This document shows positions 1 through 64,000 of a stretch of DNA of 64,000 nt, one piece after another. The stretch covers positions 1,138 to 65,137 of the forward strand of contig JAZNDZ010000005.1 of NCBI GenBank assembly GCA_045588345.1, given 5' to 3'. The notes beneath the pieces are model-generated. The model did not search any database and was not told where the DNA came from. It saw nothing but the letters and a program-made list of their open reading frames with translations. How positions within the stretch are numbered: position 1 is the stretch's first letter; every line of letters begins with the position of its first letter. The translations under genes and the position numbers were made by a program. This DNA is from Bacteroidaceae bacterium (lineage in GTDB: Bacteria > Bacteroidota > Bacteroidia > Bacteroidales > Bacteroidaceae).

Positions 1-501
1 GGTGACCAGATGGGCATGATGGCAACTGTAATCAACAGCCTTGCACTCAGTTCGGCTTTAGGCGCGGCAGGCGTGCCGAACAAGGTACTTACAGCAATAC
101 GCATGGAACCGGTAGGCGAGTTCTACACAAAGTGGAAAGCCATTGAGGCAATGGAACAGGGAATGGTCGTAATTATGGCTGCCGGAACAGGAAGCCCCTA
201 CTTCACCACCGATACCGGTTCATCACTGCGCGGCATTGAAATTGAGGCCGATGTAATGCTCAAAGGCACACGCGTTGACGGCATATACACAGCAGACCCC
301 GAGAAAGACCCGACTGCAACCAAATTCCAGGACATTTCCTACGACGAGGTTATCTCCCGCGGCCTTAAGGTAATGGACATTACTGCCACTGCGATGTGCA
401 AGCAGAACAATCTTCCTATCTACGTGTTCAACATGGACGTAGTAGGCAACCTGATGAAAGTAATGCAAGGCGAGGAAATCGGTACATTCGTACACCCGTA
501 A
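1..501 (+). CDS. pyrH: UMP kinase (uridylate kinase), C-terminal part; 5' end lies off the window
   Basis: The frame is open from base 1 (GDQ-MGMMATVINSLAL...). Motifs AAGTGSPYFTTDT and GTRVDGIYTADPEKDP are typical of the amino-acid-kinase-fold PyrH. A hairpin terminator follows. Confidence 0.9.
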   Translation, partial: GDQMGMMATVINSLALSSALGAAGVPNKVLTAIRMEPVGEFYTKWKAIEAMEQGMVVIMAAGTGSPYFTTDTGSSLRGIEIEADVMLKGTRVDGIYTADPEKDPTATKFQDISYDEVISRGLKVMDITATAMCKQNNLPIYVFNMDVVGNLMKVMQGEEIGTFVHP

Positions 502-527
502 GTGGGTTCTGAATCTTAAAGAGAAGC

Positions 528-556
528 GAGGGTGACCCAAAAGTCACCCTCTTTTG
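528..556 (+). terminator. Rho-independent terminator hairpin after pyrH
   Basis: Stem GAGGGTGAC (528-536), loop CCAAAA, stem GTCACCCTC (543-551), then TTTT. Confidence 0.6.
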
Positions 557-671
557 TATGAGGCGTGAATAAAAAGTAAAGTTCAAGGCTTGTGAAGGCT
601 TCAAAACCGCAGTTTACTAAGCGTAAATGAGGATTTTGAAGCCAAACGTAACGTAGAAATTTGCTTTTTAG

Positions 672-1439
672 TCACCCTCGTTTCAACAGCATCTCTACCT
701 CCTTGAATGCATAGCGCGAAAGAGTTCCATCACTGCGGCGAAGCAGAAGGTGCCCGGTAGGTTCAACCCCTTCGATAACTGCCATAAAAACGCCATCGGC
801 ATCAACATACTCACGCTGTTCGCCAAAGCCCAGCAGCAACTCACGATATTCAGCCTGAATCGCTTCTTTGCAGCCCCAACACATCTCGCTATAACAGTTG
901 CTGAAATTGCAAAGCACGTCGCGCAGCACATCTTCAACAGGAACATCCCTGCCCAACAGCATCTTCATTGAAACAGGCACCTTGTCCATTGGCGGGAACT
1001 CCGTCTGGTTCACATTCAGCCCAACACCTATTATCGCCTGCTCCACAAATGCACCGGAGTAATCGAGTTCCACAAGAATACCTGCCAGTTTTCTGTTACC
1101 CACATATATATCATTGGGCCACTTGAGCCTTGTTTCAATGCCATAACACTTCATTGCCGTATGAATGGAAACAGCAACAGCCTGCGAAATCAGGAACTGG
1201 TTCTTTACCTCAAGAGAATTTCCCGGGCGCACAAGAATGCTCATCAACAGGTTACACCCGCTATGCGACTGCCATACATTGCCGCGCTGCCCACGCCCCG
1301 CCGTCTGATGCCGCGCCGTGACTGCAACAATTTCCTTGCCACTCACCCATAGATTGTCAGCCTCGTTGCGCACATAGCGGTTAGTGGAGTCTACCACATC
1401 AAGGTGCTTTATTACAATACTACAAACCATACTTCGCAC
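672..1439 (-). CDS. birA: Biotin--[acetyl-CoA-carboxylase] ligase, group I (no N-terminal HTH)
   Basis: 255 aa. VDSTN lies near the N-terminus and a GRGQRGNVW biotin-binding loop is present. The start overlaps the upstream gene by 20 nt, so an internal Met 3 codons downstream is also possible. Confidence 0.85.
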   Translation of the reverse strand: MRSMVCSIVIKHLDVVDSTNRYVRNEADNLWVSGKEIVAVTARHQTAGRGQRGNVWQSHSGCNLLMSILVRPGNSLEVKNQFLISQAVAVSIHTAMKCYGIETRLKWPNDIYVGNRKLAGILVELDYSGAFVEQAIIGVGLNVNQTEFPPMDKVPVSMKMLLGRDVPVEDVLRDVLCNFSNCYSEMCWGCKEAIQAEYRELLLGFGEQREYVDADGVFMAVIEGVEPTGHLLLRRSDGTLSRYAFKEVEMLLKRG

Positions 1440-1767
1440 GAATTTTCTTCGGTAGTTTCTTCAGCACTTCGTTATATGAATGGTCTATCAACGAGAAGAA
1501 CAATGCATCGTCAAGCGCCGCAATATCCAACTGGTTCCAGTAACGCTTGTTCATGTGCCATGCCGGTTCTATCTGCGGATATTTGTCGCGCAGTTCAATG
1601 GCATAATCCGCATCGCATTTTACACAAAACCACTTGGTGTTCTCAAGGTCACATATCGCAAAAATCCTGTTCTCGACCCTGAATGCAAGTGTAGTTTCGT
1701 CGAATGGGAAATCCTCTGTAGCATTCTCCTTGCTCAGGCAATATAAACGAGCATCTTCAATATTCAT
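1420..1767 (-). CDS. MmcQ/YjbR family DNA-binding protein
   Basis: 115 aa. The N-terminus (ARLYCLSKENATEDFPFDETTLAFRV) and overall size match the YjbR-like family. Tightly packed with the flanking minus-strand genes. Confidence 0.65.
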   Translation of the reverse strand: MNIEDARLYCLSKENATEDFPFDETTLAFRVENRIFAICDLENTKWFCVKCDADYAIELRDKYPQIEPAWHMNKRYWNQLDIAALDDALFFSLIDHSYNEVLKKLPKKIRAKYGL

Positions 1768-1770
1768 AAC

Positions 1771-2133
1771 TTACCATGTTGCCGAAAAGGCATCCTCAAT
1801 ATGTTCTATTCTGTAGGGCTCACACTTGCCGATGACTGTAATGACATCGAAACGGAATTTGAGGTCAACGTCATATTTTAGTATATAGGCCTGTGCTGCC
1901 GATATGAGAAGCCTGATTTTCTTGTCAGTGACAGCATCCTCGGCATTGCCGTATAGTTCACTGGCACGACTCTTGACCTCAACGAAAACAAGCGTATCAC
2001 CTTGTTTGGCAATGAGGTCAATCTCCTTATGCCCCGAGCGCCAATTGTAATGGAGCACGGCATATCCCTCGTTCAGCAAGTAACGGGATGCAAGCATTTC
2101 GCCTTTCTTTCCCAACAGATTGTGTTGCGCCAT
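1771..2133 (-). CDS. YraN family (UPF0102) endonuclease-like protein
   Basis: 120 aa. YL...GY.VL..NWR...EIDLIA...TLVFVEVKSR is the characteristic PD-(D/E)xK-like core of UPF0102. Confidence 0.85.
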   Translation of the reverse strand: MAQHNLLGKKGEMLASRYLLNEGYAVLHYNWRSGHKEIDLIAKQGDTLVFVEVKSRASELYGNAEDAVTDKKIRLLISAAQAYILKYDVDLKFRFDVITVIGKCEPYRIEHIEDAFSATW

Positions 2134-2224
2134 GTGAGTTGCCTTTTTGCCATTTTATTGGCGAAGATAGCACAAGATGCGAGGAAAAGCAAAAGAAAAA
2201 CTTGCTTTTCCTTGCAATATGCTG

Positions 2225-2232
2225 TATTTTTG
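2225..2232 (+). promoter_or_regulatory. Bacteroidetes-type -7 promoter box (TAnnTTTG)
   Basis: TATTTTTG lies 27 nt upstream of the ATG at 2259. Only a partial -33 element (CTTG) is seen upstream. Confidence 0.4.
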
Positions 2233-2258
2233 CAACATACAACATCATCCCCCTGCAC

Positions 2259-2498
2259 ATGAGCGCAAAGAAAACCAAGATTCTCAAGGCCACCACAACA
2301 CGCACGCAACCCGTGCGCCATTCTCGCATTGTATGCCTTGTGAGCGAAGAGGAGATGAGAATCATTGACGAATACCTCAAGAAGTACCGCATCAGCAACA
2401 AAAGCAACTGGATGCGCGAGACGCTTCTTTCATTCATTTACAAGAACCTTGACGAGGACTACCCCACCTTGTTCGGAGAGCATGACATGCGCCGCTGA
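2259..2498 (+). CDS. Small conserved hypothetical protein, possibly ribbon-helix-helix-like
   Basis: The ATG at 2259 inside the longer ORF 2088-2498 gives 79 aa (MSAKKTKILK...VCLVSEEEMRIIDEYLKKY...). It ends 6 nt before tadA. The longer 5' extension overlaps yraN antisense and looks non-coding. Confidence 0.45.
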   Translation: MSAKKTKILKATTTRTQPVRHSRIVCLVSEEEMRIIDEYLKKYRISNKSNWMRETLLSFIYKNLDEDYPTLFGEHDMRR

Positions 2499-2504
2499 CC
2501 CCCT

Positions 2505-2936
2505 ATGACAGACATTGATTACATGAAGCAGGCGCTTATTGAAGCGCAGAAGGCATACGATGCCGATGAGGTACCCATTGGCGCTGTCATTGTATGCAAA
2601 GGCAGAATAATTGCACGTGCACACAACCTCACTGAGATGCTTAACGATGTTACGGCACATGCCGAGATGCAGGCAATTACAGCAGCAGCGAACAATATCG
2701 GAGGTAAATACCTTAATGACTGCACGCTTTACGTGACAGTAGAGCCCTGCCCCATGTGCGCAGGCGCTATCGGTTGGTCACAATTAGGGAAATTGGTCTA
2801 TGGTGCCGAAGATGAGAAACGTGGCTACCGTCGCTACGCACCCGATGTGCTCCACCCCAAGACCGATGTCGTGAGCGGAGTCTGCGCCGAAGAGGCAACA
2901 GCCTTGATGAAAAAGTTCTTCGCAAGCAAGAGATAA
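2505..2936 (+). CDS. tadA: tRNA adenosine(34) deaminase
   Basis: 143 aa. The CDA zinc motifs HAEMQAI and PCPMCAGA are present. Confidence 0.9.
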   Translation: MTDIDYMKQALIEAQKAYDADEVPIGAVIVCKGRIIARAHNLTEMLNDVTAHAEMQAITAAANNIGGKYLNDCTLYVTVEPCPMCAGAIGWSQLGKLVYGAEDEKRGYRRYAPDVLHPKTDVVSGVCAEEATALMKKFFASKR

Positions 2937-2968
2937 CTGCCGGCGTTGTCTGATTTAGTTTTCAGTAT

Positions 2969-3277
2969 TCAGTTTTCTTTTATCTCTTCAAAGTCAACGT
3001 ACTCGCCTTCGTCCTTATCAAAGATAACTTTCTTTTTCTTGTTCTCGCCCGATGCATTGTACCCGCTCCATTCAGAACGTCTTGTACCGCTGTCCGAAGC
3101 ATTGGCACGAGGTTTGCGTTTAGTTGTGCCAAAACCGAACATCATCTTTGCAATGGAAACAAACATTACAACTGCAAAAACAAATATCAGCAATAATATC
3201 AACAGTAGAGATACTGCAAAAGATAATGCAAAAGTCATTCCAACAAATCTAAAATAACAGATATAAATCAGGAACAA
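2969..3277 (-). CDS. DUF4834-like small membrane protein
   Basis: 102 aa with an N-terminal TM helix, a basic linker and a C-terminal EGEYVDFEEI. It sits next to pssA/psd, as is usual in Bacteroidales. Confidence 0.55.
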   Translation of the reverse strand: MFLIYICYFRFVGMTFALSFAVSLLLILLLIFVFAVVMFVSIAKMMFGFGTTKRKPRANASDSGTRRSEWSGYNASGENKKKKVIFDKDEGEYVDFEEIKEN

Positions 3278-3327
3278 TATTCAATGAATTAATGTTCCGT
3301 AAAAAACAGTCTGAGACCTGCTATTTC

Positions 3328-4038
3328 TTAGACAGCCTCACCCTTTAAGTGAAGGATTACAGAAAGGAGCAGATACCATGAGATGATTGCCACCGGAGCC
3401 AAAAAACCGAGCAACAGCATAGGCAAGCAGCAGAGAAGGAATATGTACCTTATCTTATTGCTCTTCCAACTGAAATTCTTGAACTTTAGCGAGAACATCG
3501 GTATTTCCGAAACGAGGAAATATGAGAAAAGACCTATGAGCGCCAGCAACAACAGCCAGCCGGCATTAAGGCTATTCAGCCATTCACCGCCCCCGGCAAC
3601 GAGCGATGACCAAAAAAGGGCATTCGCCGGAGTGGGCAAACCGATGAATGTGGATGTCTGACGTGTATCGATATTGAACTTTGCCAACCTGTATGCCGAA
3701 AACACAGCAATGAGGAATGCTGCATAAGGCAACACAGAAAGCACATCGCTCAAATAAGCCGGATAAAGCAGTTTGTGCTGCATGAACGAAAAGACTATTG
3801 TCGCCGGAGCAATACCGAATGTTATATCATCGGCAAGAGAATCAATCTGCACACCCATTGGGGAGGAAACACCGAGCAGACGGGCCACCATCCCATCAAA
3901 GAAATCGAACACGGCACCGACCACAATGAATGTCATTGCCAAATGGAAATCTCCTTTGAAAGCCATGACGCACGCTACACAACCTGAAAAGAGATTGCAA
4001 CATGTTATGGCATTGGGTATATGTTTCTTGATTGACAT
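3328..4038 (-). CDS. pssA: CDP-diacylglycerol--serine O-phosphatidyltransferase
   Basis: 236 aa multipass protein. The CDP-alcohol phosphatidyltransferase motif DFFDGMVAR...G...DSLADD is present. Confidence 0.9.
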   Translation of the reverse strand: MSIKKHIPNAITCCNLFSGCVACVMAFKGDFHLAMTFIVVGAVFDFFDGMVARLLGVSSPMGVQIDSLADDITFGIAPATIVFSFMQHKLLYPAYLSDVLSVLPYAAFLIAVFSAYRLAKFNIDTRQTSTFIGLPTPANALFWSSLVAGGGEWLNSLNAGWLLLLALIGLFSYFLVSEIPMFSLKFKNFSWKSNKIRYIFLLCCLPMLLLGFLAPVAIISWYLLLSVILHLKGEAV

Positions 4039-4047
4039 AAAGTCCTA

Positions 4048-4746
4048 TTATTTGAATTTCGCAATCACAGTTTCGTTACCTACTGTCTTTTGGTTCAGGA
4101 CAACCTTGATATCTGCATCCAACGGCAGATAAAGGTCAACACGCGAACCGAACTTGATGAAACCCATGTGCTGGTCAATGAAACACTCTTCGCCGGCAGC
4201 AGAATATGTCACGATTCGGCGCGCCATTGCACCTGCAATCTGACGTACCAGCACCTCGCGGCCGTCCTCCATTTCAATCACCACAAGCGAACGCTCGTTC
4301 TCGGTACTGGCCTTAGGCAGCCAGGCTTTATGAAATTTGCCTTTCTGGTGTTCCACACGCTTCACGACACCGTCTACCGGATACCAATTGGCATGAACAT
4401 TGAACGGGCTCATAAAAATAGAGACCTGCATTCTCTCATCCTTGAAGTGGTCCGGTTCAAATACCTTTTCTATAACCACGACCTTTCCGTCGGCAGGTGC
4501 AACGACAACATCCTCTACATCACCGGGGAATATTCGTTTGGGACTGCGGAAAAAGTTAACCATCAACAGATAAAGCACCAGCGAGAAAGCCGATACAATA
4601 GAATTAAGGATAATCCACTCGGGAAGAAAATACCACAGCGGGGCATTCACCAGGACTGCTATGATAAACGCAACAATGAGAATATTGGTACCCTCGCGAT
4701 GGATTCTGTAGTCCTTTAATTTTCTGATTCTTTTAAACTTTTTCAT
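4048..4746 (-). CDS. psd: Phosphatidylserine decarboxylase proenzyme
   Basis: 232 aa with N-terminal TM helices. The self-cleavage site context [14 protein letters not shown] is present. Adjacent to pssA. Confidence 0.9.
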
Positions 4747-4989
4747 AGATGTTAATCTATTTTTAATTTCACAAATGTAACAAGAAAATATTAAACGGCA
4801 AACAAAACAGAATAAAATAAGCCCCTTTTACATAATTTGCCCTACAGCGACACCAATGCAAGACGACAACACCGTGCAGTCGCGATAAAAATAGTTAATG
4901 TTGATAACTTTTTGCAATTACAGCAAAACGATATGGACAAAAGACATTATCTTTATCATGTCATAAAATAAACACAAAGCAAGAACGCC

Positions 4990-7900
4990 ATGCAAGATTT
5001 TGTTCACCTACATGTACATTCACAATACTCTATCCTTGACGGGCAGGCTGCCATAAAGAAATTGGTAGACAAGGCCATTGCCGACGGCATGAAAGGCATC
5101 GCCATAACCGACCACGGCAACATGATGGGAATAAAAGAGTTCTATAATTATGTGAGCAAGATAAACAAGGGCAAGAGCGACGATGAGAGGTTCAAGCCCA
5201 TAATCGGGTGCGAAGTATATATTGCTCCACGCAGGCTCAGCGACAAGGAAACCAAAGACGACCGCGGTTATCACCTTATTCTGCTTGCCAAGAACAAGCA
5301 GGGTTACCATAACCTTGTAAAAATTGTCTCAAAGGCATGGAGCGAGGGATATTACTACAACCCGCGAACCGATAAATTTGAACTGGAGAAATACCATGAG
5401 GGGCTAATATGCTGCTCGGCCTGCTTGGGAGGAGAAGTGCCACAACTTATAAAGAACGGCAATATTGACGCGGCAGAAGAGACTGTAAAATGGTACAAAA
5501 ACCTTTTTGGCGAGGACTATTACCTTGAACTCCAACTTCACAAAGCCACCGTAGAGAAGGCAAACCACGAAGTCTATCCCCTGCAGGTCGAGGTCAACAG
5601 ACACCTCGTTGAATTGAGCAGGAAGTGCGGGATAAAACTTATATGTTCAAACGACGTACATTTTGTAGATGAGGAAAACGCCGAGGCACACGACCGCCTC
5701 ATTTGCCTTAGCACAGGTAAGGACCTTGACGACCCTAACCGAATGTACTATTCCAAGCAGGAGTGGATGAAGACTAAGGCCGAAATGTGGGAAATGTTCA
5801 GCGACATTCCCGAATCAATGGCAAACACCGTAGAGATATGCGACAAGATTGAATACTACTCTATTGACAATGCCCCAATCATGCCCAACTTCGCAATTCC
5901 CGAGGATTTCGGGACCGAAGAGGGCTACAGGCAGAAATTCACCCACGAAGACCTTTTCAACGAATTCACACGTGACGAGAAAGGCAACGTAGTGCTCTCG
6001 CAAGATGAAGCCGAGAAGAAAATCAAGAAACTTGGCGGGTATGACAAACTATACCGTATTAAATTAGAGGGCGACTACCTTCGCAAGATAACATACGACG
6101 GAGCAAAGAGATGTTACAAGGAGCCTTTCTCCCAGGAACTCATTGACCGCATCGATTTTGAGTTGCACATAATGAAGACGATGGGTTTTCCCGGTTACTT
6201 CCTCATTGTACAGGACTTCATACGTGCTGCACGCGAGGAACTGGGTGTATCTGTAGGCCCGGGCCGCGGTTCGGCAGCCGGAAGCGTTGTGGCATACGCG
6301 CTCGGCATAACACGCGTAGACCCTATAAAATATGACTTGCTGTTTGAGCGTTTCCTTAACCCCGACCGTATATCATTGCCCGATATTGATGTGGATTTCG
6401 ATGATGACGGCCGCGGCCGCGTGCTGAACTGGGTAACCGAGAAATATGGACAGGAAAAGGTAGCACACATCATCACATACGGCACCATGGCGACCAAACT
6501 TGCCATAAAGGATGTCGCACGAGTGCAGAAAGTGCCGCTTGACATTTCAAACAAACTCTGTAAGGCTATCCCCGACCGTCTGCCCGATGGGCTGAAGATG
6601 AACCTGCAGAATGCAATCACCGCCGTGCCTGAACTGCGTGAAGCCGAGGCTTCGCCCGACCCACTGTTGCGCGACACTATAAAATATGCGAAGATGCTCG
6701 AGGGCAACGTGCGCAATACCGGCGTGCATGCCTGCGGAACAATCATCTGCCGCGACGACATAACAGACCATGTACCCATAAGCATTGCCGAGGACAAGGA
6801 AACCGGCGAAAAGATGCTTGTGACACAATACGAAGGCAGTGTCATAGAGGAAACCGGTCTAATAAAGATGGACTTCCTTGGCCTCAAGACCTTATCTGTA
6901 ATTAAAGAGGCGCTGGAGAACATACGCCAGAGCCTGAAGATTGAGGTAGACATTGACTCCATTCCCATTGACGACCCTAAGACATACGAATTATATTGCA
7001 AGGGCAGCACCATTGGAACATTCCAGTTCGAGTCACCCGGCATGCAGAAGTATCTGCGCGAACTGCAGCCAAGCACCTTTGAGGACCTCATTGCCATGAA
7101 CGCCCTCTACCGTCCGGGCCCAATGGACTACATCCCCGACTTTATACAACGCAAGCATAACCCAGCGCTGGTGCAGTACGACATTCCCTGCATGGAGAAG
7201 TACCTGAAGGACACATACGGCATTACGGTGTACCAGGAGCAGGTGATGCTCCTTTCACGCCTGCTTGCCGACTTCACACGCGGCGAGAGTGATACCCTGC
7301 GCAAGGCAATGGGTAAGAAACTCAAGGCCAAACTGGATGAGTTGAAACCGAAATTCATCAACGGTGGCAAAGCCAACGGACACGACGAGAAGATTCTTGA
7401 GAAGATTTGGGCCGATTGGGAGAAATTCGCATCATACGCCTTCAATAAGTCACACGCCACATGCTACTCATGGGTAGCATACCAGACAGCATACCTCAAG
7501 GCCAACTACCCGCCACAGTACATGGCCGGTGCCATGAGCCGCAACCTTGACAAGATAACCGAAATAACCAAACTGATGCAGGAGTGCAAGAGCATGGGCA
7601 TAAACGTGCTTGGCCCCGACGTGAACGAGTCGCGCCGTAAGTTCAGTGTAAATAAGAACGGTGACGTACGCTTTGGCCTGTGCGCCGTAAAGGGAGTGGG
7701 CGAAAATGCCGTACAATGCATCATTGACGAACGCGAGGCAAACGGTCCTTTCACAAGCATATTCGACTTCGTTGAGCGCGTGAACCTCACGGCCTGCAAC
7801 CGCAAGAACCTTGAATGCCTTGCTTTTGCAGGAGCATTTGACGAACTCCCGGGCGGCATCACACGCGACCAGTACGCAGGCACCAACAGCCGTGGCGACC

Positions 7901-8682
7901 AGTTCCTTGAGGCACTCATCAAATACGGCAACCTTTACCAGACCGACAAGGCCAATGCCAGCGCATCACTCTTCGGCGACACCGAAATGGCAGAGATTCC
8001 AAGACCCGAAGTTCCCGCCGGCGGCATTTGGAGCACCCTTGAGAGGCTTAACCGCGAAAGGGAACTTGTGGGCATTTACCTTTCGGCCCACCCGCTTGAC
8101 GACTACTCGCTAATCCTTAACGAGTTCTGCAACACAAAAGCAGCCGAAATGGAGAACATGCAGGCACTCATCGGGCGCAAGATTACATTGGGCGGAGTCG
8201 TTAGCGACCCTCCCCGCACCGGTTTCACAAAGAAAGGCAGCCCTTACGGAGTCGCCAAGATTGAAGACTTCTCGGGAACAGCCGAAATGTTCTTCTTAGG
8301 TGACGAATGGATGAAGAAGCAGAACTACTTTATCCCTGGTAACTTCCTTTATATAAAAGGCAGCTGCCAGGCGCGCAAATGGGACCAGACAAAACACGAC
8401 TTTGTTGTGGACAGCATAGAACTGATGCCTGAGATAAAGGACGACATAGTAAAGAGCATAACAGTATCGTTCGACATCATGTCCTTGACAGATGAATTCT
8501 ATGCAACAATCATGGATTACATAGAACGCCACCCGGGCAAGAGCAAACTCATATTCAAGATAAAGGACTATGAGCATGAGTTCTCCCTGGAACTTGCATC
8601 AAAGAACCGCGACATTGAAGTGACACAAGAACTGATAGATTATATAAAAGAGTTCGAGAATATTGAATATAAATTGAATTAA
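4990..8682 (+). CDS. dnaE: DNA polymerase III subunit alpha
   Basis: 1230 aa. N-terminal PHP domain (FVHLHVHSQYSILDG), palm/fingers motifs (PDIDVDF, GLLKMDFLGL-type IKMDFLGLKTL) and a C-terminal OB region. Confidence 0.97.
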   Translation: MQDFVHLHVHSQYSILDGQAAIKKLVDKAIADGMKGIAITDHGNMMGIKEFYNYVSKINKGKSDDERFKPIIGCEVYIAPRRLSDKETKDDRGYHLILLAKNKQGYHNLVKIVSKAWSEGYYYNPRTDKFELEKYHEGLICCSACLGGEVPQLIKNGNIDAAEETVKWYKNLFGEDYYLELQLHKATVEKANHEVYPLQVEVNRHLVELSRKCGIKLICSNDVHFVDEENAEAHDRLICLSTGKDLDDPNRMYYSKQEWMKTKAEMWEMFSDIPESMANTVEICDKIEYYSIDNAPIMPNFAIPEDFGTEEGYRQKFTHEDLFNEFTRDEKGNVVLSQDEAEKKIKKLGGYDKLYRIKLEGDYLRKITYDGAKRCYKEPFSQELIDRIDFELHIMKTMGFPGYFLIVQDFIRAAREELGVSVGPGRGSAAGSVVAYALGITRVDPIKYDLLFERFLNPDRISLPDIDVDFDDDGRGRVLNWVTEKYGQEKVAHIITYGTMATKLAIKDVARVQKVPLDISNKLCKAIPDRLPDGLKMNLQNAITAVPELREAEASPDPLLRDTIKYAKMLEGNVRNTGVHACGTIICRDDITDHVPISIAEDKETGEKMLVTQYEGSVIEETGLIKMDFLGLKTLSVIKEALENIRQSLKIEVDIDSIPIDDPKTYELYCKGSTIGTFQFESPGMQKYLRELQPSTFEDLIAMNALYRPGPMDYIPDFIQRKHNPALVQYDIPCMEKYLKDTYGITVYQEQVMLLSRLLADFTRGESDTLRKAMGKKLKAKLDELKPKFINGGKANGHDEKILEKIWADWEKFASYAFNKSHATCYSWVAYQTAYLKANYPPQYMAGAMSRNLDKITEITKLMQECKSMGINVLGPDVNESRRKFSVNKNGDVRFGLCAVKGVGENAVQCIIDEREANGPFTSIFDFVERVNLTACNRKNLECLAFAGAFDELPGGITRDQYAGTNSRGDQFLEALIKYGNLYQTDKANASASLFGDTEMAEIPRPEVPAGGIWSTLERLNRERELVGIYLSAHPLDDYSLILNEFCNTKAAEMENMQALIGRKITLGGVVSDPPRTGFTKKGSPYGVAKIEDFSGTAEMFFLGDEWMKKQNYFIPGNFLYIKGSCQARKWDQTKHDFVVDSIELMPEIKDDIVKSITVSFDIMSLTDEFYATIMDYIERHPGKSKLIFKIKDYEHEFSLELASKNRDIEVTQELIDYIKEFENIEYKLN

Positions 8683-8733
8683 AATTTATACATTCGCAAA
8701 AGAAAAAAACGACAACATCAAAACATTACAATT

Positions 8734-9051
8734 ATGGCAGTAAATTTGACAAACGACAACGCAAAGGAATTCATGGCAACAGAGTTGCCAATAGTACTTG
8801 ATTTTAGCGCAGCATGGTGTGGTCCTTGCAAGCAGTTGGCACCTATCATCGACGAATTATCAAAGGAGTATGAAGGCCGCATTGCTGTTGCAAAGTGCGA
8901 CATTGAAGAGGCCGATGAACTTACAATGGAATACGGAATACGCAACGTTCCTACAGTCATCTTCATCAAGAACGGCCAGATAGTCGATAAGTTCGTAGGC
9001 TCAAAGTCAAAGAGCGAGGTACAGGCTAGGTTCGAGGCACTAATAGGATAA
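8734..9051 (+). CDS. trxA: Thioredoxin
   Basis: 105 aa with the WCGPCK active site. Confidence 0.95.
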   Translation: MAVNLTNDNAKEFMATELPIVLDFSAAWCGPCKQLAPIIDELSKEYEGRIAVAKCDIEEADELTMEYGIRNVPTVIFIKNGQIVDKFVGSKSKSEVQARFEALIG

Positions 9052-9057
9052 GCAGCC

Positions 9058-9372
9058 ATGAACAACGATGAATTTGCAATGGAAGACCTCGATGACGAGA
9101 AGACCATTGCATACATACGCGAGCGCCTGCCGCAGCATTTGAAGGAGAAGTACAGCGACGACGAGTTCTACTACTTCCTTGATACTATCTACGACTACTA
9201 CGACAAGAGCGGCATACTCGACAGCAACAATGATGAGGTCGACATCGACCTCAATGAGATTGCCAAGTTCATAGCCAAAGAGGCGAAGAAAAACGGAATT
9301 GGCGAATTTGACCCCGAAGAACTCTACTTCGTAGTTGAAGGTGAGTTAGCATACAACGGAATACTCGACTGA
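9058..9372 (+). CDS. Hypothetical acidic protein
   Basis: 104 aa, D/E/Y-rich, starting 6 nt after trxA. No recognisable motif. Confidence 0.45.
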   Translation: MNNDEFAMEDLDDEKTIAYIRERLPQHLKEKYSDDEFYYFLDTIYDYYDKSGILDSNNDEVDIDLNEIAKFIAKEAKKNGIGEFDPEELYFVVEGELAYNGILD

Positions 9373-9456
9373 GTATTCCGTTGTATGCTAATTAACTTAT
9401 AGCAAAATAAGAGCCATAAATCACGCGACAATCTTTTTAAGTTGTATCTAAAGCAA

Positions 9457-9484
9457 GAGGATGACCCAAAAGTCATCCTCTTGT
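9457..9484. terminator. Hairpin between convergent genes (variant of the 528-556 hairpin)
   Basis: GAGGATGAC-CCAAAA-GTCATCCTC. The loop is the same as at 528, and the G-to-A change in the 5' arm is compensated in the 3' arm. Confidence 0.5.
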
Positions 9485-9504
9485 TCTCATATCAAATTAT
9501 CCTA

Positions 9505-11427
9505 TTACAGCAGTCTCGCGAACAACTCTATTGCCTGATACTCGGGCAAGCCTATCTTGTTGAACAGTGCTGCTGTACCCTGTGTACGTTCCTCGGCACG
9601 CTGCCAGAACTCACGTGCGTCCTCACCGGGGAACGGAACAATATCCTTTTGTGAGAGATGGCGGAAGATTGCATGACGCTTGCGTATGAGTTCCTCGGGA
9701 CTGAGGGGCACTGCCATGTCAGCAACCGCCAAATCCCACTCTTGCCATGCGCCTCGGTAGAGCCATATATGGCACTCTTTTGCCCAAGGTTCGTCCTTTA
9801 CCTCCTCGAATGCGCGCAGCACTGCTTCAATACATACGCGGTGTGTACCGTGGGGGTCGGTGAGGTCACCTGCTGCGTAAATCTGATGAGGTTTGACCTC
9901 TCGCATCAGAGCCTTTACTATCTCAACATCTGCATCGCTCAACTGCCCTTTCTTTATACCGCCTGTCTCGTAGAACGGCAAGTTGAGGAAGTGAGCGTTG
10001 GTGCGGTCGTTAAGGCCTATTGAGCGGCATGCTGCACGTGCCTCGGCACGGCGGATAGCACCCTTGAGGTCGAGCAAGCGGCGCGGCTCGGGTTCGCCTA
10101 CCTTCTTATTGGCAATAACCTCGCGTATTTCGTCAAACGCGTCACCGAAGCCCATTTCCTTGGCGGTGTCAATATTCTGAAGCACAACATCGTCGTACAC
10201 GGCAACGTTGCCGGATGTCTCGTATGCAACATGCACATCGTGTCCCTGCTCTATGAGACGGTTGAATGTGCCGCCCATTGAGATTACATCGTCATCGGGG
10301 TGCGGCGAGAAGATGATGACACGCTTGGGGAACGGTGTTGACGGCACAGGACGTGTCGAGTCATCGGCATTGGGCTTGCCGCCGGGCCAACCCGAAATTA
10401 TATGCTGTATTTCATTAAATACGCGGATATTGATTTTGTCGTACGTTCCCACGCGGTCAAGAAGGTCGGATAGCGAGTTCTTGATGTAATCCTGACGTGT
10501 GAGTTTAAGGATAGGCTTGTCAACAGTCTGGCAAAGCCAGATTACTGCTTTGCGTATGAGTTTGTCGCTCCACTCCTGTGGAGGTGCTATAATCCAAGGT
10601 TCCTTGACGCGGGTGAGTTCCTGTGCAGCCGCCTCATCAATTACAACCTGAATATCGTCATGGTCCTGAAGGAATGTTGCAGGATACTCTTCGTTGACTT
10701 CGCCTTCAATGAGGTCGCGTGCTATCGCTGCTTTCTCCTCACCCCACATCATAAGCACAATCTTCTTTGCGCTCATTATTGTCTCAAGACCCATTGTAAT
10801 TGCCATCTTGGGTACTTCGTTGGGATTAGAGAAGAACTTGTCCTGGTTCTTGCGTGTATTGTAGCTGAGCTGGACAATGCGGGTTGTAGAGTGAGCATAA
10901 CTGCCCGGTTCGTTGAAACCGATTTGTCCAAGTTCGCCCACGCCCATAATCATAAGGTCGACATTGCCGTTTACCCTCTTTTCATACTGTTTGCAGTATT
11001 CGTTCAGTTTCTCAACCGGCACAGTGCCGTCGGGGAAATGCACGTTTGCAGGGTTAATGTCTATGAACTTAAGGAAATCCTCGTTCACTCTGTGGTTACG
11101 GCTCTGAGGCGAGTCGGCCGCCATTGGATAGAACTCGTCAAGGCTGTATACCTCTACATTTGCAAAGCTCACCTCGCCTGCGTTGTATCTTTTTACAAGT
11201 TCGTTGTAAAGACCAAGCGGTGTGCGCCCTGTTGAAAGACCGAGCACAAAAGGCTTTTCACCCTTATGTGACTTTATGGCATTTATAACAATGTCTGCTG
11301 CTCTTTGCACACCTTCGCTCTCCTGAGCGCAGATGCGTGTTGGAACTTTCTCGAATTTACAGATGCTTTCTATTGAAGCCAGTATCGGCATTTCGCCGAT
11401 TTTGGGAAGTACAAAATTTGGATTCAT
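9505..11427 (-). CDS. Long-form glucosamine-6-phosphate deaminase-like protein fused to a PIG-L/LmbE-type deacetylase domain
   Basis: 640 aa. The N-terminal half has NagB-like motifs (LGLSTGRTPLGLY, GVGELGQIGFNEPGS). The C-terminal half has SPHPDDDVISMGG, typical of LmbE/PIG-L. Confidence 0.8.
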   Translation of the reverse strand: MNPNFVLPKIGEMPILASIESICKFEKVPTRICAQESEGVQRAADIVINAIKSHKGEKPFVLGLSTGRTPLGLYNELVKRYNAGEVSFANVEVYSLDEFYPMAADSPQSRNHRVNEDFLKFIDINPANVHFPDGTVPVEKLNEYCKQYEKRVNGNVDLMIMGVGELGQIGFNEPGSYAHSTTRIVQLSYNTRKNQDKFFSNPNEVPKMAITMGLETIMSAKKIVLMMWGEEKAAIARDLIEGEVNEEYPATFLQDHDDIQVVIDEAAAQELTRVKEPWIIAPPQEWSDKLIRKAVIWLCQTVDKPILKLTRQDYIKNSLSDLLDRVGTYDKINIRVFNEIQHIISGWPGGKPNADDSTRPVPSTPFPKRVIIFSPHPDDDVISMGGTFNRLIEQGHDVHVAYETSGNVAVYDDVVLQNIDTAKEMGFGDAFDEIREVIANKKVGEPEPRRLLDLKGAIRRAEARAACRSIGLNDRTNAHFLNLPFYETGGIKKGQLSDADVEIVKALMREVKPHQIYAAGDLTDPHGTHRVCIEAVLRAFEEVKDEPWAKECHIWLYRGAWQEWDLAVADMAVPLSPEELIRKRHAIFRHLSQKDIVPFPGEDAREFWQRAEERTQGTAALFNKIGLPEYQAIELFARLL

Positions 11428-11564
11428 AATCTTTTAATTTTAATAGTCAGTTATTTAGTAAATTATTTCTTTTATCACTGTTTGGGCAGTCAATAACCTG
11501 TTCCACCCGAAGTTTTTAGTTTTAACCCTGCTTTGCCCGCTTGTTCAACCGTTGTTCTCTGTTT

Positions 11565-12815
11565 TTAGTTTTCTGTTTTCCGTTTCATCACTCCTGACGC
11601 GGGTTCACCTTTTTCAATAAGGGTTTTCATGCAACGCATGTAAGAGTCGGTATGACGGAAGAACATCTTGTATCCCTCACACAGTACATTCATATACGGT
11701 TCTCCGTTCTTGGCGTATGCAAAGCGGTGCTTTGGGCACTCGCCATGACAGAGAAAATAGTAGTTGCATCGCTTGCACTCCATAGGAAGGGCATCGCGCT
11801 TGTCGCGCCCGAAACTCTGCTGTTCGTCACTGCGGTACATATCGGCCAGTTCACCGGTCATGATGTTTCCCAAACGGTATTCAGGGTAGACGAAGTGGTC
11901 GCATGAATATACATCGCCGTTATGCTCAACCACCATTCCGTCACCGCACACTTCGCCAAAAGCACAAAGCGGGGGCTGTACGCCGCACCAGTTTGCAAGC
12001 GTAACGTCGAAAAGCTGTACAAAGCATTTGCCTACATCGAATTTTACCCATTCGTCGAACACGTCGCACATGAACTGTCCGTATCCTTTTGACGAAACCG
12101 ACCATGGAGCCTCAACGGCATCCTCTTCGTCGGGCGACACAATGAGCGGGCGCTTGCCGGGGCGCTGACGTACATACTCCACTACCGGCAGGAACTGCAT
12201 GAAGGGGTTCAAGGAACGCAGGAACTTGTAGACCTCGGCACCGCGCCCTTCGCTGCGCGCATTCACAGTGGATAGGATATTGAACTCTGTGCCGGTACGC
12301 GACATCAGTTCAACCGCCTTTATGACCCTTGCAAATGTGGGAGCACCACCGCAGTCGCAGCGGAAGGCATCGTGGATATCCTGAGGACCATCGAGCGAAA
12401 GCCCTACAAGAAAGTTGTTATCCTTGAAAAAACTGCACCAATCCTCGTTAACAAGAATGCCGTTAGTCTGCAGGGTATTCTCTATGACCTTGTCACCCGC
12501 ATATTTCTTCTGCAACTCCATTGCCTTACGGAAGAAAGGAAGACCGGCCATAAGCGGTTCGCCGCCATGCCAGCAGAAGGTTATATTCTGCTGCGATACA
12601 CCTTGTATATATTGGCGTATATATGTCTCAAGCAGTTCATCGCTCATGCGGGGCATGCTGTTGCCATAGATTTCGCTCTTATCGCGGTAGTAACAATAGT
12701 GGCAATCGAGGTTGCAGGCCGAGCCGATTGGCTTGACCATTGTGCCGAAAGCAGGGGCGCGCCCCATCTTTGCGACATCGCCAAGATGTATTGTATTCCT
12801 TTTGTTACTTTTCAT
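11565..12815 (-). CDS. Anaerobic sulfatase-maturating enzyme (radical SAM/SPASM)
   Basis: 416 aa. CNLDCHYCYY radical-SAM cluster motif and a C-terminal Cys-rich SPASM region (CKRCNYYFLCHGECPKH). Adjacent to a sulfatase. Confidence 0.9.
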   Translation of the reverse strand: MKSNKRNTIHLGDVAKMGRAPAFGTMVKPIGSACNLDCHYCYYRDKSEIYGNSMPRMSDELLETYIRQYIQGVSQQNITFCWHGGEPLMAGLPFFRKAMELQKKYAGDKVIENTLQTNGILVNEDWCSFFKDNNFLVGLSLDGPQDIHDAFRCDCGGAPTFARVIKAVELMSRTGTEFNILSTVNARSEGRGAEVYKFLRSLNPFMQFLPVVEYVRQRPGKRPLIVSPDEEDAVEAPWSVSSKGYGQFMCDVFDEWVKFDVGKCFVQLFDVTLANWCGVQPPLCAFGEVCGDGMVVEHNGDVYSCDHFVYPEYRLGNIMTGELADMYRSDEQQSFGRDKRDALPMECKRCNYYFLCHGECPKHRFAYAKNGEPYMNVLCEGYKMFFRHTDSYMRCMKTLIEKGEPASGVMKRKTEN

Positions 12816-12833
12816 TACATGTTTACATTACAA

Positions 12834-14411
12834 TCATTCGGCAATGAACTGTTCCTCGCCATACTGCTTCTGAAGCATGACAAGTTTCTCTTTCAGTTGC
12901 GCGGTCACCTCTTCGGTACCGGGTTTGCCATAGATATTGTAAAGTTCATTCTTGTCGGTACGCAAATCATAGAGTTCCCAGATACCGTCCTCGTAGAAGT
13001 GTATGAGCTTGTGGGTCTCTGTGCGCACACCAAGATGACGTTTTACGGCATGCTCATCGGGATATTCATAATAGTGGTAATATATTCCATCGCGGTTGGG
13101 ATTCCACTTTTCGCCCTTGAGCAATGGCAAGAATGATTCACCATGGATATCACCCGGAACATCCACTCCTGCAAGTTCAAGGAATGTTGGAGCATAGTCT
13201 ATATTCTGTACCATCTGAGGTATATCACCCTTTGCCTTGCCACCCGGCAGACGTGCCAGCAACGGAGTACGGAATGACTCCTCGTACATCCAGCGTTTGT
13301 CGAACCAGCCATGTTCGCCCATGTAAAATCCCTGGTCCGATGTGTAGACTATCAGAGTGTTGTCCATCAGTCCGTTCTCTTCAAGGTAATCGAGCACACG
13401 ACCTACATTGCGGTCGACAGATGTTATCACACGCAGATAGTCCCGCATATACTGCTGATATTTCCATGCGTCAAGCGCCTTGCCTTCGTGACCTGCTGCT
13501 TTGAATTTCTCAATCACGGCATCGTAGTGCGCGTCCCATGCCTTTTTCTGCTCGGGATTCATATTGCTGTACATGCGACGGCCCCACTCTTCAAGGTCGG
13601 GACGGCTATGTATGGTACTGTCCTTATCGGCAAGTTTAAGGTCATAGACAAGGTCCATATCCTTGCTTATGGACATTCTCTGTATCTTGGCAGCCTCACG
13701 CCCGTCGTAGTTATCATAGAATGTAGCGGGAAGCGGGAAGTTGCTGTCGGCAAATAAATCCAGGTCGCATGTATCGGGCATCCAGGTACGGTGCGGTGCT
13801 TTGTGGTGCAACAGCAGGCAGAAAGGCTTTGAGTTGTCGCGCCCTGTAGACAGCCACTCGAGTGCGAGGTCGGTTGTAACATTGGTTGCATATCCCTCGC
13901 GCTGTACCTTCTCGCCGTTGCAGATGAATGTCGGGTTGTAGTAATCGCCCTGTCCAATGAGGATATCCCAATGATTGAAGCCGGTGGGTTCGGATGTCAG
14001 ATGCCATTTGCCTATCACTGCTGTCTCGTACCCCTGTTGCTGGAGTAATTTTGGGAAAGTCTGCTGGCTGCCGTCAAAAGAGGAACTGTTATCGGTGAAA
14101 CCGTTAGCAAGACTATGCTTGCCTGTAAGCATACATGCACGAGAAGGACCGCTGATTGAGTTTGCCACAAAACTGTTAGTGAAACGCACGCCGTCGGCCG
14201 CAATGCGGTCAATGTTCGGGGTGCGGATAAAAGTGCTGTCGTATGCGCTGATTGTCTGGTATGAGTGGTCATCGCACATGATAAAAAGTATATTCATGGG
14301 GCCTTCGGGCTTTGCCTCCTCGCCTGCGCATGATGCCAGCATGGGCAATGCAGCCACACCGGTCAATGAAAGTTCCAATGCTTTCCTAGTCTTGTCAATA
14401 ATAATATTCAT
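12834..14411 (-). CDS. Sulfatase (Ser-type formylglycine site)
   Basis: 525 aa. N-terminal signal with LASC lipobox-like site, MCDDHS metal site and sulfatase signature ISGPSRACMLTG (Ser rather than Cys at the modified position). Confidence 0.9.
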   Translation of the reverse strand: MNIIIDKTRKALELSLTGVAALPMLASCAGEEAKPEGPMNILFIMCDDHSYQTISAYDSTFIRTPNIDRIAADGVRFTNSFVANSISGPSRACMLTGKHSLANGFTDNSSSFDGSQQTFPKLLQQQGYETAVIGKWHLTSEPTGFNHWDILIGQGDYYNPTFICNGEKVQREGYATNVTTDLALEWLSTGRDNSKPFCLLLHHKAPHRTWMPDTCDLDLFADSNFPLPATFYDNYDGREAAKIQRMSISKDMDLVYDLKLADKDSTIHSRPDLEEWGRRMYSNMNPEQKKAWDAHYDAVIEKFKAAGHEGKALDAWKYQQYMRDYLRVITSVDRNVGRVLDYLEENGLMDNTLIVYTSDQGFYMGEHGWFDKRWMYEESFRTPLLARLPGGKAKGDIPQMVQNIDYAPTFLELAGVDVPGDIHGESFLPLLKGEKWNPNRDGIYYHYYEYPDEHAVKRHLGVRTETHKLIHFYEDGIWELYDLRTDKNELYNIYGKPGTEEVTAQLKEKLVMLQKQYGEEQFIAE

Positions 14412-14513
14412 CTTATGTCTGGTTTTTTCTGAAATTATGGAAAAAGTCCCTGAAGTCCCTACTGAATAGAGGCTTCGGGGACATTTTATGAATGTCGCTC
14501 GGAATCCCTATCC

Positions 14514-15473
14514 TTAATCCTTCCAGCCGAGAGCCGAAGCACCGAGTACTGCAGCATCAGCACCGGGGAGAGAAGACTTGAGTACCTTTACTTTGTCTTT
14601 CCACAAGAAGACGACATTTTCGTTCATCTGTTTGCGGATTGGTTCAAGCAACAGGTCACCGGCGTTTGCAAGACCACCGAAGAGGATAATGGCTTCGGGA
14701 GCCGAGAAAGCAATGAAGTTGCAGAAAGCATCGCCAAGAACCTTGCCGGTGAACTCGAAAATCTCTTTTGCCAATTTATCGCCCTGCATTGCAGCATCGA
14801 ACAGCATCTTTGACGTGAGTTCGTTAATGCATATATCGCGCAATGAACTTGGAGTATCGCGCTCAACAAGCCATTTCTTTGCTGTGCGTACGATACCTGT
14901 AGCCGAAGCGTATGTCTCGAGACAATCGGTACGGCCGCAACCGCATGCACGACCTTCAAGTACCGGCGATGTGGTATGTCCGAGTTCGCCCGCAAAACCG
15001 TCATGTCCATAGATAAGCTGTCCGTTGGCAACGATACCGCTGCCGACACCTGTTCCGAGAGTGATGTACACAAAATCCTTCATACCCTGGGCCACACCGT
15101 ACTTCATTTCGCCGATGGCTGCTGCATTAGCATCGTTTGTCACCTTTGTGACAAGACCTGTTTTCTTTTCAATGCGCCAGCCCAGAGGCACAATACCCTT
15201 CCATGGCAAATTGGCAGCATTCACAATCTCGCCGGTGTAGTAGTTGGCCATAGGAGCACCCACGCCTACGCCTTCGAGTTTGCCTGTACAACCGTTTTCA
15301 TCGGCAAGTTTCTTTATTACAGCTGCAATAGAGTCTGTATACTCCTCGATGTCGGGATGTGCCTGAGTCTTTATTGAATCATCCTTAGCCAAGATGTGTC
15401 CCTTGGCATCTACAAGACCGATTACGGTATTTGTACCGCCAAGGTCAATTCCAATTACATACTTTTCGTTCAT
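14514..15473 (-). CDS. ROK family sugar kinase
   Basis: The internal ATG at 15473 gives MNEKYVIGIDLGGTN (ATP-binding DxGGT). The ROK Zn motif GHT...CGCGRTDCLE is present. The 22-codon upstream extension looks non-coding. Confidence 0.85.
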   Translation of the reverse strand: MNEKYVIGIDLGGTNTVIGLVDAKGHILAKDDSIKTQAHPDIEEYTDSIAAVIKKLADENGCTGKLEGVGVGAPMANYYTGEIVNAANLPWKGIVPLGWRIEKKTGLVTKVTNDANAAAIGEMKYGVAQGMKDFVYITLGTGVGSGIVANGQLIYGHDGFAGELGHTTSPVLEGRACGCGRTDCLETYASATGIVRTAKKWLVERDTPSSLRDICINELTSKMLFDAAMQGDKLAKEIFEFTGKVLGDAFCNFIAFSAPEAIILFGGLANAGDLLLEPIRKQMNENVVFLWKDKVKVLKSSLPGADAAVLGASALGWKD

Positions 15474-15636
15474 AACTATATTTTGGTTAGTTTTATTCCT
15501 GTTTGCGAATGTAATCAAAAAAAAACAACTTATGCTCACATTGCCGTTATTTTTTATATTTTTTTATTTTATCGTTTACAATTCGGGAACTATTGCGTAT
15601 CTTCGCATGACACTTTAAATAAAAACCGTAACAAAC

Positions 15637-17286
15637 ATGATAAGAAAATTCATCACCTTTTCAATTGCAATATGCCTCGCTGCAACAGGCATCATTGCCC
15701 AGGAACAGGCAAAGCCTTCAGTTCTGCCTCAACCAGCCAAGATGACCCTTGGCAACAGCAACAGCCATTTTGAACTGAACAAGGATACAAGGATTGTATG
15801 CAAGTTTGATAATACCGATGTCAAGTACGCAATAGAAGAACTTGACCGGCTTGCTGTAATCATCTTTGGCAAGAAATTGAAAAAGAGCACAAAAATAGAG
15901 GAGGACAATCATATCATCATACGCCACGACGGTTCAATAAAGGCTGAAGGCTACACGCTTGACATCGCACCCGAAAACATTATAATAAAGGCAAGCGATG
16001 CGGCGGGAGTATTCTATGCCGTACAGACACTCAAACAGATTGTCCCCGTACAGGTTTACGAGACCCCCATTGACCTTGAAAGGATTTCACTCCCCACGAT
16101 GAAGATTGCCGATGCACCGCACTTCGCCTACCGCGGATTCATGCTCGACTGCTCACGCCACTTCTGGGATGTAGAGACCGTGAAGAACGTGTTGGATATT
16201 CTTGCCATGCACAAGATGAACCGTTTCCACTGGCACCTTACCGAGGACCAGGGCTGGCGCATTGAAATAAAGAAATACCCCTTGCTCACCAAGATTGGCA
16301 GCCTGCGCGAACAGACCACAACCGGGCATAACGAGGGCCTGGATGGCATACCCTACGGCGGTTATTACACTCAGAAGGATATAAAGGAGATAGTTGAATA
16401 TGCCAGCCAGCGTTTCATCACCATTGTTCCCGAAATTGAAATTCCAGGACACTCGCTCGGTGCGCTGAGCGCATACCCATGGTTAGGTTGCGAGGGAGAG
16501 AAAGGCAACTACAAGACATGGGCATACTGGGGCGTATCGAAACAGATTGCCTGCGCCGGACGCGAGAGTACATTCAAGTTCTGGGAGGATGTACTTACCG
16601 AAGTCATGGACCTTTTCCCCGGCGAGTACATTCACATCGGTGGCGACGAGGCACCGCGCGACATGTGGAAAGAGTGCCCCGACTGCCAGAGACGCATAAA
16701 AGAGAACAACCTGAAGAACGAGGCTGAACTTCAGTCATACGTAAACAGCCGCATCGAGAAGTTCCTGAACGCACACGGGCGCAAACTTATCGGTTGGGAC
16801 GAAATTCTTGAAGGCGGCGTAAGCCAGGGAGCAACCATAATGTCATGGCGCGGCACAGAGGGCGGCATTGCGGCAGCAAAGAAAGGCAACAGCGTCATAA
16901 TGACACCGAGTGCCTATTGTTATCTCGACTACCGCCAGACAACAGACCGAAAGGACGAACTTGACAGCAATGGCAGTTACGTCCCTCTTCGCAAGACATA
17001 CTCATTCAACCCGTACGACCAACTGGAGCAGAATGAACAGAAGTACATAATGGGTGTACAGGGCAACCTCTGGACCGAATATGTGACAACCCCCATGCAG
17101 TTGCAATACAAGGCACTGCCTCGCTTGGCCGCAATAGCCGAACTCGGCTGGAGCAATCCAGACCCGGCAACCAAAGACACAGAGGAATTCATTGGACGCG
17201 CAAAAGAACTTGCACGCTACTACAGCGTGTTCGGATGGTGTTTCGGCCGTCATTTCTACGAGGATGGCGTTCAGGTAGGCTGGTAA
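15637..17286 (+). CDS. Beta-N-acetylhexosaminidase (GH20)
   Basis: 549 aa with a signal peptide. Motifs RGFMLDCSRHF, HWHLTEDQGWR and HIGGDE (catalytic D-E pair). Confidence 0.9.
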   Translation: MIRKFITFSIAICLAATGIIAQEQAKPSVLPQPAKMTLGNSNSHFELNKDTRIVCKFDNTDVKYAIEELDRLAVIIFGKKLKKSTKIEEDNHIIIRHDGSIKAEGYTLDIAPENIIIKASDAAGVFYAVQTLKQIVPVQVYETPIDLERISLPTMKIADAPHFAYRGFMLDCSRHFWDVETVKNVLDILAMHKMNRFHWHLTEDQGWRIEIKKYPLLTKIGSLREQTTTGHNEGLDGIPYGGYYTQKDIKEIVEYASQRFITIVPEIEIPGHSLGALSAYPWLGCEGEKGNYKTWAYWGVSKQIACAGRESTFKFWEDVLTEVMDLFPGEYIHIGGDEAPRDMWKECPDCQRRIKENNLKNEAELQSYVNSRIEKFLNAHGRKLIGWDEILEGGVSQGATIMSWRGTEGGIAAAKKGNSVIMTPSAYCYLDYRQTTDRKDELDSNGSYVPLRKTYSFNPYDQLEQNEQKYIMGVQGNLWTEYVTTPMQLQYKALPRLAAIAELGWSNPDPATKDTEEFIGRAKELARYYSVFGWCFGRHFYEDGVQVGW

Positions 17287-17326
17287 TCATAAAAAAATAA
17301 TTTATTAAATAAAATTAAGAAAAATA

Positions 17327-17359
17327 ATAGAGGCTTGTTAACAGCAAGTCTCTATTTTT
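17327..17359 (+). terminator. Rho-independent terminator after GH20
   Basis: ATAGAGGCTTG-TTAACAG-CAAGTCTCTAT (one G-U pair) followed by TTTT. Confidence 0.55.
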
Positions 17360-17360
17360 G
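17353..17360 (+). promoter_or_regulatory. -7 promoter box (TAnnTTTG)
   Basis: TATTTTTG lies 60 nt upstream of the ATG at 17421 and overlaps the terminator T-run. Confidence 0.35.
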
Positions 17361-17420
17361 TAACCGACAGGAATTTATTAAACAACTGGATAAACAACAA
17401 ACAACTAACCGTTATTATTT

Positions 17421-20400
17421 ATGAAAAAAATCACTACCTTCTTATGCTTGTTGCTAATGACAACATTTGCATTGGCCGACGAGCCGTTCCGTAACCACCG
17501 TTACGACTCTTTCAAAGTGCTTGCTCCCGGCAACGAGAGCATTGTATTCATAGGAAACAGCATCACCGACATGCATTGCTGGCCCGAGGCATTCAAGACT
17601 TCAAATGGAGATTACCTGCCGATTGTCAACCGAGGCAATTCGGGCACCTATTCAACCGAGCAGAGCAATAACCTTGAAAGTTATATTGCAGGCAAGCCCA
17701 AAAAGGTATTCTTGATGATTGGCACAAACGACATTGCTACAAGCGGAGGCCTCAACTTCAGCGGAGAACAGGTTCTGCAATATGTAAAGAGCATTGTCGA
17801 GCGCATACACCAACGCTCGCCCCAGACAAAAATCTATCTTTACAGCATCCTCAATAACAAGACCGGCAACCGTGTCGAAGCCACATGGTTGCACACCAAC
17901 AAGATTGTAAAGGAGTATGTTGAGGCACAGAATGCCGAATGGTTGAAGTACATCGACCTTTATGACAAACTCACAGGCATTGCACAAGGTGGCGTATGGA
18001 GTTACGACTACCTGCACTTGACAGCCGCAGCATACCAAGTATGGTGCGAAACTATATGCGAGTACCTGGCTGAGGGCGAGGATTATACAGTTTCAACAGT
18101 TTATCCAAAGAACACATCAGCAATACAGGCCAACGGCGGCCTTGGCGGTGCTCATGGCATGCGCGCAACATATTTCAGCGCTTTGCCCATAAGCAATGAC
18201 GATGTACTTGTACTCGGTGACGAGTTCATAAAGAATGGCGAGTGGCAAGAACTGTTGGGTAATCTCAACGTAAAGAACCGCGGTACAGGCTGGGGATACG
18301 GTGGCGACATCGCTACCACAAGCAAACTTGTTGACGCGATGTACGCCGAAACAGGTGTAGAGAAAAAGGATGCTAAGGCAATCTTCATCTACACCGGAAC
18401 AGGCGACTGCAACGGCAGTACAAGCATTGAGACTGTAAAGTCCAATTACAAGGCATTAGTGGACAAAATTGCTGCCAAATCGCCCACATCAAAGATTTAT
18501 CTTTTGGCACTATGCCCCACAAACAACGCCACAACTAATACATCACGCATAAAGGTTCTCAACGATTACCTTGCAACACTTACAACAGAGAACATAGATT
18601 TCGTTGACACATACACCCCACTGCTAAACGGAAGCACAGCGAATACAAGATACTTCTACCCATCGAACTACCTCGGTGCCCTCGGCTATGTAAAGATGGC
18701 GAACCTTATGAAGGATGCTCTCGCTGAAGACTTCCCCGAAGATACATACACGGTGATAAGCGAGACCGATGCAGAAGTACGCTATACACAGGCAACACTG
18801 CGCAATACATTGTCACAGGTGATTGCACGCGGACTGATTATGGAGCGCGGCACTGCAATGGGACAGTATGACCCCGAGAAGATGGCAACATTCGACGCAG
18901 AACTCAACAATGCCTATGACCTGCTTGCCAAGGAAAGCATAACAGAGACTGAGGTTACCGAAATGGCAAACAAATTGAACCATGCCATTGAAACTGCATT
19001 GGCAATGCCAAAGGCAAGTACCACCGATGAAGAGTTCTGGTATCAGTTCACATCTTTGCGCAGCCCTAATCTCTACGTTACAGCAGAGGGTGAAGCCGCA
19101 GGTGTGGCAGGCAAGGACAACACTGCGTCACAGGCAACATCAATGTGGAAATTCGTTGACCGCGGCGACAATTCATTCGACATTGTGAATCGCAAGTACG
19201 GTTCATATCTGAACCCCGTTGCCAATTACAACACACAGATTACAACTACAAAGACCAAGCCCGCAAATGGTTGGACTGTAAGTTATGCAAACACACCCGG
19301 CTATTACATCATCTCTTCAGGTGACGTGCAACTTAACCAGACAGGCTCGGGGCAGAGTTTCACAATATACAACTGGAGTAGCAGCACAAGCCTTGGCAGT
19401 GACCGCGGCGATACTGGTTGCCAGTTGGCAATTGCCGAAGCCGGAGAAATTGAGGAACTGCCCACATCATTCACATATACAGTTGACAAGAACAACGGCA
19501 ATCTTTACCGCGGAACGTCGGTAAACCAAGCATGGAACAGCACATGGAAGAGCAATAGCACACCCCAGTTGCAGTTCGGTTGCGGAACTATTAACAACAT
19601 GAACTGGGTCGACAACAATGTGCAGTTGATGACAGGAACAGCCGGCAGTGCAACATACACACTCACAGCACCTGCAGGCTATACCATTGCCGACTACAGT
19701 TTCACATTTGCCAACAACGGCCATACGACCGGCCTCGCACTGACAATGGATGACGGCACAGAGTACACCACTTCTGCTACCCCGCAGACAATCAGCGCTA
19801 CAAAGAAAGCATTCAGTTCTGTTTCGTTCACACTTGCCGGGAGCAACGGCAAAGGTGTAGTGCTCACTAACTTTACTGTAACAATAAAGGACGATTCTCC
19901 CGAAATGCCGGCAATAAGCACCGAGGGCAACGAGCATTGGTACTATATCACCAGCGCATCCGCAAAGACATATTGCGCAGGCAAGGTAATATACAACGAC
20001 AGCGAAACAGACAAACTACGCTTCGGTGACAAGACATTCAGCGCCGACCGTGTATGGAGTTTCTGGGAGAAGGACGGCAAACTGGCCATCAAGAACTACA
20101 AGGGCGAATATTTCGGCACAGCCGGAGCCGGAACCGGAGGCAGCACCTCATTCGGAACTGTTGAAGAGGCTAACTATATATATAACATACAGAGTTCATA
20201 CGGGTTCTTCATAATCAAGGACAACGCTGTCGAACTCCATGCACAGCAAGCCGGCGAAGTAATTGTACGCTGGGGGGCAGAAGAGGGCGGAGCATCGCTC
20301 TGGCGCTTTGACGAGGTTGACACAAGCAATGCGCTTGCAGAACTTGCTACAACCAATGTTGCACAAGGCAAGGTGAGCACCGGCATCGGCAATAAAGACC

Positions 20401-22070
20401 AGGCTATCGTGCGCTCTACTATACGCATCAGCGGCCTTGAGGGCAATGTAGAGTTCCAGGGCGTGAAGGGCGCGTTTGTCGGGACTGACAAGAACGACAT
20501 CGCCAACGTAAAGGCATACTTCGCCACCAATTCACGCGAACTATTCATTGATGCCGATAAGAAGATGACTTGGCGCGAGGAGAACGGAGAGCAGTTCGGC
20601 CAGGCTGTAACAATCAACGATGACGGCACGTTCAGCATCACCGGCACAAAGAGCCTTGAGCCGGGCGACCACTACCTTTGGATTACATACGACATTGCCG
20701 AAAATGCCAAGGAGGGCAACACCGTTGATGCAAACATCACAGCATACACTGTGGACGGCAAGGATGTTGCCGAGAGCAGGGGCAATCCCGAGCACAGCGT
20801 TACGATATTCCTTTCAGAGGGTGCAGTGCTCATGCCAATGGACAAAGGTTCGCTCTACTACCGCATACCGGCTATCACTGTAACAAAAGACGGCAAACGT
20901 CTTGTCACACTAACCGACGACCGCAAAGGCCATAACGCAGACCTTCCTTCGCACTGCTACCTGGTAGCGCAGTACTCCGAGGACAACGGCCGCACATGGA
21001 GCAACCCTGTTACCGTTGCCGGAACAGCAGAAACAGGCGGTAACTACGGACACGGCGATGCTTCAATCGTTACCAACCGTGAGAATGGCGAAATTGTGGG
21101 TATAATGACAAGTGCCGGAACATACGGCCACGGATTCTTCGCCGGAACAGCAGCAGAGCCTCCACGCTGGAAGACTATTACCAGCCGTGACGGCGGCCTT
21201 ACATGGGAAGCACCTGTTGACCACACTGATGACCTTTTTGGTGCAAACTGTTCAAATCCTAACACAAACACATGGAAGAGCGGATTCTCAGGTTCGGGCG
21301 CAGCACTCCAGAAACGCGACGGAACACTTGTGTCAAGTTTTGTAAACCGCCAGGCCGACAACAGCCAGCATTTCTACTTCTTCATGAGCAAGGACGGCGG
21401 TCAGAACTGGTATGTGAGCGGAACAAGTGGTACAAGCGGTGCCGACGAGCCAAAGACACTTGAGCGCAACAACGGCGACCTTGCCATAAGCGTACGTTCA
21501 AGCGGATACAACTACTACAACTACACATCGGATGACGGCGCTACATGGCATTTGCCTTCACAGACACGTTTCACAAGCGGAATTTCCGGCAATGCATGCG
21601 ACGGCGAGTACATGGTATGGTGCTCCACCGTTGAAGGCAATCCATGGGATGTTGCATTGCAGACACTGCCTAACAGCGGAAGCCGCCAGAACGTGAGCAT
21701 CGCTCTCTCAACCGACGAAGGCGCAACCTTCGGTACGCCGAAGACTATCTGCCCAAGAGGCTCAGCATACAGCGCAGCAGTAGTTTTGCCCGACGGCACA
21801 CTCGGCGTTTATTACGAGGAGAACGGACTGTTCGGAGGCTACACCATGCGTTTCGTGCGCTTCTCGCTCGACTGGGCAAGCAACGGCAAATACAAGTTCA
21901 CTGACGAGAACCCCTTCTACCCTATCAGGTCGACCAACCCTACAGGAGTTGAAGAACTGGAAACTGAAAACGGAAAAGTGAAAGAGATTTACGACCTGCA
22001 AGGCCGCAAGGTAGAGAACCCCGATAAAGGTATATATATCATTAACGGAAAGAAGGTTTTTGTAAAGTAA
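17421..22070 (+). CDS. Multidomain secreted enzyme: SGNH esterase, degenerate SGNH-like domain, lectin-like middle region, GH33 sialidase and T9SS C-terminal sorting domain
   Basis: 1549 aa with a signal peptide. Domain 1 has SGNH blocks FIGNSIT / GNSG / IGTND / DYLH. Domain 2 has GDEF / GTGD / NYLG at the same blocks. The C-terminal part has YRIPAI and Asp boxes SEDNGRTW, SRDGGLTW, SKDGGQNW, SDDGATW and STDEGATF. The tail IYDLQGRKVENPDKGIYIINGKKVFVK is T9SS CTD-like. Confidence 0.85.
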   Translation: MKKITTFLCLLLMTTFALADEPFRNHRYDSFKVLAPGNESIVFIGNSITDMHCWPEAFKTSNGDYLPIVNRGNSGTYSTEQSNNLESYIAGKPKKVFLMIGTNDIATSGGLNFSGEQVLQYVKSIVERIHQRSPQTKIYLYSILNNKTGNRVEATWLHTNKIVKEYVEAQNAEWLKYIDLYDKLTGIAQGGVWSYDYLHLTAAAYQVWCETICEYLAEGEDYTVSTVYPKNTSAIQANGGLGGAHGMRATYFSALPISNDDVLVLGDEFIKNGEWQELLGNLNVKNRGTGWGYGGDIATTSKLVDAMYAETGVEKKDAKAIFIYTGTGDCNGSTSIETVKSNYKALVDKIAAKSPTSKIYLLALCPTNNATTNTSRIKVLNDYLATLTTENIDFVDTYTPLLNGSTANTRYFYPSNYLGALGYVKMANLMKDALAEDFPEDTYTVISETDAEVRYTQATLRNTLSQVIARGLIMERGTAMGQYDPEKMATFDAELNNAYDLLAKESITETEVTEMANKLNHAIETALAMPKASTTDEEFWYQFTSLRSPNLYVTAEGEAAGVAGKDNTASQATSMWKFVDRGDNSFDIVNRKYGSYLNPVANYNTQITTTKTKPANGWTVSYANTPGYYIISSGDVQLNQTGSGQSFTIYNWSSSTSLGSDRGDTGCQLAIAEAGEIEELPTSFTYTVDKNNGNLYRGTSVNQAWNSTWKSNSTPQLQFGCGTINNMNWVDNNVQLMTGTAGSATYTLTAPAGYTIADYSFTFANNGHTTGLALTMDDGTEYTTSATPQTISATKKAFSSVSFTLAGSNGKGVVLTNFTVTIKDDSPEMPAISTEGNEHWYYITSASAKTYCAGKVIYNDSETDKLRFGDKTFSADRVWSFWEKDGKLAIKNYKGEYFGTAGAGTGGSTSFGTVEEANYIYNIQSSYGFFIIKDNAVELHAQQAGEVIVRWGAEEGGASLWRFDEVDTSNALAELATTNVAQGKVSTGIGNKDQAIVRSTIRISGLEGNVEFQGVKGAFVGTDKNDIANVKAYFATNSRELFIDADKKMTWREENGEQFGQAVTINDDGTFSITGTKSLEPGDHYLWITYDIAENAKEGNTVDANITAYTVDGKDVAESRGNPEHSVTIFLSEGAVLMPMDKGSLYYRIPAITVTKDGKRLVTLTDDRKGHNADLPSHCYLVAQYSEDNGRTWSNPVTVAGTAETGGNYGHGDASIVTNRENGEIVGIMTSAGTYGHGFFAGTAAEPPRWKTITSRDGGLTWEAPVDHTDDLFGANCSNPNTNTWKSGFSGSGAALQKRDGTLVSSFVNRQADNSQHFYFFMSKDGGQNWYVSGTSGTSGADEPKTLERNNGDLAISVRSSGYNYYNYTSDDGATWHLPSQTRFTSGISGNACDGEYMVWCSTVEGNPWDVALQTLPNSGSRQNVSIALSTDEGATFGTPKTICPRGSAYSAAVVLPDGTLGVYYEENGLFGGYTMRFVRFSLDWASNGKYKFTDENPFYPIRSTNPTGVEELETENGKVKEIYDLQGRKVENPDKGIYIINGKKVFVK

Positions 22071-22107
22071 CACATCTGAAACGTCAAAGAATGCTTTAGC
22101 ATTTTAC

Positions 22108-22143
22108 ATAAAGAGAGCGCACCCGCGGGGGCGCTCTCTTTAT
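22108..22143 (+). terminator. Strong hairpin after the sialidase gene
   Basis: Perfect 13-bp stem ATAAAGAGAGCGC / GCGCTCTCTTTAT with a 10-nt loop. The trailing T-run is weak. Confidence 0.45.
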
Positions 22144-22310
22144 GTAGAAGATGTGTCCCGTTCTGAAATAGCGTAACGCAAAATACATTTTTTAATCATC
22201 TTCTTTCTGCATCTTCTTTCTGCAACTATGATAGAAAGAAAATATCGGTCAGTGCCTTAATTTCAAGATAAAAGCACTATATTCGCATACAACAACAAGA
22301 ATACACGATA

Positions 22311-24431
22311 ATGAAAAAACTCTTTCTGGCATTATTGCTTGCTTTGCCGCTATTGGCAACAGCACAGGAGAAAATTAAGGTTGCCTGCGTAGGCAACAGT
22401 GTGACATACGGTTACGGGCATGAGAACCCTGCCAAGACATCTTACCCCACCCAATTGCAGCAACTAATGGGCGAGGAATACGAGGTACGCAACTTCGGGC
22501 ACTCGGGCGCAACGCTGCTGAACAGCGGTCACCGGCCATATACCAAACTACCGGAATACAAGGCTGCGCTTGATTGGCAACCGGATATTGTTGTCATTCA
22601 TTTGGGACTGAACGATACCGACCCACGCAACTGGCCAAACTACCGCGATGAATTCTTCAGTGATTACACCGGCATAATTGACAGTTTCAAGAAAGCACAC
22701 CCCGACGGCAACCCACAGATATACATTTGCCGCATGACACCTATTTTCCATTGGCACCGCCGTTTCAAGAGCGGTACACGCGAGTGGTACTGGCAGATAC
22801 AAGAAGAGATAGAAAAGATTGCACAACACTGCAATATTGAACTGATTGACCTGAGCCGACACCTCTACAGCCGTCCCGACCTGATGCCCGATGCACTGCA
22901 CCCAGACCCGGAAGGTGCTGCAATTATAGCCAAGCAGGTCTATTCGGCGATAACCGATGATTTCGGCGGGTTGCAGTTGCCTGCAATATACAGCGACAAT
23001 ATGGTTGTTCAGCGCAACACACCGTTTATTGTCAGCGGAACCGCCGATGCAGGCAAGGAAGTTATTGCACGCTTCGGGAAACAGATGAGGGTGACTAATG
23101 CAGCGCAGGACGGCAGCTGGAAGGTCATGTTCACCCCAATGGATGCAGACGGCGAGAAATACAGCATATCTGTTGAATGCGGGAAGGATAAGATTAAGTT
23201 CAAGAATGTTGTTGTAGGCGAGGTATGGCTCTGCTCGGGCCAATCAAACATGGCATTCATGGTCAAGGAGAGTTCACACAAAGCACAGAGCCTTGCCAAC
23301 ATAAAAGGCAAAGACATTCGCTTCTATGACATGAAGCCGCGTGTTGTTACCGACAATATCGAGTGGGACAGCACTAACCTTGCAGCACTAAACCGTCACG
23401 ACTATTACAAGCCTACGGCATGGCAGTTGCAGAACGAGAAAAACGTGAGCGACTTCTCGGCTGTGGCTTACCATTTCGGAGCAATGCTTGCCGACTCGCT
23501 TGGAGTACCTGTGGGGCTTGTATGCAATGCTGTAGGCGGTGCTCCTGCTGAGGCTTTCATTGACCGCAAGACTCTGGAATTCAACCCCACACTTGTGGAC
23601 ATTTTATACAACTGGCGCGAAAACGGCATGATACAGGAGTGGTGCCGCGGCCGTGCAGCCCAAAACATTGCCAAAAGCACAGACAGACTGCAACGCCACC
23701 CCTACGAGCCTTGCTACCTGTACGAGACAGGCATCGCGCCCATAGCCTGTTACCCAATCAGGGGGGCTATCTGGTACCAAGGCGAATCGAATGCACATAA
23801 TGTAGAACTGCACGAAATAATTTTCCCTACCCTCGTCGACAGTTGGCGACGCACATGGCAGAACCCCGAAATGCCGTTCTACTTTGTACAGTTATCAGGC
23901 ATAAACCGCCCGTCATGGCCACACTTCCGCGACTCACAGCGCAGACTCGCCGATTCTATCCCATTCTGCGACTTTGCAGTATCAAGCGACAAAGGACACC
24001 CTACAGATGTACACCCCAAGGAGAAAGCGCCCGTAGGCGAGCGTCTTGCACGCCTTGCCCTTAATCAGACATACGGCATGAGCCACGTTGCTCAGCATGG
24101 CCCCACCCCCATGAGAGCATTCAGTTTCAATGGAAAGACAGTCATCGAGTTCAGCAATGCCACAGAACTGGCAACCAACGACGGCAAACCATTGCGTGGC
24201 ATTGAGATTGCCGGCAAGACAGGAGGCTTCACCGCTGTCGATTTTGAGAAACAGGCAAAAATCAAAGGCAACAGGATAATAATAAATTGTCCAGCCCACC
24301 GCATACGTTATGCATGGGAACCGTTCACCGATGCCAACCTTGTAAACGAAGCAGGGCTGCCTGCAAGCACGTTCGAAATAAAGGCAAGCGCTAAGCCAAG
24401 ACACCCAAGAAGAGAAAACGGAAACAGATGA
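22311..24431 (+). CDS. Sialate O-acetylesterase (N-terminal SGNH domain plus SASA/DUF303-type domain)
   Basis: 706 aa with a signal peptide. SGNH blocks CVGNSVTYG / GHSG / GLND / DALHP, then SASA motifs CSGQSNM, WYQGESN and DVHPKEK. Confidence 0.85.
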   Translation: MKKLFLALLLALPLLATAQEKIKVACVGNSVTYGYGHENPAKTSYPTQLQQLMGEEYEVRNFGHSGATLLNSGHRPYTKLPEYKAALDWQPDIVVIHLGLNDTDPRNWPNYRDEFFSDYTGIIDSFKKAHPDGNPQIYICRMTPIFHWHRRFKSGTREWYWQIQEEIEKIAQHCNIELIDLSRHLYSRPDLMPDALHPDPEGAAIIAKQVYSAITDDFGGLQLPAIYSDNMVVQRNTPFIVSGTADAGKEVIARFGKQMRVTNAAQDGSWKVMFTPMDADGEKYSISVECGKDKIKFKNVVVGEVWLCSGQSNMAFMVKESSHKAQSLANIKGKDIRFYDMKPRVVTDNIEWDSTNLAALNRHDYYKPTAWQLQNEKNVSDFSAVAYHFGAMLADSLGVPVGLVCNAVGGAPAEAFIDRKTLEFNPTLVDILYNWRENGMIQEWCRGRAAQNIAKSTDRLQRHPYEPCYLYETGIAPIACYPIRGAIWYQGESNAHNVELHEIIFPTLVDSWRRTWQNPEMPFYFVQLSGINRPSWPHFRDSQRRLADSIPFCDFAVSSDKGHPTDVHPKEKAPVGERLARLALNQTYGMSHVAQHGPTPMRAFSFNGKTVIEFSNATELATNDGKPLRGIEIAGKTGGFTAVDFEKQAKIKGNRIIINCPAHRIRYAWEPFTDANLVNEAGLPASTFEIKASAKPRHPRRENGNR

Positions 24432-24439
24432 AGGATATT

Positions 24440-24447
24440 TAATTTTG
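24440..24447 (+). promoter_or_regulatory. -7 promoter box (TAnnTTTG)
   Basis: TAATTTTG lies 45 nt upstream of the gmd ATG. Confidence 0.4.
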
Positions 24448-24491
24448 TATAAATATAATCATCTTTGAATTTAAAAATCGGGAAACATAAT

Positions 24492-25580
24492 ATGAAGACA
24501 GCCCTTATTACAGGAATTACAGGCCAAGACGGCTCTTTCCTCTCGGAGTTGCTTTTGGAAAAAGGATACGATGTACACGGTACAATACGCCGTTCATCGG
24601 TTGACTACCGTGAACGTATTGCACATTTGGAAGGTCACCCTAACTTTCACCTGCATTATGCCGACCTTGGAGACTCCATGAGCCTTATTCAAGTAATCGG
24701 CAAAGTGCGCCCCGACGAGATATACAACCTCGCGGCACAAAGTCATGTACAGGTAAGTTTTGACTCACCGGAATTCACAGCCAATGTAGATGCTACCGGC
24801 GTTCTTCGTGTACTTGAAGCAGTACGCTTGTGCGGGCTTGCCGAAACATGCCACATTTACCAGGCATCGACATCAGAACTATACGGAAAGGTTGAAGAGG
24901 TTCCTCAGAACGAGAACACTCCATTCCACCCCTACAGCCCGTACGCTGTTGCAAAGCTCTACGGTCATTGGATTGTAAAGGAGTACCGCGAGGCATACAA
25001 CATGTTCTGTTGCTCAGGTATTCTGTTCAACCATGAGAGCGAGCGCCGCGGCGAGACATTTGTCACACGCAAAATTACACTTGCCGCTTCACGCATTGCA
25101 CAGGGCAAACAGGAAAAGTTGTACTTGGGCAACCTTTCATCACTGCGTGACTGGGGTTATGCAAAGGACTATGTAGAATGCATGTGGCTAATGCTGCAGA
25201 ACGACAAGCCGGAAGATTTTGTAATTGCGACAGGCGAGCAGCACTCAGTGCGCGATTTCTGCTATTATGCATTCAAGCACGTTGGTATAGAACTTGAGTT
25301 TATTGGCGAAGGTGCCGACGAAAAAGGCATTGACAAGGCAACAGGCAAGGTTCTCATTGAGGTTTCACCCGATTTTTACCGTCCCACCGACGTTGTAAAC
25401 CTTTGGGGCGACCCGTCAAAGGCACGCAAGAAACTCGGCTGGAACCCGCAGAAGACCACATTCGAACAACTTGTAAAGATTATGGTAGATTCAGACATGG
25501 CAAAAGTTGCCATAGAAAAAGCAGGTGACCATATTCGCATGAACCTTGCCGAGTATCTCGAACGTGGAATCGTAAAATAA
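24492..25580 (+). CDS. gmd: GDP-mannose 4,6-dehydratase
   Basis: The ATG at 24492 gives [22 protein letters not shown]. The SDR YxxxK motif (YAVAKLY) and NHESERRG are present. The track ORF begins at an upstream TTG (24465), which is unlikely to be the real start. Confidence 0.95.
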
Positions 25581-25588
25581 GAAGCAGA

Positions 25589-26530
25589 ATGGAGAAGAAC
25601 GCAAAAATATATGTAGCCGGGCATCGCGGAATGGTTGGTTCAGCCATTGTACGCGAATTGCAACGTCAAGGCTACACAAACATCGTTACACGCACGCACA
25701 GCGAACTTGACCTGTGCCGTCAGGAACAGGTAGAGAAGTTCTTTGCCCAAGAGAAGCCCGAATATGTATTCCTTGCAGCGGCAAAAGTAGGAGGCATTAT
25801 AGCCAACCACACTGCTCTTGCCGACTTCATGTACGACAACATGATGCTTGAAATGAATGTAATCAATGCCGCATGGCGCAATGGCTGCAAGAAATTGGAG
25901 TTCCTTGGTTCATCGTGCATCTACCCGCGATTGGCACCTCAACCAATGAAGGAGAGTTGCCTGCTCACATCGGAACTTGAGCCAACAAATGAGGCATACG
26001 CACTTGCAAAGATTTCGGGTCTCAAATATTGCGAATACCTGAACCGCCAGTATGGTACAGATTTCATCAGCGTGATGCCCACCAACCTATACGGGCCAAA
26101 CGACAACTACCACCCCACACACAGTCATGTGCTTCCGGCGCTTATACGCCGTTTCCACGAAGCAAAAGAGAATGGGCTGAAAGAAGTTACATGCTGGGGC
26201 GACGGAACACCTATGCGCGAATTCCTGTACGTCGATGACCTTGCCAACCTTTGCGTGTTCCTCATGAACAACTACAGCGGCAACGAGACTGTAAATGCCG
26301 GAACAGGGAAAGAGATATCCATTAAAGACCTTACCATTCTTGTTGCAAAGGTTGTCGGTTTTAAGGGAGAAATAAAATGGGATACAAGCAAGCCTAACGG
26401 TACTCCGCGCAAGTTGCTTGATGTATCGAAGAGTGCCTCGCTCGGCTGGAGTTACAAGACAGAACTTGAAGATGGCATAAGGCTATCATACGAGGATTTC
26501 CTCACCAACCCGACCAGAGCGGAACGGTAA
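25589..26530 (+). CDS. fcl: GDP-L-fucose synthase
   Basis: 313 aa. Motifs [19 protein letters not shown] and YALAK. It starts 8 nt after gmd. Confidence 0.95.
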
Positions 26531-26563
26531 ACATATAAGAGGGTGACCCAAAAGTTATTTTAC

Positions 26564-26610
26564 AAAAAAAGAGGCTGCTAAAAATTATTTTTTAGTCAGC
26601 CTCTTTTTTT
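26564..26610. terminator. Bidirectional terminator between fcl and kbl
   Basis: AAAAAAAGAGGCTG ... CAGCCTCTTTTTTT, that is, an A-run, a hairpin and a T-run. Confidence 0.6.
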
Positions 26611-26662
26611 GTGGAGATGAATAAAAAGATGTAGTTCAAGGCTTGCGCCTTGAATATTATTC

Positions 26663-27853
26663 TTACTTTATAACCCCCAGTTCTCTACCCACCTTTATGA
26701 AGGCATTGATAGCCTTGTCAAGATGTTCTTGTTCGTGAGCAGCAGAGAGCTGGACACGGATACGCGCCTCACCCTTTGGAACAACCGGATAATAGAAACC
26801 TGTAACAAAGATTCCCTCCTTGGCCATTTTCTGCGCAAACACCTGAGAAAGAGGAGCATCGTAAAGCATTACGGCACAAATAGCCGACTGAGTGGGCTTG
26901 ATGTCAAAGCCGGCAGCAAGCATCTTTTCGCGGAAGTAATTCACGTTGTTCTGCAATTTAGTATGCAATGCATCGCTCTCTGCAAGCATCTTGAACACCT
27001 CAATTGAGGCACCGACTACTGAAGGCGGCAAAGAGTTTGAGAACAGATATGGACGTGAGCGCTGGCGCAACATGTCTATAATCTCTTTGCGGCCGGTTGT
27101 AAAACCACCCACAGCACCACCGAAGGCCTTGCCAAATGTACCTGTAAAAATGTCAATGCGGCCGTAGCAACCGAACTGTTCAGCAACGCCATGGCCTGTA
27201 GCACCTACAACACCTGCTGAATGTGACTCATCGACCATTACCAGTGCATTGTACTTTTCGGCAAGGTCACATATCTTGTCCATTGGAGCCACATTGCCAT
27301 CCATAGAGAAAACACCGTCGGTTACAATAATGCGGAAGCGCTGAGCCTGCGCCTCTTGCAGACAACGCTCAAGGTCGGCCATATCGGCGTTAGCATAGCG
27401 GTAACGCTGAGCCTTGCACAAACGCACGCCGTCAATGATTGAGGCATGGTTCAATGAGTCGGAAATAATTGCATCCTCAGCAGTGAACAACGGTTCAAAA
27501 AGGCCTCCGTTGGCATCGAAGCAGGCAGCATAGAGAATTGTATCTTCGGTCTTGAAATAATCGGCAATTGCCTTCTCAAGAGTCTTGTGATAATCCTGCG
27601 TACCGCAGATGAAACGTACCGACGACATACCATATCCGCGAGCCTCCATAGCCTCCCGGGCAGCCTTCATCAGGCGGGGATTGTTAGAGAGGCCAAGATA
27701 GTTGTTGGCACAGAAATTGAGTGCCTTTGAGCCGTCTTCAAGAGTAATCTCGGCAAACTGCTGCGATGCGATGTTACGTTCTCTCTTGTAAAGACCGGCC
27801 TCATCTATTGCAGCCAGTTCATTCTGCAAATGTTGTTGAAATTTCCCGTACAT
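26663..27853 (-). CDS. kbl: Glycine C-acetyltransferase (2-amino-3-ketobutyrate CoA ligase)
   Basis: 396 aa alpha-oxoamine synthase fold. PLP-lysine context TGTFGKAFGG, plus DESHS. Divergently paired with tdh. Confidence 0.9.
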   Translation of the reverse strand: MYGKFQQHLQNELAAIDEAGLYKRERNIASQQFAEITLEDGSKALNFCANNYLGLSNNPRLMKAAREAMEARGYGMSSVRFICGTQDYHKTLEKAIADYFKTEDTILYAACFDANGGLFEPLFTAEDAIISDSLNHASIIDGVRLCKAQRYRYANADMADLERCLQEAQAQRFRIIVTDGVFSMDGNVAPMDKICDLAEKYNALVMVDESHSAGVVGATGHGVAEQFGCYGRIDIFTGTFGKAFGGAVGGFTTGRKEIIDMLRQRSRPYLFSNSLPPSVVGASIEVFKMLAESDALHTKLQNNVNYFREKMLAAGFDIKPTQSAICAVMLYDAPLSQVFAQKMAKEGIFVTGFYYPVVPKGEARIRVQLSAAHEQEHLDKAINAFIKVGRELGVIK

Positions 27854-27928
27854 AGTTATAGTTTGATTAAATGATTATATTCCTGTCATAAAGTTGCGAA
27901 ACGGCACAGCCCCTTGCCACCTCAAAGG

Positions 27929-27936
27929 CAAATGTA
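27929..27936 (-). promoter_or_regulatory. -7 promoter box for kbl
   Basis: The minus-strand sequence reads TACATTTG, 76 nt upstream of the kbl ATG. Confidence 0.35.
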
Positions 27937-28034
27937 CCTTTTTATCAAAAGAACCGCAACATATACTAATAAAAAATTGCTTTTTTTAACGTAAAAAAGG
28001 AGAAACGATAGAGCGGTATTACAAAAAATAAATG

Positions 28035-28042
28035 TAACTTTG
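28035..28042 (+). promoter_or_regulatory. -7 promoter box for tdh
   Basis: TAACTTTG lies 51 nt upstream of the ATG at 28093. Confidence 0.4.
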
Positions 28043-28092
28043 AAAGCGATAGATAAAATCCAGTCAATTCAGAAACGACATAATACAGGCTT

Positions 28093-29049
28093 ATGAAAAA
28101 CGTACTTGTTATCGGTTCTACCGGACAGATTGGTTCGGAACTTACAATGAAACTACGCAACATGATACCCGACGGCAATATTGTTGCAGGTTATATCCCG
28201 GGTGCAGAGCCAAAAGGCATTCTCCTTGAAAGCGGCCCGGCCGAAGAGGCAAATGTAAAGAATGCACAGCAACTTGCCGATATTGTAGAGAAATACAAGA
28301 TTGACACCATATACAACCTTGCTGCACTTCTTTCGGCTGTTGCCGAGGCCAAGCCGCTGCTTGCTTGGGACATTCAAATGAACGGTCTTTTGAACATACT
28401 TGAGATTGCACGCGAGAAGAAGTGTGCAGTGTTCACCCCGAGTTCAATTGGTTCATTCGGCCCCAACACACCGGCCGACAACACACCGCAAGACACCATT
28501 CAGCGCCCACGCACCATGTACGGCGTGACCAAGGTTGCCACTGAGTTGCTCAGCGACTATTACTTCATCAAATATGGCGTAGACACACGTGCTGTACGCT
28601 TCCCCGGGCTCATTTCAAATGTGACACTCCCCGGCGGCGGAACAACCGACTACGCAGTGGAGATATACTACGCGGCTGTCAAGGGCGAGGACTTTGCATG
28701 CCCAATCCAAGCCGGAACATTCATGGACATGATGTACATGCCCGATGCACTGAAAGCAGCAGTGGACATAATGAATGCCGACCCGTCACGTCTCATTCAC
28801 CGCAACGCATTCAATGTTGCATCAATGACATTCGACCCTGAGATTATCAAGGCATCAATACAGAAATATATCCCCGACTTCAAGATGCACTATGAGTTCG
28901 ACCCCGTGCGCCAGGCTATTGCCGATTCATGGCCGAACAAGATGGACGATTCATGTGCACGCAACGAATGGGACTGGCAGCCATCTTATGACCTTGACTC
29001 AATGACACAGGACATGATAAAGACGCTGCGCGAGAGATTCGGCAAATAA
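28093..29049 (+). CDS. tdh: L-threonine 3-dehydrogenase, SDR/epimerase-family type
   Basis: 318 aa. Rossmann motif VIGSTGQIGSEL and catalytic YGVTK. Divergent adjacency to kbl supports the threonine-to-glycine pathway assignment. Confidence 0.8.
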   Translation: MKNVLVIGSTGQIGSELTMKLRNMIPDGNIVAGYIPGAEPKGILLESGPAEEANVKNAQQLADIVEKYKIDTIYNLAALLSAVAEAKPLLAWDIQMNGLLNILEIAREKKCAVFTPSSIGSFGPNTPADNTPQDTIQRPRTMYGVTKVATELLSDYYFIKYGVDTRAVRFPGLISNVTLPGGGTTDYAVEIYYAAVKGEDFACPIQAGTFMDMMYMPDALKAAVDIMNADPSRLIHRNAFNVASMTFDPEIIKASIQKYIPDFKMHYEFDPVRQAIADSWPNKMDDSCARNEWDWQPSYDLDSMTQDMIKTLRERFGK

Positions 29050-29130
29050 TATACAAAAGGACAAGAGCAACGAACAACAACCATTCATTTTCTGTTTAGA
29101 TTACATTATGTGTTACTAAAACAGAATATC

Positions 29131-29301
29131 ATGAATGTAAAAAAAGAGTATTCAAAACCTTGTTGCACCATTGTAGATTGCGAACTGACTAACGTTATCC
29201 TTGCCGACAGCCAACCACAAAGGAGCAGTAGCGCACAACCGGCAACAGACAGTAGCGACACCACAACCGACGGCGGTTGGAGCAACATCTGGAATAATTG
29301 A
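29131..29301 (+). CDS. Small hypothetical peptide (56 aa)
   Basis: The ATG at 29131 gives MNVKKEYSKPCCTIVDCELTNVILADS... followed by a Ser/Thr/Asp-rich tail. A clean terminator follows directly. No recognisable family. Confidence 0.35.
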   Translation: MNVKKEYSKPCCTIVDCELTNVILADSQPQRSSSAQPATDSSDTTTDGGWSNIWNN

Positions 29302-29302
29302 C

Positions 29303-29338
29303 AAAAAAAAGAGATTTCAAACGAAATCTCTTTTTTTT
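29303..29338. terminator. Bidirectional terminator between the small ORF and nadA
   Basis: AAAAAAAAGAGATTTC-AAAC-GAAATCTCTTTTTTTT. Confidence 0.7.
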
Positions 29339-29361
29339 GTCTGGGGAAGCCGCTAATGCTG

Positions 29362-30342
29362 TTATTTTGAGAGTTCCAGCATTCGCACTATCGGGCGTTT
29401 CGCATCTTCGCGCAAAGTCTCATCGAGTTCAACTGCCGGCCACTCATACTTTAATGTATTATAAAGTTTCTCAAGAGTGTTAAGGCGCATGAACGCGCAC
29501 TCGTTGCAGGCACAACTGCCCGTCATAGGCGGAACAGGAATAAAATTCTTCTCGGGACAACGTTTCTGCATTTCGTGCAGGATACCGCTCTCTGTCGCTA
29601 CAATAAAGTCCTTGGCATCGCTCTTTTGCGCAAATGAAAGGATTGCAGCTGTTGAGCCTATGAAATCGGCCAATGCAAGCACTCCGCTCTTGCATTCGGG
29701 GTGGGCAAGCACTTTTGCATCGGGATATGCACTTCTTAATTCAACTATCTTTTCAATGGAAAATTGCTCATGGACATGGCAACCACCGTTCCATAGCAGC
29801 ATGTTGCGGTGAGTGACAGCATTCAAATAACCGCCAAGGTTCTTGTCGGGAGCAAAGATAATCTTCTCGTCCTTTGGGAAACTGTCAACCACAGCACGCG
29901 CATTGGTCGATGTCACCACTATGTCGGTAAGTGCCTTTACGGCTGCCGAAGTATTCACGTATGCGACAACCTTGTAACCGGGATGCTCAGCCTTGAACTT
30001 TGCAAGTTCCTCGGCCGGACAACTCTCGGCAAGCGAACAACCTGCGTTCAGGTCGGGAATGAGTACTTTTTTTTCGGGAGAGAGAATCTTGTTTGTCTCG
30101 GCCATAAAGTGCACACCGCACATTACAATGATATCGGCTGTAGTCTTTTCGGCCAACTGTGCAAGGGCAAGGCTGTCGCCTACAAAGTCTGCTACATCCT
30201 GAACAGCACCATCGGTATAATAGTGCGCCAGCACAACAGCATTCTTTTCCTCGCACATGCGGCGTATTTCAGCCTTCAGGTCCACTCCCTCGGGAATTTT
30301 CTCATCGATAAATCCCTTTTCTATCCATTCTTGCTTTATCAT
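29362..30342 (-). CDS. nadA: Quinolinate synthase
   Basis: 326 aa. Motifs VLAHYY, MCGVHFMAET, VNTSA, LAHPEC and a C-terminal Cys cluster (CACNEC). Confidence 0.95.
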   Translation of the reverse strand: MIKQEWIEKGFIDEKIPEGVDLKAEIRRMCEEKNAVVLAHYYTDGAVQDVADFVGDSLALAQLAEKTTADIIVMCGVHFMAETNKILSPEKKVLIPDLNAGCSLAESCPAEELAKFKAEHPGYKVVAYVNTSAAVKALTDIVVTSTNARAVVDSFPKDEKIIFAPDKNLGGYLNAVTHRNMLLWNGGCHVHEQFSIEKIVELRSAYPDAKVLAHPECKSGVLALADFIGSTAAILSFAQKSDAKDFIVATESGILHEMQKRCPEKNFIPVPPMTGSCACNECAFMRLNTLEKLYNTLKYEWPAVELDETLREDAKRPIVRMLELSK

Positions 30343-30455
30343 GGTTGTTATGTTTTTTCTTGTAACTACGCGAAGATACTAAAAAATCCCGTACAGCGAA
30401 ACTTTATCGGCATTATAACCTTTTATAACAGTACAGGCAATTATAATTCTCAAAA

Positions 30456-31010
30456 TCAGAAACTCATTGACATGTATATACCACAACGTCCTTCCCCGGT
30501 AACCGTGGGCGAAAGCACAAGATTATGTTTCTTGGCAAACGGGGTTGTGAAGAGCAGACTGCTGCCGGCACCGATTGCCGCGCCGGCAAGGACATCCCAT
30601 GCATCGTGACGTTTGGAATACACCCTGCCCCATGCCACATAACCGCTTACCAGATATGCCGGTACACCCCATTTCCAGCCATAGCGTTTTTGCAGGAAAG
30701 TTGCTCCGGCAAATGAAAAGCCTGTGTGGTTCGAGGGGAACGAGTGGTCATCGCTCCCGTCCGGACGTTTCTTTTTTACTGTGTATTTCAGGGCATAACT
30801 CACTGCCACCTGGGCAGCAAGCGACTCGCCCAACTGCAACAAGCCTTTGTAATCACCCTCGGCAAGCGCAACAGTGGCACCCACTGCAGCGGGAGCAAAC
30901 ATGGCTATGTCGGTAGAAGTCTCAATAGCCTTGCGGCTCTGGGCATTAACGTGCACAACCGAAAACAGCAGTGTCACAACCAAGAATAGTGAACGTTTCA
31001 TCAACTGCAA
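30456..31010 (-). CDS. PAP2 family phosphatase (secreted or membrane-associated)
   Basis: 184 aa with a signal peptide. PAP2 motifs KKKRPDG, PSNH (a PSGH variant) and SKRHDAWDV. Confidence 0.8.
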   Translation of the reverse strand: MQLMKRSLFLVVTLLFSVVHVNAQSRKAIETSTDIAMFAPAAVGATVALAEGDYKGLLQLGESLAAQVAVSYALKYTVKKKRPDGSDDHSFPSNHTGFSFAGATFLQKRYGWKWGVPAYLVSGYVAWGRVYSKRHDAWDVLAGAAIGAGSSLLFTTPFAKKHNLVLSPTVTGEGRCGIYMSMSF

Positions 31011-31128
31011 TCTTTAAACAATGCAAAGATACATACATTAATTTTGATTTTTTTATTAAAAAGATATAAAGAAAGCAAGATTTCCGCAGTTTATCTTTAT
31101 CTTCGCAAGTAACAAACATTTGATTCCG

Positions 31129-31791
31129 ATGGAGTTCATCAATACAATTTTCAACTGGTTCAGCAACATCACCCTGTTGCAGATAATTGATTTCATAGGT
31201 ACATTTGCTTTTGCCATAAGCGGTATACGTCTGGCATCGGCAAAGCAGTTCGACTGGTTCGGAGCATACGTGGTCGGTGCTGCCACAGCCATTGGAGGCG
31301 GAACGTTGCGCGATGTAATGCTTGACGTGCCTGTATTCTGGATGCACGACGGGGTTTATCTCTCTTGTACAGGCATGGCATTGCTATGGGTAATCCTGTT
31401 CAGGAAATACCTTGTACACATGCATAATACATTCTTCATCTTTGATGCTGTGGGACTGGCCTTGTTCACCATTGTAGGTATACAGAAAACACTCGACTGC
31501 GACCTGCCCATTTGGGTAGCCATTGTCATGGGTACAATGACCGGTGCAGCCGGTGGTGTAATACGCGATGTGCTCATAAACGAGGAACCGCTTATCTTCC
31601 GTAAAGAGATATATGCCATGGCATGCGTTGTCGGAGGAATTGTGTACGGCATAAGCGATTGGTTAGGAGCACCGGTCGAGATTACCATGCTGCTTTGCGG
31701 AACTGCAGTATTCCTTACACGTGTATTGGCTGTGAAATACAGCATTTGCCTGCCGACACTCAAGTCCGAGGATGAACCGGAAAAGCAATGA
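31129..31791 (+). CDS. Trimeric intracellular cation channel-like (UPF0126/YadS) membrane protein
   Basis: The glycine motif is duplicated (GGGTLRDV and AGGVIRDV) in a 7-TM-like protein. The track ORF begins at a TTG at 31120; the ATG at 31129 is preferred. Confidence 0.8.
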   Translation: MEFINTIFNWFSNITLLQIIDFIGTFAFAISGIRLASAKQFDWFGAYVVGAATAIGGGTLRDVMLDVPVFWMHDGVYLSCTGMALLWVILFRKYLVHMHNTFFIFDAVGLALFTIVGIQKTLDCDLPIWVAIVMGTMTGAAGGVIRDVLINEEPLIFRKEIYAMACVVGGIVYGISDWLGAPVEITMLLCGTAVFLTRVLAVKYSICLPTLKSEDEPEKQ

Positions 31792-31828
31792 AAAGAAAGA
31801 ATAATAAAAACCTTATAATTGCACAACC

Positions 31829-34800
31829 ATGAAAAAAATTACACTCACCATTCTGGCGATTATCATGTGCCTTCCTATGGCAATGCGCGCCGACAGCGAC
31901 ATCAACCTTACTCCCTTGCCAATGAAGATGAGCAAGGGAAGCGGCAGACTTGTATTGCCGGAAAGTTTCACAATCGCTACAGGAGAACTCAATGAAGTGA
32001 ATGCAGCCGAAGCCGTGAAGTTCGCCGCACTGTTAAGCAAAGTCACAGGCTACAGCATTGAAGTAAAGAAAGATGCCGAAGATGCATTCGTTACAATGTC
32101 AATGTACACGGGCAGCGAAGAACTCGGGAGCGAGGGCTATACACTTGACATCAGTGCCGGCGGCATTGCCATTGCCGCCAATGAAGCCAACGGTTTCTAC
32201 TATGCCTTCCAAAGTATAAAGAAGATGCTCCCTGCCAATGTAATGGCAGAAGTAAAGGACGATAAAGTAACCGAGTACTCACTGCCGGTAGTGAACATTA
32301 CAGATGCTCCGCGTTTTGAGTACCGCGGATTCATGCTCGATGTTAGCCGCCACTATTTCAGCATTGAACAAATCAAACGCATGATTGACGTAATGTCATA
32401 CTACAAGATGAACCGCTTTCATTGGCATCTGACCGATGATCAGGGCTGGCGTTTCGAAGTAAAGAAATATCCTTTGCTTACAACAGTAGGCGCAACACGC
32501 AACGATAACTGGGTCACCGACCGCATATATGGCGGATACTACACAGGCGAGCCCTATGGCCCTTATTACTACACACAGGAACAGTGCCGCGAGATTGTGG
32601 CATACGCAGCAGAGCGTCACATCGAGGTTGTGCCCGAGGTTGAGTTCCCCGGCCATTCATGCGCTGTGAACGCAGCATACCCCGAACTGAGTTGTAACCC
32701 TAACGGAGCGCACAACGTCCAGGTAAACGGCGGCGTGTTCGACGACGTACTTAATGTGGCAAGCCCATTGGTGTTGCAGTTCGCAAAGGATGTTTTAGAT
32801 GAGATAATCGATGTATTCCCCTACAGCCAGATTCACATCGGCGGCGACGAAACACCAACAAGCGCCTGGCAGAATAATGCCGAATGCCAGGCAATGATGC
32901 AGGAACTTGGACTTACCAATGTACGCCAGTTGCAGTCACACTTCGTGCGCAAGTTATCGGATTATGTTACATCAAAGGAAGGCGACAAGAAACGCACCGT
33001 AATCATGTGGAACGAGAGCCTGACAGCCGGCGGCACCGATGAGGAACTAATCAAGGGTACAGGCGGCACAATGATGTGCTGGGAGATAGGCAACGCACAG
33101 CCATGCGCCCTAAAGGCCGCACAGTACGGTATGAAATCAATTATCACCACACAGGTTCCCTACTACATCAACCGCCGTCAGAGCACCGATGCCGATGAGC
33201 CCAAGGTCGCAGGCTACGGAACAGACAATGTAAAGGCGGTGTATGACTACGTGCCGATTCCGGCAAGCGTTCCAACGGAACTGCACAAATACTACATTGG
33301 CGTACAGGGAACATTCTGGACTGAGCATGTGCAGGAACACGACCTGCTCGAATACCTTGCCCTGCCACGTCTCACAGCCATTGCAGAAACCGGTTGGACA
33401 CCGGCAGCAAAGAAGAATTTCACCGATTTCCAGCAGCGTATAACAAAAGATACCCTCTTGCTCAACTACAATAACTACGACTACGGCCGTCACTATATAC
33501 TTGACGGCAACAGCAGCACAAGCGGCAAGGTGATGCCGGCAGCATCTACCGACGAAGAGCAGACCTGGTACCGCATTGTAACAACAGCCACTGACACCCG
33601 TGCCGGCCGTTGCATACAGTTGCTACGCCAAGGAATGAACATTGCCGACAAGACCGGCACCGCACCAGCCGGCCGCCTGTGGAACAGCGAAATAATAGAA
33701 GACAAGAACAACGAGGGATACAACTATCAGCAATGGGCATTCATGCAAGACCCCAATAACCCCGAACGCTGGGCAATAGTAAACAAGGCAAAGCCGAACG
33801 GCTCGGTAAAAGGCACACCTACAGCCGAGAACAATACAGGCCGTTGGGACTATGACGAGAACAACCGCCACTACGACTTTATCCTTGGCGACAAGGCATA
33901 CGCACAGAACGGCAACAACTACAACTACAGCATACGCAGCCAAAAGGTATCGAACAGCAATATGTGCCTCAATTATGCAGGCCCGGGACAGAACTACTCT
34001 ATCAACCTGTGGAGCGACCCGACAGACGGGAACGGTGGTATTTGGGAGTTCCGTCCGGTGGCAGCACAAGGCAGCATTGCAATCAATTACCCTGTAGCAG
34101 GAACATGCTACCGCATTATCAACAACACCGAACGTTTCCGGGGATTTAGCCTATATGACAATGGCAATGCGACCGTGACTGCCGCACAACAGAAGTACGG
34201 TGCCGATGTTTGGGAAATAACCGATGCTGCAATAACCGATGCAGGACAGACATTCAAATTGCGCAACGTGGCAACAGGCCGCTACATAAGCAGTGCCAAT
34301 GCTCCTGTAGCACTGGGCAACAACGGCGTGACACTCACCAATACATACAATACCATAAGCGGCGACTTCAGCATCACGGCCGGTGAAGGTGCACTCTACC
34401 CCATCCCCGAACGTGCAGCAACCAACCCGGGCACTTTAGGCAAGGGTGGCATATACCCGCAAGGTACAGGCTGGGTCTACGAAAGAGCCTTGCTTGCAAC
34501 ATACGAATGCTACGACAGTGACAACAACCTGCTGCAGAAATTCCACCAATCGGTATCGGAAGGCAAAGAATTTACGGCCGAAATTCCGCAAATAGCCAAT
34601 TACGAGGCGACATCGCACACGGTTGAAAGCGACGGAAACAACAAAATCATCAAAGTAAAATATAACCTTGTATCATACAGCATAACCTACAACTGCTACA
34701 CAATGGACGGCAACCTCATTGCAACCATCGATGTACCTTGCAGCATAGGCGACAGTTACTCTGTAGAGTACCCAGATATAGAGTTCTTTACATGCATTGG

Positions 34801-35641
34801 CAGTGACATCAAGGAACGTACAATAATAATCCCCACTGAAGACACAGTTATTGATGTCTACTACGGTTGCGAGGGCATAATGGGCGTTGCAGCCGTAGGG
34901 GAGGCGGTTACAGAACTTGAGGACGGTGCATCGTACCTTATATATAATGCCAAAGACGAGACCACACGTAGCGGTTTCCTCAGTGTGAGCAAGATTGGCG
35001 ACGGAATAACCACCACCAACGGAATAAGAGAAGCAACTCCCGCATTTGTGTGGAACTTCGATGGCGACAACGACCGCTTCACTGTAATGAACAACTATGG
35101 CATCAGCATTCCGCAGTTGCTGCGCGGTTCGCTTGTCACAGGCAGCGACACCCCAGAAACCTTCATTTTCAGTTTTGATGAAAGCACCGCCACATGGAGC
35201 GTCAAAGGCACAAGCAACAACTATTACTGGAACGGCAACGCCAACAACACCTTCACTGGCTGGGACGGCGGACACCCTTTCATCATCTACCGCTACAAGC
35301 CACAGCCCTACTTCACCGTGTCATACAAGTGTGTCGATGAAGACGGCAACCTGTTGAGCGAGGGCGAGCGCTATGTAAAGGGAGGTGACCGGTTCGCCAT
35401 GCTCACCCCGATATTCGAGGGTTATAGTTTCAAGGAAAGTGATGCAGAATATGAAGAACTTGCATACGTTGCAAAGAACATTGCATTTACCCTCACCTAT
35501 ACAAACGGCGAAACAGGAATAACCGATGTAAAAACTGAAAACAAAAAATCAAAAGGAATCTATGACCTTACCGGAAGAAAAGTAGAAGCCCCCACCAAGG
35601 GCATATACATAATAGACGGCAAAAAGGTATTGATAGAATAG
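31829..35641 (+). CDS. Large beta-N-acetylhexosaminidase (GH20) with lectin-like C-terminal extension and T9SS sorting domain
   Basis: 1270 aa with a signal peptide. Motifs RGFMLDVSRHY, HWHLTDDQGWR and HIGGDE. A QQW-containing ricin-like stretch is present. The tail IYDLTGRKVEAPTKGIYIIDGKKVLIE is T9SS CTD-like. Confidence 0.85.
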   Translation: MKKITLTILAIIMCLPMAMRADSDINLTPLPMKMSKGSGRLVLPESFTIATGELNEVNAAEAVKFAALLSKVTGYSIEVKKDAEDAFVTMSMYTGSEELGSEGYTLDISAGGIAIAANEANGFYYAFQSIKKMLPANVMAEVKDDKVTEYSLPVVNITDAPRFEYRGFMLDVSRHYFSIEQIKRMIDVMSYYKMNRFHWHLTDDQGWRFEVKKYPLLTTVGATRNDNWVTDRIYGGYYTGEPYGPYYYTQEQCREIVAYAAERHIEVVPEVEFPGHSCAVNAAYPELSCNPNGAHNVQVNGGVFDDVLNVASPLVLQFAKDVLDEIIDVFPYSQIHIGGDETPTSAWQNNAECQAMMQELGLTNVRQLQSHFVRKLSDYVTSKEGDKKRTVIMWNESLTAGGTDEELIKGTGGTMMCWEIGNAQPCALKAAQYGMKSIITTQVPYYINRRQSTDADEPKVAGYGTDNVKAVYDYVPIPASVPTELHKYYIGVQGTFWTEHVQEHDLLEYLALPRLTAIAETGWTPAAKKNFTDFQQRITKDTLLLNYNNYDYGRHYILDGNSSTSGKVMPAASTDEEQTWYRIVTTATDTRAGRCIQLLRQGMNIADKTGTAPAGRLWNSEIIEDKNNEGYNYQQWAFMQDPNNPERWAIVNKAKPNGSVKGTPTAENNTGRWDYDENNRHYDFILGDKAYAQNGNNYNYSIRSQKVSNSNMCLNYAGPGQNYSINLWSDPTDGNGGIWEFRPVAAQGSIAINYPVAGTCYRIINNTERFRGFSLYDNGNATVTAAQQKYGADVWEITDAAITDAGQTFKLRNVATGRYISSANAPVALGNNGVTLTNTYNTISGDFSITAGEGALYPIPERAATNPGTLGKGGIYPQGTGWVYERALLATYECYDSDNNLLQKFHQSVSEGKEFTAEIPQIANYEATSHTVESDGNNKIIKVKYNLVSYSITYNCYTMDGNLIATIDVPCSIGDSYSVEYPDIEFFTCIGSDIKERTIIIPTEDTVIDVYYGCEGIMGVAAVGEAVTELEDGASYLIYNAKDETTRSGFLSVSKIGDGITTTNGIREATPAFVWNFDGDNDRFTVMNNYGISIPQLLRGSLVTGSDTPETFIFSFDESTATWSVKGTSNNYYWNGNANNTFTGWDGGHPFIIYRYKPQPYFTVSYKCVDEDGNLLSEGERYVKGGDRFAMLTPIFEGYSFKESDAEYEELAYVAKNIAFTLTYTNGETGITDVKTENKKSKGIYDLTGRKVEAPTKGIYIIDGKKVLIE

Positions 35642-35734
35642 ACAAACCAAACTCCTGATAACAGGATTGTTATGTTCATAAAGATGTATATACAAAAAAG
35701 GTTAAAAAAAGTTGTATGATACAAAAACATGATA

Positions 35735-35742
35735 TACATTTG
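35735..35742 (+). promoter_or_regulatory. -7 promoter box (TAnnTTTG)
   Basis: TACATTTG lies 38 nt upstream of the ATG at 35780. Confidence 0.4.
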
Positions 35743-35779
35743 TTAAAATTTAAGACATAACCATTTAAACACTATTGAT

Positions 35780-37108
35780 ATGAAAAAGTTCTATTGGATT
35801 TTCCTATCGTTGTTTTTTGCAACAACTCTAACATTTGTATCTTGCGGTTCCGATGATGAAGAAGGTCCTGAATCCCCGGAAACTCCGGAGACACCTTCAA
35901 ATCCCAATGTTCCTGGCGGCGAGAAACAGGAAATGGGCATATACGAGCAAAAGGAGTTCATTGAAAGTACCGGAATTGAATTTACAAACAGCATCAAGTC
36001 CGATGATTTCTATGATATTGTCAGACTCGCCGAATATGCGTCAGAAGAGTATGCCGATTATGATACCGAAAATGTAGATGAATGGTTCGGAGACTGTCTT
36101 AAGGATATGACCGAATATCTTGGCAAGGACAAAGAAGAATATTCATACTACATACACCAATATACGAACTATTCCAGATTATATATCCTGTCAAACTTCA
36201 AAGGAAGTTTCAAGGCTACAAACGGTGCATGGGTCAAGAGCAACGCCGATAATCTGAGTTTTACATTTGACGACCAAGAAGGTAATGAGTGTACAATCAA
36301 ACTCACAGCATCAAGCAACGGCAAAAAGGTTTACATTGGCAAATCTGATGATTATACATCTTGGGATTATGATTCTTCATTGGATAAATACATTGAATAC
36401 ATTGATGTATACCAGAATTATATCATCATCCCCGAGAATATTGTGCTTACAGTGACAAAAGACGGCGGAAAGTTGGCCGAAATAAAGCTCACCACAACAA
36501 TGGATATGGACTCTGAATATTTCAACATAAAAGAGGACAATTACTCTGCCACTTTTACATGCAGCATAAATGATTATACGATAAGCATTGACAAGGCATC
36601 ATACAAGGCACAGAAAAATGCAGCCGTTTCAATGCAGATAAAGAAAGGGAAAAAGATACTTGCAAGTACAAGCATATCGGCCGACGGCTACATCAAAGAT
36701 GAAGAAGTCGGTGACATAAAGAACGCCAAGATATCTTTTGAGATTATGGAAAAAGTTGCAGTAAAAGGTTATTGCAACGACATACTTCGCCTTGCCGACA
36801 AGATTGAAAAGGCAGAGGAGAACGAAGATGACGAAAAAGCATTCAAGTCATACGTAACTGACATAAACGAACTTCTGGACCTTGGAGTGTATTACAACAA
36901 ATCGGACAAGAAACAGGCATACGTGCAGATTGAAGCTGTCTATGAGGACGATTGGGGATATGAGTATTGGGATTTCCTTCCCGTAATATGCTTTGATGAC
37001 GGTACAAAGTACAACACGTTTGATGCATTCTTTGACAAAGACGACTTTAAAGACCTTATAAACAGTTTCAACAAATTAGTAGATGATTTTGAATGGTTAC
37101 TACGCTGA
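35780..37108 (+). CDS. Hypothetical lipoprotein
   Basis: 442 aa. Signal peptide with lipobox (LTFVSC-GSDDEE), then acidic and Tyr-rich sequence. No recognisable family. Confidence 0.5.
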   Translation: MKKFYWIFLSLFFATTLTFVSCGSDDEEGPESPETPETPSNPNVPGGEKQEMGIYEQKEFIESTGIEFTNSIKSDDFYDIVRLAEYASEEYADYDTENVDEWFGDCLKDMTEYLGKDKEEYSYYIHQYTNYSRLYILSNFKGSFKATNGAWVKSNADNLSFTFDDQEGNECTIKLTASSNGKKVYIGKSDDYTSWDYDSSLDKYIEYIDVYQNYIIIPENIVLTVTKDGGKLAEIKLTTTMDMDSEYFNIKEDNYSATFTCSINDYTISIDKASYKAQKNAAVSMQIKKGKKILASTSISADGYIKDEEVGDIKNAKISFEIMEKVAVKGYCNDILRLADKIEKAEENEDDEKAFKSYVTDINELLDLGVYYNKSDKKQAYVQIEAVYEDDWGYEYWDFLPVICFDDGTKYNTFDAFFDKDDFKDLINSFNKLVDDFEWLLR

Positions 37109-37171
37109 TTGCACAATATTAATCATTGCATATAATAGATTTGAGACACTCATCCATTGTATGTCTCGATT

Positions 37172-39190
37172 ATGAAATTTATACAGAATATTGTTCTCGC
37201 ACTCTGTCTGTGCAGTTGTCTTGAAACAACTGCACAGACAGACTCATTATATAATTTACTTGATGGCGTAACTGTTACCGAAAAGAGGATAAACCTTGAA
37301 ATAAAAGGAAACAGCGCACAGAAATTGAGTTGGGAGATGAGCATGATGCATGAATTACCCAAGATATTGGGTAATGCCGACCCTATGCACTACACTCAAC
37401 TTTTACCTGGAATACAGACATGCTCGGAGTATGACGCCGGACTTCATGTACAGGGATGCGACAATGCCCACAATTTCATTGCGATAGACGGTGTTCCAAT
37501 ATACAATGCCGGACACATGTTAGGCCTCTTTTCCGTATTCAACGCCTCACATTTCCCAAGAATGGAGATATCAAAGAATGCACTCAAGGGTTCATCGCAA
37601 AGCAGGCTTGGAGGAAGCGTTGACATGCTGTTATATGATGACGTTCCAGAGAAAAGAACCGGAGTGTTCATCTTAGGCCCGATGTCATCGCAAGGTACAC
37701 TGCGCCTGCCGACCGGAAAAAACAGCAGCCTTACAGTTTCGGCACGCGCTGCTTATCTTAATTTGCTGTATGCTCCATTCCTGAAGTTTGACGACAGCCA
37801 AATGAAGTACAGTTTCCAAGACTACAACGTTACATATTTCTGCAGAATAAAAGAACGTACATCGTTGTGGCTAAACTTATACTGCGGCAATGACAATGTT
37901 TTTATAGAAGACCGTGCTAACAGAGACGGTATAAAAATGAATTGGGGGAATCTGCTGGCATCAGCCACCTTGAAGAACGATTTTAGTAATAATTCATATA
38001 TTAAACAGACGCTCTACTACACCGGTTACAAAAACCGGCTGAAATGGAATACTGTAGGGAATGAAATAAAAATCCCATCAAAGATACAAACTTTTGGCTA
38101 CAACCTAAAGTTGAAACTTGGCCCGTTCAATACAGGAATTGAAGCAGGGTTGCACAACATACATCCGCAAAGGGTGGCAAGGAGCGTGGGAACAAAAGTC
38201 TGCAACGAGGGGGAAAACGGATTATGGGTAAACGAATATGTACTGTTTATCGATTATACACTCCCTATCGGCAACTGGTTATTTTCTGCGGGGTTAAGAG
38301 GAACATATTATAGGGGAGATAATTTTAAAAACTATACAGCATTAGACCCTACCATTACAGCCGAGTACCAATTCTCAAACAGCAGCCGCATGGCTGTAAG
38401 TTACGGTTGGAGACACCAGTATCTTCACAAAGCAGGTTTCTCCAATATGGGATTACCGACAGAGTTCTGGCTTCACAGCAACAGTGAGCGTAAGCCGCAA
38501 TATGCGCAATTCGTGAGTACGTTCTACGAGACACCCATTTTTAGCAAGAACTACAATCTCACCATTGAACTTTACTACAAGCGGCTCAGCAACCAGATTG
38601 AGTACAAAGGGAACATTCTGGATATGCTGCATGAGGAATACAGGCTTTCCAACCAACTTCTCAAGGGCAACGGAGAAAATTATGGGCTAAACATAATGTT
38701 GAAGAAACTCAGCGGAAAGTTCACGGGCTGGGTAAGCTACTCGTTAGGACGTGCGATACGCACTTTCAATTATCCTGAATTCAAAGGCAGTTACCCGGCC
38801 TCACACGAACGCATACATGAATTAAACATTGTCGCGACCTTCAAACTAAACGACAAATGGAGTTTCAGCGGAACATTTGTAGCAGCATCAGGTACTCCAT
38901 TTACGGCTCCTAAATACTTTTATGTAATAGGGAACCAACTGGTTTCAGAATTCGGGGAGCATAATGGCAATAGGCTAAGACCATACGTGAGATGCGATTT
39001 GTCAGTCAATTACTATATTGTAAAAAACAGGCAAAAGGAAAGCGGCATCAACCTGTCTGTATACAATGTAACTGCAAGAAGTAATAACATATTCTACCGT
39101 TTGAAGATTTACGAAGATGAATTCGCATACAGACCAGTCAATTTCCTTTTGAGAGTAATGCCTTCAATAAGTTATTTCTATAAATTCTAA
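37172..39190 (+). CDS. TonB-dependent receptor-like outer-membrane beta-barrel
   Basis: Signal peptide. Plug-like region (LPKILGNADPMHYTQLLPGIQ, IAIDGVPIYN) and an alternating beta-strand pattern ending in an aromatic residue (SYFYKF). The ATG at 37172 is preferred over the TTG at 37157. Confidence 0.75.
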   Translation: MKFIQNIVLALCLCSCLETTAQTDSLYNLLDGVTVTEKRINLEIKGNSAQKLSWEMSMMHELPKILGNADPMHYTQLLPGIQTCSEYDAGLHVQGCDNAHNFIAIDGVPIYNAGHMLGLFSVFNASHFPRMEISKNALKGSSQSRLGGSVDMLLYDDVPEKRTGVFILGPMSSQGTLRLPTGKNSSLTVSARAAYLNLLYAPFLKFDDSQMKYSFQDYNVTYFCRIKERTSLWLNLYCGNDNVFIEDRANRDGIKMNWGNLLASATLKNDFSNNSYIKQTLYYTGYKNRLKWNTVGNEIKIPSKIQTFGYNLKLKLGPFNTGIEAGLHNIHPQRVARSVGTKVCNEGENGLWVNEYVLFIDYTLPIGNWLFSAGLRGTYYRGDNFKNYTALDPTITAEYQFSNSSRMAVSYGWRHQYLHKAGFSNMGLPTEFWLHSNSERKPQYAQFVSTFYETPIFSKNYNLTIELYYKRLSNQIEYKGNILDMLHEEYRLSNQLLKGNGENYGLNIMLKKLSGKFTGWVSYSLGRAIRTFNYPEFKGSYPASHERIHELNIVATFKLNDKWSFSGTFVAASGTPFTAPKYFYVIGNQLVSEFGEHNGNRLRPYVRCDLSVNYYIVKNRQKESGINLSVYNVTARSNNIFYRLKIYEDEFAYRPVNFLLRVMPSISYFYKF

Positions 39191-39197
39191 TCCACAA

Positions 39198-40040
39198 ATG
39201 AAATATCTGCTGACATTCATATTCATTTTCGGCATTGTTTCCTGCACAGAAAATGATGAAATAAACATTGAAGAACCAATGTTAGTCGTTGAAGGCTCTA
39301 TCGAGACCGGAGAGTTCCCAATTGTCTACCTCTCAACAACCGTTCCTATAAAAAAAGGTTACCAATCGACATCCAATGTAAACGACTACATCATCAAATG
39401 GGCAAAGGTCACAATTAACGACGGTGAAAACGAGGTTATACTCACAGGGAGATACGACAGCGACAAGTTCCCACCTTACAGTTACAGCACAACTGAAATG
39501 CATGGAGAAACCGGGCACACATATACGCTCACTGTCGAATATGAGAATTACCGTGCCAGCGCTGTTACAGCCATTCCTGCTGCAATAGTGATTGACTCAT
39601 TCAAAATAAAAGAATCGGGTAAGGGAGAAGGGTCAAGGCACATAACGGCATATTTCAAGAACAGCGACAGCAATAAAGAGAATTTCCAGTTTTTCACCTA
39701 CTCTACAAGCGACAGATACAGAAGTTACTCCGCATCACACATGGGCTATGTGAGTAGCGTTACAAACGATAGCACAGTCAAAAGTGATGTATGCCGCGGA
39801 AGGACTATCTACAACTGGGAGACATTCAAATCCGGATTCAATCCTGGCGACAGTGTCATGGTCAAGATTTGCCGGCTTGACTCAATTAGTTCTGAATACT
39901 GGAAAAGATTCGAAGAGATGTCTATACTGTCACGCAACCCTCTATTCCCTGCGACAAAAAGCCTTGTATCAAATGTAAACGGTGCATTAGGGCACTGGTT
40001 TGGATACGGTTCTGCGGAGTACCTGCTGGTTATGCCCTAA
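39198..40040 (+). CDS. DUF4249-like lipoprotein
   Basis: 280 aa with a lipobox (GIVSC-TEND). It starts 7 nt after the TonB-dependent receptor, the usual receptor-DUF4249 pairing in Bacteroidota. Confidence 0.6.
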   Translation: MKYLLTFIFIFGIVSCTENDEINIEEPMLVVEGSIETGEFPIVYLSTTVPIKKGYQSTSNVNDYIIKWAKVTINDGENEVILTGRYDSDKFPPYSYSTTEMHGETGHTYTLTVEYENYRASAVTAIPAAIVIDSFKIKESGKGEGSRHITAYFKNSDSNKENFQFFTYSTSDRYRSYSASHMGYVSSVTNDSTVKSDVCRGRTIYNWETFKSGFNPGDSVMVKICRLDSISSEYWKRFEEMSILSRNPLFPATKSLVSNVNGALGHWFGYGSAEYLLVMP

Positions 40041-40096
40041 TAAGCCAGATAACCGAAAAAATGATATCCGGAACAAAGGATTTAATGAATATTCGC

Positions 40097-40104
40097 TATC
40101 TTTG
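40097..40104 (+). promoter_or_regulatory. -7 promoter box (TAnnTTTG)
   Basis: TATCTTTG lies 28 nt upstream of the ATG at 40132. Confidence 0.4.
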
Positions 40105-40131
40105 CTAAAGAATAAAACACAGGAATATAAA

Positions 40132-40398
40132 ATGAAGACAATAACCTACCAAACCAGCGGAACATGCTCACGTTTCATTGAGCTCACAGGCGATAACGGC
40201 AAAATAACTAACGTGCAATTCTACGGAGGTTGCCATGGTAACTTGCAAGGCATAAGCAGCCTTGTTAAAGGGATGAAGTACGAGGATGTCATCGCACGCC
40301 TCAAAGGTATAAGCTGCAACGGCAAGCCCACATCGTGCCCCGACCAGTTGTGCCGTGCGATAGAGCAACTGATGGAAGAAGAAAAAAAGGAGAACTAA
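40132..40398 (+). CDS. TIGR03905-type TSCPD domain protein
   Basis: The internal ATG gives 88 aa, MKTITYQTSGTCSR.I...G.I..V.F.GGC.GNLQGIS.L..G...C.GK.TSCPDQL. This matches my memory of the 4-Cys TIGR03905 family. Confidence 0.7.
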   Translation: MKTITYQTSGTCSRFIELTGDNGKITNVQFYGGCHGNLQGISSLVKGMKYEDVIARLKGISCNGKPTSCPDQLCRAIEQLMEEEKKEN

Positions 40399-40520
40399 AG
40401 TAAACAAAGGGGTAAAAAGGGGAATTTAAGAAAACCAAAGGAGATTAAACGCTATCAATGTTTCTTTGGCAACATTAACAACCCTTAGTATCCCTTAATC
40501 GCACTTAGCTACTTAAACTC

Positions 40521-40931
40521 ATGGCAAAAATCAAAAACCCGGAATACAAACTCAAGAACGAAGCCTTCATGCAATCGCTGCGTGAAGGCAAGGAGGAACT
40601 GTTTGAAATATCACAAGGCGTGCTTGTGAAGATTCTCAAGAGCGGTGACGGCGACCGTTGCCCCCGTGCAGGCAATGTAGTGACGGTAAACTACAAAGGC
40701 AGCCTCATCAATGGCAAGGTATTTGACAGCAGTTACGAACGCGGCTATCCCGAGGCGTTCCGCCTCAGCGACCTCATCGTCGGGTGGCAGATTGCACTCA
40801 CACAAATGCACGCAGGTGACCATTGGATAGTATACATTCCTTGGGAAGCAGGCTACGGCAGCCGTGCAAACGGTTCCATTCCGGCATACTCCACACTGAT
40901 ATTTGAAATGGAACTTGTTGCAATAATGTAA
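40521..40931 (+). CDS. FKBP-type peptidyl-prolyl cis-trans isomerase
   Basis: 136 aa. Motifs VTVNYKGSLINGKVFDSSY, GWQIAL and IPAYSTLIFEMELV. Confidence 0.9.
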   Translation: MAKIKNPEYKLKNEAFMQSLREGKEELFEISQGVLVKILKSGDGDRCPRAGNVVTVNYKGSLINGKVFDSSYERGYPEAFRLSDLIVGWQIALTQMHAGDHWIVYIPWEAGYGSRANGSIPAYSTLIFEMELVAIM

Positions 40932-41035
40932 AATTGATGAAAAGACCGGAACAGGAAACTTTGTCTTAACAAATCCCGTTTATATAAACAAACATTCCCC
41001 ACTCCGTTTTCAGTTTTCCGTTTTCCGTTTAAAAC

Positions 41036-42361
41036 ATGAAATCCTACACCACGCACTACAAGGAACTGTTCCGTTTGGGACTGCCTATCATCATTGGACA
41101 GATTGGTATCATCTTTGTTTCGTTTGCCGACACATTAATGGTAGGCCGGCACGGCACTGATGACCTTGGCGCAGCAAGTTTCGTGAACAACATGTTTAAC
41201 CTTGCCATAATTTTTGCAACAGGTTTCTCATACGGACTAACCCCAATCGTGGGCAAACTGTTCGGCAGCAATCAAAAACGCGAGATTGGCACCACATTGA
41301 AAAATGCACTGCTGGCCAACAGCGCCATAGCACTGCTGCTAATCGCTGTAATGGGAGTGCTGTACCTGAACATAGGCAATCTTGGGCAACCCGAAGAACT
41401 GCTTGGGCTCATGCGCCCCTACTACCTTGTACTGCTGATGACAATACCGTTCATCATGCTGTTCAATGCCTTCAAGCAGTTTGCCGACGGCATTACCGAC
41501 ACCAAGACACCGATGTGGATTCTGCTCACCGGCAACGTGCTGAACATTGTGGGCAACTACATGCTCATCTTCGGCAAATGCGGAATGCCCGAACTCGGAC
41601 TGCTGGGTGCCGGAATCGCAACCCTGCTGTCACGTATGGCAATGCTTGCAATCTTCATGTTCATATTCTTCCGCAGTAAACGTTACAGGTCATACGCTCA
41701 AGGATTCATGCACGGGAAAGTCACCATGCGGGAGCAGAAAGAATTGTTTGGCATCGGAACGCCCGTAGCCTTGCAAATGGGTATGGAAACAGCCTCATTC
41801 AGCCTTGCCACCATTATGGTAGGCTGGATAGGTACGACTGCACTTGCGGCACACCAGATAATGTGTACAGTAGGACAATTGGGATTCATGATGTACTACG
41901 GCATGGCTGCGGCAGTAGCCGTAAAAGTGAGCAACTACAGCAGCAATGATGACTTGCCCAACATTCGCCGTTCGGCCAATGCCGGGTTCCACCTTATACT
42001 TGTCATGGCATTGATTGCATCGTTGCTCATATACCTTACCCGATATGAAGTCGGCGGCATCTTCACCGACAACAGCGAGGTCGCATTGCTTGTGGCACAA
42101 CTTGCCGTGCCGTTCATCCTGTATCAGTTCGGCGACGGCCTGCAATGCAACTTCTCCAATGCACTGCGTGGAATTGCCGATGTCAAGCCCGTAATGCTCT
42201 ATGCCTTCATTGCATACTTTATAATATCCCTTCCGGCAGGTTACCTGTTCGGCTTTGCATTCGGGTGGGGATTGACTGGGGTGTGGATGTCATTCCCCTT
42301 CGGTCTCACCAGCGCCGGAATAATGTTCTACCTGCGGTTCCGCTCAAAGGTCAAAGGATAG
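41036..42361 (+). CDS. MATE family efflux transporter
   Basis: 441 aa, about 12 TM helices. N-terminal LGLPIIIGQIG...ADTLMVG and an internal repeat. Confidence 0.9.
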   Translation: MKSYTTHYKELFRLGLPIIIGQIGIIFVSFADTLMVGRHGTDDLGAASFVNNMFNLAIIFATGFSYGLTPIVGKLFGSNQKREIGTTLKNALLANSAIALLLIAVMGVLYLNIGNLGQPEELLGLMRPYYLVLLMTIPFIMLFNAFKQFADGITDTKTPMWILLTGNVLNIVGNYMLIFGKCGMPELGLLGAGIATLLSRMAMLAIFMFIFFRSKRYRSYAQGFMHGKVTMREQKELFGIGTPVALQMGMETASFSLATIMVGWIGTTALAAHQIMCTVGQLGFMMYYGMAAAVAVKVSNYSSNDDLPNIRRSANAGFHLILVMALIASLLIYLTRYEVGGIFTDNSEVALLVAQLAVPFILYQFGDGLQCNFSNALRGIADVKPVMLYAFIAYFIISLPAGYLFGFAFGWGLTGVWMSFPFGLTSAGIMFYLRFRSKVKG

Positions 42362-42403
42362 TATTTGCCAATCTTTAACAGCACAATAAAAATCACAAAA
42401 AAC

Positions 42404-43249
42404 ATGAACGATTATACAAGAGTAAAGTTTACCGTTGCTCCCAATGAGGAAGCAGCAACCGATGTCCTTGCAGCATTGCTTGCCGAAGTAGGATTTGAAA
42501 GTTTTGTACCCGAGGAGAATGGCATGTCGGCCTACGTTCCTCAGGCACTGTACAATGCCGACAGCATTGCAGCAACAGTAGAAGAATTCCCCTTGCCAGG
42601 ATTCAGCATAACATACGAGAGCGAACTCATTGAGGGCGAAGACTGGAACGCAGAGTGGGAAAAGAACTACTTTCAGCCCATTGTGCTTGGCGATGATTGT
42701 GTAATACACAGCACCTTCCACAAGGATGTTCCCAAGGCGCGTTACGACATACTCATAGACCCCAAAATGGCGTTCGGCACAGGCTATCACCAGACCACAT
42801 GCCACATGCTGCGCGCAATACTCGCCAGTGACATGAACAACAAGAGCGTGCTCGACATGGGCTGCGGTACAGCACTCCTTGCCATTCTTGCCCGCAAGCA
42901 TGGAGCAACCGGCGTGGTTGCCATTGATATTGACGAGTTCGCTTTTGAGAATGCCAAGGAGAATATCGTGCTCAACGGCACGCCCGACATTGAAGTGCGC
43001 CTTGGCGGTGCCGATGCAATAAAGGAGAGCGACAGTTTCGATTTCGTAATCGCCAACATCAACCGCAACATTCTGCTCATGGACATGGCAAACTATGTAC
43101 GTTGCATGCACAGCGGTTCACAACTGTTCATCAGCGGGTTCTACACCGACGATATGGAGGTACTCAAGGAGGAAGCAGCCCGCCATGGCCTGTACTACAT
43201 TGACTACGCCGAAGACAACAACTGGGCAATGATGAGGTTTGGATTGTAG
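42404..43249 (+). CDS. prmA: Ribosomal protein L11 methyltransferase
   Basis: The ATG at 42404 gives MNDYTRVKF. Motifs IDPKMAFGTGYHQTT, SAM-binding VLDMGCGTALLAI and ANINRN. Confidence 0.9.
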   Translation: MNDYTRVKFTVAPNEEAATDVLAALLAEVGFESFVPEENGMSAYVPQALYNADSIAATVEEFPLPGFSITYESELIEGEDWNAEWEKNYFQPIVLGDDCVIHSTFHKDVPKARYDILIDPKMAFGTGYHQTTCHMLRAILASDMNNKSVLDMGCGTALLAILARKHGATGVVAIDIDEFAFENAKENIVLNGTPDIEVRLGGADAIKESDSFDFVIANINRNILLMDMANYVRCMHSGSQLFISGFYTDDMEVLKEEAARHGLYYIDYAEDNNWAMMRFGL

Positions 43250-43332
43250 TTTTTAGTAATTTTAATAAGGGCAGTTTTTTTAGAAAAAAAGGCACTAAGG
43301 GGGGTTAAGAACACTAAGGGCATTATTTTTTT

Positions 43333-43368
43333 CCTTTTGGCCTTTGCCGCCCTTTTGGCCCTTGCCGC
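43333..43368. repeat. 18-bp tandem direct repeat, two copies
   Basis: CCTTTTGGCCTTTGCCGC followed by CCTTTTGGCCCTTGCCGC (one mismatch), 46 nt upstream of the SemiSWEET start. Confidence 0.8.
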
Positions 43369-43413
43369 CTGCAACAAAAGCACGGCACAATCGTTATTTA
43401 AACAAAAAACACC

Positions 43414-43719
43414 ATGGACCAGGAAACGATATACAGCATTTGCGGGTATGTTGCCAGCATTGGCATGATACTCGGTTATCTGCCACAAGCAATAACCACC
43501 ATACGCACCCGCAACACCGACGGCATTGCACTGCCAACCTTCCTTATGATGGCTATTGGAGCATTTGCCTTTGTTGTGCAAGGATTACTGCACAAAGACG
43601 GCATAATATGGTCAATGGTAATAACAAACGCCGTTACCTGCAGTTGCAGTTGTATAGTCTTTGCTATTAAAATGTATAACGACTATTTCAAGAAGGGAAA
43701 CAGACAAGGAGAAAGGTAA
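43414..43719 (+). CDS. PQ-loop / SemiSWEET-like small transporter
   Basis: 101 aa with three predicted TM helices. The LPQ motif (GYLPQAITTIRTRNTDGI) is present. Confidence 0.7.
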   Translation: MDQETIYSICGYVASIGMILGYLPQAITTIRTRNTDGIALPTFLMMAIGAFAFVVQGLLHKDGIIWSMVITNAVTCSCSCIVFAIKMYNDYFKKGNRQGER

Positions 43720-43796
43720 AACGAGGCAAGGAATACAATTGAGACTCCTTGCCTTTAGCGATTATTGTAACGTTCGCCGTGTACGTGAACAATATC

Positions 43797-44411
43797 CTAT
43801 CTTACAAAACTTGTTGATATCGGTTCTTCTCTCTCAGGGCGCTCCACCCCGGGAGCATTCAGTGCCTTCAGCATCCACGCCATGTTACGCGCAAGCGTAC
43901 GCATTGTCTGCAAACCCTCGGCATCCTGTTCCGCATCACCCGGCACAAGACCGTGAACGCTGTTCCAATATTGCGACGGAACCACAGGCATATTGCTGAT
44001 TGTGAAATATTTATTCAGGCGGTCAAATGTTGCGCTTGCCCCACCCCTGCGACACACTGCCACAGCCGCAGCCGGCTTATACTGCAAGTGCTGCTTGCTC
44101 GAAAAGAAAAGCCTGTCAAGTAGCGCACATAGCGAACCGTTAGGCCCGGCATAATAGACCGGCGAACCAACGACAAGGCCATCGGCACTCTCAATTTTCT
44201 CACGAATTATCATATAAGGAGTATCATTGAACACACAACGCCCAAGCCCCTTGCAACGGAAGCATGCAATGCAACCCTGCACCGCAACCGGACCGATATG
44301 TACAATTTCACTCTCTATGCCCAACGTCTCAAGCGTTGTTGCAATCTCCGTTAAAGCACGGAAAGTATTGCCCGCCTTACGCGGACTGCCGTTTATAAGA
44401 AGGACTTTCAT
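43797..44411 (-). CDS. Flavodoxin-fold FMN reductase / iron-sulfur flavoprotein-like
   Basis: MKVLLINGSPRKAGNT and a compact Cys motif CIACFRCKGLGRC (Cx2Cx2Cx5C). The ATG at 44411 is preferred over 44423. Confidence 0.75.
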   Translation of the reverse strand: MKVLLINGSPRKAGNTFRALTEIATTLETLGIESEIVHIGPVAVQGCIACFRCKGLGRCVFNDTPYMIIREKIESADGLVVGSPVYYAGPNGSLCALLDRLFFSSKQHLQYKPAAAVAVCRRGGASATFDRLNKYFTISNMPVVPSQYWNSVHGLVPGDAEQDAEGLQTMRTLARNMAWMLKALNAPGVERPEREEPISTSFVR

Positions 44412-44415
44412 AATA

Positions 44416-45084
44416 TCAATCAATAAATTTCACCTTATTAATATCACGCGGCTTTGCTGCAGACACCTCATCGGGATAACCGAATGCAATGCACAGGCAC
44501 AGTTCATACCCTTCACTGAAGCCCAGTTTTGTGAGAACCTTATCCCTTCCAGGGCTTGTAAGGATAAAACGTACCGGACTGCCAAGACACACCGAACCAA
44601 CTCCAAGCGAATGAGCCGACAGCATCATATTCTCTGCAAGCAGACCACAGTCGATTGTAGAGAAATCATACGAATTGTCACGCGCGATGAACACCCACAC
44701 AGGAGCATTATAGAAACAGCCCGCAGCACGCTCGCCACCAGCGGCAGCCATCACTGCTTTTATCTCATTCTGGAACTCAGGATTGTCAACAATGCGCACC
44801 TCCCACGACTGCTTGTTCTGCCCGTTAGGAGCATTTATTCCGCACAATGCAATCTCCTCCATAACATCACGCGCAACAGGCTCATTCCTGTACTTGCGTA
44901 TGCTGCGGCGCGACATAATATTTTCAATAACAGCATTCTCACCGGCCTTTTCGGTACACTCAGCAGCCCCTTTATCACAAGCGACTTCACATGCTGACTG
45001 CTTTTCGCAATTGCCGCACGACACAGCAGCCAACAAAGAAAGGCTGCACAGAACAGTTCTAAAGTATCTCATATCCTTTTTCAT
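44416..45084 (-). CDS. Nitroreductase family protein with signal/lipobox
   Basis: 222 aa. N-terminal LLAAVSC, then RRSIRKY, the canonical nitroreductase FMN-binding start. Confidence 0.8.
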   Translation of the reverse strand: MKKDMRYFRTVLCSLSLLAAVSCGNCEKQSACEVACDKGAAECTEKAGENAVIENIMSRRSIRKYRNEPVARDVMEEIALCGINAPNGQNKQSWEVRIVDNPEFQNEIKAVMAAAGGERAAGCFYNAPVWVFIARDNSYDFSTIDCGLLAENMMLSAHSLGVGSVCLGSPVRFILTSPGRDKVLTKLGFSEGYELCLCIAFGYPDEVSAAKPRDINKVKFID

Positions 45085-45276
45085 TATTACAGTTACACCG
45101 CGAATATAACAACCATTTCCTGCAAAGCACCAAAAAAAACTGATTATTTTTTGTTAAAAGAGATTTTTGCACAGAGAAAGAACAATACCGGCAATGCATT
45201 CAAGGCTTCATTGTATATTTTCCTGCTTTTATAAAAATTCATCTGTACAGTCCTGCTTTTATCAAATATTTTAGTA

Positions 45277-45362
45277 GTTTCGACAACATTGCCTAACCGT
45301 AACCCACGCGGTGCCACTGCACGGCACTACGCGTGACTATTTACTGGCGATGTTATCGAAAC
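45277..45362. other. Nested inverted repeat (possible structured RNA or recombination or operator site)
   Basis: The outer arms GTTTCGACAACATTGCC (45277-45293) and GGCGATGTTATCGAAAC (45346-45362) pair at 15 of 17 Watson-Crick positions plus one G-U. They enclose an inner hairpin ACGCGGTGCC-ACTGCAC-GGCAC-TA-CGCGT. Confidence 0.3.
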
Positions 45363-45796
45363 TTATCTTTCTATTCAGGATATAAGTTCAATAAAATTTC
45401 TACTAACATTCATAGAGTTTCTTTTTTTTTAATTAGTTTTGCAGTGCGTGGTACATACCACGCAAGACATAGATAAGGCGTTTACTACGCTTGGTTTTGA
45501 CGTTCTGAAACTTTCCACAATTAACAGAATCGTGGTCAAAAACAAAGCAGCGGTGAATGCCCCATAGGTGTGTTATATACATACCTCAAATGCCTCTATA
45601 GCCATTGGTGTACCCATACGCCAACGGCGAACATCGGTATTGGGGGGATTGTTATACATACACGCGTGGGGCTCGCGTTGCTCGTTTTACTACGATGGGC
45701 ACGTGGAAAGGCCTCAGAACGTGAAGCGAGCATAGTGCAGGGCTTCACGCTTGAACCGAAATAAGATTCATACTTTGCTGATTATCAGTGAAACAT

Positions 45797-45857
45797 TAAC
45801 GGAAACTATATGAATTGATACCATAAAGTTCCCGTTGTTTTTATTTTTCCAAGAAGC
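45797..45857 (+). repeat. Copy A of a ~60-bp hairpin-containing repeat
   Basis: TAACGGAAACTATATGAATTGATACCATAAAGTTCCCGTTGTTTTTATTTTTCCAAGAAG aligns by eye with copy B at 47547, roughly three quarters identical with small indels. Confidence 0.6.
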
Positions 45858-45940
45858 AAGTTTTTATAACAACACACCGATTCTCTATCGGTAAGTCGAA
45901 AAATAACAGAGTTACCGATATGGAATCGAAAGATTTTGCT

Positions 45941-45948
45941 TACCTTTG
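45941..45948 (+). promoter_or_regulatory. -7 promoter box (TAnnTTTG)
   Basis: TACCTTTG lies 23 nt upstream of the ATG at 45971. Confidence 0.4.
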
Positions 45949-45970
45949 CATCAACTTAAATGATTGAAGT

Positions 45971-47383
45971 ATGAACGAGGTTATCATAGGCAGAAAGGCA
46001 GAGCAGGAAATTCTGCGCCAGCGTATTGAATCAAAGTCACCAGAACTTATTGCCATTTATGGCAGACGTCGTATTGGTAAGACCTATCTGGTAAGACAAT
46101 ATTTCAATGATACTTTCAGTTTCTATTCTACTGGTATTTATCAAGGAACGAAGAAAGAACAACTTGGAGAGTTTACTCGACAATTAGAGCACTATTCTGG
46201 TCGTAAATGGAAGGTTGCAAAAGATTGGTTTGATGCATTTGCTCAGTTGCGTGAATACCTTGAATCAATTAACGGAGATAGCCCCATTGTCGTTTTTCTT
46301 GATGAATTGCCTTGGATGGATACTCAAAAGAGCCGATTCATTAAAGCCTTTGAATACTTTTGGAACTCTTGGGGTGTGACTAACAATCGCTTGAAACTTA
46401 TCGTTTGTGGTAGTGCTACCACTTGGATGCGAGAGAATGTTCTTTCGGATAAAGGTGGATTGTATAATAGAACTACTCGAAGTATCTATCTCGCTCCATT
46501 TTCATTATATGAGACAGAGCAGTACCTTATATCACGCGGAATAAATTGGAATCGCTACCAGATTGCAGAGTGTTATATGATACTTGGTGGTACTCCTCTA
46601 TACCTTCAGATGCTTGAACGAGACAAGAGTTTGACGCAAAATATAGATAATCTTTTCTTTGTGCAAAATGCACCGCTTTCACGAGAGTATAACTTTTTGT
46701 TCCGTTCTCTCTTCAACGAGGCTACATTACACAAACAGGTTATTGAAGCATTGGCAAGTAAGGCATCAGGATTGACTCGTACGGAAATTATGGAAGCCAC
46801 TAAGATCGAAGATGGTGGAGCCTTAACCAAAGCGCTGCGTAATCTCTGTGATTGCGACTTTATTCGTCAATATACAGCATTTGGTAAGACAGAGCGAGGA
46901 ACGATATATCAATTAACAGACTTGTTCACATTGTTCCATCTCCGCTATGTAAAAGGGTATCGTGGTCAGGATGAGAATCATTGGCAAAACATGATTGATT
47001 CTCCATCTCGTAGAGCGTGGAGTGGTTATTCATTTGAACAGTTGAGTCTGCATCATATTCGACAGATTAAGCAGAAGTTGGGCATTAGTGGTGTGCAAAG
47101 TGATATATGTGGCTGGAAAGGTGATGGGGCACAAATAGACTTGCTCATTGACCGCAGAGACCAAACCATAAACCTATGTGAAATGAAGTTCTCGCAATGT
47201 GAGTTTGAAATTACCAAGCAGTATGATGAACGCTTGAGAGAACGTGCGGAGATTTTCCGTTCAGCAACCAAGACACGTAAAGCTATACATCAAACATTCG
47301 TAACCACCTACGGCTTAAAAAAGAATATGTATAGCGGAACTGTACAAAGCGAAGTGGTTCTTGATGACTTATTTGCAGAGTAG
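45971..47383 (+). CDS. AAA ATPase (archaeal-ATPase/ATPase_2-like) with C-terminal PD-(D/E)xK (DUF234-like) domain
   Basis: 470 aa. Walker A GRRRIGKT, Walker B VVFLDELPW, and a C-terminal DLLIDRRDQTINLCEMKF (D...E-x-K). Confidence 0.85.
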   Translation: MNEVIIGRKAEQEILRQRIESKSPELIAIYGRRRIGKTYLVRQYFNDTFSFYSTGIYQGTKKEQLGEFTRQLEHYSGRKWKVAKDWFDAFAQLREYLESINGDSPIVVFLDELPWMDTQKSRFIKAFEYFWNSWGVTNNRLKLIVCGSATTWMRENVLSDKGGLYNRTTRSIYLAPFSLYETEQYLISRGINWNRYQIAECYMILGGTPLYLQMLERDKSLTQNIDNLFFVQNAPLSREYNFLFRSLFNEATLHKQVIEALASKASGLTRTEIMEATKIEDGGALTKALRNLCDCDFIRQYTAFGKTERGTIYQLTDLFTLFHLRYVKGYRGQDENHWQNMIDSPSRRAWSGYSFEQLSLHHIRQIKQKLGISGVQSDICGWKGDGAQIDLLIDRRDQTINLCEMKFSQCEFEITKQYDERLRERAEIFRSATKTRKAIHQTFVTTYGLKKNMYSGTVQSEVVLDDLFAE

Positions 47384-47546
47384 CACCTTTAAAATTTTGA
47401 TAATTTTTCAAATCTGAAATTGCTGACCTACATTACTAAATCAAGAGCTTGGAGTATGGAAAGTCTGGAAATCTTACATGAAGTAATCATGAATCCGGCC
47501 TTAGTATCGAAACATAAACCTATTACATTGATAATTAATGATGCGT

Positions 47547-47608
47547 TGCCGGGAATTTAATGAGTTGACACCCATAAATTCCCGTTGCTTATATTCACCA
47601 AAAGAATA
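47547..47608 (+). repeat. Copy B of the ~60-bp hairpin-containing repeat
   Basis: Contains a perfect 10-bp inverted repeat CGGGAATTTA (47550-47559) / TAAATTCCCG (47575-47584). It has the same orientation as copy A and lies between the convergent ATPase gene and the operon end. Confidence 0.6.
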
Positions 47609-47653
47609 AAATCAGTAAATAATCATATGTTTTTTAAATACAAAATCCATGTT

Positions 47654-48415
47654 TTAGAAATTAGGATCAATCAACGATGAAAAATCTGCAAATTTCCCGT
47701 CAGTATGATTTATAAGCCTTTCTAGTGCTTCTGCAATTTGTTCGTTAAGATACCTTATATTCCAATCGCTGTTGTAATACTTTGTATAATAGTACATATT
47801 TTCTATCATACGTATATACCTACTTTTGAAGTCTTCACATGCAAATGGATTTTCCCTATCAAAGTCAGCTTGTGCTTTTTTTAATATTGTTTGAAATTCT
47901 TGATATGAGCTTTCATATTTTTTTAGTGGTTCCTGCACAATAGAATATTCCTGCTTGAAATTAGCCGAATATATTCTGTCAAAATAAGATATGGCCTCTT
48001 TAACAGCGACTCTATCGTATCTTTCGTACAACCACCTATTTGCAAGTTTAACCATACAAGTGTCAACAAACCCCATATTCCCTTGCAGTTTAGCAATTTC
48101 TTTCTCTTTATTGCAAATAACTAACATAAGGGAATCTTTTTGTCGATTTGCTCTTACAATCATTCTCATTGAGTCTTGCTTTGCACTACGTCTTATGGAA
48201 TCTATGAGTTTAATGTTTGCATTAGCAATGCTATCACGATGCGACAATTCACGACGGAGAGAATCTGCTACATACTTTATACTATCAACATTTTCAATCT
48301 TATCTCTTTCAATTTTCCCTTTAAAAAGGGGTTGTCTTTGTTTCTCCTGGGCTGTAACATTAATATTTACAAGACACAGGAAAAGCATAATTGTTACTAA
48401 TTCTTTTATTTTCAT
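47654..48415 (-). CDS. Hypothetical secreted coiled-coil protein (operon gene 9)
   Basis: 253 aa with a signal peptide MKIKELVTIMLFLCLVNINVTAQ and charged heptad-like sequence. It starts 5 nt after gene 8. Confidence 0.6.
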   Translation of the reverse strand: MKIKELVTIMLFLCLVNINVTAQEKQRQPLFKGKIERDKIENVDSIKYVADSLRRELSHRDSIANANIKLIDSIRRSAKQDSMRMIVRANRQKDSLMLVICNKEKEIAKLQGNMGFVDTCMVKLANRWLYERYDRVAVKEAISYFDRIYSANFKQEYSIVQEPLKKYESSYQEFQTILKKAQADFDRENPFACEDFKSRYIRMIENMYYYTKYYNSDWNIRYLNEQIAEALERLINHTDGKFADFSSLIDPNF

Positions 48416-48420
48416 TTCCT

Positions 48421-49689
48421 CTAATTATTTTCGTACGGTATCAAAACATATCCTCTATCTGTACCTTTGCTTACAGAACTATCCTTACGATATACAACAT
48501 AAATAGTATATGTTGACGACTTACTTAAGTTACTCAATGTCACGGTTTTGTAATTATACAAGTTTGTACCTGATGAAGGGCTTCCTTTAGTTGTAGTATA
48601 ATTTGAACTAGTTGTAGGTCTTGAGTCCTTACCAACCATAACATAATCATGATCAGACTCACCATTACTGCGGATATAGAATGTAAATGTATCATACCCC
48701 TTGATTGTAAAATACATTGTTGCTTCAGAATTATCTTTATTATAGTTGCTAGAAGATTGATAAGCTCTATATAAAGTACTTGGTGATATCATACTAGTCC
48801 ATTGGTAATTAGTAGTGATATTTATTTCCTTTCGAGTATAAAACTCTTTTGCATTTCTGTAATATTCAGCTGCTTTTTGCTTTAATGCATCAGTCGTTTT
48901 TGCTCCATATCCATATTTAGATTTATTATTATCGTACTCTTGAATTTTACTATTTGCAGCAGACATCAATGAGTTGAATGACTCTTCTGTCATGTTACGA
49001 TAATTTGCCATCTCATTGACTTTTGATTCAACTTGATAATAATGCGAATTACCGATATTAGACTTTACAGCTGCTAGTTTATTTGTCAAATCTGTACAAT
49101 TTGACAAAGGATCCATTGTCCTATACTTTTCAGCATTCTGTATCTTTGTATTGGCATCGCTCACAGAATAGAATGTAGAATATGTCGCTACTTTCTTTGC
49201 TTCCTTATAGTTGCTAATAATCTGTTCTATTCTGCGAAGATCAGTCTCATATGAACCCGCAACTGCACTAGTTTCCCCATAATCAACTTTTAATGTTCTT
49301 AGATGTGCTATACGCTCAAGCATAGCTTTATGGTCAGACTCACGCCAAGTTGATGCTCTGAACTTTGCATGACTTAATTTCGTGAAGATAGGCAGATATT
49401 TCTGTACTAATGCTTTCGTTTGATAATCAATTTCTTCGTCAGTCATAAAAGCCTCACTCTTATATAGAGCAAGTTTGTCAACAACAACATTATATATCGA
49501 ATCATTGAAAGCAGTGTTCTCCGTTTCAGAAAAACCGTTGATATTAGCTTCAAGAGAAGATTTATGCAAATTATTTACCGTAACATCCACAGGAGGTGCC
49601 ACAATCGTGGGATAGAAAGCAAGAATACCCGCAATTGCAAATGCAATAACGATTCCTAGAATAAGGATTTTTTTACCAGTATTTTTCAT
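48421..49689 (-). CDS. Hypothetical N-terminally membrane-anchored protein (operon gene 8)
   Basis: 422 aa with one N-terminal TM (ILILGIVIAFAIAGILAFYP), a helical middle and a beta-rich C-terminal ~100 aa. Its start overlaps the gene 7 stop (ATGA). Confidence 0.6.
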   Translation of the reverse strand: MKNTGKKILILGIVIAFAIAGILAFYPTIVAPPVDVTVNNLHKSSLEANINGFSETENTAFNDSIYNVVVDKLALYKSEAFMTDEEIDYQTKALVQKYLPIFTKLSHAKFRASTWRESDHKAMLERIAHLRTLKVDYGETSAVAGSYETDLRRIEQIISNYKEAKKVATYSTFYSVSDANTKIQNAEKYRTMDPLSNCTDLTNKLAAVKSNIGNSHYYQVESKVNEMANYRNMTEESFNSLMSAANSKIQEYDNNKSKYGYGAKTTDALKQKAAEYYRNAKEFYTRKEINITTNYQWTSMISPSTLYRAYQSSSNYNKDNSEATMYFTIKGYDTFTFYIRSNGESDHDYVMVGKDSRPTTSSNYTTTKGSPSSGTNLYNYKTVTLSNLSKSSTYTIYVVYRKDSSVSKGTDRGYVLIPYENN

Positions 49690-51035
49690 AACATATCTCC
49701 TTGTTTTGTTTTTGACTTCTGTTGCACTTTAGGTTGACTTTTCTTTGTCGTACTTGTTGTACTAGTTTTCTTAGTCTTATGAGTCGTTCCTGCATCCTCG
49801 AGCGCTTTTATATAACCTTTCTTATCGCCATCAGGCTTAATAGTTATATCGAAATCATTAGGATGTGTATTAAAGTTACCAGAGAAAGGCTTATGACGAT
49901 TTTTGGTTATCGCAGCTACCAGTTCTTTGAATATTGCGGATTTGCCAAGAACATTCTCATAGGCCAGTATATCATCAAAACGTCTCTCATTCATTGCATC
50001 CCACAAACCTTTTAGCGGTTCGTGTTTTTCCATCTCAGTTCTGTTCCAGACATTATTATGGTCTATATATGAGATCGCTGCATCTACTAATTTTTCATCA
50101 CTATTACTCTCTGAACCTTTTGGTGCATAATTGTAGTTGCGTTTTTCTAACTCCTTAATGCGACTCTTCAAATCAGCATTTTCTTTCGTTAATTTGCCAA
50201 CTTCTTGATTATCTGCCTTACCTCCAATAAAGTCGTTTAAAGCATAACCACCGCAGATACCGAGCAGTAGGACTATTATAGAACATATCAGGCATGTAAT
50301 CCAGAATTTGCGAGTGAATGGCTTGAATCGCAAGTAATTTTTATCATTGCGTGTAACATATCCATTTTCTGTTACATAGCCTTTCACAGGCGAATTTTTC
50401 ATTTTTCTATTGCCAGATATCTTAATTGGGTAATAGCCCTCTTCATTTTTGAGAGGCAATAGAAACTCATATGCATATGTCTCCTTTACTAATTTTAATT
50501 GTACAGGTTGTGTTAAATTCAAATGACCAGAAATTGGTTCAAAACCTTCAGCATGAATTTTTACCCAAACATTATTAAGAGTTGCTTCGCTAATGCGTAT
50601 ATCTTCGTTTTTACTAATACGCTGCTTCGCTACATATAAGTCGTAATCAGTTACACGTTGACTCCATTCATCAACTACTTTTATGTAATTATAGTTAAGC
50701 ACTCTAACATATTGATTAGGTGTTGGAACAGAATACTTTGCGCCAGGCGCAATTATACTCTTCGTATGGATAGGCATATACCCATCTCTTCTCCATTCAA
50801 TATCTATCGTACCTCCTTCAATGGCATAAATCTGTCCAACAAAAGGTCGCTCTCCAATATAGGGAACAAAAGAATCTATTTTCCCAGGTGATTTTACTAC
50901 TACCATCGAGTATACTTTCTGGTCTGACAAGTTATCTCCTTGAAGGCATTTTAACTTCGATGAATTATCTAATAGGAATACACTCTTATAACTCTTATAA
51001 TATGATTGACACATATCTTTTAGAAGCTCAGACAA
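49686..51035 (-). CDS. Hypothetical bitopic membrane protein (operon gene 7)
   Basis: 449 aa. Beta-rich N-terminal ~235 aa, a central TM (FWITCLICSIIVLLLGICGGYAL), a coiled-coil (LTKENADLKSRIKELEKR), a C-terminal globular part and a Lys/Thr/Ser-rich tail. Confidence 0.6.
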   Translation of the reverse strand: MSELLKDMCQSYYKSYKSVFLLDNSSKLKCLQGDNLSDQKVYSMVVVKSPGKIDSFVPYIGERPFVGQIYAIEGGTIDIEWRRDGYMPIHTKSIIAPGAKYSVPTPNQYVRVLNYNYIKVVDEWSQRVTDYDLYVAKQRISKNEDIRISEATLNNVWVKIHAEGFEPISGHLNLTQPVQLKLVKETYAYEFLLPLKNEEGYYPIKISGNRKMKNSPVKGYVTENGYVTRNDKNYLRFKPFTRKFWITCLICSIIVLLLGICGGYALNDFIGGKADNQEVGKLTKENADLKSRIKELEKRNYNYAPKGSESNSDEKLVDAAISYIDHNNVWNRTEMEKHEPLKGLWDAMNERRFDDILAYENVLGKSAIFKELVAAITKNRHKPFSGNFNTHPNDFDITIKPDGDKKGYIKALEDAGTTHKTKKTSTTSTTKKSQPKVQQKSKTKQGDML

Positions 51036-51053
51036 TGTGTACTTTGCTCCTTG

Positions 51054-51494
51054 TCAATAGTATCTGAATGCACACTTTTCGCCATTGCTTTTTGTAGTGA
51101 TTCTAGATGCAGGTGCTGATTCATATGTTTTCGAAAGAAGTTGGGTTAATCTTTCATCATTTCTTTCGTTAGCAAGAATCTCTTTTTTAACAGCATCTAC
51201 TATTTCAACAAGTTCCTTTCCTGCAATATTAATTGAAGCAGGAACATATATCCATGCGCTAATACAATCAGTGATACGACCCTCAATAAGCGAAGCTACA
51301 GTTAATATGTGTCCAGTATCAATGCTTGTAAGCATTAGTACTGCTGATGAACCATCCAAGTTATCAATGTTCTCAAGGTCTTTGCGGATATCCCAGACGT
51401 TCTTAGTCCATACCTGGTCTCCGTTTATTTCAAATAAATCTGTATAACCCTGATTTATACGAACTATCTTTAAACCTAATTTATTATTATCCAT
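51054..51494 (-). CDS. Small soluble protein, possibly Roadblock/MglB-like (operon gene 6)
   Basis: 146 aa, starting 6 nt after the GTPase gene. The stretch LDGSSAVLMLTSIDTGHILTVASL resembles the Roadblock/LC7 core pattern. This is a weak assignment made by eye only. Confidence 0.55.
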   Translation of the reverse strand: MDNNKLGLKIVRINQGYTDLFEINGDQVWTKNVWDIRKDLENIDNLDGSSAVLMLTSIDTGHILTVASLIEGRITDCISAWIYVPASINIAGKELVEIVDAVKKEILANERNDERLTQLLSKTYESAPASRITTKSNGEKCAFRYY

Positions 51495-51500
51495 AGTTTG

Positions 51501-53147
51501 TTACTTTTTTAATATGTCAAACAAGTTCTTAATCTTTCCAGGTTTGTATCCATAAGACCTCTTAATGAGTGTTCTAACAACCGTTGCTGCTGTATCTTCT
51601 TTGAATTTACAGTAGTTCTGGAAACATACTGTACCTAACGTAAATGGCTGGATCTCCACATTACCACCATTTATTTCATTGTCCTTACAAATCTTCTTCA
51701 AACCATTATAGAAGCCTTGATAGTTCTCAGAGATATAGTTTCTCAGTTTTTCCTGCAACTCCTTGCCCACAGCTTTTGCTTTATCAACCTTAGTAATAAG
51801 GAGATATAAGCCATCTGTGTCCTTTTTGAAAATTCCTGTTCTCTGGATATAAGCCACAGCTGCTTCTAGATAGATATTTTGAGGCAGACCTTCATACTCT
51901 CTGTCCTCAGCACCATACTCTATCACAAAGAAATGAATCTTTCGGTTATCAGTTCTGTTATCAATTAATATGTTGGTCAATGTCTTAAGAACATTCTGCT
52001 GCTCATCTGTCAAAGGCTCTCCGGCGTCTTGCTTATACATACATCTAACAAGCTCACCTGCGAGGTCAATACATGTAATTGGATGCTCTTTTCTGTCTTC
52101 ATCTTCGAGAATAAAACCCATTTCATAAGTAGATGATATTGCGGTACCCTCAGGTAGTGTACCAACAGCACCATTTGTCTTGAATAGATTAGCCAATCTA
52201 TTCATATATCCGTAGCCCTGACAATCTGGGTCACGTTGCATGCTTTTTGCAACTCTACCACTATTAGCAGAACTCAAAATTGCACCTAATGCACAACTTT
52301 TACCAGATGACGGAATACCCCAAAAGTAAACTTCTGTACATGGAGACTTTGTAATCTTTGTTATTGGTTCAGGAGTTTGGAATTTCTGAGGAGTGATATT
52401 AGACATCATGTGTGCAATGAAATCGCCATCAATCCCCGCTCTTGAAAAGTCTGATATAATTCCGTTCTCCCACAACAAATTTGCAACCGTACCGCTAATG
52501 AAGTTATTATCCTCTGAGATAGCAGAAAGAAGGTCATCTACACTAATTTTGCCCGTATTAATGCAGTTGACTATTCTATCATATATAGCCTTCTCTGGAT
52601 TATTAATTCTAGCATCTGTACGTATTGCCTTAATCTGTCTTGCAAGAGCTCGGATATCAACTCCTAGATATTGTTCTCTGCGCAACTCTCTTAAAAGGCG
52701 TGTGGCTTCTGCAAGGTAAGTACTATTAGGATGATTGTCTACAAAATTTTGCAGTTCAGTAATACTTCCTTTGTTAACGCTATCCCAAATCTCATCACTG
52801 GCGCCACTTTCCGCCAATTTCTGCAGTTCCTCAATTCTATCACGGGCAGAACTTCGATATTCGCCTTCTGGATACGAATCAAGGTAATTTTGGTATGCCT
52901 CTTCTGTATTAATGCGTTTGGCTTCTTCCCAGTCTTCCTCTTCGCAGTTCGCAAATTTCTCAGCGACCTGATCCTGTATAGACTTTTTTACAGGTGTACC
53001 TGCTTCTCGAGCCGCATCTCGAAACTCTTCAAAACTCTTTATTCCGGCCTGTTTCAAGGCCTTTACTAGGTCATCGATGTTGTTGCTGTACTCATCGATA
53101 TTATCAAATATAGTATCTAAATCAATCATATTATTGGAATTTTTCAA
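51501..53147 (-). CDS. P-loop GTPase with Ras-like G1/G3/G4 motifs and a helical N-terminal extension (operon gene 5)
   Basis: 548 aa. G1 GIPSSGKS, G3 CIDLAGE and G4 ITKVDK appear in canonical order and spacing. The N-terminal ~270 aa are helical, with two similar segments (YQNYLDSYPEGEYRSSARDRI and LQNFVDNHPNSTYLAEATRLL). Confidence 0.7.
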   Translation of the reverse strand: MKNSNNMIDLDTIFDNIDEYSNNIDDLVKALKQAGIKSFEEFRDAAREAGTPVKKSIQDQVAEKFANCEEEDWEEAKRINTEEAYQNYLDSYPEGEYRSSARDRIEELQKLAESGASDEIWDSVNKGSITELQNFVDNHPNSTYLAEATRLLRELRREQYLGVDIRALARQIKAIRTDARINNPEKAIYDRIVNCINTGKISVDDLLSAISEDNNFISGTVANLLWENGIISDFSRAGIDGDFIAHMMSNITPQKFQTPEPITKITKSPCTEVYFWGIPSSGKSCALGAILSSANSGRVAKSMQRDPDCQGYGYMNRLANLFKTNGAVGTLPEGTAISSTYEMGFILEDEDRKEHPITCIDLAGELVRCMYKQDAGEPLTDEQQNVLKTLTNILIDNRTDNRKIHFFVIEYGAEDREYEGLPQNIYLEAAVAYIQRTGIFKKDTDGLYLLITKVDKAKAVGKELQEKLRNYISENYQGFYNGLKKICKDNEINGGNVEIQPFTLGTVCFQNYCKFKEDTAATVVRTLIKRSYGYKPGKIKNLFDILKK

Positions 53148-54152
53148 TTACATAGTGAATGAACCGTAATCGCCTTCGTTTGAAGAGGAATCATCATCCA
53201 TACTAAATGTCATATCATCTTCAGGGCGGTCAATTTTGCTAGTTTTCTTAGACTTTTTGCGTTTGGGTGTATATGAGTCACCTTCAGAGCCAATGAGTCT
53301 AAATGTACTTTTGGTATTTCTACTTTGAATGATGTACGGAAACAAAAGCAATATATATAGTAGGACTCCAATACCAATTGCAAGCATTGATGGGGTACCC
53401 ATTGTTGTGTACACAGAGCGTAGATTATTTAGGTTCTCCTTAGCCGTTGTTACACTTGGATCAGAGGATGAGAATGGTTCGACTCCATTGGGTTCGTCTG
53501 ACATAATTTTACCAGAGAATTCACTTAGCGAGTTATTCCAATTTTCAATAGCGCCTTCAATCTTTTTGATGTTGCCAATCATAAAGACATTCCATACAGT
53601 CGCCCCTGATGCATTATCAATCCACTGAACCGCTGATTCTTTCAAAGCATTATAATTATCAGCAATCAATTGCAGTCTAAGAGCCTCTACTTCGTTAGTT
53701 CTATGAACAGTCTTTGTTTTATTTTGAGCCAATTTCTTGTCATACTCCTTTATTCTATTATTTGCGTAGACCTCATAAGATTCAAACATACCCTTTGTTG
53801 TCTTTATAGACTCTGAGAAAGTCTTTTCTACTTGACTTCGGTTATCAAAAACTGTCCAAAAGTGAGCATATGGGACCATTACCGCAATAAAGGACAAAGG
53901 TGCAGAGAAGAAAAGAATACGCTCAAAAACGAACTTTCTGCAAAATTTCTCATCAGCCCCTTTCAAAATTTGAGGTATGATGAAAAATATAATCAGTACA
54001 AGATTGATTATCAACACGCCCAATCCCGCATACAGGAAATCTCCATCAGTCAAATATGTGATTCCCATAAATGAGACATAACTGATAAATATCAGTGCAA
54101 TAAATGCAATGATATGTCCCCATGAAAATTTTAATGTTTCATTAATTGCCAT
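53148..54152 (-). CDS. Multipass membrane protein (operon gene 4)
   Basis: 334 aa. Three N-terminal TM helices, a ~150-aa loop, a fourth TM (MLAIGIGVLLYILLLFPYII) and a charged tail. Its stop abuts the gene 5 start. Confidence 0.65.
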   Translation of the reverse strand: MAINETLKFSWGHIIAFIALIFISYVSFMGITYLTDGDFLYAGLGVLIINLVLIIFFIIPQILKGADEKFCRKFVFERILFFSAPLSFIAVMVPYAHFWTVFDNRSQVEKTFSESIKTTKGMFESYEVYANNRIKEYDKKLAQNKTKTVHRTNEVEALRLQLIADNYNALKESAVQWIDNASGATVWNVFMIGNIKKIEGAIENWNNSLSEFSGKIMSDEPNGVEPFSSSDPSVTTAKENLNNLRSVYTTMGTPSMLAIGIGVLLYILLLFPYIIQSRNTKSTFRLIGSEGDSYTPKRKKSKKTSKIDRPEDDMTFSMDDDSSSNEGDYGSFTM

Positions 54153-54161
54153 ATATCGTCC

Positions 54162-57140
54162 TTATTTATTTTCAGGTAATAATTTTTCAAGTTCACTTAT
54201 CTTTCTCTTATAGGATTCTATTAGTTTTCTAATAGAATCGTAATCTGTTCCATCATTCTCATCTTCAGATGTTGGCGGAGTTGTTTTACCATTATCATTT
54301 CCCGGATCCTTAGGACTTGGTTTGTTTCCAGGATTATGTACATCTTGGCCTGGCGTTTTACCAGTATCGCCAGGATTATCTCCATCTACATTGCCACCTG
54401 TTTCTCCTGAATTCTCATTGACTGGTGATTCTCTATCGATTGGGTTATTACCAGAACCTCCATCCACTACATTAGGATTTGTAATTTCGTTATTGGCATT
54501 ACCATTTGTGTCTGGGAGTTCTGGTATCACACCTGTTTTCAACGCTATTAGAGCATCGTCAACTTGAATCATAGGTGGCATATAATCAGATGCTCGCTCA
54601 CCAGTTGCCTGTAAAATATGAAGTACTTCTGTCACCGAGATATCTTGGTTTAAACTCTTCATTAATGCTACCGTACCTGCAACTATTGGAGCAGCCATAC
54701 TTGTACCATCAAATACGGCATATTCATTGACGGGTATAGAACTATAAATGCCCTTACCTGGAGCAGAGATGTTAGAACCTCTACCATAATTGGTGAAGTC
54801 TGTACCTTTTATTTGCCTATCAACAGCAGCGACATTTACGGTGAAATTCGTTCGATTCTCAGGAGGAATGTTTGCGAGTATATTGTCATTACCTACTGCA
54901 AAAACGATTATCACATTATGCTCATTTGCGACATTAATAATACGTTTCCACACACGCTCTTCGTTTTTGAATTGAGTTTTAGCAATATAATCCTGGTCTG
55001 GGAGAGGTAGTATATCTAGTCCTCTGAAATTCGGACCAATAGATACATTTACAACATTCGCTCCATTGTGAATGGCGTACATTATTCCGCTTGTTACTGA
55101 CGAAAATGTACACATACCATTGTCAAATACCTGTATTGGCATTAGTTTACATTTAGGCGCAACTCCAGATACGCCTTTGTCAAACATCTTATCAGAGCCA
55201 ACTGGCAATCCAGCTACGTGTGTACCATGTCCCTGGCCAACACTTAATCTATTATCCTGAGTAAACACATTGTAAGGGCTTACAATTCTTCCTTTAAGGA
55301 TATCATGTGTTGCATCAATACCATCATCAACAACTGCTACGGTGATATTTGGGCTTCCCTTAGTAATTTCCCAACCTTCTTCTACATCAATTGCATCAAG
55401 ATGCCAGCCTATATTTGCTGTATCCGTACTAATATCGCCAACAATGGTAAAAATTGACTCATCAACTATGAAAAACTCATAGTTTGGAAGCTGTGCATTC
55501 AAACCCTCTCTAATAGCGTCTCGCATATTTTCAGAAATAAGAATCTGTATCATTGTCACATTCTTATCAAAGCCAATGACTTGACACTCATTTTCTGAAT
55601 ACATCTTAGAAAGGTCTGATATAAACTGTTCAAGGTCTACATTCGCGTCTTCAAAGTATATATTTAGCCTATTTGCAACAATATCTGGCGTCCCAGGATT
55701 TGAAACAATAGGAGGCTCTTTGCCGTCATCCCCTACGATAGGTGCTACGACATTATTATTAGGCAACTTGCCATCATCACCAACAATACCCTTGACAGGT
55801 CCATTGTTATCAATAACACGCCCGTCATTTGTCTCAATTACAGGTGTAGGCTCTACTGGGCCACCGCTTTCACATGATCTTAAAAGCCATGACAATAAGA
55901 ACAGCAAAAGTAATAGGAGTAACAACCACAATAGCCACTTTAAACATCCTTTACCTGTAAACCAAGCCCATAAGCGCTTATACCATGGTATGTCCTTTTC
56001 ATATTGAGCTGTAAATGTTGTATCACCATTCAAAGTGTAATCAATCGGTGACTTGTCCCAACCTATAAACTTATAACCTCGTTTAGCCTTAATTGCCGGG
56101 GTATTATCATTATTGAATATTGAACCATAAGGCAGTGTAAAGCAATCTGTACCCTCAATTGAACCGTGTTCACCAGCGACAAATTGACATGTTACATTAT
56201 CTCTATTGAAGATAGCAGTGAAAGTTGCATCCTCATAGATAGCTCCCAAATCGGGCTGAATATCCCAGCCAACGAAAGAATAACCGTTATTAGGTACAGC
56301 CGATGGAATTTGCATTACATCTAGATATGTCCCCTTCTCTATGGAGCATTCAGTTGTTCCACTCAATGAGCCGCCAACACCTGCTAAGAAGGTAATATGC
56401 ACATTTTCTTTTTCTGCGGGAACATCATCTTCAATAGGTGCCTCATCATATAGTGCTGTAAAAGAAAGAAGTCCATTAACCTTCATACCCAATGGATTTG
56501 GATCCCATCCCTTAAATACATATCCCTTCTTAGGAGTTACGGTAGGCAGATCAATATTTGATAATGTGGCACCATCAGGGCGACTAACAACCCCAGCTAA
56601 TTTATCTGTAAGAGTGCCATTTTCTCCTACAATAAAACGTACTTTGTGATTGCTTTGAATCTTTAAATCATGTATTACTGCACCCTTCACGACATGTTTG
56701 TGAGAGTCAGGCGACATACCCCAAGCAACTACTACTACTTTTTCATCATAGCAGAACATAAAGTCCTCATCAATATACTTGAGGGCACCTGTTAGAATCT
56801 GCTTATCCTCACCTGTCAGATTTTTACGTACTTTTTCATATGCTGCAATTGTTTTTTCTTTTATCGCAGCATACTTAGCCTTATCAACATCTGATAAATC
56901 ACTATATGCACACGGTGTATGATTCCACTCGCGCACATACCATAATATCTGATCCTCATCTGAATATATAGGATGAGCTAGAAAGTCTCTATATTGAGGC
57001 TCTACATTCTTCTCAACTACTGAATATACGCTGTCAAATCTCTTGTACAGCGGATCGCGACCGATTCCTTGGAAATCGGTAAAATCAGTAACCTCTGTGT
57101 AACAGAGTTTTCTCTTGCCATATAGAGTATGTTCTGCCAT
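54162..57140 (-). CDS. Membrane-anchored subtilisin-like (S8) serine protease with an N-terminal domain and three Listeria-Bacteroides-type repeats (operon gene 3)
   Basis: 992 aa with no signal peptide. Repeats GYVFKGWD, GYSFVGWD and GYKFIGWD; TM WLLWLLLLLLLLFLLSWLL; S8 triad contexts VAVVDDGID, GHGTHVAG and GTSMAAPIVAG; then a low-complexity N/G/P-rich tail ending in a coiled coil. Confidence 0.8.
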   Translation of the reverse strand: MAEHTLYGKRKLCYTEVTDFTDFQGIGRDPLYKRFDSVYSVVEKNVEPQYRDFLAHPIYSDEDQILWYVREWNHTPCAYSDLSDVDKAKYAAIKEKTIAAYEKVRKNLTGEDKQILTGALKYIDEDFMFCYDEKVVVVAWGMSPDSHKHVVKGAVIHDLKIQSNHKVRFIVGENGTLTDKLAGVVSRPDGATLSNIDLPTVTPKKGYVFKGWDPNPLGMKVNGLLSFTALYDEAPIEDDVPAEKENVHITFLAGVGGSLSGTTECSIEKGTYLDVMQIPSAVPNNGYSFVGWDIQPDLGAIYEDATFTAIFNRDNVTCQFVAGEHGSIEGTDCFTLPYGSIFNNDNTPAIKAKRGYKFIGWDKSPIDYTLNGDTTFTAQYEKDIPWYKRLWAWFTGKGCLKWLLWLLLLLLLLFLLSWLLRSCESGGPVEPTPVIETNDGRVIDNNGPVKGIVGDDGKLPNNNVVAPIVGDDGKEPPIVSNPGTPDIVANRLNIYFEDANVDLEQFISDLSKMYSENECQVIGFDKNVTMIQILISENMRDAIREGLNAQLPNYEFFIVDESIFTIVGDISTDTANIGWHLDAIDVEEGWEITKGSPNITVAVVDDGIDATHDILKGRIVSPYNVFTQDNRLSVGQGHGTHVAGLPVGSDKMFDKGVSGVAPKCKLMPIQVFDNGMCTFSSVTSGIMYAIHNGANVVNVSIGPNFRGLDILPLPDQDYIAKTQFKNEERVWKRIINVANEHNVIIVFAVGNDNILANIPPENRTNFTVNVAAVDRQIKGTDFTNYGRGSNISAPGKGIYSSIPVNEYAVFDGTSMAAPIVAGTVALMKSLNQDISVTEVLHILQATGERASDYMPPMIQVDDALIALKTGVIPELPDTNGNANNEITNPNVVDGGSGNNPIDRESPVNENSGETGGNVDGDNPGDTGKTPGQDVHNPGNKPSPKDPGNDNGKTTPPTSEDENDGTDYDSIRKLIESYKRKISELEKLLPENK

Positions 57141-57144
57141 ATAC

Positions 57145-59988
57145 TTAATTATTTATATATAGGGTACTGCTAGTGTCAATTATGTCTTTAATAGCTGCAT
57201 TTGCTACTGAATCAACATGGGAGATATCACTGGCGAATAGTAATCCTATCGTAATAAAGTTCTCCCAACGCTGGTAACTATCCCAGAATGGCAACTTTTT
57301 TAGTGTCGCTAAATCAATGCGAGAATTGTTCATCTCATCTCTTGATTGATCAAGAGCCGAAAGGACTTCTAATAGAGGCTGAGGCTTTATATTCGAACTT
57401 GATGCTGCCGGGGACAAATCAATCTCCAAATGGCATGATTTTGCCTTTTGTGCAATATTTGCCATATCCTTTTCTGACATATATTCTCGACCTACTGTGC
57501 TAACAAAGTTATTTAATGTCAAAGAGGCATAATCAGCTATTGCATTAGGGAGTCCATTTCTATCAAAAACATCGTAATATCTATTTATCTTATCCGAAAT
57601 AGCTCGCTTAACACCAAGTTTGTTCAATAATGTTAGAATCATGAATGCTATCTCATCTGCATGAGGAAGCACATCGCCCATATTTTTTACTTGTTCGTTA
57701 ATATGGTTATTCCAATACTCAATGATGTGTTTAGCGATAACATCGGGGACAGTGGCTAGTAATTCACTTTCATCAGATATTACATCCTCTAATGTGACAC
57801 CCATTTCGGCAAAGAACGATTTTAATTCACTCTCTTCCTTATTGTATCTCTTGCAGAGTTTCTGGATATTAGTAGACTTATCATCGTTAATATCAATCTC
57901 ACAGAATGCACGAATCATCTTAATAGATGACACGCTCTGCGGTTCCTCAATATGACGAACTATGATGTCGTATGCAATGGTTCGAATGTCTGCAGACGAT
58001 ACCATCAAATCATCAATGATACGACCAAATCTTTCAGGTTTTTCACCAAAAGCAAATTCAGTCCTTAGTTTAATGTCTCCTGTAATTTGGCGTATTCTCA
58101 CATTGTTTTCTTCCTTGTCATCAGACTCATAGTAAACGCTTAACCTATTGATGATTTCATCGCGTATTTCTATAAGTTGCTGCAAGTATCGTTCGTGTCT
58201 TGCGTCATCAAGCACTTCGGCTATGGCATCAAGATTCCTAATGATAGCCTTAGAACCATCATTGTTAATTGTTGCTACATCATCCCAAGCTTGTTGAGGT
58301 TTAGCAAAATGCTTTTTAACAAAGGGATTTGCTAGGAAACTTTCTCTCAAATCGTCAAAATATCCCGGGTATTCATCGAATATATGGACACTACTCTCGG
58401 TAGTTCCCTTTTGCTCATTATATCCGTCAAACACTTGGTTTTTAGAGGACCAATAAAAGTCTCGAAGCAAATATACATTTTGGAAGCAAGGAGATGTAAA
58501 TGAGCCTCCTAGAGACACCCATTCATCAAGCCACTTCTCGGGCTCAATAATTTTTGGAATTGTAGTATTGAACCTTGCCCAGTGGTTGTCTAACTTTGAG
58601 GCTGACTCAGGCGTATCGTTCTTCGTTTTTTCAAGGTCAATGTTGAACTTTGTACAAATCAAAAACAGAGGTGCAATACCATTTGTCCTTGATAGTACAT
58701 TGGCTCTAACATCAGGTGTTTCACCGATATTATCCTCAATCCAATTATGTATAGATGCTCCAATTGTAGGTTCAGTCTTTTGGTCATTATGATGACAGAA
58801 GAGTACTGAACTAATCTTCAAAGAACGAGAGTACTTATTAAATAAATAGGCGACTTTTCCTCTTCGAAGAATCGTGGGCAGAACTTCTCCCAACTGCTGT
58901 TCCTTGATTTTTTCTCGGGATCGTGCACCCGGAAAATCCAATAAATCAATCTTCTTCAGGAATTTTCTTTCTGTTGCGATATCCTCTGGCAATACAAAAG
59001 TTAATTCTCCGATTAAAGCAGAGAGGTATGCTTTACTAAAATCTTTTGCAATAAGTTCGCCTTCACGATTATATACGTCTGTATAAAGGACATCATCATT
59101 AGACTCTTTATGAATACCACATACCGAATCAAGCCAATCAATCTTAAGCAATGTACCTTTATCTCTTAGTACTGCGTCGAACGGCACATACACTTCAGTT
59201 AAAAAGTCTAATTTTTTGTACTCATTGATAAGGGTACTGAACAATCTGTTTAACTCTGGATTATTATTCCATATAAGGCCAAAAATATTAACCCAGTTAT
59301 CGCTTGCTACATAACTAATAATAGGGGCAATAATTTTGCAAAAATTTGACTTGCAAATATTTGCAGCATTATTTCCAATGATATCATTGAGATAATCACA
59401 AATATCTCTTATGTCATCCTCAGTAATAATATTGTGAGCTGGCGACTTCCCACTCCACAATTCTTTCATTTGAGACAGAGAATTATCTATATCAGTGTTG
59501 AGCATAACACTATCCGTGTTAATCTTAACATCGTTATAATAAGAGTCTGCCAATAAAAGAATGATATCGACTACTGACAAGTTTGTGATTTTCACATAGT
59601 CAGCCATCTTCTTATTACTTTGCCTAATTGTAAAGCGAGTTATAACACCAGTAGATTCCTGTTTGGTATTATTGCCTCCGCTAGGATTAATCTCATCAAT
59701 AAAACTATAGCGAACGCCATTATTCTCAATAACAAATGGAGCATCTGGCGTTGACAGAAGGCTACTCATCAGATAGGATTTTCCGACCTGACTCTCACCA
59801 TATGCTGCAGCAGAACAGTTCTCCGAGAGAGCTTCTCCAATCCTTCTCAGCTTTCTGCGATAATTCTTAAACACTTCCCTTGGGAATGAGTCTTTCTCGT
59901 ATTTATCTGCCCAAGCAACTGATTGCTTGATAACTTCGAGGTTAGTAATTATATCTCTTGTCATATATGCCAAATTCAATTTATTCAA
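57145..59988 (-). CDS. SrfC-like large P-loop GTPase (dynamin-like) (operon gene 2)
   Basis: 947 aa. Walker A/G1 GESQVGKS (residues 64-71), candidate G2 GVITRFT, G3 LLDFPGARSRE (DxPG as in dynamins), candidate G4 CTKFNID, and a long helical C-terminal half. Confidence 0.65.
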   Translation of the reverse strand: MNKLNLAYMTRDIITNLEVIKQSVAWADKYEKDSFPREVFKNYRRKLRRIGEALSENCSAAAYGESQVGKSYLMSSLLSTPDAPFVIENNGVRYSFIDEINPSGGNNTKQESTGVITRFTIRQSNKKMADYVKITNLSVVDIILLLADSYYNDVKINTDSVMLNTDIDNSLSQMKELWSGKSPAHNIITEDDIRDICDYLNDIIGNNAANICKSNFCKIIAPIISYVASDNWVNIFGLIWNNNPELNRLFSTLINEYKKLDFLTEVYVPFDAVLRDKGTLLKIDWLDSVCGIHKESNDDVLYTDVYNREGELIAKDFSKAYLSALIGELTFVLPEDIATERKFLKKIDLLDFPGARSREKIKEQQLGEVLPTILRRGKVAYLFNKYSRSLKISSVLFCHHNDQKTEPTIGASIHNWIEDNIGETPDVRANVLSRTNGIAPLFLICTKFNIDLEKTKNDTPESASKLDNHWARFNTTIPKIIEPEKWLDEWVSLGGSFTSPCFQNVYLLRDFYWSSKNQVFDGYNEQKGTTESSVHIFDEYPGYFDDLRESFLANPFVKKHFAKPQQAWDDVATINNDGSKAIIRNLDAIAEVLDDARHERYLQQLIEIRDEIINRLSVYYESDDKEENNVRIRQITGDIKLRTEFAFGEKPERFGRIIDDLMVSSADIRTIAYDIIVRHIEEPQSVSSIKMIRAFCEIDINDDKSTNIQKLCKRYNKEESELKSFFAEMGVTLEDVISDESELLATVPDVIAKHIIEYWNNHINEQVKNMGDVLPHADEIAFMILTLLNKLGVKRAISDKINRYYDVFDRNGLPNAIADYASLTLNNFVSTVGREYMSEKDMANIAQKAKSCHLEIDLSPAASSSNIKPQPLLEVLSALDQSRDEMNNSRIDLATLKKLPFWDSYQRWENFITIGLLFASDISHVDSVANAAIKDIIDTSSTLYINN

Positions 59989-59991
59989 CCA

Positions 59992-62900
59992 TTAAAAATC
60001 AAATGCTCCAGAATCCAACCAATATTGATCATCAACACCCAAACTCTGAATGTGAATCTCAATACTGCTATCAGACAATTCAACTCCATTTCTATCTTTG
60101 ATAGAGCTAATAGTTAGATTCTCCTTATCTTCAGGATCACGGTCTATCGTAATCTTAAATGGCATTCGTTTTTTGAAACCCTCTACCTCGTCATTCGCCA
60201 TTGACTGAACAGCTGCATCTGAAGGATTATACCCGTTATCCAATGCTTTATTACGAATTTTGTTTACCAATTTCATATAGTTAAAGTCAATGGAATACAG
60301 CGCCCTTGACGGATAACTGGTCAAGCCGAATTGACGAACATTTAAGATATCAGGGATTCGGCTTACAGTCAGTTCTCCCTGCAACTTATCAGGAGTAATT
60401 AAGTACTCAATAGGCTGGCCATCTCTTGATGCTTCAATATAGTTGACCGTAGACTTCAGATTGCTCTTGAGTTTCTCCAAATTAATGGAGAACTTATCAA
60501 GATTAGAGTACTCGGAAGCATAATGGCCAATTACACCTCCCATAGCCACTATGGTCTTTGGATTGGTGATATATCCAGTGTTTTGACAGAAAGGGTACCA
60601 ATCACCAACATAGTAGTTGTTTAGAGTTATAAGTCGATTTGGCGATACAGGATAGTACTTTAAGAAGATGTTTCGTATTGCTGGTAACGATGACGGTCTT
60701 CCTGACAGTAAAATCACATCACAGGAATAAGCAAAGAACATTGTGGCAATCTTCTTCAAAAGTGGTTCAAACTCCTTTGAAATAATATCGGCTACGAACT
60801 CCTTATTGTACTCCCAAGTAAGAGATGTGATGTCTATTCCCATCCTTCTCTTAAAGTCGTCTATTACGCGTTGGTTAGGTTGGTTAACCTTAAATACATC
60901 GTCATACTTAACTATACAACTACAGCTATCATTTGATGCCAACTCCAAGAAATATGTCATCAACGGGATAGAATACTGTATATTGAAATCGCGCCTTGCA
61001 ATGCGATCGGCAATAGTTTGACCATTATAATCTGGGCCAAAGAAATTCTTAATCTTTTGCCTATACTGTATTGGGTCAAGACTACGAAGAGCCTTGCGGA
61101 AAGCACTATGCTTTTCGTCAAGCAACATCACATTCTTGACTAAGGCCTTGAGCATATCATCGCCTGCAAAATAGAAACTATCGTAAAACTTTGGATCCGG
61201 GGTAATGGTAGTTAAGTCACCTTTTGTGAAAGAGTATTCGCTAATCATCAAATCGGATGTTCCTGCTCCAATATCCAATGAACCAACTGTAAGTGTAGGT
61301 TGCTGATTACCATCCACAACCTTTCCGTACAAATTAAAGAATTCGCTACATACGCCTTTGTATTTATGGCCTACCTCGCCATAAATATACACGAGTTGAG
61401 CGCAAGTCGCTTCATCATAATACCACGAGCCATCATTATCCTTCATTGAACGTACAGCTGGTATAATATCGATGGCAGGAGCTCCATTGCCGTATATAAA
61501 TCTGCCATACAATGTAACAGCATCTTTAGCACATTTCACAAGGGCCTCTCTCTCAATCTTGGACATTGCGGTCGGGCAAGTAATAATTATTCGCTTTATC
61601 TTGCGTGGAACTGTTTTCCAGCCAACATCAATTCGATATGGCTCACTATTAATCTGGCTATTAGCCTGCGAGAGCATCTCCAAGAAGGCAAAGGTCATAA
61701 GGCTCCTTCTAGAGTAATGTGAAGAGCGCCCACCATCAGTACCTGTCACATCGATTCGTCCATCGCTCATAAGATTGGAACTAATGCCTCGAATATTAAG
61801 TATGTGATTAGACTCTTCACCTGGAAGAACTAAAAATTCCCACTCCTTTTTGCTTGGCTTATTATCCCACAAGTATCTTTTAGGACTTGAGTATGTTGAC
61901 AATGTCTCCTCTTCCCATGCTGAACTACAAGCGCGATGTATAAGGGCGCTTGCTTCCTGACCAAGTCTGATAAAGCTAGGATACACAAATTGCTTGCTAT
62001 CATTAATGCCAAAAGAGCCGAAATCAACTCTTCTAAAGGCTAAACGCATGTCGAAAGGTTCGTTGTAAGAACGGATACGAACTTTGTCATCTTTTTCCTG
62101 TAACAAATCCGTGTAATCAATTAAACTTAAAGGCTTAACTTGATTAAAATTCGAATTATCTTCAATCAATAATGCAGTAGTTCTAGAATTGCCAATATCT
62201 ATTACCATATCAACATTTCTAACTTCGACATCTTGGTCTTTGTACAACTTTATAGCTGGGAATAATTTGTTTTGAGCCAAATAATTCACCAAGAAAATGT
62301 AAGATGCAATGTAAGACATCTTGTGAGTATTTGCGCCCTTGATTTGCGACACACTGCTGAGTGTAGGATGAACCAATTTGAAAATATACTCATCAATATA
62401 GCTCCAATTCTCCTTTGGGGAACAATAGTCCATCAAGAAAAACTCGTTGTCGCATAACGCAAAATTCATCTCAGAGCAATACTGGTCAGGGAATACCGGA
62501 AACTCATTATATTCATCAGACGAATAACCAGCTCTTGTATCAAACGCGAGAATAACATCGTATTCAAGTTCGGTTTTACCTTCACTTCTAGGCACAAACT
62601 TAACTCGAGACCAGTTCATTGGGCTAAACTTAAAGCGCTTCTCTGTTCTTTTGAAAAAGTATGGAATAGGAATCCATTTATTCTCAAAATTCTTTAATGC
62701 GTTATGTTTGTCAGAGAAAGTCAACTTATATAGCTCTCCTCTGACTCCGTTGCACATTTCATCATCAATCTTGAGAGAATTGATTCCGTCATTTCGCAAT
62801 TCTATAGGATCATATTCGATTGTTGGGTCGTTCAGATAGCCTCCATCGAATAATTCGTGCTTGTCGTAAAACAAAACATTATCATCGGTAGCAACTTCAT

Positions 62901-63042
62901 GGGCAAGGTCCAATCTCCATTGCCCATTACTTGTGTCATACCATTCTCGGAACCACATTTTAAATTTATCCTGAGTATTCAATTTAAGTCTGAATGTCAG
63001 CAATTGAATACCTGAATTCGCTATCAATGAGAAGCTGTCCAT
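59992..63042 (-). CDS. SrfB-like protein with an actin/Hsp70 (ASKHA) ATPase core (operon gene 1)
   Basis: 1016 aa. The N-terminus SLIANSGIQLLTF resembles the SrfB family start as I recall it. ASKHA motifs occur in order: VIDIGNSRTTALL (phosphate 1), ITCPTAMS, DEATCA, LDIGAGTSDL (phosphate 2) and ILLSGRPSSLPAI (adenosine). Confidence 0.7.
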   Translation of the reverse strand: MDSFSLIANSGIQLLTFRLKLNTQDKFKMWFREWYDTSNGQWRLDLAHEVATDDNVLFYDKHELFDGGYLNDPTIEYDPIELRNDGINSLKIDDEMCNGVRGELYKLTFSDKHNALKNFENKWIPIPYFFKRTEKRFKFSPMNWSRVKFVPRSEGKTELEYDVILAFDTRAGYSSDEYNEFPVFPDQYCSEMNFALCDNEFFLMDYCSPKENWSYIDEYIFKLVHPTLSSVSQIKGANTHKMSYIASYIFLVNYLAQNKLFPAIKLYKDQDVEVRNVDMVIDIGNSRTTALLIEDNSNFNQVKPLSLIDYTDLLQEKDDKVRIRSYNEPFDMRLAFRRVDFGSFGINDSKQFVYPSFIRLGQEASALIHRACSSAWEEETLSTYSSPKRYLWDNKPSKKEWEFLVLPGEESNHILNIRGISSNLMSDGRIDVTGTDGGRSSHYSRRSLMTFAFLEMLSQANSQINSEPYRIDVGWKTVPRKIKRIIITCPTAMSKIEREALVKCAKDAVTLYGRFIYGNGAPAIDIIPAVRSMKDNDGSWYYDEATCAQLVYIYGEVGHKYKGVCSEFFNLYGKVVDGNQQPTLTVGSLDIGAGTSDLMISEYSFTKGDLTTITPDPKFYDSFYFAGDDMLKALVKNVMLLDEKHSAFRKALRSLDPIQYRQKIKNFFGPDYNGQTIADRIARRDFNIQYSIPLMTYFLELASNDSCSCIVKYDDVFKVNQPNQRVIDDFKRRMGIDITSLTWEYNKEFVADIISKEFEPLLKKIATMFFAYSCDVILLSGRPSSLPAIRNIFLKYYPVSPNRLITLNNYYVGDWYPFCQNTGYITNPKTIVAMGGVIGHYASEYSNLDKFSINLEKLKSNLKSTVNYIEASRDGQPIEYLITPDKLQGELTVSRIPDILNVRQFGLTSYPSRALYSIDFNYMKLVNKIRNKALDNGYNPSDAAVQSMANDEVEGFKKRMPFKITIDRDPEDKENLTISSIKDRNGVELSDSSIEIHIQSLGVDDQYWLDSGAFDF

Positions 63043-63140
63043 ATTTTTTACTTTTAACTAAACTTCAATTGTTGTGATTTTTTTTGCATCTCCTAACAGG
63101 AGATAGATTATTTTACCTAACAAATCGTAAGTTTATATGC

Positions 63141-63167
63141 AAAAAAGGAGCTCGCTCCCGAACTCCT
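63141..63167 (-). terminator. Terminator after the integrase gene, upstream of the operon
   Basis: The minus strand reads GGAGTTCG-GGAG-CGAGCTCC (one mismatch) followed by TTTTTT, 24 nt after the integrase stop. Confidence 0.55.
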
Positions 63168-63190
63168 CTAAAAAGCAGCAATCATAGCTT

Positions 63191-64000
63191 TCATAATAAT
63201 TTTAGTATTTTCTTATTGGCTTTGTCTATTACATGCGTTTCCAAAGAGGCCAGATATATCTGTGTAGTACTCTCAGAGTCATGTCCCATAGCTTCACTAA
63301 TAACAGATATTGATATTCCTTCATTTCTTGCAATACTTGCCCACGAATGGCGCGCAACATACATTGTCAATGGTAAGTTCAACCCCAACTCTCGACCAAT
63401 CGCTTTTAAGTTATGATTTATAAGTGTTAAAGCATTATGATACTGTTTTCGAGTATTCTTGGTAGGGTCTTTTATAATCGAAAGAAGAAATGGAGAAGTC
63501 AAGGATGAGTATTGATCAACAATCTTTTGCATACAATCTTCCCAATGGATAGATAGTAGTTGCCCTGTTTTCTTTCTTCTGTATGTCAGAACATCATCTG
63601 TCAGATTCTTCTTTTGCAAGTACGCTATATCCACAAATGACATACCTCGTGTATAGAAACTGAACAAGAATATATCACGAGCGAAACTCTTTGATGGAGA
63701 ACAACTCAGATCCAAATCTTTTAATTTGCGAACAAACTTCAACGGGATAGCTCTCTTAATAGTTTTTTCAGATGATGTAAACACCTTTTTGAAAGGATTC
63801 TTATTCTCCACATAACCATCTTCTACAGCATTATTATATATCGCCCGTAAGCGTTTCATATAGAAAGAGATTGTGTTGGGAGCCAATCCCTTCGCTCTCA
63901 AATGATACTCATACGAAATAAGCATTTCCGAATCAATACCATCAAAGCATACATCTACACCTTCCCTAAACTTCCTAAAACTATTAAGAGTTGCTTGATA
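63191..64000 (-). CDS. Tyrosine-type site-specific recombinase/integrase; N-terminus lies off the window
   Basis: The frame stays open upstream of the track Met to base 64000 (...YQATLNSFRKFREGVDVCFDGIDSE-MLISYEYHL). A SAM-like domain is followed by the catalytic region ARHSWAS...GH...TQIYL. Confidence 0.85.
   Translation of the reverse strand, partial: YQATLNSFRKFREGVDVCFDGIDSEMLISYEYHLRAKGLAPNTISFYMKRLRAIYNNAVEDGYVENKNPFKKVFTSSEKTIKRAIPLKFVRKLKDLDLSCSPSKSFARDIFLFSFYTRGMSFVDIAYLQKKNLTDDVLTYRRKKTGQLLSIHWEDCMQKIVDQYSSLTSPFLLSIIKDPTKNTRKQYHNALTLINHNLKAIGRELGLNLPLTMYVARHSWASIARNEGISISVISEAMGHDSESTTQIYLASLETHVIDKANKKILKLL

Follow-up and report, generated by a model that had tools for sequence, protein, structure and literature searches.

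The fusion gene and its neighbourhood

The window analysed was a stretch of 64,000 nt from a Bacteroidaceae bacterium (assembly GCA_045588345.1, contig JAZNDZ010000005.1, forward-strand positions 1,138-65,137), an uncultured organism of the ruminant gut. One unbroken ORF at 17421..22070 (+) encodes a protein of 1549 aa in which an SGNH esterase domain (D1), an SGNH-like domain (D2) and a GH33 sialidase are joined. This single fusion had been read from the letters in an earlier note, and it was found intact and kept across species-level metagenome-assembled genomes (MAGs). Homologues of 1537-1562 aa with 81-91% identity formed at least 120 clusters (clustered at 90% identity). Of the 80 loci fetched from species-level genomes, which were MAGs from the ruminant hindgut, approximately 60 had the architecture as an intact single ORF. 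Existing annotations of family members were 'hypothetical', 'exo-alpha-sialidase' or 'lysophospholipase L1-like esterase'.

A GH20 beta-hexosaminidase (15637..17286, +; Pfam Glyco_hydro_20 E 1.7e-119) ends 134 nt upstream of the fusion gene and was also upstream in 40 related loci. Beyond it, a divergent block at 9505..15539 (-) was assigned by Pfam to a ROK kinase, a sulfatase, an anSME maturase and a NagB/PIG-L fusion, and was kept in 24-40 related loci. Downstream, a gene at 22311..24431 (+) starts 240 nt after the fusion gene and encodes an esterase of 706 aa with the NanS/EstA architecture (Pfam Lipase_GDSL_2 and SASA), with a signal peptide and without the C-terminal tail of the fusion. 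It was downstream in 31 related loci and directly adjoining in about 20 of them. The earlier note had taken the fusion to stand in place of a separate NanS/EstA protein. With such a gene directly downstream, the fusion comes in addition to a separate esterase, not in its place. A nanL-like lyase adjoins a GlcNAc 2-epimerase on another contig of the genome (C108). Overall, the predicted functions of the neighbouring genes give the locus a host-glycan (sialo/sulfo-mucin) context.

Domain composition of the fusion protein

The protein begins with a type I-like signal peptide without a lipobox, as read from the sequence (17421..17480, +; aa 1-20, MKKITTFLCLLLMTTFALAD), and the same start position was found in homologues. 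D1 follows at 17481..18080 (+; aa 21-220) and scored 99 bits with Pfam Lipase_GDSL_2. It carries the motifs GNS (S47), NRGNSG (G72), GTND (N103) and DYLH (D196, H199), the SGNH blocks that had been noticed before. All five catalytic residues were aligned with the sialate O-acetylesterase of P. vulgatus, PvSAE (7PZG/6NJC; E 6e-21), where S47, G72, N103, D196 and H199 pair residue for residue with Ser52, Gly75, Asn103, Asp199 and His202, the roles of which were taken from PMC9063846. These residues were invariant in 70-72 of the loci covering them and were kept in 137-139 of 139 divergent clusters, with a dN/dS of 0.055 for D1.

D2 (18138..18755, +; aa 240-445) is a paralogue of D1 with 24% identity (E 1e-9), and it matched 6NJC about as strongly as D1 did (E 2.4e-18). 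Alignment on the structure placed GDE over GNS, GTGD over GIND and NYLG over DGLH. The replacements are E268 for Ser, G328 for Asn, N416 for Asp and G419 for His, while G288 of block II is retained, which agrees with the earlier claim that the catalytic positions of the second domain are replaced. No family member has the catalytic His, and block III never carries Asn. A search for an alternative conserved Ser, Cys or His anywhere in D2 returned none across 137 divergent clusters, so that the refuting case named in the earlier note, a nucleophile retained elsewhere in the domain, is not borne out.

A helical linker (18756..19025, +; aa 446-535) separates D2 from the middle region. It is weakly FIVAR-like (Pfam FIVAR E 0.003, below cut-off) and is the least conserved internal segment, with 62% identity and a dN/dS of 0.15. 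The AlphaFold model of residues 536-1135 had a pLDDT of 88 and, together with Foldseek, gave the order beta-trefoil, beta-sandwich, beta-trefoil and CBM93. The first trefoil, T1 (19026..19469, +; aa 536-683; pLDDT 83-93), is ricin-type lectin-like, contains WKFVDRGDNSFDIVNRKYG and matched beta-trefoil proteins such as 2vse, HA33 and cocaprin in Foldseek, with Pfam RicinB_lectin_2 reaching only E 0.015. The sandwich, S (19470..19916, +; aa 684-832), is CBM-like and unclassified; its stand-alone model had a pLDDT of 94, its matches to jelly-roll CBMs were weak (TM 0.3-0.45) and extra copies of it occur in longer family variants. The second trefoil, T2 (19917..20345, +; aa 833-975), was assigned from the model and Foldseek and contains WSFWEKDGKLAIKNYKG. 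Sequence comparison of T1 with T2 showed no significant similarity. The lectin-like middle region proposed before was modelled with trefoil folds, and the two motifs quoted for it fall one in each trefoil.

The CBM93-type sialidase N-terminal module (20346..20810, +; aa 976-1130) scored 35.1 bits with Pfam BNR_assoc_N (cut-off 25) and matched the N-terminal domains of Sialidase26, BTSA and BDI_2946 in Foldseek. The GH33 exo-alpha-sialidase beta-propeller (20811..21905, +; aa 1131-1495) was above cut-off for Pfam BNR_2 and aligned with 8GN6/8FEB of P. gingivalis PG0352 (E 8e-40) over the full Arg triad, Asp, Glu and Tyr (R1148, R1359, R1422, D1174, E1343 and Y1450), the roles of which are described for PG0352 in PMC10553830. 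These residues were kept in 79-80 of 81 sequences and the dN/dS of the domain was 0.027. The sialidase N-terminal module and the YRIP motif (at 1147, including R1148) were both as the earlier note had them; where it counted five Asp boxes, four are canonical and the fifth is shortened (SDDGATW at 1370). Overall, the fusion gene is real and, as judged from the alignments, both catalytic ends look competent.

The protein closes with a short sorting tail (21918..22070 including the stop codon, +; aa 1500-1549) that ends in VKEIYDLQGRKVENPDKGIYIINGKKVFVK. In this genome, 36-40 large ORFs share a tail of this kind, of about 45 aa. A Pfam search of the tail gave no match and its TIGR04183 score, 14.5 bits, stayed under the cut-off of 23. 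Comparison by hhalign with the canonical C-terminal domains (CTDs) of the genome gave a probability of 93.8% (E 1.7e-7) with a 14-residue deletion, which points to a shortened type-A CTD of the type IX secretion system (T9SS). The T9SS domain claimed earlier is homologous to the canonical CTDs at the profile level, but it is shortened and falls below the TIGR04183 cut-off. Since the genome encodes PorU (1032 bits) and SprA (2666 bits) and the tail is CTD-like, export of the fusion protein by T9SS is plausible.

The SGNH tandem and competing explanations

The D1-D2 pair was found in 136 of the best 150 clusters (50% identity), and the family includes members of 415-460 aa made up of D1-D2 only. 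The D2 signature (GDEM / NRGxGW-GY / YLY) was kept across 137 clusters, and D2 is under purifying selection, with a dN/dS of 0.083 compared to 0.055 for D1. On this sequence evidence, the pair is an old cassette, and D2 did not arise by recent decay. The term 'catalytically stripped', if taken as a recent loss, does not fit an ancient and conserved pseudo-SGNH lineage that always occurs with D1.

D2 may serve as a pseudo-dimer partner for D1, as a glycan binder or as both. PvSAE is an obligate homodimer in which the partner subunit builds the active cleft, and in PvSAE as in its five top structural neighbours, all of them homodimers, the His/Asp loop of one subunit is packed against the N-terminal helix of the other (PMC9063846). 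Since PvSAE is an obligate homodimer, an intramolecular D1-D2 pseudo-dimer would be at least as likely as sugar binding by D2. Positions of the N-terminal helix in D1 (F23, R24, H26, R27) and in D2 (R248, F252, P256) were among the most conserved in the wide family. Most likely, D2 would be a fused inactive partner subunit of D1 that replaces the homodimerisation shaping the PvSAE cleft, and a further role in sugar binding is possible for its remodelled former active site, in which Glu, Trp and Tyr are conserved. The D2 residue Met247 is the equivalent of PvSAE Gln31, which contacts Asp199 of the partner, and Met is incapable of that hydrogen bond. This residue and the change of the D2 Glu to Ser or Ala in one subclade were counted against the best explanation.

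A possible but doubtful alternative, raised as sugar binding in the earlier note, is that D2 is primarily an esterase-derived carbohydrate-binding module that targets the enzyme to sialic acid without hydrolysis, its ligand possibly being O-acetylated sialic acid held in a site rebuilt with acidic and aromatic residues. The former catalytic blocks are the most conserved parts of D2 and have a new consensus (G266, D267, E268; R287, G288, W291, G292; Y417, G422, Y423). The combination of Trp, Tyr and carboxylate is typical of sugar-binding sites, and the purifying selection on D2 is strong. Further lectin domains on some stand-alone cassettes (PF02973 sialidase N-terminal lectin, Laminin_G_3 and RicinB) mark the family as one built around glycan recognition. 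However, an interface with D1 would equally predict conserved former active-site loops, the fusion protein already has four putative binding modules, and the Glu is not indispensable since a subclade has Ser or Ala in its place.

For D1, we infer sialate specificity from its similarity of approximately 35% to PvSAE and from the fusion itself. It seems unlikely that D1 is instead a general glycan O-acetylesterase, perhaps for O-acetylated hexosamines or for plant or bacterial polysaccharides, with domain shuffling among T9SS cargo proteins having placed it in many contexts, of which the GH33 fusion is only one. GH33 was missing from 92 of the 136 D1-D2 clusters, the commonest architecture being D1-D2-helix-trefoil-tail, and the stand-alone cassettes had no adjoining sialidase in the two cases examined, where the neighbourhoods were uninformative. 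Moreover, Lipase_GDSL_2 includes acetylxylan and mannan esterases (PMC9487903) and the bacteria that carry these genes live in ruminant hindgut, a habitat rich in plant glycans. Against this, the fusion to GH33, seen in about one-third of the cassettes, takes several independent forms, the sialidase-type lectin PF02973 is present in some cassette proteins, the nearest solved structure to D1 and D2 alike is a sialate O-acetylesterase, and the locus context is host glycan and not plant.

It is very improbable that D2 is a neo-enzyme with a new activity through its conserved Glu: this residue occupies the nucleophile position beside a conserved Asp (GDE) in approximately 100 of 137 clusters, but a minority of clusters have Ala, Ser, Asp, Tyr or Cys there, the domain lacks a conserved general base (His) and the oxyanion Asn, and a precedent was not found in a review of SGNH enzymes (PMC9487903). 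Finally, the chance that an assembly error or a frameshift created the long ORF from separate esterase and sialidase genes is practically negligible, because the full-length ORF is kept in many species-level MAGs: shorter relatives do exist, both as 890-aa forms (beta-sandwich, trefoil, CBM93 and GH33 only) and as esterase-only cassettes, but assemblies made independently, from many animals and in many studies, repeat the continuous ORF, in which synonymous divergence is close to saturation (dS ~1.1) and every segment has a low dN/dS, and no support for two wrongly joined ORFs was found.

Comparison with known systems and proposed function

Esterase and sialidase on one polypeptide are not new, as SiaBb1 of B. 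bifidum is a characterised fusion of this type (Ashida et al. 2018, cited in PMC10017367, PMC10298468 and PMC7232152), and according to the cited passages its esterase activity on 9-O-acetyl-Neu5Ac aids the release of sialic acid from mucin (PMC10017367, PMC10298468). The coupling that the earlier note proposed has both catalytic sets complete in the sequence, with SiaBb1 as its functional precedent. As described in the cited papers, SiaBb1 is likewise a secreted polypeptide in which SGNH esterase and GH33 sialidase domains are combined. It is a Gram-positive cell-surface enzyme whereas the present fusion is predicted Bacteroidota T9SS cargo, and compared with those descriptions the tandem of active and dead SGNH domains, the trefoil/sandwich/trefoil insert and CBM93 are features of the present fusion. 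The two likely have an independent origin, as compared by description and not by sequence.

PvSAE (7PZG/6NJC; PMC9063846) is the closest solved relative of D1 and of D2, and shares with D1 the GNS-type block I, the Ser/Gly/Asn/Asp/His positions and the N-terminal helix. It has a single domain of about 220 aa and forms a homodimer, whereas the fusion has two diverged copies in tandem, the second without catalytic residues. NanS of Tannerella forsythia and EstA of Bacteroides fragilis have the same presumed role, de-O-acetylation before sialidase action in Bacteroidota sialoglycan loci; in the cited passages they are SGNH and SASA proteins without sialidase, like the downstream neighbour and unlike the fusion, which has no SASA (PMC5512079; PMC10017367). 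The C-terminal 570 residues of the fusion (CBM93 and GH33) resemble the 'dual domain' CBM93-GH33 sialidases PG0352 (SiaPG), T. forsythia NanH and B. thetaiotaomicron BTSA, and matched PG0352 with catalytic residues kept (E 1e-41). Those enzymes are of about 520-550 aa and, unlike the fusion, lack esterase, trefoils and a CTD-type tail (PMC10553830, PMC9472817). The CAZymes of the uncultured rumen bacterium 'Ca. Paraporphyromonas polyenzymogenes', also from ruminant gut Bacteroidota, are similarly large and multi-domain, with T9SS sorting domains and not in SusC/D-type loci, but they are cellulases acting on plant fibre whereas the fusion is predicted to act on host-type sialoglycans (PMC5831590).

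Overall, the ORF probably encodes a genuine multi-modular extracellular enzyme whose substrates are O-acetylated sialoglycans, host mucins among them, a reading that we hold with fair confidence. The protein would cross the inner membrane via its type I signal peptide and be directed by the shortened type-A CTD through T9SS to the cell surface or be released. The two trefoils, the beta-sandwich and CBM93 would, from their folds, hold the enzyme on glycan chains. D1, from homology and context, would strip the O-acetyl groups that block sialidases, its most similar enzyme, PvSAE, being a sialate 9-O-acetylesterase (PMC9063846), and the GH33 propeller of the same chain, with its catalytic residues intact, would then free sialic acid. 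The freed Neu5Ac would probably be consumed by the bacterium, given the nanL-like lyase and GlcNAc 2-epimerase on contig C108 and the ROK kinase in the locus, and the next-door NanS/EstA-type esterase, predicted to be periplasmic, would complete de-acetylation after uptake. The conserved inactive SGNH copy is an undescribed feature that is common to a large family.

Integrity and occurrence of the fusion protein

The coding sequence at 17421..22070 (+) was found by ORF listing and translation to be one unbroken ORF of 1549 aa, with no discontinuity in GC content or strand skews along its length. At least 120 clusters (90% identity) were retrieved from 5.8 billion proteins by a word-indexed search; their members, 1537-1562 aa long, were 81-91% identical to the query at a query coverage of 99-100%, and all of these clusters came from Bacteroidaceae or Bacteroidales MAGs. 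In a scan with one genome per GTDB species, a relative was encoded in 151 genomes and 80 loci were kept. Nearly all of the kept loci belonged to uncultured Bacteroidaceae, Alloprevotella or Prevotella MAGs from caecum, colon and rectum of goat, sheep, yak, buffalo, deer and cattle, and a few carried other MAG-collection labels (HGM). The same continuous ORF was present in approximately 60 of the 80 loci. Close relatives showed a dS of about 1.1, which is near saturation, with a dN/dS of 0.03-0.16 in every segment. The earlier note had considered that an assembly or frameshift artefact might have joined two ORFs; this was excluded by the full-length homologues, the conserved continuous ORF and the combination of dS near saturation with low dN/dS, and the fusion gene was confirmed as real.

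Pfam matches above cut-offs in the fusion protein were two Lipase_GDSL_2 stretches, BNR_assoc_N and BNR_2, with weak matches to FIVAR and RicinB. Scanning the whole protein against NCBIfam yielded no match. Named relatives were annotated only as 'hypothetical', 'exo-alpha-sialidase' or 'lysophospholipase L1-like esterase'.

Predicted active sites, putative binding modules and C-terminal tail

The N-terminal domain D1 (aa 21-220) was assigned as an SGNH hydrolase (Lipase_GDSL_2, 99 bits against a cut-off of 32.9) and matched PvSAE, the sialic acid acetylesterase of Phocaeicola vulgatus (7PZG/6NJC), at E 6e-21. Its blocks GNS, NRGnSG, GTND and DYLH aligned with the catalytic positions of PvSAE. 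The complete SGNH set read in the earlier note was confirmed, as S47, G72, N103, D196 and H199 corresponded to PvSAE Ser52, Gly75, Asn103, Asp199 and His202 (residue roles in PMC9063846). Across divergent clusters, GNSI was kept in 137 of 139, and GTND/GIND/GVND and DxLH were also kept. D1 is predicted to be sialate-specific.

The second domain, D2 (aa 240-445), accounted for the second Lipase_GDSL_2 stretch and matched 6NJC/7PZG as an SGNH fold at E 2.4e-18 over about 180 residues, with 24% identity to D1. The catalytic Ser, Asn, Asp and His were all replaced in D2 (E268, G328, N416 and G419), with GDE aligned on GNS, GTGD on GIND and NYLG on DGLH, in agreement with the motif reading. None of the 70+ family loci had the His, and of 137 divergent clusters 136 lacked it as well. 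No conserved Ser, Cys or His was found anywhere in D2 across the 137 divergent clusters, so that a nucleophile retained at another position, the alternative kept in view by the earlier note, was rejected. In place of the catalytic blocks, D2 had a consensus of its own in these clusters: GDEM in block I (Glu in about 100 of 137), NRGxGW-GY in block II, G(T/V)x(D/E) in block III and N-YLY in block V. Mean identity was 77% for D2 against 82% for D1 and dN/dS was 0.083 against 0.055. D2 thus almost matches D1 in conservation, which indicates a pseudoenzyme that selection has maintained for a long time, not a copy in decay. The wording 'stripped', taken as decay, did not hold for a domain that is ancient, has its own consensus across 137 clusters and shows a purifying dN/dS.

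In the close family, the position equivalent to E268 was Ser in five loci (codon TCA; L063, L073, L074, L075 and L080) and Ala in two (codon GCT; L062 and L079), never together with His or Asn. These variants formed one subclade in which the block V Asp was kept (DYIG) and His and Asn were still absent; single-base changes could lead there from Glu through Ala to Ser.

The AlphaFold model of aa 536-1135, made with 29 family sequences (pLDDT 88), contained four beta domains, referred to in order as T1, S, T2 and CBM93. Foldseek matched the first and third to lectin-type beta-trefoil proteins (2vse with its ricin-B domains, HA33, fascin, and cocaprin at a TMt of 0.79), and Pfam RicinB_lectin_2 gave only E 0.015 for T1 and no match for T2. 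The model and the Foldseek matches support a beta-trefoil fold for T1 and T2, which are candidate ricin-type lectins. They could not be called sequence paralogues since BLASTP between them was not significant (E 0.22). The S module, when modelled alone, was a jelly-roll (pLDDT 94) and was left without a CBM family assignment because Foldseek returned only generic jelly-roll CBM matches of several families at TM 0.3-0.45. The CBM93 module (Pfam BNR_assoc_N, 35.1 bits against a cut-off of 25) was a beta-sandwich like the N-terminal domain of BTSA and Sialidase26, with Foldseek matches to the CBM93 domains of Sialidase26, BTSA and BDI_2946 (6mrx, 4q6k, 4fj6, 4bbw). Overall, the models showed the middle region as predicted lectin- or CBM-type folds.

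The sialidase domain GH33 (Pfam BNR_2, 69.5 bits against a cut-off of 31.4) matched P. gingivalis PG0352 at E 8e-40 with R1148 (YRIP), D1174, E1343, R1359, R1422 and Y1450 aligned, the register of the third Arg being uncertain by one residue in the pairwise alignment (catalytic residue roles in PMC10553830). The Arg triad including the YRIP Arg, the Asp acid/base and the Glu-Tyr pair were all present, and the catalytic residues were kept in 79-80 of 81 family sequences. Asp-box repeats of GH33 enzymes lie on a six-bladed propeller. Of the five Asp boxes counted in the earlier note, four had the form S-x-D-x-G-x-x-W/F (1186, 1255, 1323 and 1430) and the fifth, at 1370, was shortened. The half made up of CBM93 and GH33 is an ordinary Bacteroidota sialidase of the type of PG0352, NanH or BTSA. 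Computation showed complete predicted active-site sets at both catalytic ends, D1 and GH33, and none in D2.

The T9SS C-terminal domain (CTD) proposed in the earlier note stood by homology and not by curated profile. Neither Pfam nor NCBIfam recognised a T9SS sorting domain in the full fusion protein, and the last 70 residues scored 14.5 bits (E 0.026) against TIGR04183, below the cut-off of 23. The source genome (2.48 Mb, 94% complete) encoded PorU (1032 bits) and SprA/Sov (2666 bits) together with 11 ordinary TIGR04183 CTDs. The same tail of approximately 45 residues, with the pattern TGI..V..ENGK.K.IYDLQGRKV.....GIYI.NGKKVLVK, ended about 40 large ORFs. A profile of 36 tails aligned by hhalign with the TIGR04183-positive CTDs of the genome at 93.8% probability (E 1.7e-7); compared with canonical CTDs, the tails lack 14 residues between the 'IY..G..V' and 'G.YI' strands. 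The tail may be read as a shortened type-A CTD, and export of the fusion protein by T9SS is a well-supported prediction. Since the tail occurred in about 40 large ORFs against 11 TIGR04183 CTDs, standard profiles under-count T9SS cargo in this lineage. A GH20 protein of 1270 aa in the window (31829-35641, +) also ended in the shared tail.

The D1-D2 cassette and candidate roles of D2

When 1.84 billion representatives were scanned in full by HMMER with query residues 1-1200, the D1-D2 unit recurred as the N-terminal part of many proteins (415-2500 aa, 33-50% identity), usually together with helical linker and first trefoil. D1 and D2 were both present in 136 of the best 150 clusters (50% identity), and at least 11 of those proteins were D1-D2 alone. 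Sorting of the best 150 representatives with domain HMMs made from the family gave 44 with D1-D2 and GH33 in several arrangements, 92 with D1-D2 and no GH33 (most commonly D1-D2-helix-trefoil-tail), 12 with GH33 and no esterase pair (sandwich/trefoil/CBM93/GH33 forms, one of which kept D1 only) and two short pieces with neither. Some stand-alone cassettes carried PF02973 (sialidase N-terminal lectin), Laminin_G_3 or RicinB. The PF02973 and Laminin_G_3 domains, carried by esterase-only proteins of about 1100 aa (P0340 and P0371), hint that such proteins may also target sialoglycans. The neighbourhoods of two stand-alone cassettes gave no indication of substrate: one (P0311) adjoined a type I R-M system and NrdD, and the other (P0291) was near a GH89-like gene and an acyltransferase. 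One protein of 1261 aa (P0131) contained the whole D1-D2-trefoil cassette twice in tandem.

Among the species loci, length classes other than that of about 1550 aa included forms of 1700-2150 aa with one or two added beta-sandwich copies after residue 683, forms with 156 added aa ahead of the tail, and forms of 890-920 aa in which the esterase half was missing and which sometimes shared a MAG with a long form. The extra sandwich inserts after the equivalent of residue 683 were found in L050, L063, L074, L075 and L064, with the number of modules varying between species; some of the longer variants also had the 156 added residues ahead of the tail. Three short paralogues (L067, L069 and L078) consisted of sandwich, trefoil, CBM93, GH33 and tail only; L078 came from the same MAG as L061, and in at least one genome such a short form occurs beside a full-length fusion.

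Two roles of D2 are compatible with the data and are not mutually exclusive, namely a pseudo-dimer partner for D1 and a sugar binder; the partner-subunit role is slightly favoured. Obligate homodimers are formed by PvSAE and the structures nearest to it; in them, one subunit's N-terminal helix lies against the loop with the catalytic Asp and His of the other, and the cleft is formed in this way (PMC9063846). The N-terminal helices of D1 and D2 were among the most conserved positions in the wide family. For such dimers, a tandem fusion with one copy catalytically silenced is a classic outcome. As for sugar binding, the remodelled D2 pocket with its Glu, Trp and Tyr looks like a sugar-binding site.

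The literature searches yielded no report on this family of Bacteroidota proteins or on a cassette with an active and an inactive SGNH domain in tandem, and esterase domains were not mentioned in the Prevotella vaginal sialidase paper. A broader reading, offered tentatively and with some doubt, is that D1-D2(-helix-trefoil) represents an undescribed and widespread carbohydrate-esterase architecture of gut Bacteroidota with an ancient pseudo-SGNH of distinct signature (GDEM, NRGxGW-GY, YLY; no His) as obligatory partner. This partner would serve as a fused 'half-dimer', regulatory or structural in kind, by which the substrate cleft is built; alternatively, it would be the founder of an SGNH-derived carbohydrate-binding module family for (O-acetyl)sialic acid. 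If D2 were such a built-in partner or new sugar-binding module, this would explain the workings of hundreds of uncharacterised 'GDSL lipase-like' gut Bacteroidota proteins, and D2 would also be a natural scaffold for O-acetyl-sialic acid-binding probes. If D2 were a mere spacer, the fusion protein would be an ordinary multi-domain CAZyme.

Genomic context and proposed mechanism

The upstream neighbour on the same strand encoded a GH20 hexosaminidase, and the divergent neighbours a ROK kinase, a sulfatase with its anSME maturase and a NagB/PIG-L fusion. An esterase of the NanS/EstA type (22311-24431, +; 706 aa) with an SGNH+SASA architecture was located 240 nt downstream of the fusion gene, and both of its domains appeared to be active (GNS…DALH; GQSN…QGESN). 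Pfam found no SASA domain in the fusion protein, which differs in this respect from NanS/EstA. The neighbour arrangement was kept in 24-40 related loci, and a NanS-like gene was downstream in 31 of the related loci and directly adjacent in about 20; more distant clades had different neighbours. The conserved NanS-like neighbour means that the fused esterase does not replace a separate one, and the suggestion that it stands in for NanS/EstA was not upheld. As the 706-aa esterase has a signal peptide and no CTD tail, it is suggested to be the periplasmic counterpart, and a division of labour is plausible in which the fusion protein would act at the surface or outside the cell and the NanS-like enzyme in the periplasm.

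Elsewhere in the genome, three further GH33-like genes were found (C61:14455-16035 (+), C68:16558-17448 (-) and C69:780-1922 (-)), the first of them with a beta-sandwich module copy (35% identity) in front of it. A DHDPS-family lyase (119 bits to nanA, under the E. coli-type cut-off) directly adjoined a GlcNAc 2-epimerase (PF07221, 147 bits) at C108:9524-11552 (-). This nanL-like lyase and epimerase are consistent with Bacteroides-type Neu5Ac catabolism and a nanL-nanE-like pair.

In the proposed mechanism, T9SS would deliver the fusion enzyme, the binding modules would dock it on sialoglycans, D1 would strip the O-acetyl groups that block sialidases and GH33 would then free the sialic acid. 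Coupling of the two activities in one polypeptide is not novel as such: according to PMC10017367, PMC10298468 and PMC7232152, esterase and sialidase in one secreted protein are established for SiaBb1 of B. bifidum. The present protein, a putative bifunctional sialidase/sialate O-acetylesterase, shares with SiaBb1 the union of an SGNH esterase domain and a GH33 domain in one polypeptide. The fusion family is solid and widespread, though not conceptually surprising. What is new is the Bacteroidota version as T9SS cargo, the trefoil/sandwich/trefoil insert and, most notably, a tandem of one active and one inactive SGNH domain, conserved as the cassette that defines the family.

Mucin sialic acids are naturally protected from bacterial sialidases chiefly by O-acetylation, and enzymes that remove both acetyl groups and sialic acid thus determine which gut bacteria are able to open mucus glycans. 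The hindgut Bacteroidaceae described here, relatives of Prevotella and Alloprevotella, would have their own fused and T9SS-delivered solution, unlike both the NanS/EstA and NanH pairing of Bacteroides and the SiaBb1 of Bifidobacterium.

Follow-up and report, generated by a model that had tools for sequence, protein, structure and literature searches.

The analysed window (64,000 nt of contig JAZNDZ010000005.1, assembly GCA_045588345.1, positions 1,138 to 65,137 of the forward strand) contains a cassette that, judging by its reading frames, comprises eight genes. Its gene content is best explained by an inner-membrane-spanning complex, and the cassette as a whole is most plausibly a Bacteroidota form of the enigmatic Srf system. 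As an eight-gene unit the cassette is apparently undescribed: no description was found in the literature searched, and comparison with PADLOC and NCBIfam gave no system match, only weak subtilase/IetS matches from the protease. The original prediction of an undescribed system stands for the whole set, which fits no named defence, secretion, or toxin system, but not for its SrfB-SrfC core. This core is an already known, annotated, and mechanistically obscure module; RefSeq labels the Runella copy 'virulence factor SrfB / SrfC family / S8 family serine peptidase'.

Gene organization of the cassette

The ORF listing of the window gave nine minus-strand ORFs from 63042 to 47654, separated by annotated gaps of 3, 4, 9, 0, 6, 18, -4, and 5 nt, exactly as originally predicted; the -4 gap is an ATGA overlap of the gene 7 start with the upstream stop. 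All ORFs are real genes, each with homologues in dozens of further contigs. They correspond to eight genes rather than the predicted nine, because the 146-aa ORF (51054-51494) and the 449-aa ORF (49686-51035, TTG start), the sixth and seventh of the listing, share one frame and relatives have a single ORF. The TGA that splits gene 6 corresponds to a glycine codon (GGA, GGT, or GGC; a G-to-T change) in three loci with one ORF of about 600 aa, namely L081 (a 99%-identical relative), L002, and L090; in the remaining loci, the equivalent is mostly a single ORF of roughly 500-690 aa. The TGA is thus a nonsense mutation or a sequencing error, and, with gene 6 carrying a nonsense codon, the window copy may be inactive. 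The annotated TTG starts of the SrfC and GTPase genes are probably wrong since their homologues begin at M9 (935-939 aa) and M7 (542 aa), respectively. With these starts adopted, two gaps become 27 nt (SrfC) and 18 nt (GTPase). Coordinates are listed in Table 1.

The predicted AT-rich, integrase-linked island was recovered: the GC content is 0.34-0.40 over 46-64 kb versus 0.44-0.53 in the rest of the window, and the gene immediately upstream, in the same orientation as the cassette, encodes a tyrosine integrase, of which just the C-terminal 244 aa fall within the window because its gene crosses the window end. The terminator proposed to follow it corresponds to a weak terminator-like hairpin with a T run. 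The cassette promoter is presumably located in the 148-nt integrase-srfB spacer; a search for inverted repeats of an invertible promoter found none convincing. At the far end, an ATPase_2/DUF234 gene of the same low-GC island converges on the cassette, as foreseen; it matches PDC-S27, a candidate defence family of PADLOC.

Table 1. Features of the cassette and its flanks (window coordinates).
Feature	Position	Strand	Basis
Tyrosine recombinase/integrase	63191..63925	-	Pfam Phage_integrase + Phage_int_SAM_5
Weak terminator-like hairpin after integrase stop	63146..63159	-	GGGAGC..GCTCC, 5-bp stem, then TTTTTT; consensus match only
Gene 1, SrfB family, 1016 aa, cytoplasmic	59992..63042	-	PF07520 E 2e-218
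Gene 2, SrfC family, 939 aa from M9	57145..59964 (ORF to TTG at 59988)	-	PF10139 E 4e-101
Gene 3, bitopic membrane subtilase, 992 aa	54162..57140	-	Peptidase_S8 E 2e-42 + Flg_new
Gene 4, four-TM membrane protein, 334 aa	53148..54152	-	Hydropathy
Gene 5, cytoplasmic GTPase, 542 aa from M7	51501..53129 (ORF to TTG at 53147)	-	Motifs, AF2 + Foldseek
Gene 6, bitopic, ~602 aa	49686..51494	-	ORFs 6 + 7 of the original prediction; in-frame TGA at 51054-51056
Gene 7, N-terminally anchored periplasmic protein, 422 aa	48421..49689	-	One N-terminal TM, N-in
Gene 8, secreted periplasmic protein, 253 aa, last in cassette	47654..48415	-	Signal peptide
ATPase_2/DUF234 ATPase, outside cassette	45971..47383	+	Pfam ATPase_2, AAA_14, DUF234; PADLOC PDC-S27 E 2e-200

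Predicted products

Three cytoplasmic NTPases are encoded. By its sequence, SrfB is assigned a Hsp70/actin-type (ASKHA) nucleotide-binding core with large insertions, in agreement with the original prediction. The motifs DxGNSxT, DIGAGT(S/T)D, and SGRP are invariant among 75 homologues, and the hhalign alignment with the DnaK nucleotide-binding domain, although weak in score (E 0.006), runs colinearly through 359 columns and keeps the phosphate-1, connect-1, and phosphate-2 motifs in register. No TM segment was detected in SrfB by hydropathy. SrfC, likewise in line with its earlier assignment, is modelled as a bacterial dynamin-like GTPase of the BDLP/mitofusin type. Its GESQVGKS and DFPGARS motifs are invariant among homologues, and the top PDB matches of its AF2 model (pLDDT 86.8) in Foldseek are dynamin-like proteins only: SynDLP (E 1e-8), BDLP, Fzo1, the Campylobacter DLP1/2 pair, LeoA, and mitofusins. 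The G4 motif is TKFN, not TKxD, so guanine specificity is not assured.

The gene 5 product combines an all-helical, TPR/BamD-like N-terminal domain (~250 aa) with a C-terminal TRAFAC GTPase domain, in which G1 GxPSSGK(S/T), G3 DxxGE, and G4 (T/S)KxD are invariant (73 homologues). Its AF2 model (pLDDT 87.3) is nearest to Nog1, EF-Tu, EngB/YsxC, Roco, and YcjX in Foldseek at E ~1e-4, which indicates a generic TRAFAC fold; the GTPase call was therefore right and the term 'Ras-like' too specific. The Pfam search yielded no family covering the protein, only weak matches to YfiO and DO-GTPase1 (the latter with E 0.11, not significant), and its relatives form 379 50%-identity clusters at E<=1e-30.

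Hydropathy and the positive-inside rule agreed with the earlier membrane and secreted assignments, except that the supposed cytoplasmic protein of 146 aa is the N-terminal part of bitopic gene 6. In the subtilase, residues 1-401, with three InlB-B/Flg_new-type repeats, are predicted to be cytoplasmic; a single TM segment (402-420) follows, flanked by 4 versus 1 positive charges and hence predicted N-in. This topology places the S8 domain (about 598-847) on the periplasmic side, as expected for the extracytoplasmic protease proposed initially, and its D/H/S triad is invariant (75 homologues). Beyond it lie a low-complexity tail and a coiled coil. The best NCBIfam match was mycosin, with 132 bits under a cut-off of 279.

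In the four-TM protein, a periplasmic loop of ~160 aa is predicted to separate TM3 from TM4, and the cytoplasmic tail is rich in Lys and Ser; the protein had no match in Pfam, NCBIfam, or PADLOC. The gene 6 product is predicted to consist of about 390 cytoplasmic residues, one TM segment, a coiled coil, and a periplasmic domain of ~190 aa. Searches found no Pfam or PDB relatives, but its positional equivalents in six distant loci are all bitopic and align in hhalign with 98.9% probability (E 2e-17). Gene 7, also lacking Pfam or PDB relatives on search, encodes a helical core and a Ser/Thr/Asn/Tyr-rich C-terminal part, which is limited to the close subfamily and for which no fold was predicted; most homologues have ~285-310 aa. 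The gene 8 product has a hydrophobic N-terminus with a VTA-QE cleavage-like site, is predicted to be helical, and matched no family in Pfam, NCBIfam, or PADLOC.

Conservation, genomic flanks, and possible roles

Gene presence was scored by HMM in the 64 loci with enough flank to be informative. The SrfB, SrfC, S8, 4-TM, and GTPase genes together with the gene for the N-anchored protein (genes 1-5 and 7) were present and colinear in all of them, far beyond the source genome, as expected for the single co-inherited unit proposed. Matches to gene 6 were found in 59 of these loci and to gene 8 in 42, many contigs stopping short of the latter. The eight genes as a whole are co-inherited in a fixed order. 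SrfC identity over this set falls from 94% to 33%. The loci belong to Bacteroidales, Chitinophagales, Flavobacteriales, Cytophagales, and one Fibrobacterota MAG. With 124 matches among 185,579 species representatives, and near-identical cassettes in MAGs assigned to Paludibacteraceae, Alistipes, and Bacteroidaceae, the cassette is patchily distributed and owes its spread to horizontal transfer. IMG/VR viral contigs yielded no relatives. Conservation is highest in the cytoplasmic NTPases and falls most rapidly in the periplasmic and membrane parts: between the closest loci, SrfB retains 87% identity and genes 6-8 retain 37-50%. Such a gradient is expected if the outer face meets fast-evolving partners.

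The cassette, which is strongly conserved, moves between gut Bacteroidota on mobile islands. Of 53 related loci, 12-14 (the distant L076 and L078 among them) have an integrase of ~400-440 aa that is placed and oriented in the same way; it is the only recurrent upstream family (12 loci); about three quarters of the loci have no adjacent integrase, and in L081 a transposase takes its place. The flanks are rich in mobile-element genes (VapE, BT4734-like primase, RhuM, and transposases). On the Runella plasmid pSP2_1, which is predicted to be non-mobilizable, BREX-1 and restriction-modification genes lie immediately upstream of the cassette; ATPase_2, AAA_23, and ADP-ribosylglycohydrolase genes neighbour it in L082 and L090, and ATPase_2 genes are also near it in L082 and L021. 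The genomic context moderately favours a defence role. Most upstream flanks contain heterogeneous mobile-element or housekeeping genes rather than defence genes, so closeness to the latter may only reflect mobile hot spots.

In the complex envisaged, three NTPases with conserved, intact motifs occupy the cytoplasmic face, the S8, 4-TM, and ~600-aa bitopic proteins span the membrane with sizeable domains on either side, and the subtilase with its intact triad and two helical proteins form the periplasmic face. We infer the formation of the complex, its subunit contacts, and the order of events. By analogy with bitopic SrfA, which reportedly does so in Proteobacteria, the membrane proteins would form a platform docking SrfB and SrfC. 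It could link what happens in the periplasm (the subtilase acting as a protease, or the fast-evolving periplasmic subunits being cleaved) to the NTP-driven action of the dynamin-like protein, which would remodel, seal, or cut the cytoplasmic membrane; the small GTPase and the Hsp70-like ATPase might provide switch and clamp functions. Since the cassette sequences show no evident outer-membrane component, the system most likely acts on the producer's own envelope. The role tentatively preferred, at somewhat less than an even chance, is envelope-level conflict or defence, with the cassette as cargo of integrative elements. It would shield the cell from phage entry or from attacks that damage membranes, or act through abortive infection, and would be analogous in principle to dynamin-based protection (DynA, IniA, and Eleos) and to the envelope-sensing systems Zorya and Kiwa.

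The main competitor of the defence reading, in itself rather unlikely, is a membrane-export or vesiculation machine, in which SrfB-SrfC drive the release either of membrane material, in the form of vesicles, lipid or surfactant, or lipoproteins, or of some processed protein or peptide, and the subtilase matures cargo, possibly the products of genes 7 and 8. Such a machine would match the 'toxin' and surfactant phenotypes of proteobacterial SrfABC and the LeoABC-type dynamins aiding toxin release. The published Srf phenotypes are not immunity: in Salmonella, swarming is the only trait lost by srfABC mutants, and a srfB deletion has been called surfactant-defective (PMC4219756, PMC11370582); for X. 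stockiae SrfABC, lysates are cytotoxic (PMC6950479). Moreover, a Lol-like ABC exporter is part of the proteobacterial cluster, together with vWA and FGE proteins that are secreted; the subtilases that the S8 domain matches with the highest scores, such as mycosin and PatA, are linked to maturation or secretion; and the SrfC fold is BDLP/LeoA-like. However, the cytotoxic lysates were those of over-expressing E. coli, Bacteroidales are not known to swarm, and the two lineages have unrelated accessory genes. Searches of Pfam, PADLOC, and NCBIfam gave no sign of a toxin domain, a variable effector-immunity pair, or any outer-membrane or T9SS component in the cassette, and its gene content is constant over loci, not polymorphic.

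An improbable reading is accessory envelope biogenesis or maintenance with no conflict role, where a divisome-, PilMNO-, or magnetosome-like scaffold of actin-like ATPase, bitopic partners, and processing protease builds or repairs a surface or membrane structure. The cassette formally resembles PilM/N/O, FtsA with its bitopic partners, and protease-containing membrane-organelle systems; dynamin-like proteins have roles in membrane repair and septation, and the predicted topologies place the action of all parts at the inner membrane and in the periplasm of the producer itself. Against this stand the patchy, horizontally driven spread, the low-GC island, and the flanks inspected, in which no pilin, fimbrial, or polysaccharide genes are linked to the cassette. 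It is very doubtful that the cassette serves the mobile element itself, as main cargo of small integrase-bearing elements whose maintenance or spread it aids, possibly by excluding competing elements, addiction, or vesicle-mediated DNA transfer. Its occurrence across families, the mobile-element-rich flanks, and the same-strand upstream integrase, found in some loci with only 34% SrfC identity, would agree with this, but most loci lack that integrase, the Runella plasmid is predicted to be non-mobilizable, and the cassette has no DNA-processing, relaxase, or coupling-protein domains. Chance juxtaposition of unrelated genes or of several independent transcription units has a negligible probability and is effectively refuted by synteny, given the identical gene order in 64/64 loci down to 33% identity and the tight gaps (-4 to 27 nt); promoter-like hexamers do occur inside the region, but they are fewer (54) than in shuffled sequence (71).

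Comparison with known systems

The NTPase-centred conflict systems of Kaur, Burroughs, Iyer, and Aravind (2020; PMC7159879), a paper with 0 occurrences of the term SrfC, likewise combine several NTPases and a protease in mobile, sporadic loci, whereas the cassette is dominated by membrane and periplasmic components and its GTPase has no significant match to DO-GTPase1 of the DO-GTPase systems. From IetAS it differs in the absence of an IetA-type ATPase and in its membrane-anchored protease with a predicted periplasmic catalytic domain; the S8 protein gives only weak, partial IetS matches (E 6e-8 over about 80 residues) and scores 28 bits on NCBIfam IteS versus a cut-off of 900. Like mycosin (MycP), it would be a membrane-anchored extracytoplasmic subtilase in a multi-protein membrane machine. 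MycP carries a signal peptide and is anchored by its C-terminus; the cassette protease has the opposite anchor topology, with a large cytoplasmic N-terminal domain before the TM segment, and no EccB, C, D, E, or WXG100 genes of Type VII secretion accompany it.

With the bacterial dynamins (BDLP, SynDLP, DynA, IniA, Campylobacter DLP1/2, and LeoABC), SrfC shares the modelled large-GTPase-plus-helical-stalk fold, and a second GTPase lies nearby, as in Eleos (LeoA/LeoBC) and the DLP pairs. The cassette differs in its TKFN motif and in having no sequence-level PADLOC match to LeoA or LeoBC (no PADLOC model matched SrfB, SrfC, or the gene 5 GTPase), and the dynamin systems lack its Hsp70-like ATPase, subtilase, and five membrane or periplasmic proteins.

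The closest comparison is with proteobacterial SrfABC (Salmonella, Xenorhabdus stockiae, and Klebsiella plasmids), for which the literature consulted does not mention Bacteroidota (PMC6950479). SrfA was not found in the cassette (no NCBIfam SrfA match), an integrase standing upstream instead; the vWA protein, Lol-like ABC transporter, and SUMF1/FGE enzyme of the proteobacterial cluster are also missing. The cassette has its own set, in which no member is detectably related to the proteobacterial partners: a bitopic S8 protease, a 4-TM protein, a third GTPase, the ~600-aa bitopic protein, and a pair of periplasmic proteins. In Xenorhabdus, SrfA, SrfB, and SrfC form a physical complex (PMC6950479), and in one model SrfA serves as a bitopic platform, for SrfB first and for SrfC afterwards (bioRxiv 10.64898/2026.09.18.752743). 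Full-length SrfB and SrfC are adjacent and in the same order in both lineages, the cassette SrfB being ~27% identical to enterobacterial plasmid copies, and both clusters ring the pair with bitopic inner-membrane and secreted periplasmic proteins. Since the SrfB-SrfC pair is already annotated, the cassette is a variant of the Srf clusters rather than a system without relatives.

Gene content, island setting and conservation of the cassette

The ORF scan reproduced the nine minus-strand ORFs of the original prediction, with gaps of 3, 4, 9, 0, 6, 18, -4, and 5 nt; however, they represent eight genes, encoding SrfB, SrfC, an S8 protease, a 4-TM protein, a GTPase, and bitopic, N-anchored, and secreted proteins (genes 1-8). 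The 146-aa ORF, taken for a cytoplasmic protein, and the TTG-initiated 449-aa ORF lie in one frame and as separate genes are artefacts of an in-frame TGA codon. In L081, a related locus with SrfC 99% identical to that of the window, gene 6 is uninterrupted (602 aa), and the codon at this position is GGA (Gly); the equivalent codon is GGT in locus L002 and GGC in L090, and most of the related loci have gene 6 as one ORF, roughly 500-690 aa long. Since the relatives have a Gly codon and an intact ORF, gene 6 of the window encodes a bitopic protein and is interrupted by a G-to-T nonsense mutation, or else by a sequencing error. The starts of SrfC and the GTPase were moved to M9 (939 aa) and M7 (542 aa), respectively, because of homologue lengths.

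The AT-rich, integrase-linked island was recovered, with a GC content of 0.34-0.40 between about 46 kb and the end of the window versus 0.44-0.53 in the rest. Ordinary chromosomal genes (MatE, PrmA, FMN reductase, and nitroreductase) lie to the left of the low-GC region, and a tyrosine integrase, truncated by the window end, is directly upstream of the cassette on the same strand. The terminator hairpin described after the integrase is present with its T run, but it is weak. The ATPase gene said to converge on the far end of the cassette was found as an ATPase_2/DUF234 gene sharing the low-GC island, and its product matched a PADLOC candidate defence family. ATPase_2 genes also occur near the cassette in loci L082 and L021. 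The integrase-srfB spacer contains a perfect 10-nt inverted repeat (TTTTTTGCAT / ATGCAAAAAA) around 47 nt, which hold a second small palindrome (ATCTCCTGTTAGGAGAT). This repeat may be an operator or part of a terminator; with 47 nt enclosed, it falls short of the length of a typical invertible promoter. The repeat search at the 148-nt spacer gave only this pair and a 74%-matching 31-nt pair; a phase-variable promoter inverted by the integrase was rejected, as no credible inverted repeats flank the spacer. No att-like or array structure was detected among the direct and inverted repeats at 45-64 kb of the window, which holds one island end only, and an Rfam scan of the window returned no matches. 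Elsewhere in the window, three consecutive ORFs (442, 677, and 280 aa) without a Pfam match lie at a second GC dip (0.40-0.42), downstream of a 1270-aa GH20 plus MucBP protein. The coordinates of the features are listed in the table.

Coordinates of the cassette and of associated features in the window and in related loci (L numbers)
Feature	Sequence or locus	Position	Details
Cassette	Window	63042-47654 (-)	
In-frame TGA of gene 6	Window	51054-51056	
ATPase_2/AAA_14/DUF234 protein	Window	45971-47383 (+)	PDC-S27, E 2e-200, almost end to end; convergent with cassette
Inverted repeat of spacer	Window	63080-63146	
Three ORFs without Pfam match	Window	35780-40040 (+)	
Truncated GTPase paralogue	L009	9681-10376	
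Truncated GTPase paralogue	L015	9894-10562	
Truncated GTPase paralogue	L030	10091-11053	
Retropepsin-like gene	L081	16894-17182	
Retropepsin-like gene	L090	15731-17791	
Retropepsin-like gene	L091-L094	17536-19596	
Retropepsin-like gene	L095-L098	1-179	
Retropepsin-like gene	L020	4150-6165	
Retropepsin-like gene	L071	22186-22797	
Runella sp. SP2 plasmid pSP2_1 locus	L086, NZ_CP031031.1	43394-78543	
Klebsiella pneumoniae plasmid Srf cluster	L087, NZ_CP138739.1	138341-164698	

An SrfC alignment scan of 185,579 species (one genome per species) yielded 124 relatives, and 80 loci were kept and compared with all cassette proteins using tblastn and iterated HMMs. The co-occurrence of SrfB, SrfC, S8, and GTPase genes, at issue in the original prediction, was observed in 64 of the 64 informative loci with enough flank, as were the 4-TM protein and gene 7; gene 6 was detected by HMM in 59 and gene 8 in 42. 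SrfC adjoins SrfB in every locus compared. The gene 6 HMM was blank in six distant loci; the genes at the corresponding position there encode bitopic proteins, and these align with the gene 6 profile by hhalign at 98.9% probability (E 2e-17). The cassette genes keep the same order in all informative loci at SrfC identities from 94% to 33%, which refutes chance juxtaposition. Carriers include Bacteroidales, Niastella, Flavivirga, a Chitinispirillia (Fibrobacterota) MAG, and a Runella plasmid; among the cultured strains are B. stercorirosoris DSM 26884, P. paurosaccharolyticus JCM 15092, and Prevotella lacticifex JCM 34664, and in cultured Xylanibacter ruminicola KHT3 the contig stops inside the S8 gene. 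The cassette is common in metagenomes of gut and rumen, with up to 2,956 sequences in single 90%-identity clusters. Bacteroidales-like cassettes with SrfC identities of 51-66% (43% in L077) were also present in off-phylum MAG bins (L010, L012, L013, L026, L058, L068, L069, and L077) labelled Dialister, Bacilli, Waltera, Clostridiales, Flexilinea, Clostridia, Bifidobacteriaceae, and Oscillibacter; these are most simply explained as mis-binned mobile contigs rather than true presence in those phyla.

Two further genes recur with the cassette. In 38 loci, genes 4 and 5 are separated by an additional gene of ~210-320 aa; it is lacking in the window's subfamily and is a truncated GTPase paralogue matching the first ~60 residues and part of the G domain. 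A ~690-aa gene encoding TPRs and a retropepsin-like aspartic protease (Asp_protease_2, gag-asp_proteas) is absent from the window and lies on either side of the cassette in other loci, sometimes immediately upstream of SrfB and sometimes downstream, in places with an intervening 681-aa Peptidase_M48 gene. This gene could be a ninth, optional component or cargo that travels with the cassette.

Catalytic motifs, predicted folds and topology

Catalytic motifs were surveyed in 73-78 homologues per protein at 33-94% identity. Gene 1 encodes, as predicted, a full-length SrfB (PF07520, E 2.3e-218, profile positions 11-991 of 992), in which the motifs DxGNSxT, DIGAGT(S/T)D, and SGRP are invariant (75 homologues). 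The proposed ASKHA ATPase fold was supported by these motifs and by a colinear hhalign alignment (359 columns) to the nucleotide-binding domain of E. coli DnaK, with the phosphate-1, connect-1, and phosphate-2 motifs in register, but the alignment score was weak (E 0.006, probability 6%). On this evidence, an Hsp70/actin fold of SrfB is reasonable but not conclusive. SrfC, directly downstream, was likewise identified as PF10139 (Virul_Fac, E 3.6e-101), with invariant GESQVGKS (G1) and DFPGARS (G3, DFPG) motifs and with TKFN, not TKxD, as G4. All of the top 25 PDB matches found by Foldseek with the AlphaFold2 model of SrfC (pLDDT 86.8, pTM 0.82) were dynamin-superfamily proteins, including SynDLP (E 1e-8), BDLP (2.5e-5), Fzo1, the Campylobacter DLP pair, LeoA, Drp1, and mitofusins; their low TM-scores (0.15-0.23) are what flexible proteins of several domains would be expected to give. 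The modelled large GTPase domain and helical stalk/neck-trunk fold are consistent with the dynamin-like GTPase proposed originally. Exact-sequence look-up found no record identical to the window SrfB or SrfC, and a 99%-identical relative, P0001, was used in their place.

In the gene 5 GTPase, the motifs GxPSSGK(S/T), DxxGE, and (T/S)KxD are invariant (73 homologues). Its model (pLDDT 87.3) combines a ~250-residue helical TPR/BamD-like N-terminal domain with a TRAFAC GTPase domain. The G motifs and the Ras-type alpha/beta fold agree with a Ras-like GTPase, but a specific Ras-family affiliation was not found: the nearest structures were Nog1, EF-Tu, EngB, Roco, YcjX, and SR-beta (E 1e-4 to 1e-3), so that the name appears right only in a broad sense. 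Searching with a profile of distant members of the GTPase family yielded only eight proteins and was uninformative on taxonomic breadth. Genes 4-8 had no Pfam, NCBIfam, or PADLOC family; a lenient Pfam sub-domain scan gave YfiO/TPR-like and DO-GTPase1 (E 0.11) matches for gene 5, coiled-coil families for gene 6, and otherwise only noise. Sequence searches of the PDB with the three NTPases as single sequences and with the gene 6 and gene 7 profiles produced no meaningful match. Gene 3 encodes N-terminal InlB-B/Flg_new repeats and a C-terminal Peptidase_S8 domain (Pfam) with an invariant D/H/S triad.

According to hydropathy and the positive-inside rule, most of the originally predicted topologies held. 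The S8 protease would have its N-terminus inside (1-401), one TM, and the protease domain outside; the gene 4 product, four TMs and a ~160-aa periplasmic loop; the gene 7 product, an N-terminal anchor with the rest outside; and the gene 8 product, a signal peptide. The 449-aa protein is bitopic as proposed but forms part of gene 6, with about 390 aa predicted inside, a TM, and about 190 aa outside. Similarly, three of four products considered cytoplasmic (SrfB, SrfC, and the GTPase) have no TM, but the 146-aa product belongs to bitopic gene 6. The cassette is an eight-gene, co-inherited, mobile set with three intact cytoplasmic NTPases, together with three membrane proteins predicted to have domains on both faces, a predicted extracytoplasmic subtilase, and two predicted periplasmic proteins. 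The assembly is predicted to span the inner membrane and face the periplasm; no outer-membrane barrel or T9SS signal is apparent in the cassette sequences.

Mobility, neighbouring genes and possible role

Among 146 upstream-flank proteins from 53 loci, tyrosine integrase was the only recurrent family (12 loci), lying immediately upstream on the same strand even at 34% SrfC identity; the other neighbours were transposases, VapE, primase-like proteins, RhuM, and unrelated genes. MAGs classified as Paludibacteraceae, Alistipes, and Bacteroidaceae carry cassettes that are 83-94% identical. The cassette moves between families on integrase-bearing islands. No SrfC relatives were found in IMG/VR viral contigs. 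Defence genes adjoin the cassette in the window, Runella pSP2_1, and L082. On the 93-kb pSP2_1, the cassette is directly downstream of a complete BREX-1 system (brxB, brxC, pglZ, and brxL), with a restriction-modification/AAA module also upstream, and is annotated in RefSeq as SrfB, SrfC family, S8 peptidase, and seven hypothetical proteins. ATPase_2, AAA_23, and ADP-ribosylglycohydrolase genes are near the cassette in L082 and L090. Matches to PADLOC recurrent families were limited to a few of the 146 upstream-flank proteins and are uncommon among flanks overall. In the closest loci, median identity was 87% for SrfB, 84% for SrfC, 75% for the GTPase, 65% for S8, 64% for the 4-TM protein, and 37-62% for genes 6-8, with conservation dropping from the cytoplasmic NTPases toward the membrane and periplasmic parts.

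Tentatively, the most likely purpose is a role in conflict or defence at the level of the envelope, in view of the mobility and patchy distribution, the defence-island genes occasionally nearby, the fast evolution of the outer face, and the known cases of dynamin-based protection. By analogy with SrfA, the membrane proteins would form a platform for SrfB and SrfC; the dynamin-like protein would use NTP to remodel the cytoplasmic membrane, coupled to proteolysis or sensing in the periplasm. The system would act on the producer's own envelope. A role in membrane export or vesiculation, the main rival, is closer to the published Srf phenotypes and is judged rather unlikely. Accessory envelope biogenesis is improbable, and a function serving the mobile element itself still more so. 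Owing to its conserved catalytic residues, clear topology, and cultured carriers, the cassette is directly testable; an immunity or vesiculation machine would be a new mechanism in Bacteroidota ecology and would at last give the Srf proteins a function.

Comparison with SrfABC and other named systems

The statement that the gene set matches no named system was borne out. Eleos was ruled out, as neither SrfC nor the GTPase had a PADLOC LeoA/LeoBC match at E<=0.01. IetAS was excluded because the cassette protease gave only partial IetS matches in PADLOC (28 bits against NCBIfam IteS, cut-off 900) and no IetA was found. The S8 domain scored 132.4 bits against the T7SS mycosin model TIGR03921 (cut-off 278.75) and no Ecc genes were present, so a T7SS was rejected as well. 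SrfABC shares only SrfB and SrfC.

SrfABC has been labelled a virulence factor since 2000, and to our knowledge no mechanism has been given despite this annotation. L087 bears a Srf cluster of at least ten genes on one strand. These encode a tellurite-resistance-domain protein, SrfA, SrfB, SrfC, a bitopic protein of 339 aa, a vWA protein that is secreted, an ABC ATPase and an ABC permease, a SUMF1/FGE enzyme, and a small secreted protein. Clusters of this type occur on 114 Klebsiella plasmids in PLSDB. Given at least ten genes, the label "tripartite toxin" may understate the enterobacterial system. Co-precipitation of SrfA, SrfB, and SrfC and cytotoxicity of lysates have been published (PMC6950479). 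In a 2026 preprint, SrfA is modelled as a bitopic platform binding SrfB and then SrfC, and vesicle export is proposed (bioRxiv 10.64898/2026.09.18.752743). FlhDC controls the srf operon of Salmonella, and swarming or surfactant is all that its mutants lose (PMC4219756, PMC11370582). The Bacteroidota cassette is not described in these papers or elsewhere in the full-text-searched literature. The finding is real and robust, was somewhat miscounted and right at fold level, and is apparently undescribed.

In SrfABC, SrfA is upstream of SrfB, whereas in the window the integrase occupies this place. SrfA is bitopic, with a kinase-like N-domain and a lipocalin-like C-domain; none of the cassette proteins matched it in NCBIfam or Pfam. 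A hidden SrfA among genes 3, 4, and 6 was rejected, as HMM comparison with the Klebsiella cluster gave only ~8-10 bits, consistent with TM-segment similarity. The vWA protein, Lol-like ABC transporter, and SUMF1/FGE enzyme of the proteobacterial clusters (Klebsiella, Haemophilus, and Xenorhabdus), present in L087, are missing both in the window and in those Bacteroidota loci that were examined gene by gene. It is possible, if doubtful, that SrfB-SrfC is the universal cytoplasmic motor of an unrecognised class of envelope-spanning machines with a lineage-specific periplasmic module: SrfA, vWA protein, Lol-like ABC transporter, and FGE enzyme in Proteobacteria, and subtilase, three membrane proteins, switch GTPase, and two periplasmic proteins in Bacteroidota. 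The Bacteroidota version would then be a new envelope-immunity or vesiculation system of gut bacteria, both widespread and mobile, in which a protease triggers membrane remodelling and dynamin and an Hsp70-like ATPase drive it. The cassette shows SrfB-SrfC to be a portable core, found in Bacteroidota too with a wholly different, larger membrane/periplasmic partner set, which points to a general ATPase-plus-dynamin motor docking on bitopic membrane adaptors. The cassette is a variant of a known but unexplained Srf kind, having in common with SrfABC only SrfB and SrfC, adjacent in both.

Follow-up and report, generated by a model that had tools for sequence, protein, structure and literature searches.

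DO-GTPases, described by Kaur, Burroughs, Iyer and Aravind (eLife 2020; PMC7159879), are TRAFAC GTPases with a Walker B glutamate that act as the switches of GTPase-centric conflict systems, and are represented by the families DO-GTPase1 (PF19975) and DO-GTPase2 (PF19993). The window analysed here, a 64,000-nucleotide stretch of DNA from a Bacteroidaceae bacterium, contains an eight-gene operon that includes a G-domain protein whose nearest described relatives appear to be these DO-GTPases, by a profile signal that is recurrent but lies under the Pfam threshold. The operon opens with genes for clear homologues of SrfB (E 2e-218) and SrfC/Virul_Fac (E 4e-101), in the same order as in the srfABC operon, which encodes SsrB-regulated factors of Salmonella; to our knowledge, the function of SrfB and SrfC has been unknown ever since they were named. 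The sole functional report on srfABC found describes cytotoxic and insecticidal activity in Xenorhabdus (PMC6950479). In contrast to srfABC, no SrfA was found; the operon contains six further genes, among them the GTPase module, and its host belongs to the Bacteroidales, where it occupies an island that also carries an integrase-like gene.

The operon is composed of the following genes, with occurrence counted among 80 related Bacteroidales loci:
59992–63042, minus strand: SrfB-like protein, first operon gene (PF07520, E 2.3e-218; 61 of 80 loci)
57145–59988, minus strand: SrfC-like protein (Pfam Virul_Fac, PF10139, E 3.6e-101), with its own P-loop GESQVGKS (63 of 80 loci)
54162–57140, minus strand: S8 subtilase with Listeria-Bacteroides (Flg_new) repeats (Peptidase_S8, E 2e-42; 68 of 80 loci)
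53148–54152, minus strand: TM334, core protein with four predicted transmembrane helices, immediately upstream of the GTPase (74 of 80 loci)
51501–53129, minus strand: GTPase gene, 542-residue product (open reading frame call and AF2 model)
49686–51494, minus strand: partner gene, approximately 602 codons if read through, interrupted (reading frame and full-length homologues)
48421–49689, minus strand: p422, N-terminally anchored core protein, downstream of the partner (72 of 80 loci)
47654–48415, minus strand: p253, last operon gene, with a hydrophobic, signal-peptide-like N-terminus (50 of 80 loci)

The matches to SrfB and SrfC span nearly the whole of their profiles (positions 11–991 of 992 and 18–810 of 878, respectively); neither protein has a sequence relative in the PDB, and neither has a membrane segment predicted from hydropathy. 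Four other products, TM334, the partner, p422 and the S8 subtilase, do have segments predicted from hydropathy to lie in the membrane, the last with one helix at residues 402–420. The GTPase, the partner, TM334, p422 and p253 are without family assignment, and a literature search found no paper on them. Three divergent loci keep the core order TM334, GTPase, partner, p422, and in two of them SrfB, SrfC and S8 are visibly missing upstream; TM334 also occurs in divergent loci without SrfB/SrfC, and p422 also in loci L088, L089 and L090.

The GTPase had been described in the initial annotation as a 548-residue protein. The minus-strand reading frame is present and, read from a TTG at 53147, would give that length (51501–53147, 548 residues), but the annotated product starts at the ATG at 53129 and is 542 residues long, in line with homologues of 541–542 residues in public protein data; the exact 542-residue sequence is on record in the protein collection, whereas the 548-residue version is absent. 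One exact GTPase sequence was found on 382 contigs, under the RefSeq label ‘MULTISPECIES ... [Bacteroidales]’. The AF2 model of the protein (pLDDT 86.5) consists of a helical N-terminal half followed by the G domain, with these features:
52965–53129, minus strand: N-terminal helical module of approximately 55 residues (BLASTP within locus L046)
52824–52910, minus strand: first BamD/YfiO-type TPR-like repeat, NTEEAYQNYLDSYPEGEYRSSARDRIEEL
52683–52766, minus strand: second BamD/YfiO-type TPR-like repeat, SITELQNFVDNHPNSTYLAEATRLLREL
51504–52364, minus strand: G domain, approximately 287 residues, TRAFAC type with inserts (Foldseek, HMMER and weak DO-GTPase1/2 matches)
52296–52319, minus strand: G1/Walker A motif GIPSSGKS (GxPxSGK[ST] kept across representatives)
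52053–52067, minus strand: G3/Walker B motif DLAGE, with the glutamate characteristic of DO-GTPases
51783–51794, minus strand: G4 motif TKVD ([NT]KxD, guanine specificity; TKxD in almost all representatives)

Residues 1–242 are all-helical in the model, within an extension of approximately 255 residues ahead of the G domain, bearing out the helical extension with two related segments that had been read from the sequence. This N-terminal half is made up of the 55-residue module, the two BamD-like TPR-like repeats, which give weak matches to the YfiO/BamD families and to the BamD structure 9n2d_F, and a linker; some homologues carry an extra pair of such repeats (alignment columns 140–180). The 55-residue module also occurs in a separate DUF805-like membrane protein of approximately 230 residues in related loci (37% identity over 54 residues, E 1.4e-9, in a BLASTP comparison within L046), and a small DUF805-like reading frame is present in 43 of the 80 loci. 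The GTPase itself has no membrane segment predicted by the hydropathy scan. In many loci, OM-barrel-like proteins with the same TPR-like repeats were seen.

The nucleotide-binding motifs G1, G3 and G4 lie in the C-terminal half in the order first proposed. An alignment of 30 diverse members shows W15, G16, S20, G21 and K22 to be invariant around G1, the G3 aspartate to be at least 90% conserved with an invariant glycine, and K192 and D194 of G4 to be invariant, with T/S-K-x-D in almost all representatives. An exhaustive HMMER search matched the G domain in 564 representative clusters; the three motifs recur in the 150 of these that were listed, down to approximately 35% identity, and are therefore not a chance occurrence. 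Candidate switch-I (G2) threonines lie in the conserved segment LP.GT....TYEM, ahead of the strand formed by residues 335–342. All 50 Foldseek matches listed from the PDB are TRAFAC GTPases (E from 5e-5, 22 of them at E ≤ 0.001), among them Nog1, EF-Tu, the Roc domain of Roco2 (rank 8), EngB/YsxC, aIF2-gamma and YcjX. These neighbours and the conserved motifs uphold the earlier view of a GTPase-type P-loop protein. From its predicted structure and motifs, the 542-residue protein is a TRAFAC-class GTPase of an uncharacterised family, found almost solely in Bacteroidales among the members seen, and its motifs suggest specificity for GTP.

The label ‘Ras-like’, in contrast, is not supported. No Ras, Roc or Arf family matched the window GTPase in Pfam/NCBIfam at E ≤ 0.1, and none was among the 25 most frequent families matched by 30 relatives at E ≤ 1. 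The catalytic glutamine that follows DxxG in Ras is absent, its position being taken by glutamate (DxxGE) in most members. The approximately 280-residue G domain with its inserts also differs from the compact G domain of approximately 170–200 residues of small Ras-like GTPases. The sole recurrent family signal came from the DO-GTPases: DO-GTPase1 was matched by 22 of the 30 diverse members (best E 5.9e-7) and DO-GTPase2 by 19 (best E 3.3e-6), in alignments reaching at most profile positions 2–213 of 271. Every member displayed individually falls short of the 27-bit Pfam gathering threshold of both families, the window GTPase scoring 12.2 bits (E 0.11) and its relatives 16–24 bits.

Resemblance to the DO-GTPases extends from the TRAFAC G domain and the glutamate after the Walker B DxxG (DLAGE here, D.[AP]GE family-wide) to the organization of the loci: a conserved downstream gene for a partner whose N-domain is constant while its other parts vary, frequent membrane association and a mobile location. 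Fusions to N-terminal transmembrane segments are found in 2 of 150 members here (P0356 and P0357, in which TM334 and the G domain form one protein) versus approximately 13% of DO-GTPases (PMC7159879). Exactly one G-domain protein is present in each of the 80 loci, and a tandem pair, made of two intact paralogues, was seen solely in the divergent locus L089, compared with two paralogous GTPases in 38% of DO-GTPase systems. For some of those systems, linkage to an Hsp70-type ATPase and to peptidases has been reported; the theme would be comparable here if SrfB, as our reading of its motifs suggests, is an ATPase of the Hsp70 kind. The main text and one supplementary file of PMC7159879 mention neither SrfB nor SrfC. 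Unlike DO-GTPases, the window GTPase has no zinc ribbon, and its N-terminal extension is formed by the 55-residue module and BamD-like repeats. Its partner is not GAP1: no Pfam family at all, GAP1 (N, M or C) included, matched the partner or the members of its N-domain profile; GASH and FNIII components are absent, with no GASH or FNIII-repeat match to any operon protein in the family profile search, and the accompanying genes are instead those for SrfB, SrfC, S8, TM334, p422 and p253.

The gene following the GTPase had been taken to encode a 146-residue soluble protein. A 146-codon reading frame does begin 6 nucleotides past the GTPase stop (51054–51494, minus strand), with spacing and length as annotated, but it is the front fragment of a single-pass membrane protein of approximately 600 residues, with these features:
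50970–51494, minus strand: partner N-terminal domain, residues 1–175, the most conserved part (motifs GR..D..SAWIYVP and YQ.YY..YK..FLLD)
51054–51056, minus strand: in-frame TGA at codon 147, replacing a conserved glycine (RYY-G-QG), from alignment to relatives
50250–50306, minus strand: transmembrane helix FWITCLICSIIVLLLGICG, residues 397–415, from the hydropathy scan

A 449-codon reading frame (49686–51035) lies in the same frame, separated from the 146-codon frame by a single TGA. Relatives carry GGT or GGA at this position (GGT in L004) and encode one continuous protein of 570–609 residues; more than 100 full-length homologues of 596–609 residues were found, the closest 98% identical. A separate 146-codon gene was rejected given the shared frame, the single TGA at a conserved glycine and the homologues of approximately 600 residues. 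The exact 146-residue product is on record once, in a 66,023-bp NCBI contig that also encodes the exact 542-residue GTPase; its 90% cluster has 343 members, of which the others read were of 594–604 residues, and seven ‘short’ partner homologues proved to be frameshifted or truncated fragments. The terminal stop of the partner gene, at the point where its closest homologues finish, is likewise TGA, which is thus an ordinary stop in this genome. In this assembly, a GGA-to-TGA change at codon 147 cuts the gene inside the conserved N-domain and creates the apparent 146-codon reading frame, which should be annotated as a piece of a disrupted gene and not as a small regulator. The partner is inactivated here, provided that the base call is correct.

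In 79 of the 80 loci the GTPase gene is immediately followed by that of the partner, most commonly with a 4-nucleotide overlap (29 of 80 pairs). Comparison with L004 revealed a mosaic: identity is 99% in the GTPase and 93% in the partner N-domain but only 21–39% over the other parts of the partner, and nucleotide similarity ends near partner codon 213. The N-domain is thus conserved along with the GTPase and the remainder is swapped. Physical contact between the GTPase and the N-domain would be in keeping with this arrangement. Two loci, L015 and L071, have a diverged paralogue of the partner behind a protein without a G domain that has only the TPR-like repeats in common with the GTPase; the N-domain may therefore contact the helical region instead of the G domain. 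Of the original proposal of a GTPase switch with a coupled regulator embedded in the operon, the GTPase and the tight linkage of its partner stand, and the Ras-like and 146-residue Roadblock identities do not; given the TRAFAC motifs and fold and the near-invariant downstream linkage, a switch plus coupled partner inside the operon is a fair reading.

Longin domains constitute a fold class related to Roadblock; the Roadblock topology is α-β-β-α-β-β-β, and the order β-β-α-β-β-β-α is longin-like. The model of the partner, which places a helix at residues 395–412, near the predicted single transmembrane helix, shows the latter order in its N-domain, at low confidence (pLDDT approximately 50–63). 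Foldseek searches with this model gave weak matches (E 0.025–0.15, probabilities mostly 0.8–0.97) to longin-type domains, including Nprl2 (6ces_N), DENND1B (3tw8_C), the Lst4 longin domain (4zy8), SEA/GATOR1 components and an FLCN–FNIP2 chain. In this low-confidence model the order of elements is closer to longin than to Roadblock, and the N-domain may have a regulator-type fold. No Pfam family matched the 146-residue sequence, and a PDB search with it returned no Roadblock structure. A profile built from 35 N-domain sequences likewise found no Roadblock (Robl_LC7), longin or GAP1 family in Pfam, and its sole PDB match, at E 0.69, was to an unrelated protein.

These results bear on alternative accounts of the module. 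That it pairs a small Ras/MglA-like GTPase with a stand-alone 146-residue Roadblock/MglB GAP or GEF, as in polarity and motility switches, draws on the presence of G1, G3 and G4, on the Roco2 Roc match and on the tightly linked downstream gene, and an MglA/MglB-type pair would likewise have a GTPase gene closely trailed by one with a (here only weakly indicated) α/β regulator-type N-domain. The account largely fails on the evidence of the in-frame stop and of the homologues that are full length, the 146-residue fragment being unique to one assembly and its native form a membrane protein rather than a small soluble dimer of the approximately 100–160-residue kind. The N-domain has no Roadblock sequence signal and a predicted longin-like order, and the GTPase, with its large G domain behind a long helical extension, lies outside the Ras-like family; we consider the account highly improbable. 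The TGA might instead be a sequencing or assembly error, leaving the partner gene intact in the organism: the truncated product is known from a single contig, both halves of the partner are still approximately 98% identical to intact homologues, and every other operon gene is full length in comparison with L005. Against an error, this is a separate allele, whose nearest contig shares 96.9% nucleotide identity with it over 13.8 kb, and there is no identical reference, typical assembly errors are of the indel type, unlike this single substitution, and inactivation is frequent in costly mobile systems, so an error seems unlikely while keeping an appreciable chance. Lastly, residues 1–175 of the partner could be a longin/Roadblock-class GAP or GEF platform built into a membrane protein. 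This account is favoured by the predicted order of elements, by the enrichment of the weak Foldseek matches for longin domains of GTPase regulators, and by the conservation of the N-domain along with the GTPase; the predicted order, the weak matches and the genetic coupling to a GTPase are points in common with regulators such as Nprl2/GATOR1, DENN and Lst4/FNIP. Known longin-domain regulators are, by contrast, eukaryotic; the model is poor, no match reached E 0.001, PAS, GAF and LuxR-type folds were also matched, the Foldseek output does not give the aligned residues, and sequence similarity or profile support is lacking. A longin-type platform is accordingly a tentative and rather doubtful assignment.

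The surroundings of the operon are those of a mobile island: G+C content falls from approximately 47% to 37%, an integrase-like gene lies at 63191–63925, a PDC-S27 candidate defence ATPase (E 2e-200) is adjacent, and the downstream cargo varies among relatives (nuclease, peptidases, ADP-ribosylglycohydrolase). In PADLOC, the GTPase, partner, SrfB and SrfC gave nothing beyond noise; no homologue was seen in phages, and a literature search yielded no paper tying SrfB or SrfC to defence. The operon might be read as a SrfABC-type toxin, virulence or envelope machine, directed at hosts or competitors or remodelling the surface, in which the GTPase module regulates assembly or secretion and which has no part in defence. 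The strong SrfB and SrfC family matches, the toxicity reported for Xenorhabdus SrfABC, the four proteins with predicted transmembrane segments, the signal-peptide-like N-terminus of p253 and the OM-barrel-like proteins of many loci would suit such a machine. The operon showed neither a SrfA homologue nor a gene of a secretion system, however; the GTPase core is also found without SrfB or SrfC, and the location on a mobile island, the candidate defence gene next to it and the cassette-like variation of the partner are reminiscent of conflict systems. We regard a SrfABC-type machine as possible but unlikely, and the DO-GTPase-related TRAFAC switch with its membrane partner of approximately 600 residues, cut here by the TGA, as probably forming a membrane-associated module, most plausibly one of biological conflict (defence).

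In the conflict module thus favoured, the GTPase would be anchored to the inner side of the membrane by the four-helix TM334 encoded upstream, and would alternate between GTP and GDP states. The constant cytoplasmic N-domain of the partner may couple it to the variable remainder, whose β-rich region, membrane helix and periplasmic helical domain would serve as sensor or output; this topology is the one suggested by the predicted membrane segments. In the SrfB/SrfC subtype, the module would work together with SrfB, SrfC and the membrane-anchored S8 peptidase, and it is most plausibly a nucleotide-gated biological-conflict (defence) system. Of this picture, the analysis shows the fold class and motifs of the GTPase, the break in the partner gene, the conserved order of the genes, the mosaic make-up of the partner and the TM334–GTPase fusion. 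A bolder version, which we put forward as speculation with rather low odds of being right in full, is that of an undescribed GTPase-centred system, widespread among Bacteroidales of gut and rumen and frequently carried on mobile DNA, in which a TM334-tethered sister family of the DO-GTPases is wired to a cassette-swapping membrane sensor through a constant, perhaps longin-like, N-domain, and whose main subtype recruits SrfB, SrfC and the S8 peptidase as executioners.

The GTPase family and the eight-gene operon recur in many public assemblies, and their conserved core is now defined as TM334, GTPase, partner and p422, with the TM334–GTPase fusion as a Rosetta-stone link and a constant-plus-variable partner architecture linked to SrfB/SrfC. 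If true, the bolder version would provide the first mechanistic context for SrfB and SrfC and could include a bacterial longin-type GTPase regulator. The core, the fusion and the partner architecture together lead to concrete hypotheses, open to test, about what may be a new nucleotide-gated membrane system of a major gut phylum.

The GTPase gene belongs to an operon of nine tightly packed ORFs that runs from 63042 down to 47654, on the minus strand throughout.

The operon and the genes that border it
63191-63925, minus strand: integrase-like ORF, 244 aa (PHROG integrase, E 8e-24), directly upstream of SrfB
59992-63042, minus strand: first ORF of the run, SrfB homologue, 1016 aa (PF07520, E 2e-218)
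57145-59988, minus strand: second ORF, SrfC/Virul_Fac homologue, 947 aa (PF10139, E 4e-101)
54162-57140, minus strand: third ORF, S8 subtilase with Listeria-Bacteroides repeats, 992 aa
53148-54152, minus strand: fourth ORF, membrane protein TM334, 334 aa
51501-53147, minus strand: fifth ORF, the GTPase, 548 aa as initially annotated
49686-51494, minus strand: the partner gene, read here as the sixth (146-aa) and seventh (449-aa) ORFs
48421-49689, minus strand: eighth ORF, p422, 422 aa
47654-48415, minus strand: ninth ORF, p253, 253 aa
45971-47383, plus strand: PDC-S27 candidate defence ATPase, 470 aa (PADLOC, end-to-end match, E 2.4e-200)

The layout of the S8 subtilase is unusual: approximately 390 N-terminal residues with Listeria-Bacteroides repeats precede a poly-Leu membrane helix and then the peptidase domain, followed by a long C-terminal low-complexity tail rich in Pro, Gly and Asn. 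From about 46 kb onward the G+C content of the window drops from approximately 47% to approximately 37%, marking off an island of differing composition, on which the integrase-like gene lies. The PDC-S27 candidate, composed of ATPase_2/AAA and DUF234 domains, lies at the edge of this low-GC island and adjoins the other end of the operon. A tRNA scan of the window found no tRNA gene, so no tRNA marks an island boundary within it, and the far boundary lies beyond the window. Scans of the operon for promoters and terminators gave counts not above those in shuffles, and a phage origin was rejected, tblastn against 50,697 phage records having returned no match. Close copies of the operon at related loci (L001-L003 and L005-L007) are followed by differing cargo genes, including a TPR plus retropepsin-like protease, M48 peptidase, SNase, LytTR, HTH, ADP-ribosylglycohydrolase/DUF1810 and ParB; such differing cargo is typical of the variable region of a mobile element.

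The motifs that had led the initial annotation to a GTPase are present as GIPSSGKS (52296-52319), DLAGE (52053-52067) and TKVD (51783-51794). Homologues are 541–542 aa long, and the sequence on record is the exact 542-aa protein that starts at the ATG at 53129. Searched exhaustively with HMMER, the G domain yielded 564 representative clusters, across the best 150 of which the patterns GxPxSGK[ST], D.[AP]GE and [TS]KxD recur. In an alignment of 30 members, extending down to 33% identity, G1 residues W15, G16, S20, G21 and K22 are invariant, as are the glycine of G3 and both the lysine and the aspartate of G4. The AlphaFold2 model (27-sequence alignment, mean pLDDT 86.5) is helical throughout residues 1–242, and residues 265–542 form an α/β domain whose elements are ordered as in a G domain, with inserts. 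All 50 matches listed by Foldseek against the PDB are TRAFAC GTPases, 22 of them at E <= 0.001, and include Nog1, EF-Tu, the Roc domain of Roco2, EngB/YsxC, aIF2-gamma and YcjX. Given the conserved motifs and these fold matches, the GTPase reading is sound and the motifs are not due to chance: the protein contains a TRAFAC G domain in which the guanine-specificity motif is conserved. The label ‘Ras-like’ does not fit this domain, which matches no Ras, Roc or Arf profile, has Glu rather than Gln after DxxG and spans approximately 280 aa.

Direct family searches with the GTPase, the 146-aa and 449-aa ORFs, TM334, p422 and p253 in Pfam, NCBIfam, PADLOC and PHROGs returned only weak BamD-like and coiled-coil noise. 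PDB sequence searches with single sequences and profiles produced nothing usable, the G-domain profile reaching only weak septin-3 matches (E 0.025). Kinship of the GTPase with the P-loop of SrfC was considered and rejected, as no similarity was shown.

The nearest named relatives emerged when 30 diverse family members were scanned singly against Pfam. DO-GTPase1 was matched by 22 of the 30 (best E 5.9e-7) and DO-GTPase2 by 19 (best E 3.3e-6), followed by MMR_HSR1 with 9; individual DO-GTPase scores were 16–24 bits against a cut-off of 27 and covered up to profile positions 2–213 of 271. Kaur et al. defined DO-GTPases as a TRAFAC family with a conserved Walker B glutamate, often present as two paralogues and often near a membrane, with a constant partner, GAP1, encoded downstream, variable effectors attached and, in some themes, a link to Hsp70 (PMC7159879). 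The window family shares the Walker B glutamate and the overall logic, but falls below the profile threshold and has no GAP1, GASH, FNIII or zinc ribbons; on these sequence criteria it is therefore treated as a distant sister family of the DO-GTPases, not as a member. SrfB and SrfC are not mentioned in the main text and one supplement file of PMC7159879.

Conservation of the surrounding genes was assessed by scanning one genome per species, which gave 177 relatives, and by examining the best 80 loci, almost all from Bacteroidales, with gene order taken from our own ORF and HMM analysis. Across these 80 loci the order is fixed as SrfB, SrfC, S8, TM334, (small module protein), GTPase, partner, p422-like and p253, with exactly one G-domain protein per locus. 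The initial annotation had linked the GTPase to the next gene, and this linkage is borne out: in 79 of the 80 loci the partner is the next gene downstream, and the remaining locus stops at a contig edge. A 4-nt overlap is the most frequent spacing (29 of 80 pairs), and partner ORFs in these 80 pairs measure 480 aa or more in 75 cases and never under 237 aa. Three divergent loci that were looked up directly (L088, L089 and L090) all keep TM334, GTPase, partner and p422-like genes, and L088 and L090 have no SrfB, SrfC or S8 gene upstream. In L089 (a 737-aa protein) and in the related protein P0357, TM334 and the G domain are fused in one polypeptide; behind the L089 fusion (349-2562) lies a second, intact G-domain paralogue (2621-3760), and the locus thereby provides both a Rosetta-stone link and a true tandem of GTPases. 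The GTPase is thus in strict genetic coupling with TM334 and the partner, with the caveat that loci L015 and L071 hold a diverged paralogue of the partner behind a TPR-repeat protein that has no G domain; the second ‘GTPase’ there was accordingly rejected. A double GTPase in most loci, as indicated by a first HMM that found two or three per locus, proved with a clean G-domain HMM to be contamination and was rejected except for L089: the extra ‘GTPases’ share with the GTPase only the 55-residue N-terminal module or the TPR-like repeats.

Both of these shared elements lie in the N-terminal extension. The GTPase opens with a small helical module of approximately 55 residues. A DUF805-like membrane protein of approximately 230 aa is encoded between TM334 and the GTPase in 43 of the 80 loci (8519-9199 in locus L046, and in 42 others), and it shares with the GTPase N terminus just its first approximately 54 residues (37% over 54 aa, E 1.4e-9 in L046). 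Such sharing resembles the adaptor modules described in other conflict systems. The DUF805-like protein is missing from the window’s subtype. The ‘two related segments’ described earlier in the extension are real and correspond to BamD/YfiO-type TPR-like repeats, of which some GTPase homologues have four. OM-barrel-like proteins encoded at the end of many loci (the 456-aa ORF after p253 in L046, 15800-17380 in L071 and many others) carry these repeats too, together with signal-peptide-like N termini and C-terminal beta-barrel-like regions. It is a protein of this kind that precedes the diverged partner paralogue in L015 and L071.

The 146-aa ORF does start 6 nt past the stop of the GTPase ORF, as claimed. 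It shares its reading frame with the 449-aa ORF, and straight-through translation (...CAFRYY*QGAKYTL...) is interrupted by a single TGA at 51054-51056. Relatives at the fetched loci have one ORF of 578–599 aa after the GTPase, reading RYYG(Q/K)G at the position of the TGA, where the codon in the related locus L004 is GGT; the position falls within a conserved N-terminal domain that extends to approximately residue 175. The read-through sequence retrieved more than 100 full-length proteins of 596–609 aa, the closest 98% identical, and the 146-aa ORF as query found only seven short proteins, all truncated or with frameshifted tails. A single record holds the exact 146-aa product, a 66,023-bp NCBI contig that bears the window’s other exact proteins as well. 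The product’s cluster numbers 343 members, of which the others that were read are 594–604 aa long. Judged against these relatives, the 146-aa ORF is a fragment of the longer partner gene, and that gene is broken in this assembly as sequenced. Recoding or read-through of the TGA as Gly was rejected, because the partner’s own end, at the end of its closest homologues, is also TGA. The TGA may be a base-call error instead of a real nonsense mutation; the locus is a distinct allele, with 96.9% nucleotide identity to L005 over 13.8 kb, so that comparison is compatible with either. All other operon genes are full length relative to L005. As it stands in this assembly, the whole system is probably broken.

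The partner is most conserved over residues 1–175. Between L004 and the window, the GTPase is 99% identical and the partner N-domain 93%, compared with 39% for the partner’s middle, 21% for its membrane/coiled-coil region and 38% for its C-terminal region, and nucleotide similarity ends near partner codon 213 (L004 1872-3608 versus window 49686-51494). The partner thus carries a constant N-domain on a variable remainder; the N-domain stays conserved with the GTPase, and the rest behaves as an exchangeable cassette. Such a mosaic suggests cassette exchange or diversifying selection.

The 146-aa ORF had been proposed as a Roadblock/MglB-type protein. Neither it, nor the full-length proteins, nor a set of 35 N-domains matched Roadblock, longin or GAP1 in Pfam or the PDB, the N-domain profile giving one unrelated PDB match (E 0.69). 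Being a fragment with no Roadblock sequence match, the stand-alone Roadblock protein is not real, and with it and the ‘Ras-like’ label set aside, what stands of the initial annotation is the GTPase and its linked downstream gene. The partner model, from a shallow alignment, has a mean pLDDT of 55 (50–63 over most of the N-domain), and in this low-confidence model the N-domain elements follow the order β, β, short α, β, β, β, α, which we take to be that of longin, not Roadblock. Foldseek gave no match at E <= 0.001; many of its weak matches are longin domains from regulators of GTPases (Nprl2, DENND1A/B, Lst4, and SEA and GATOR1 components), and PAS, GAF and LuxR-type domains are also among them. 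A longin-like N-domain is accordingly a lead, not a result. The model also holds a carboxypeptidase-regulatory-like beta-sandwich, tentatively placed at residues ~260–340, a confidently modelled beta-rich stretch, as Foldseek gives no aligned residues.

Hydropathy predicts one membrane helix in the partner (residues 397–415), four in TM334, one in the S8 peptidase (residues 402–420), an N-terminal anchor in p422 and a hydrophobic, signal-peptide-like N terminus in p253, and no membrane segment in SrfB, SrfC or the GTPase. A basic stretch before the partner helix suggests that the N-terminal 395 residues are cytoplasmic; the N-domain would then share a compartment with the GTPase.

No solved structure is a detectable sequence relative of SrfB or SrfC. 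From its motifs DIGNSRTT and LDIGAGTSD, SrfB is read as a putative actin/Hsp70-type ATPase. With a P-loop of its own (GESQVGKS) and a DFPG motif, SrfC is the second GTPase-like protein of the operon, unrelated to the first. A literature search found nothing relevant that ties SrfB or SrfC to defence, Hsp70 or dynamin, or that concerns the Pfam accessions.

The GTPase may act as a membrane-proximal nucleotide switch, held at the membrane by TM334, that would read or drive the partner via its N-domain; the variable part of the partner would sense or transmit across the membrane, and the output in the window’s subtype would involve SrfB, SrfC and the S8 peptidase. Because this overall logic matches that of GTPase-centric conflict systems (PMC7159879), a defence-type role is the leading reading of function, drawn from context; an SrfABC-type role, as a toxin or in the envelope (PMC6950479), is a serious rival. 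Beneath the finding lies an uncharacterised module widespread in Bacteroidales, of interest to specialists in bacterial conflict systems or Srf proteins.
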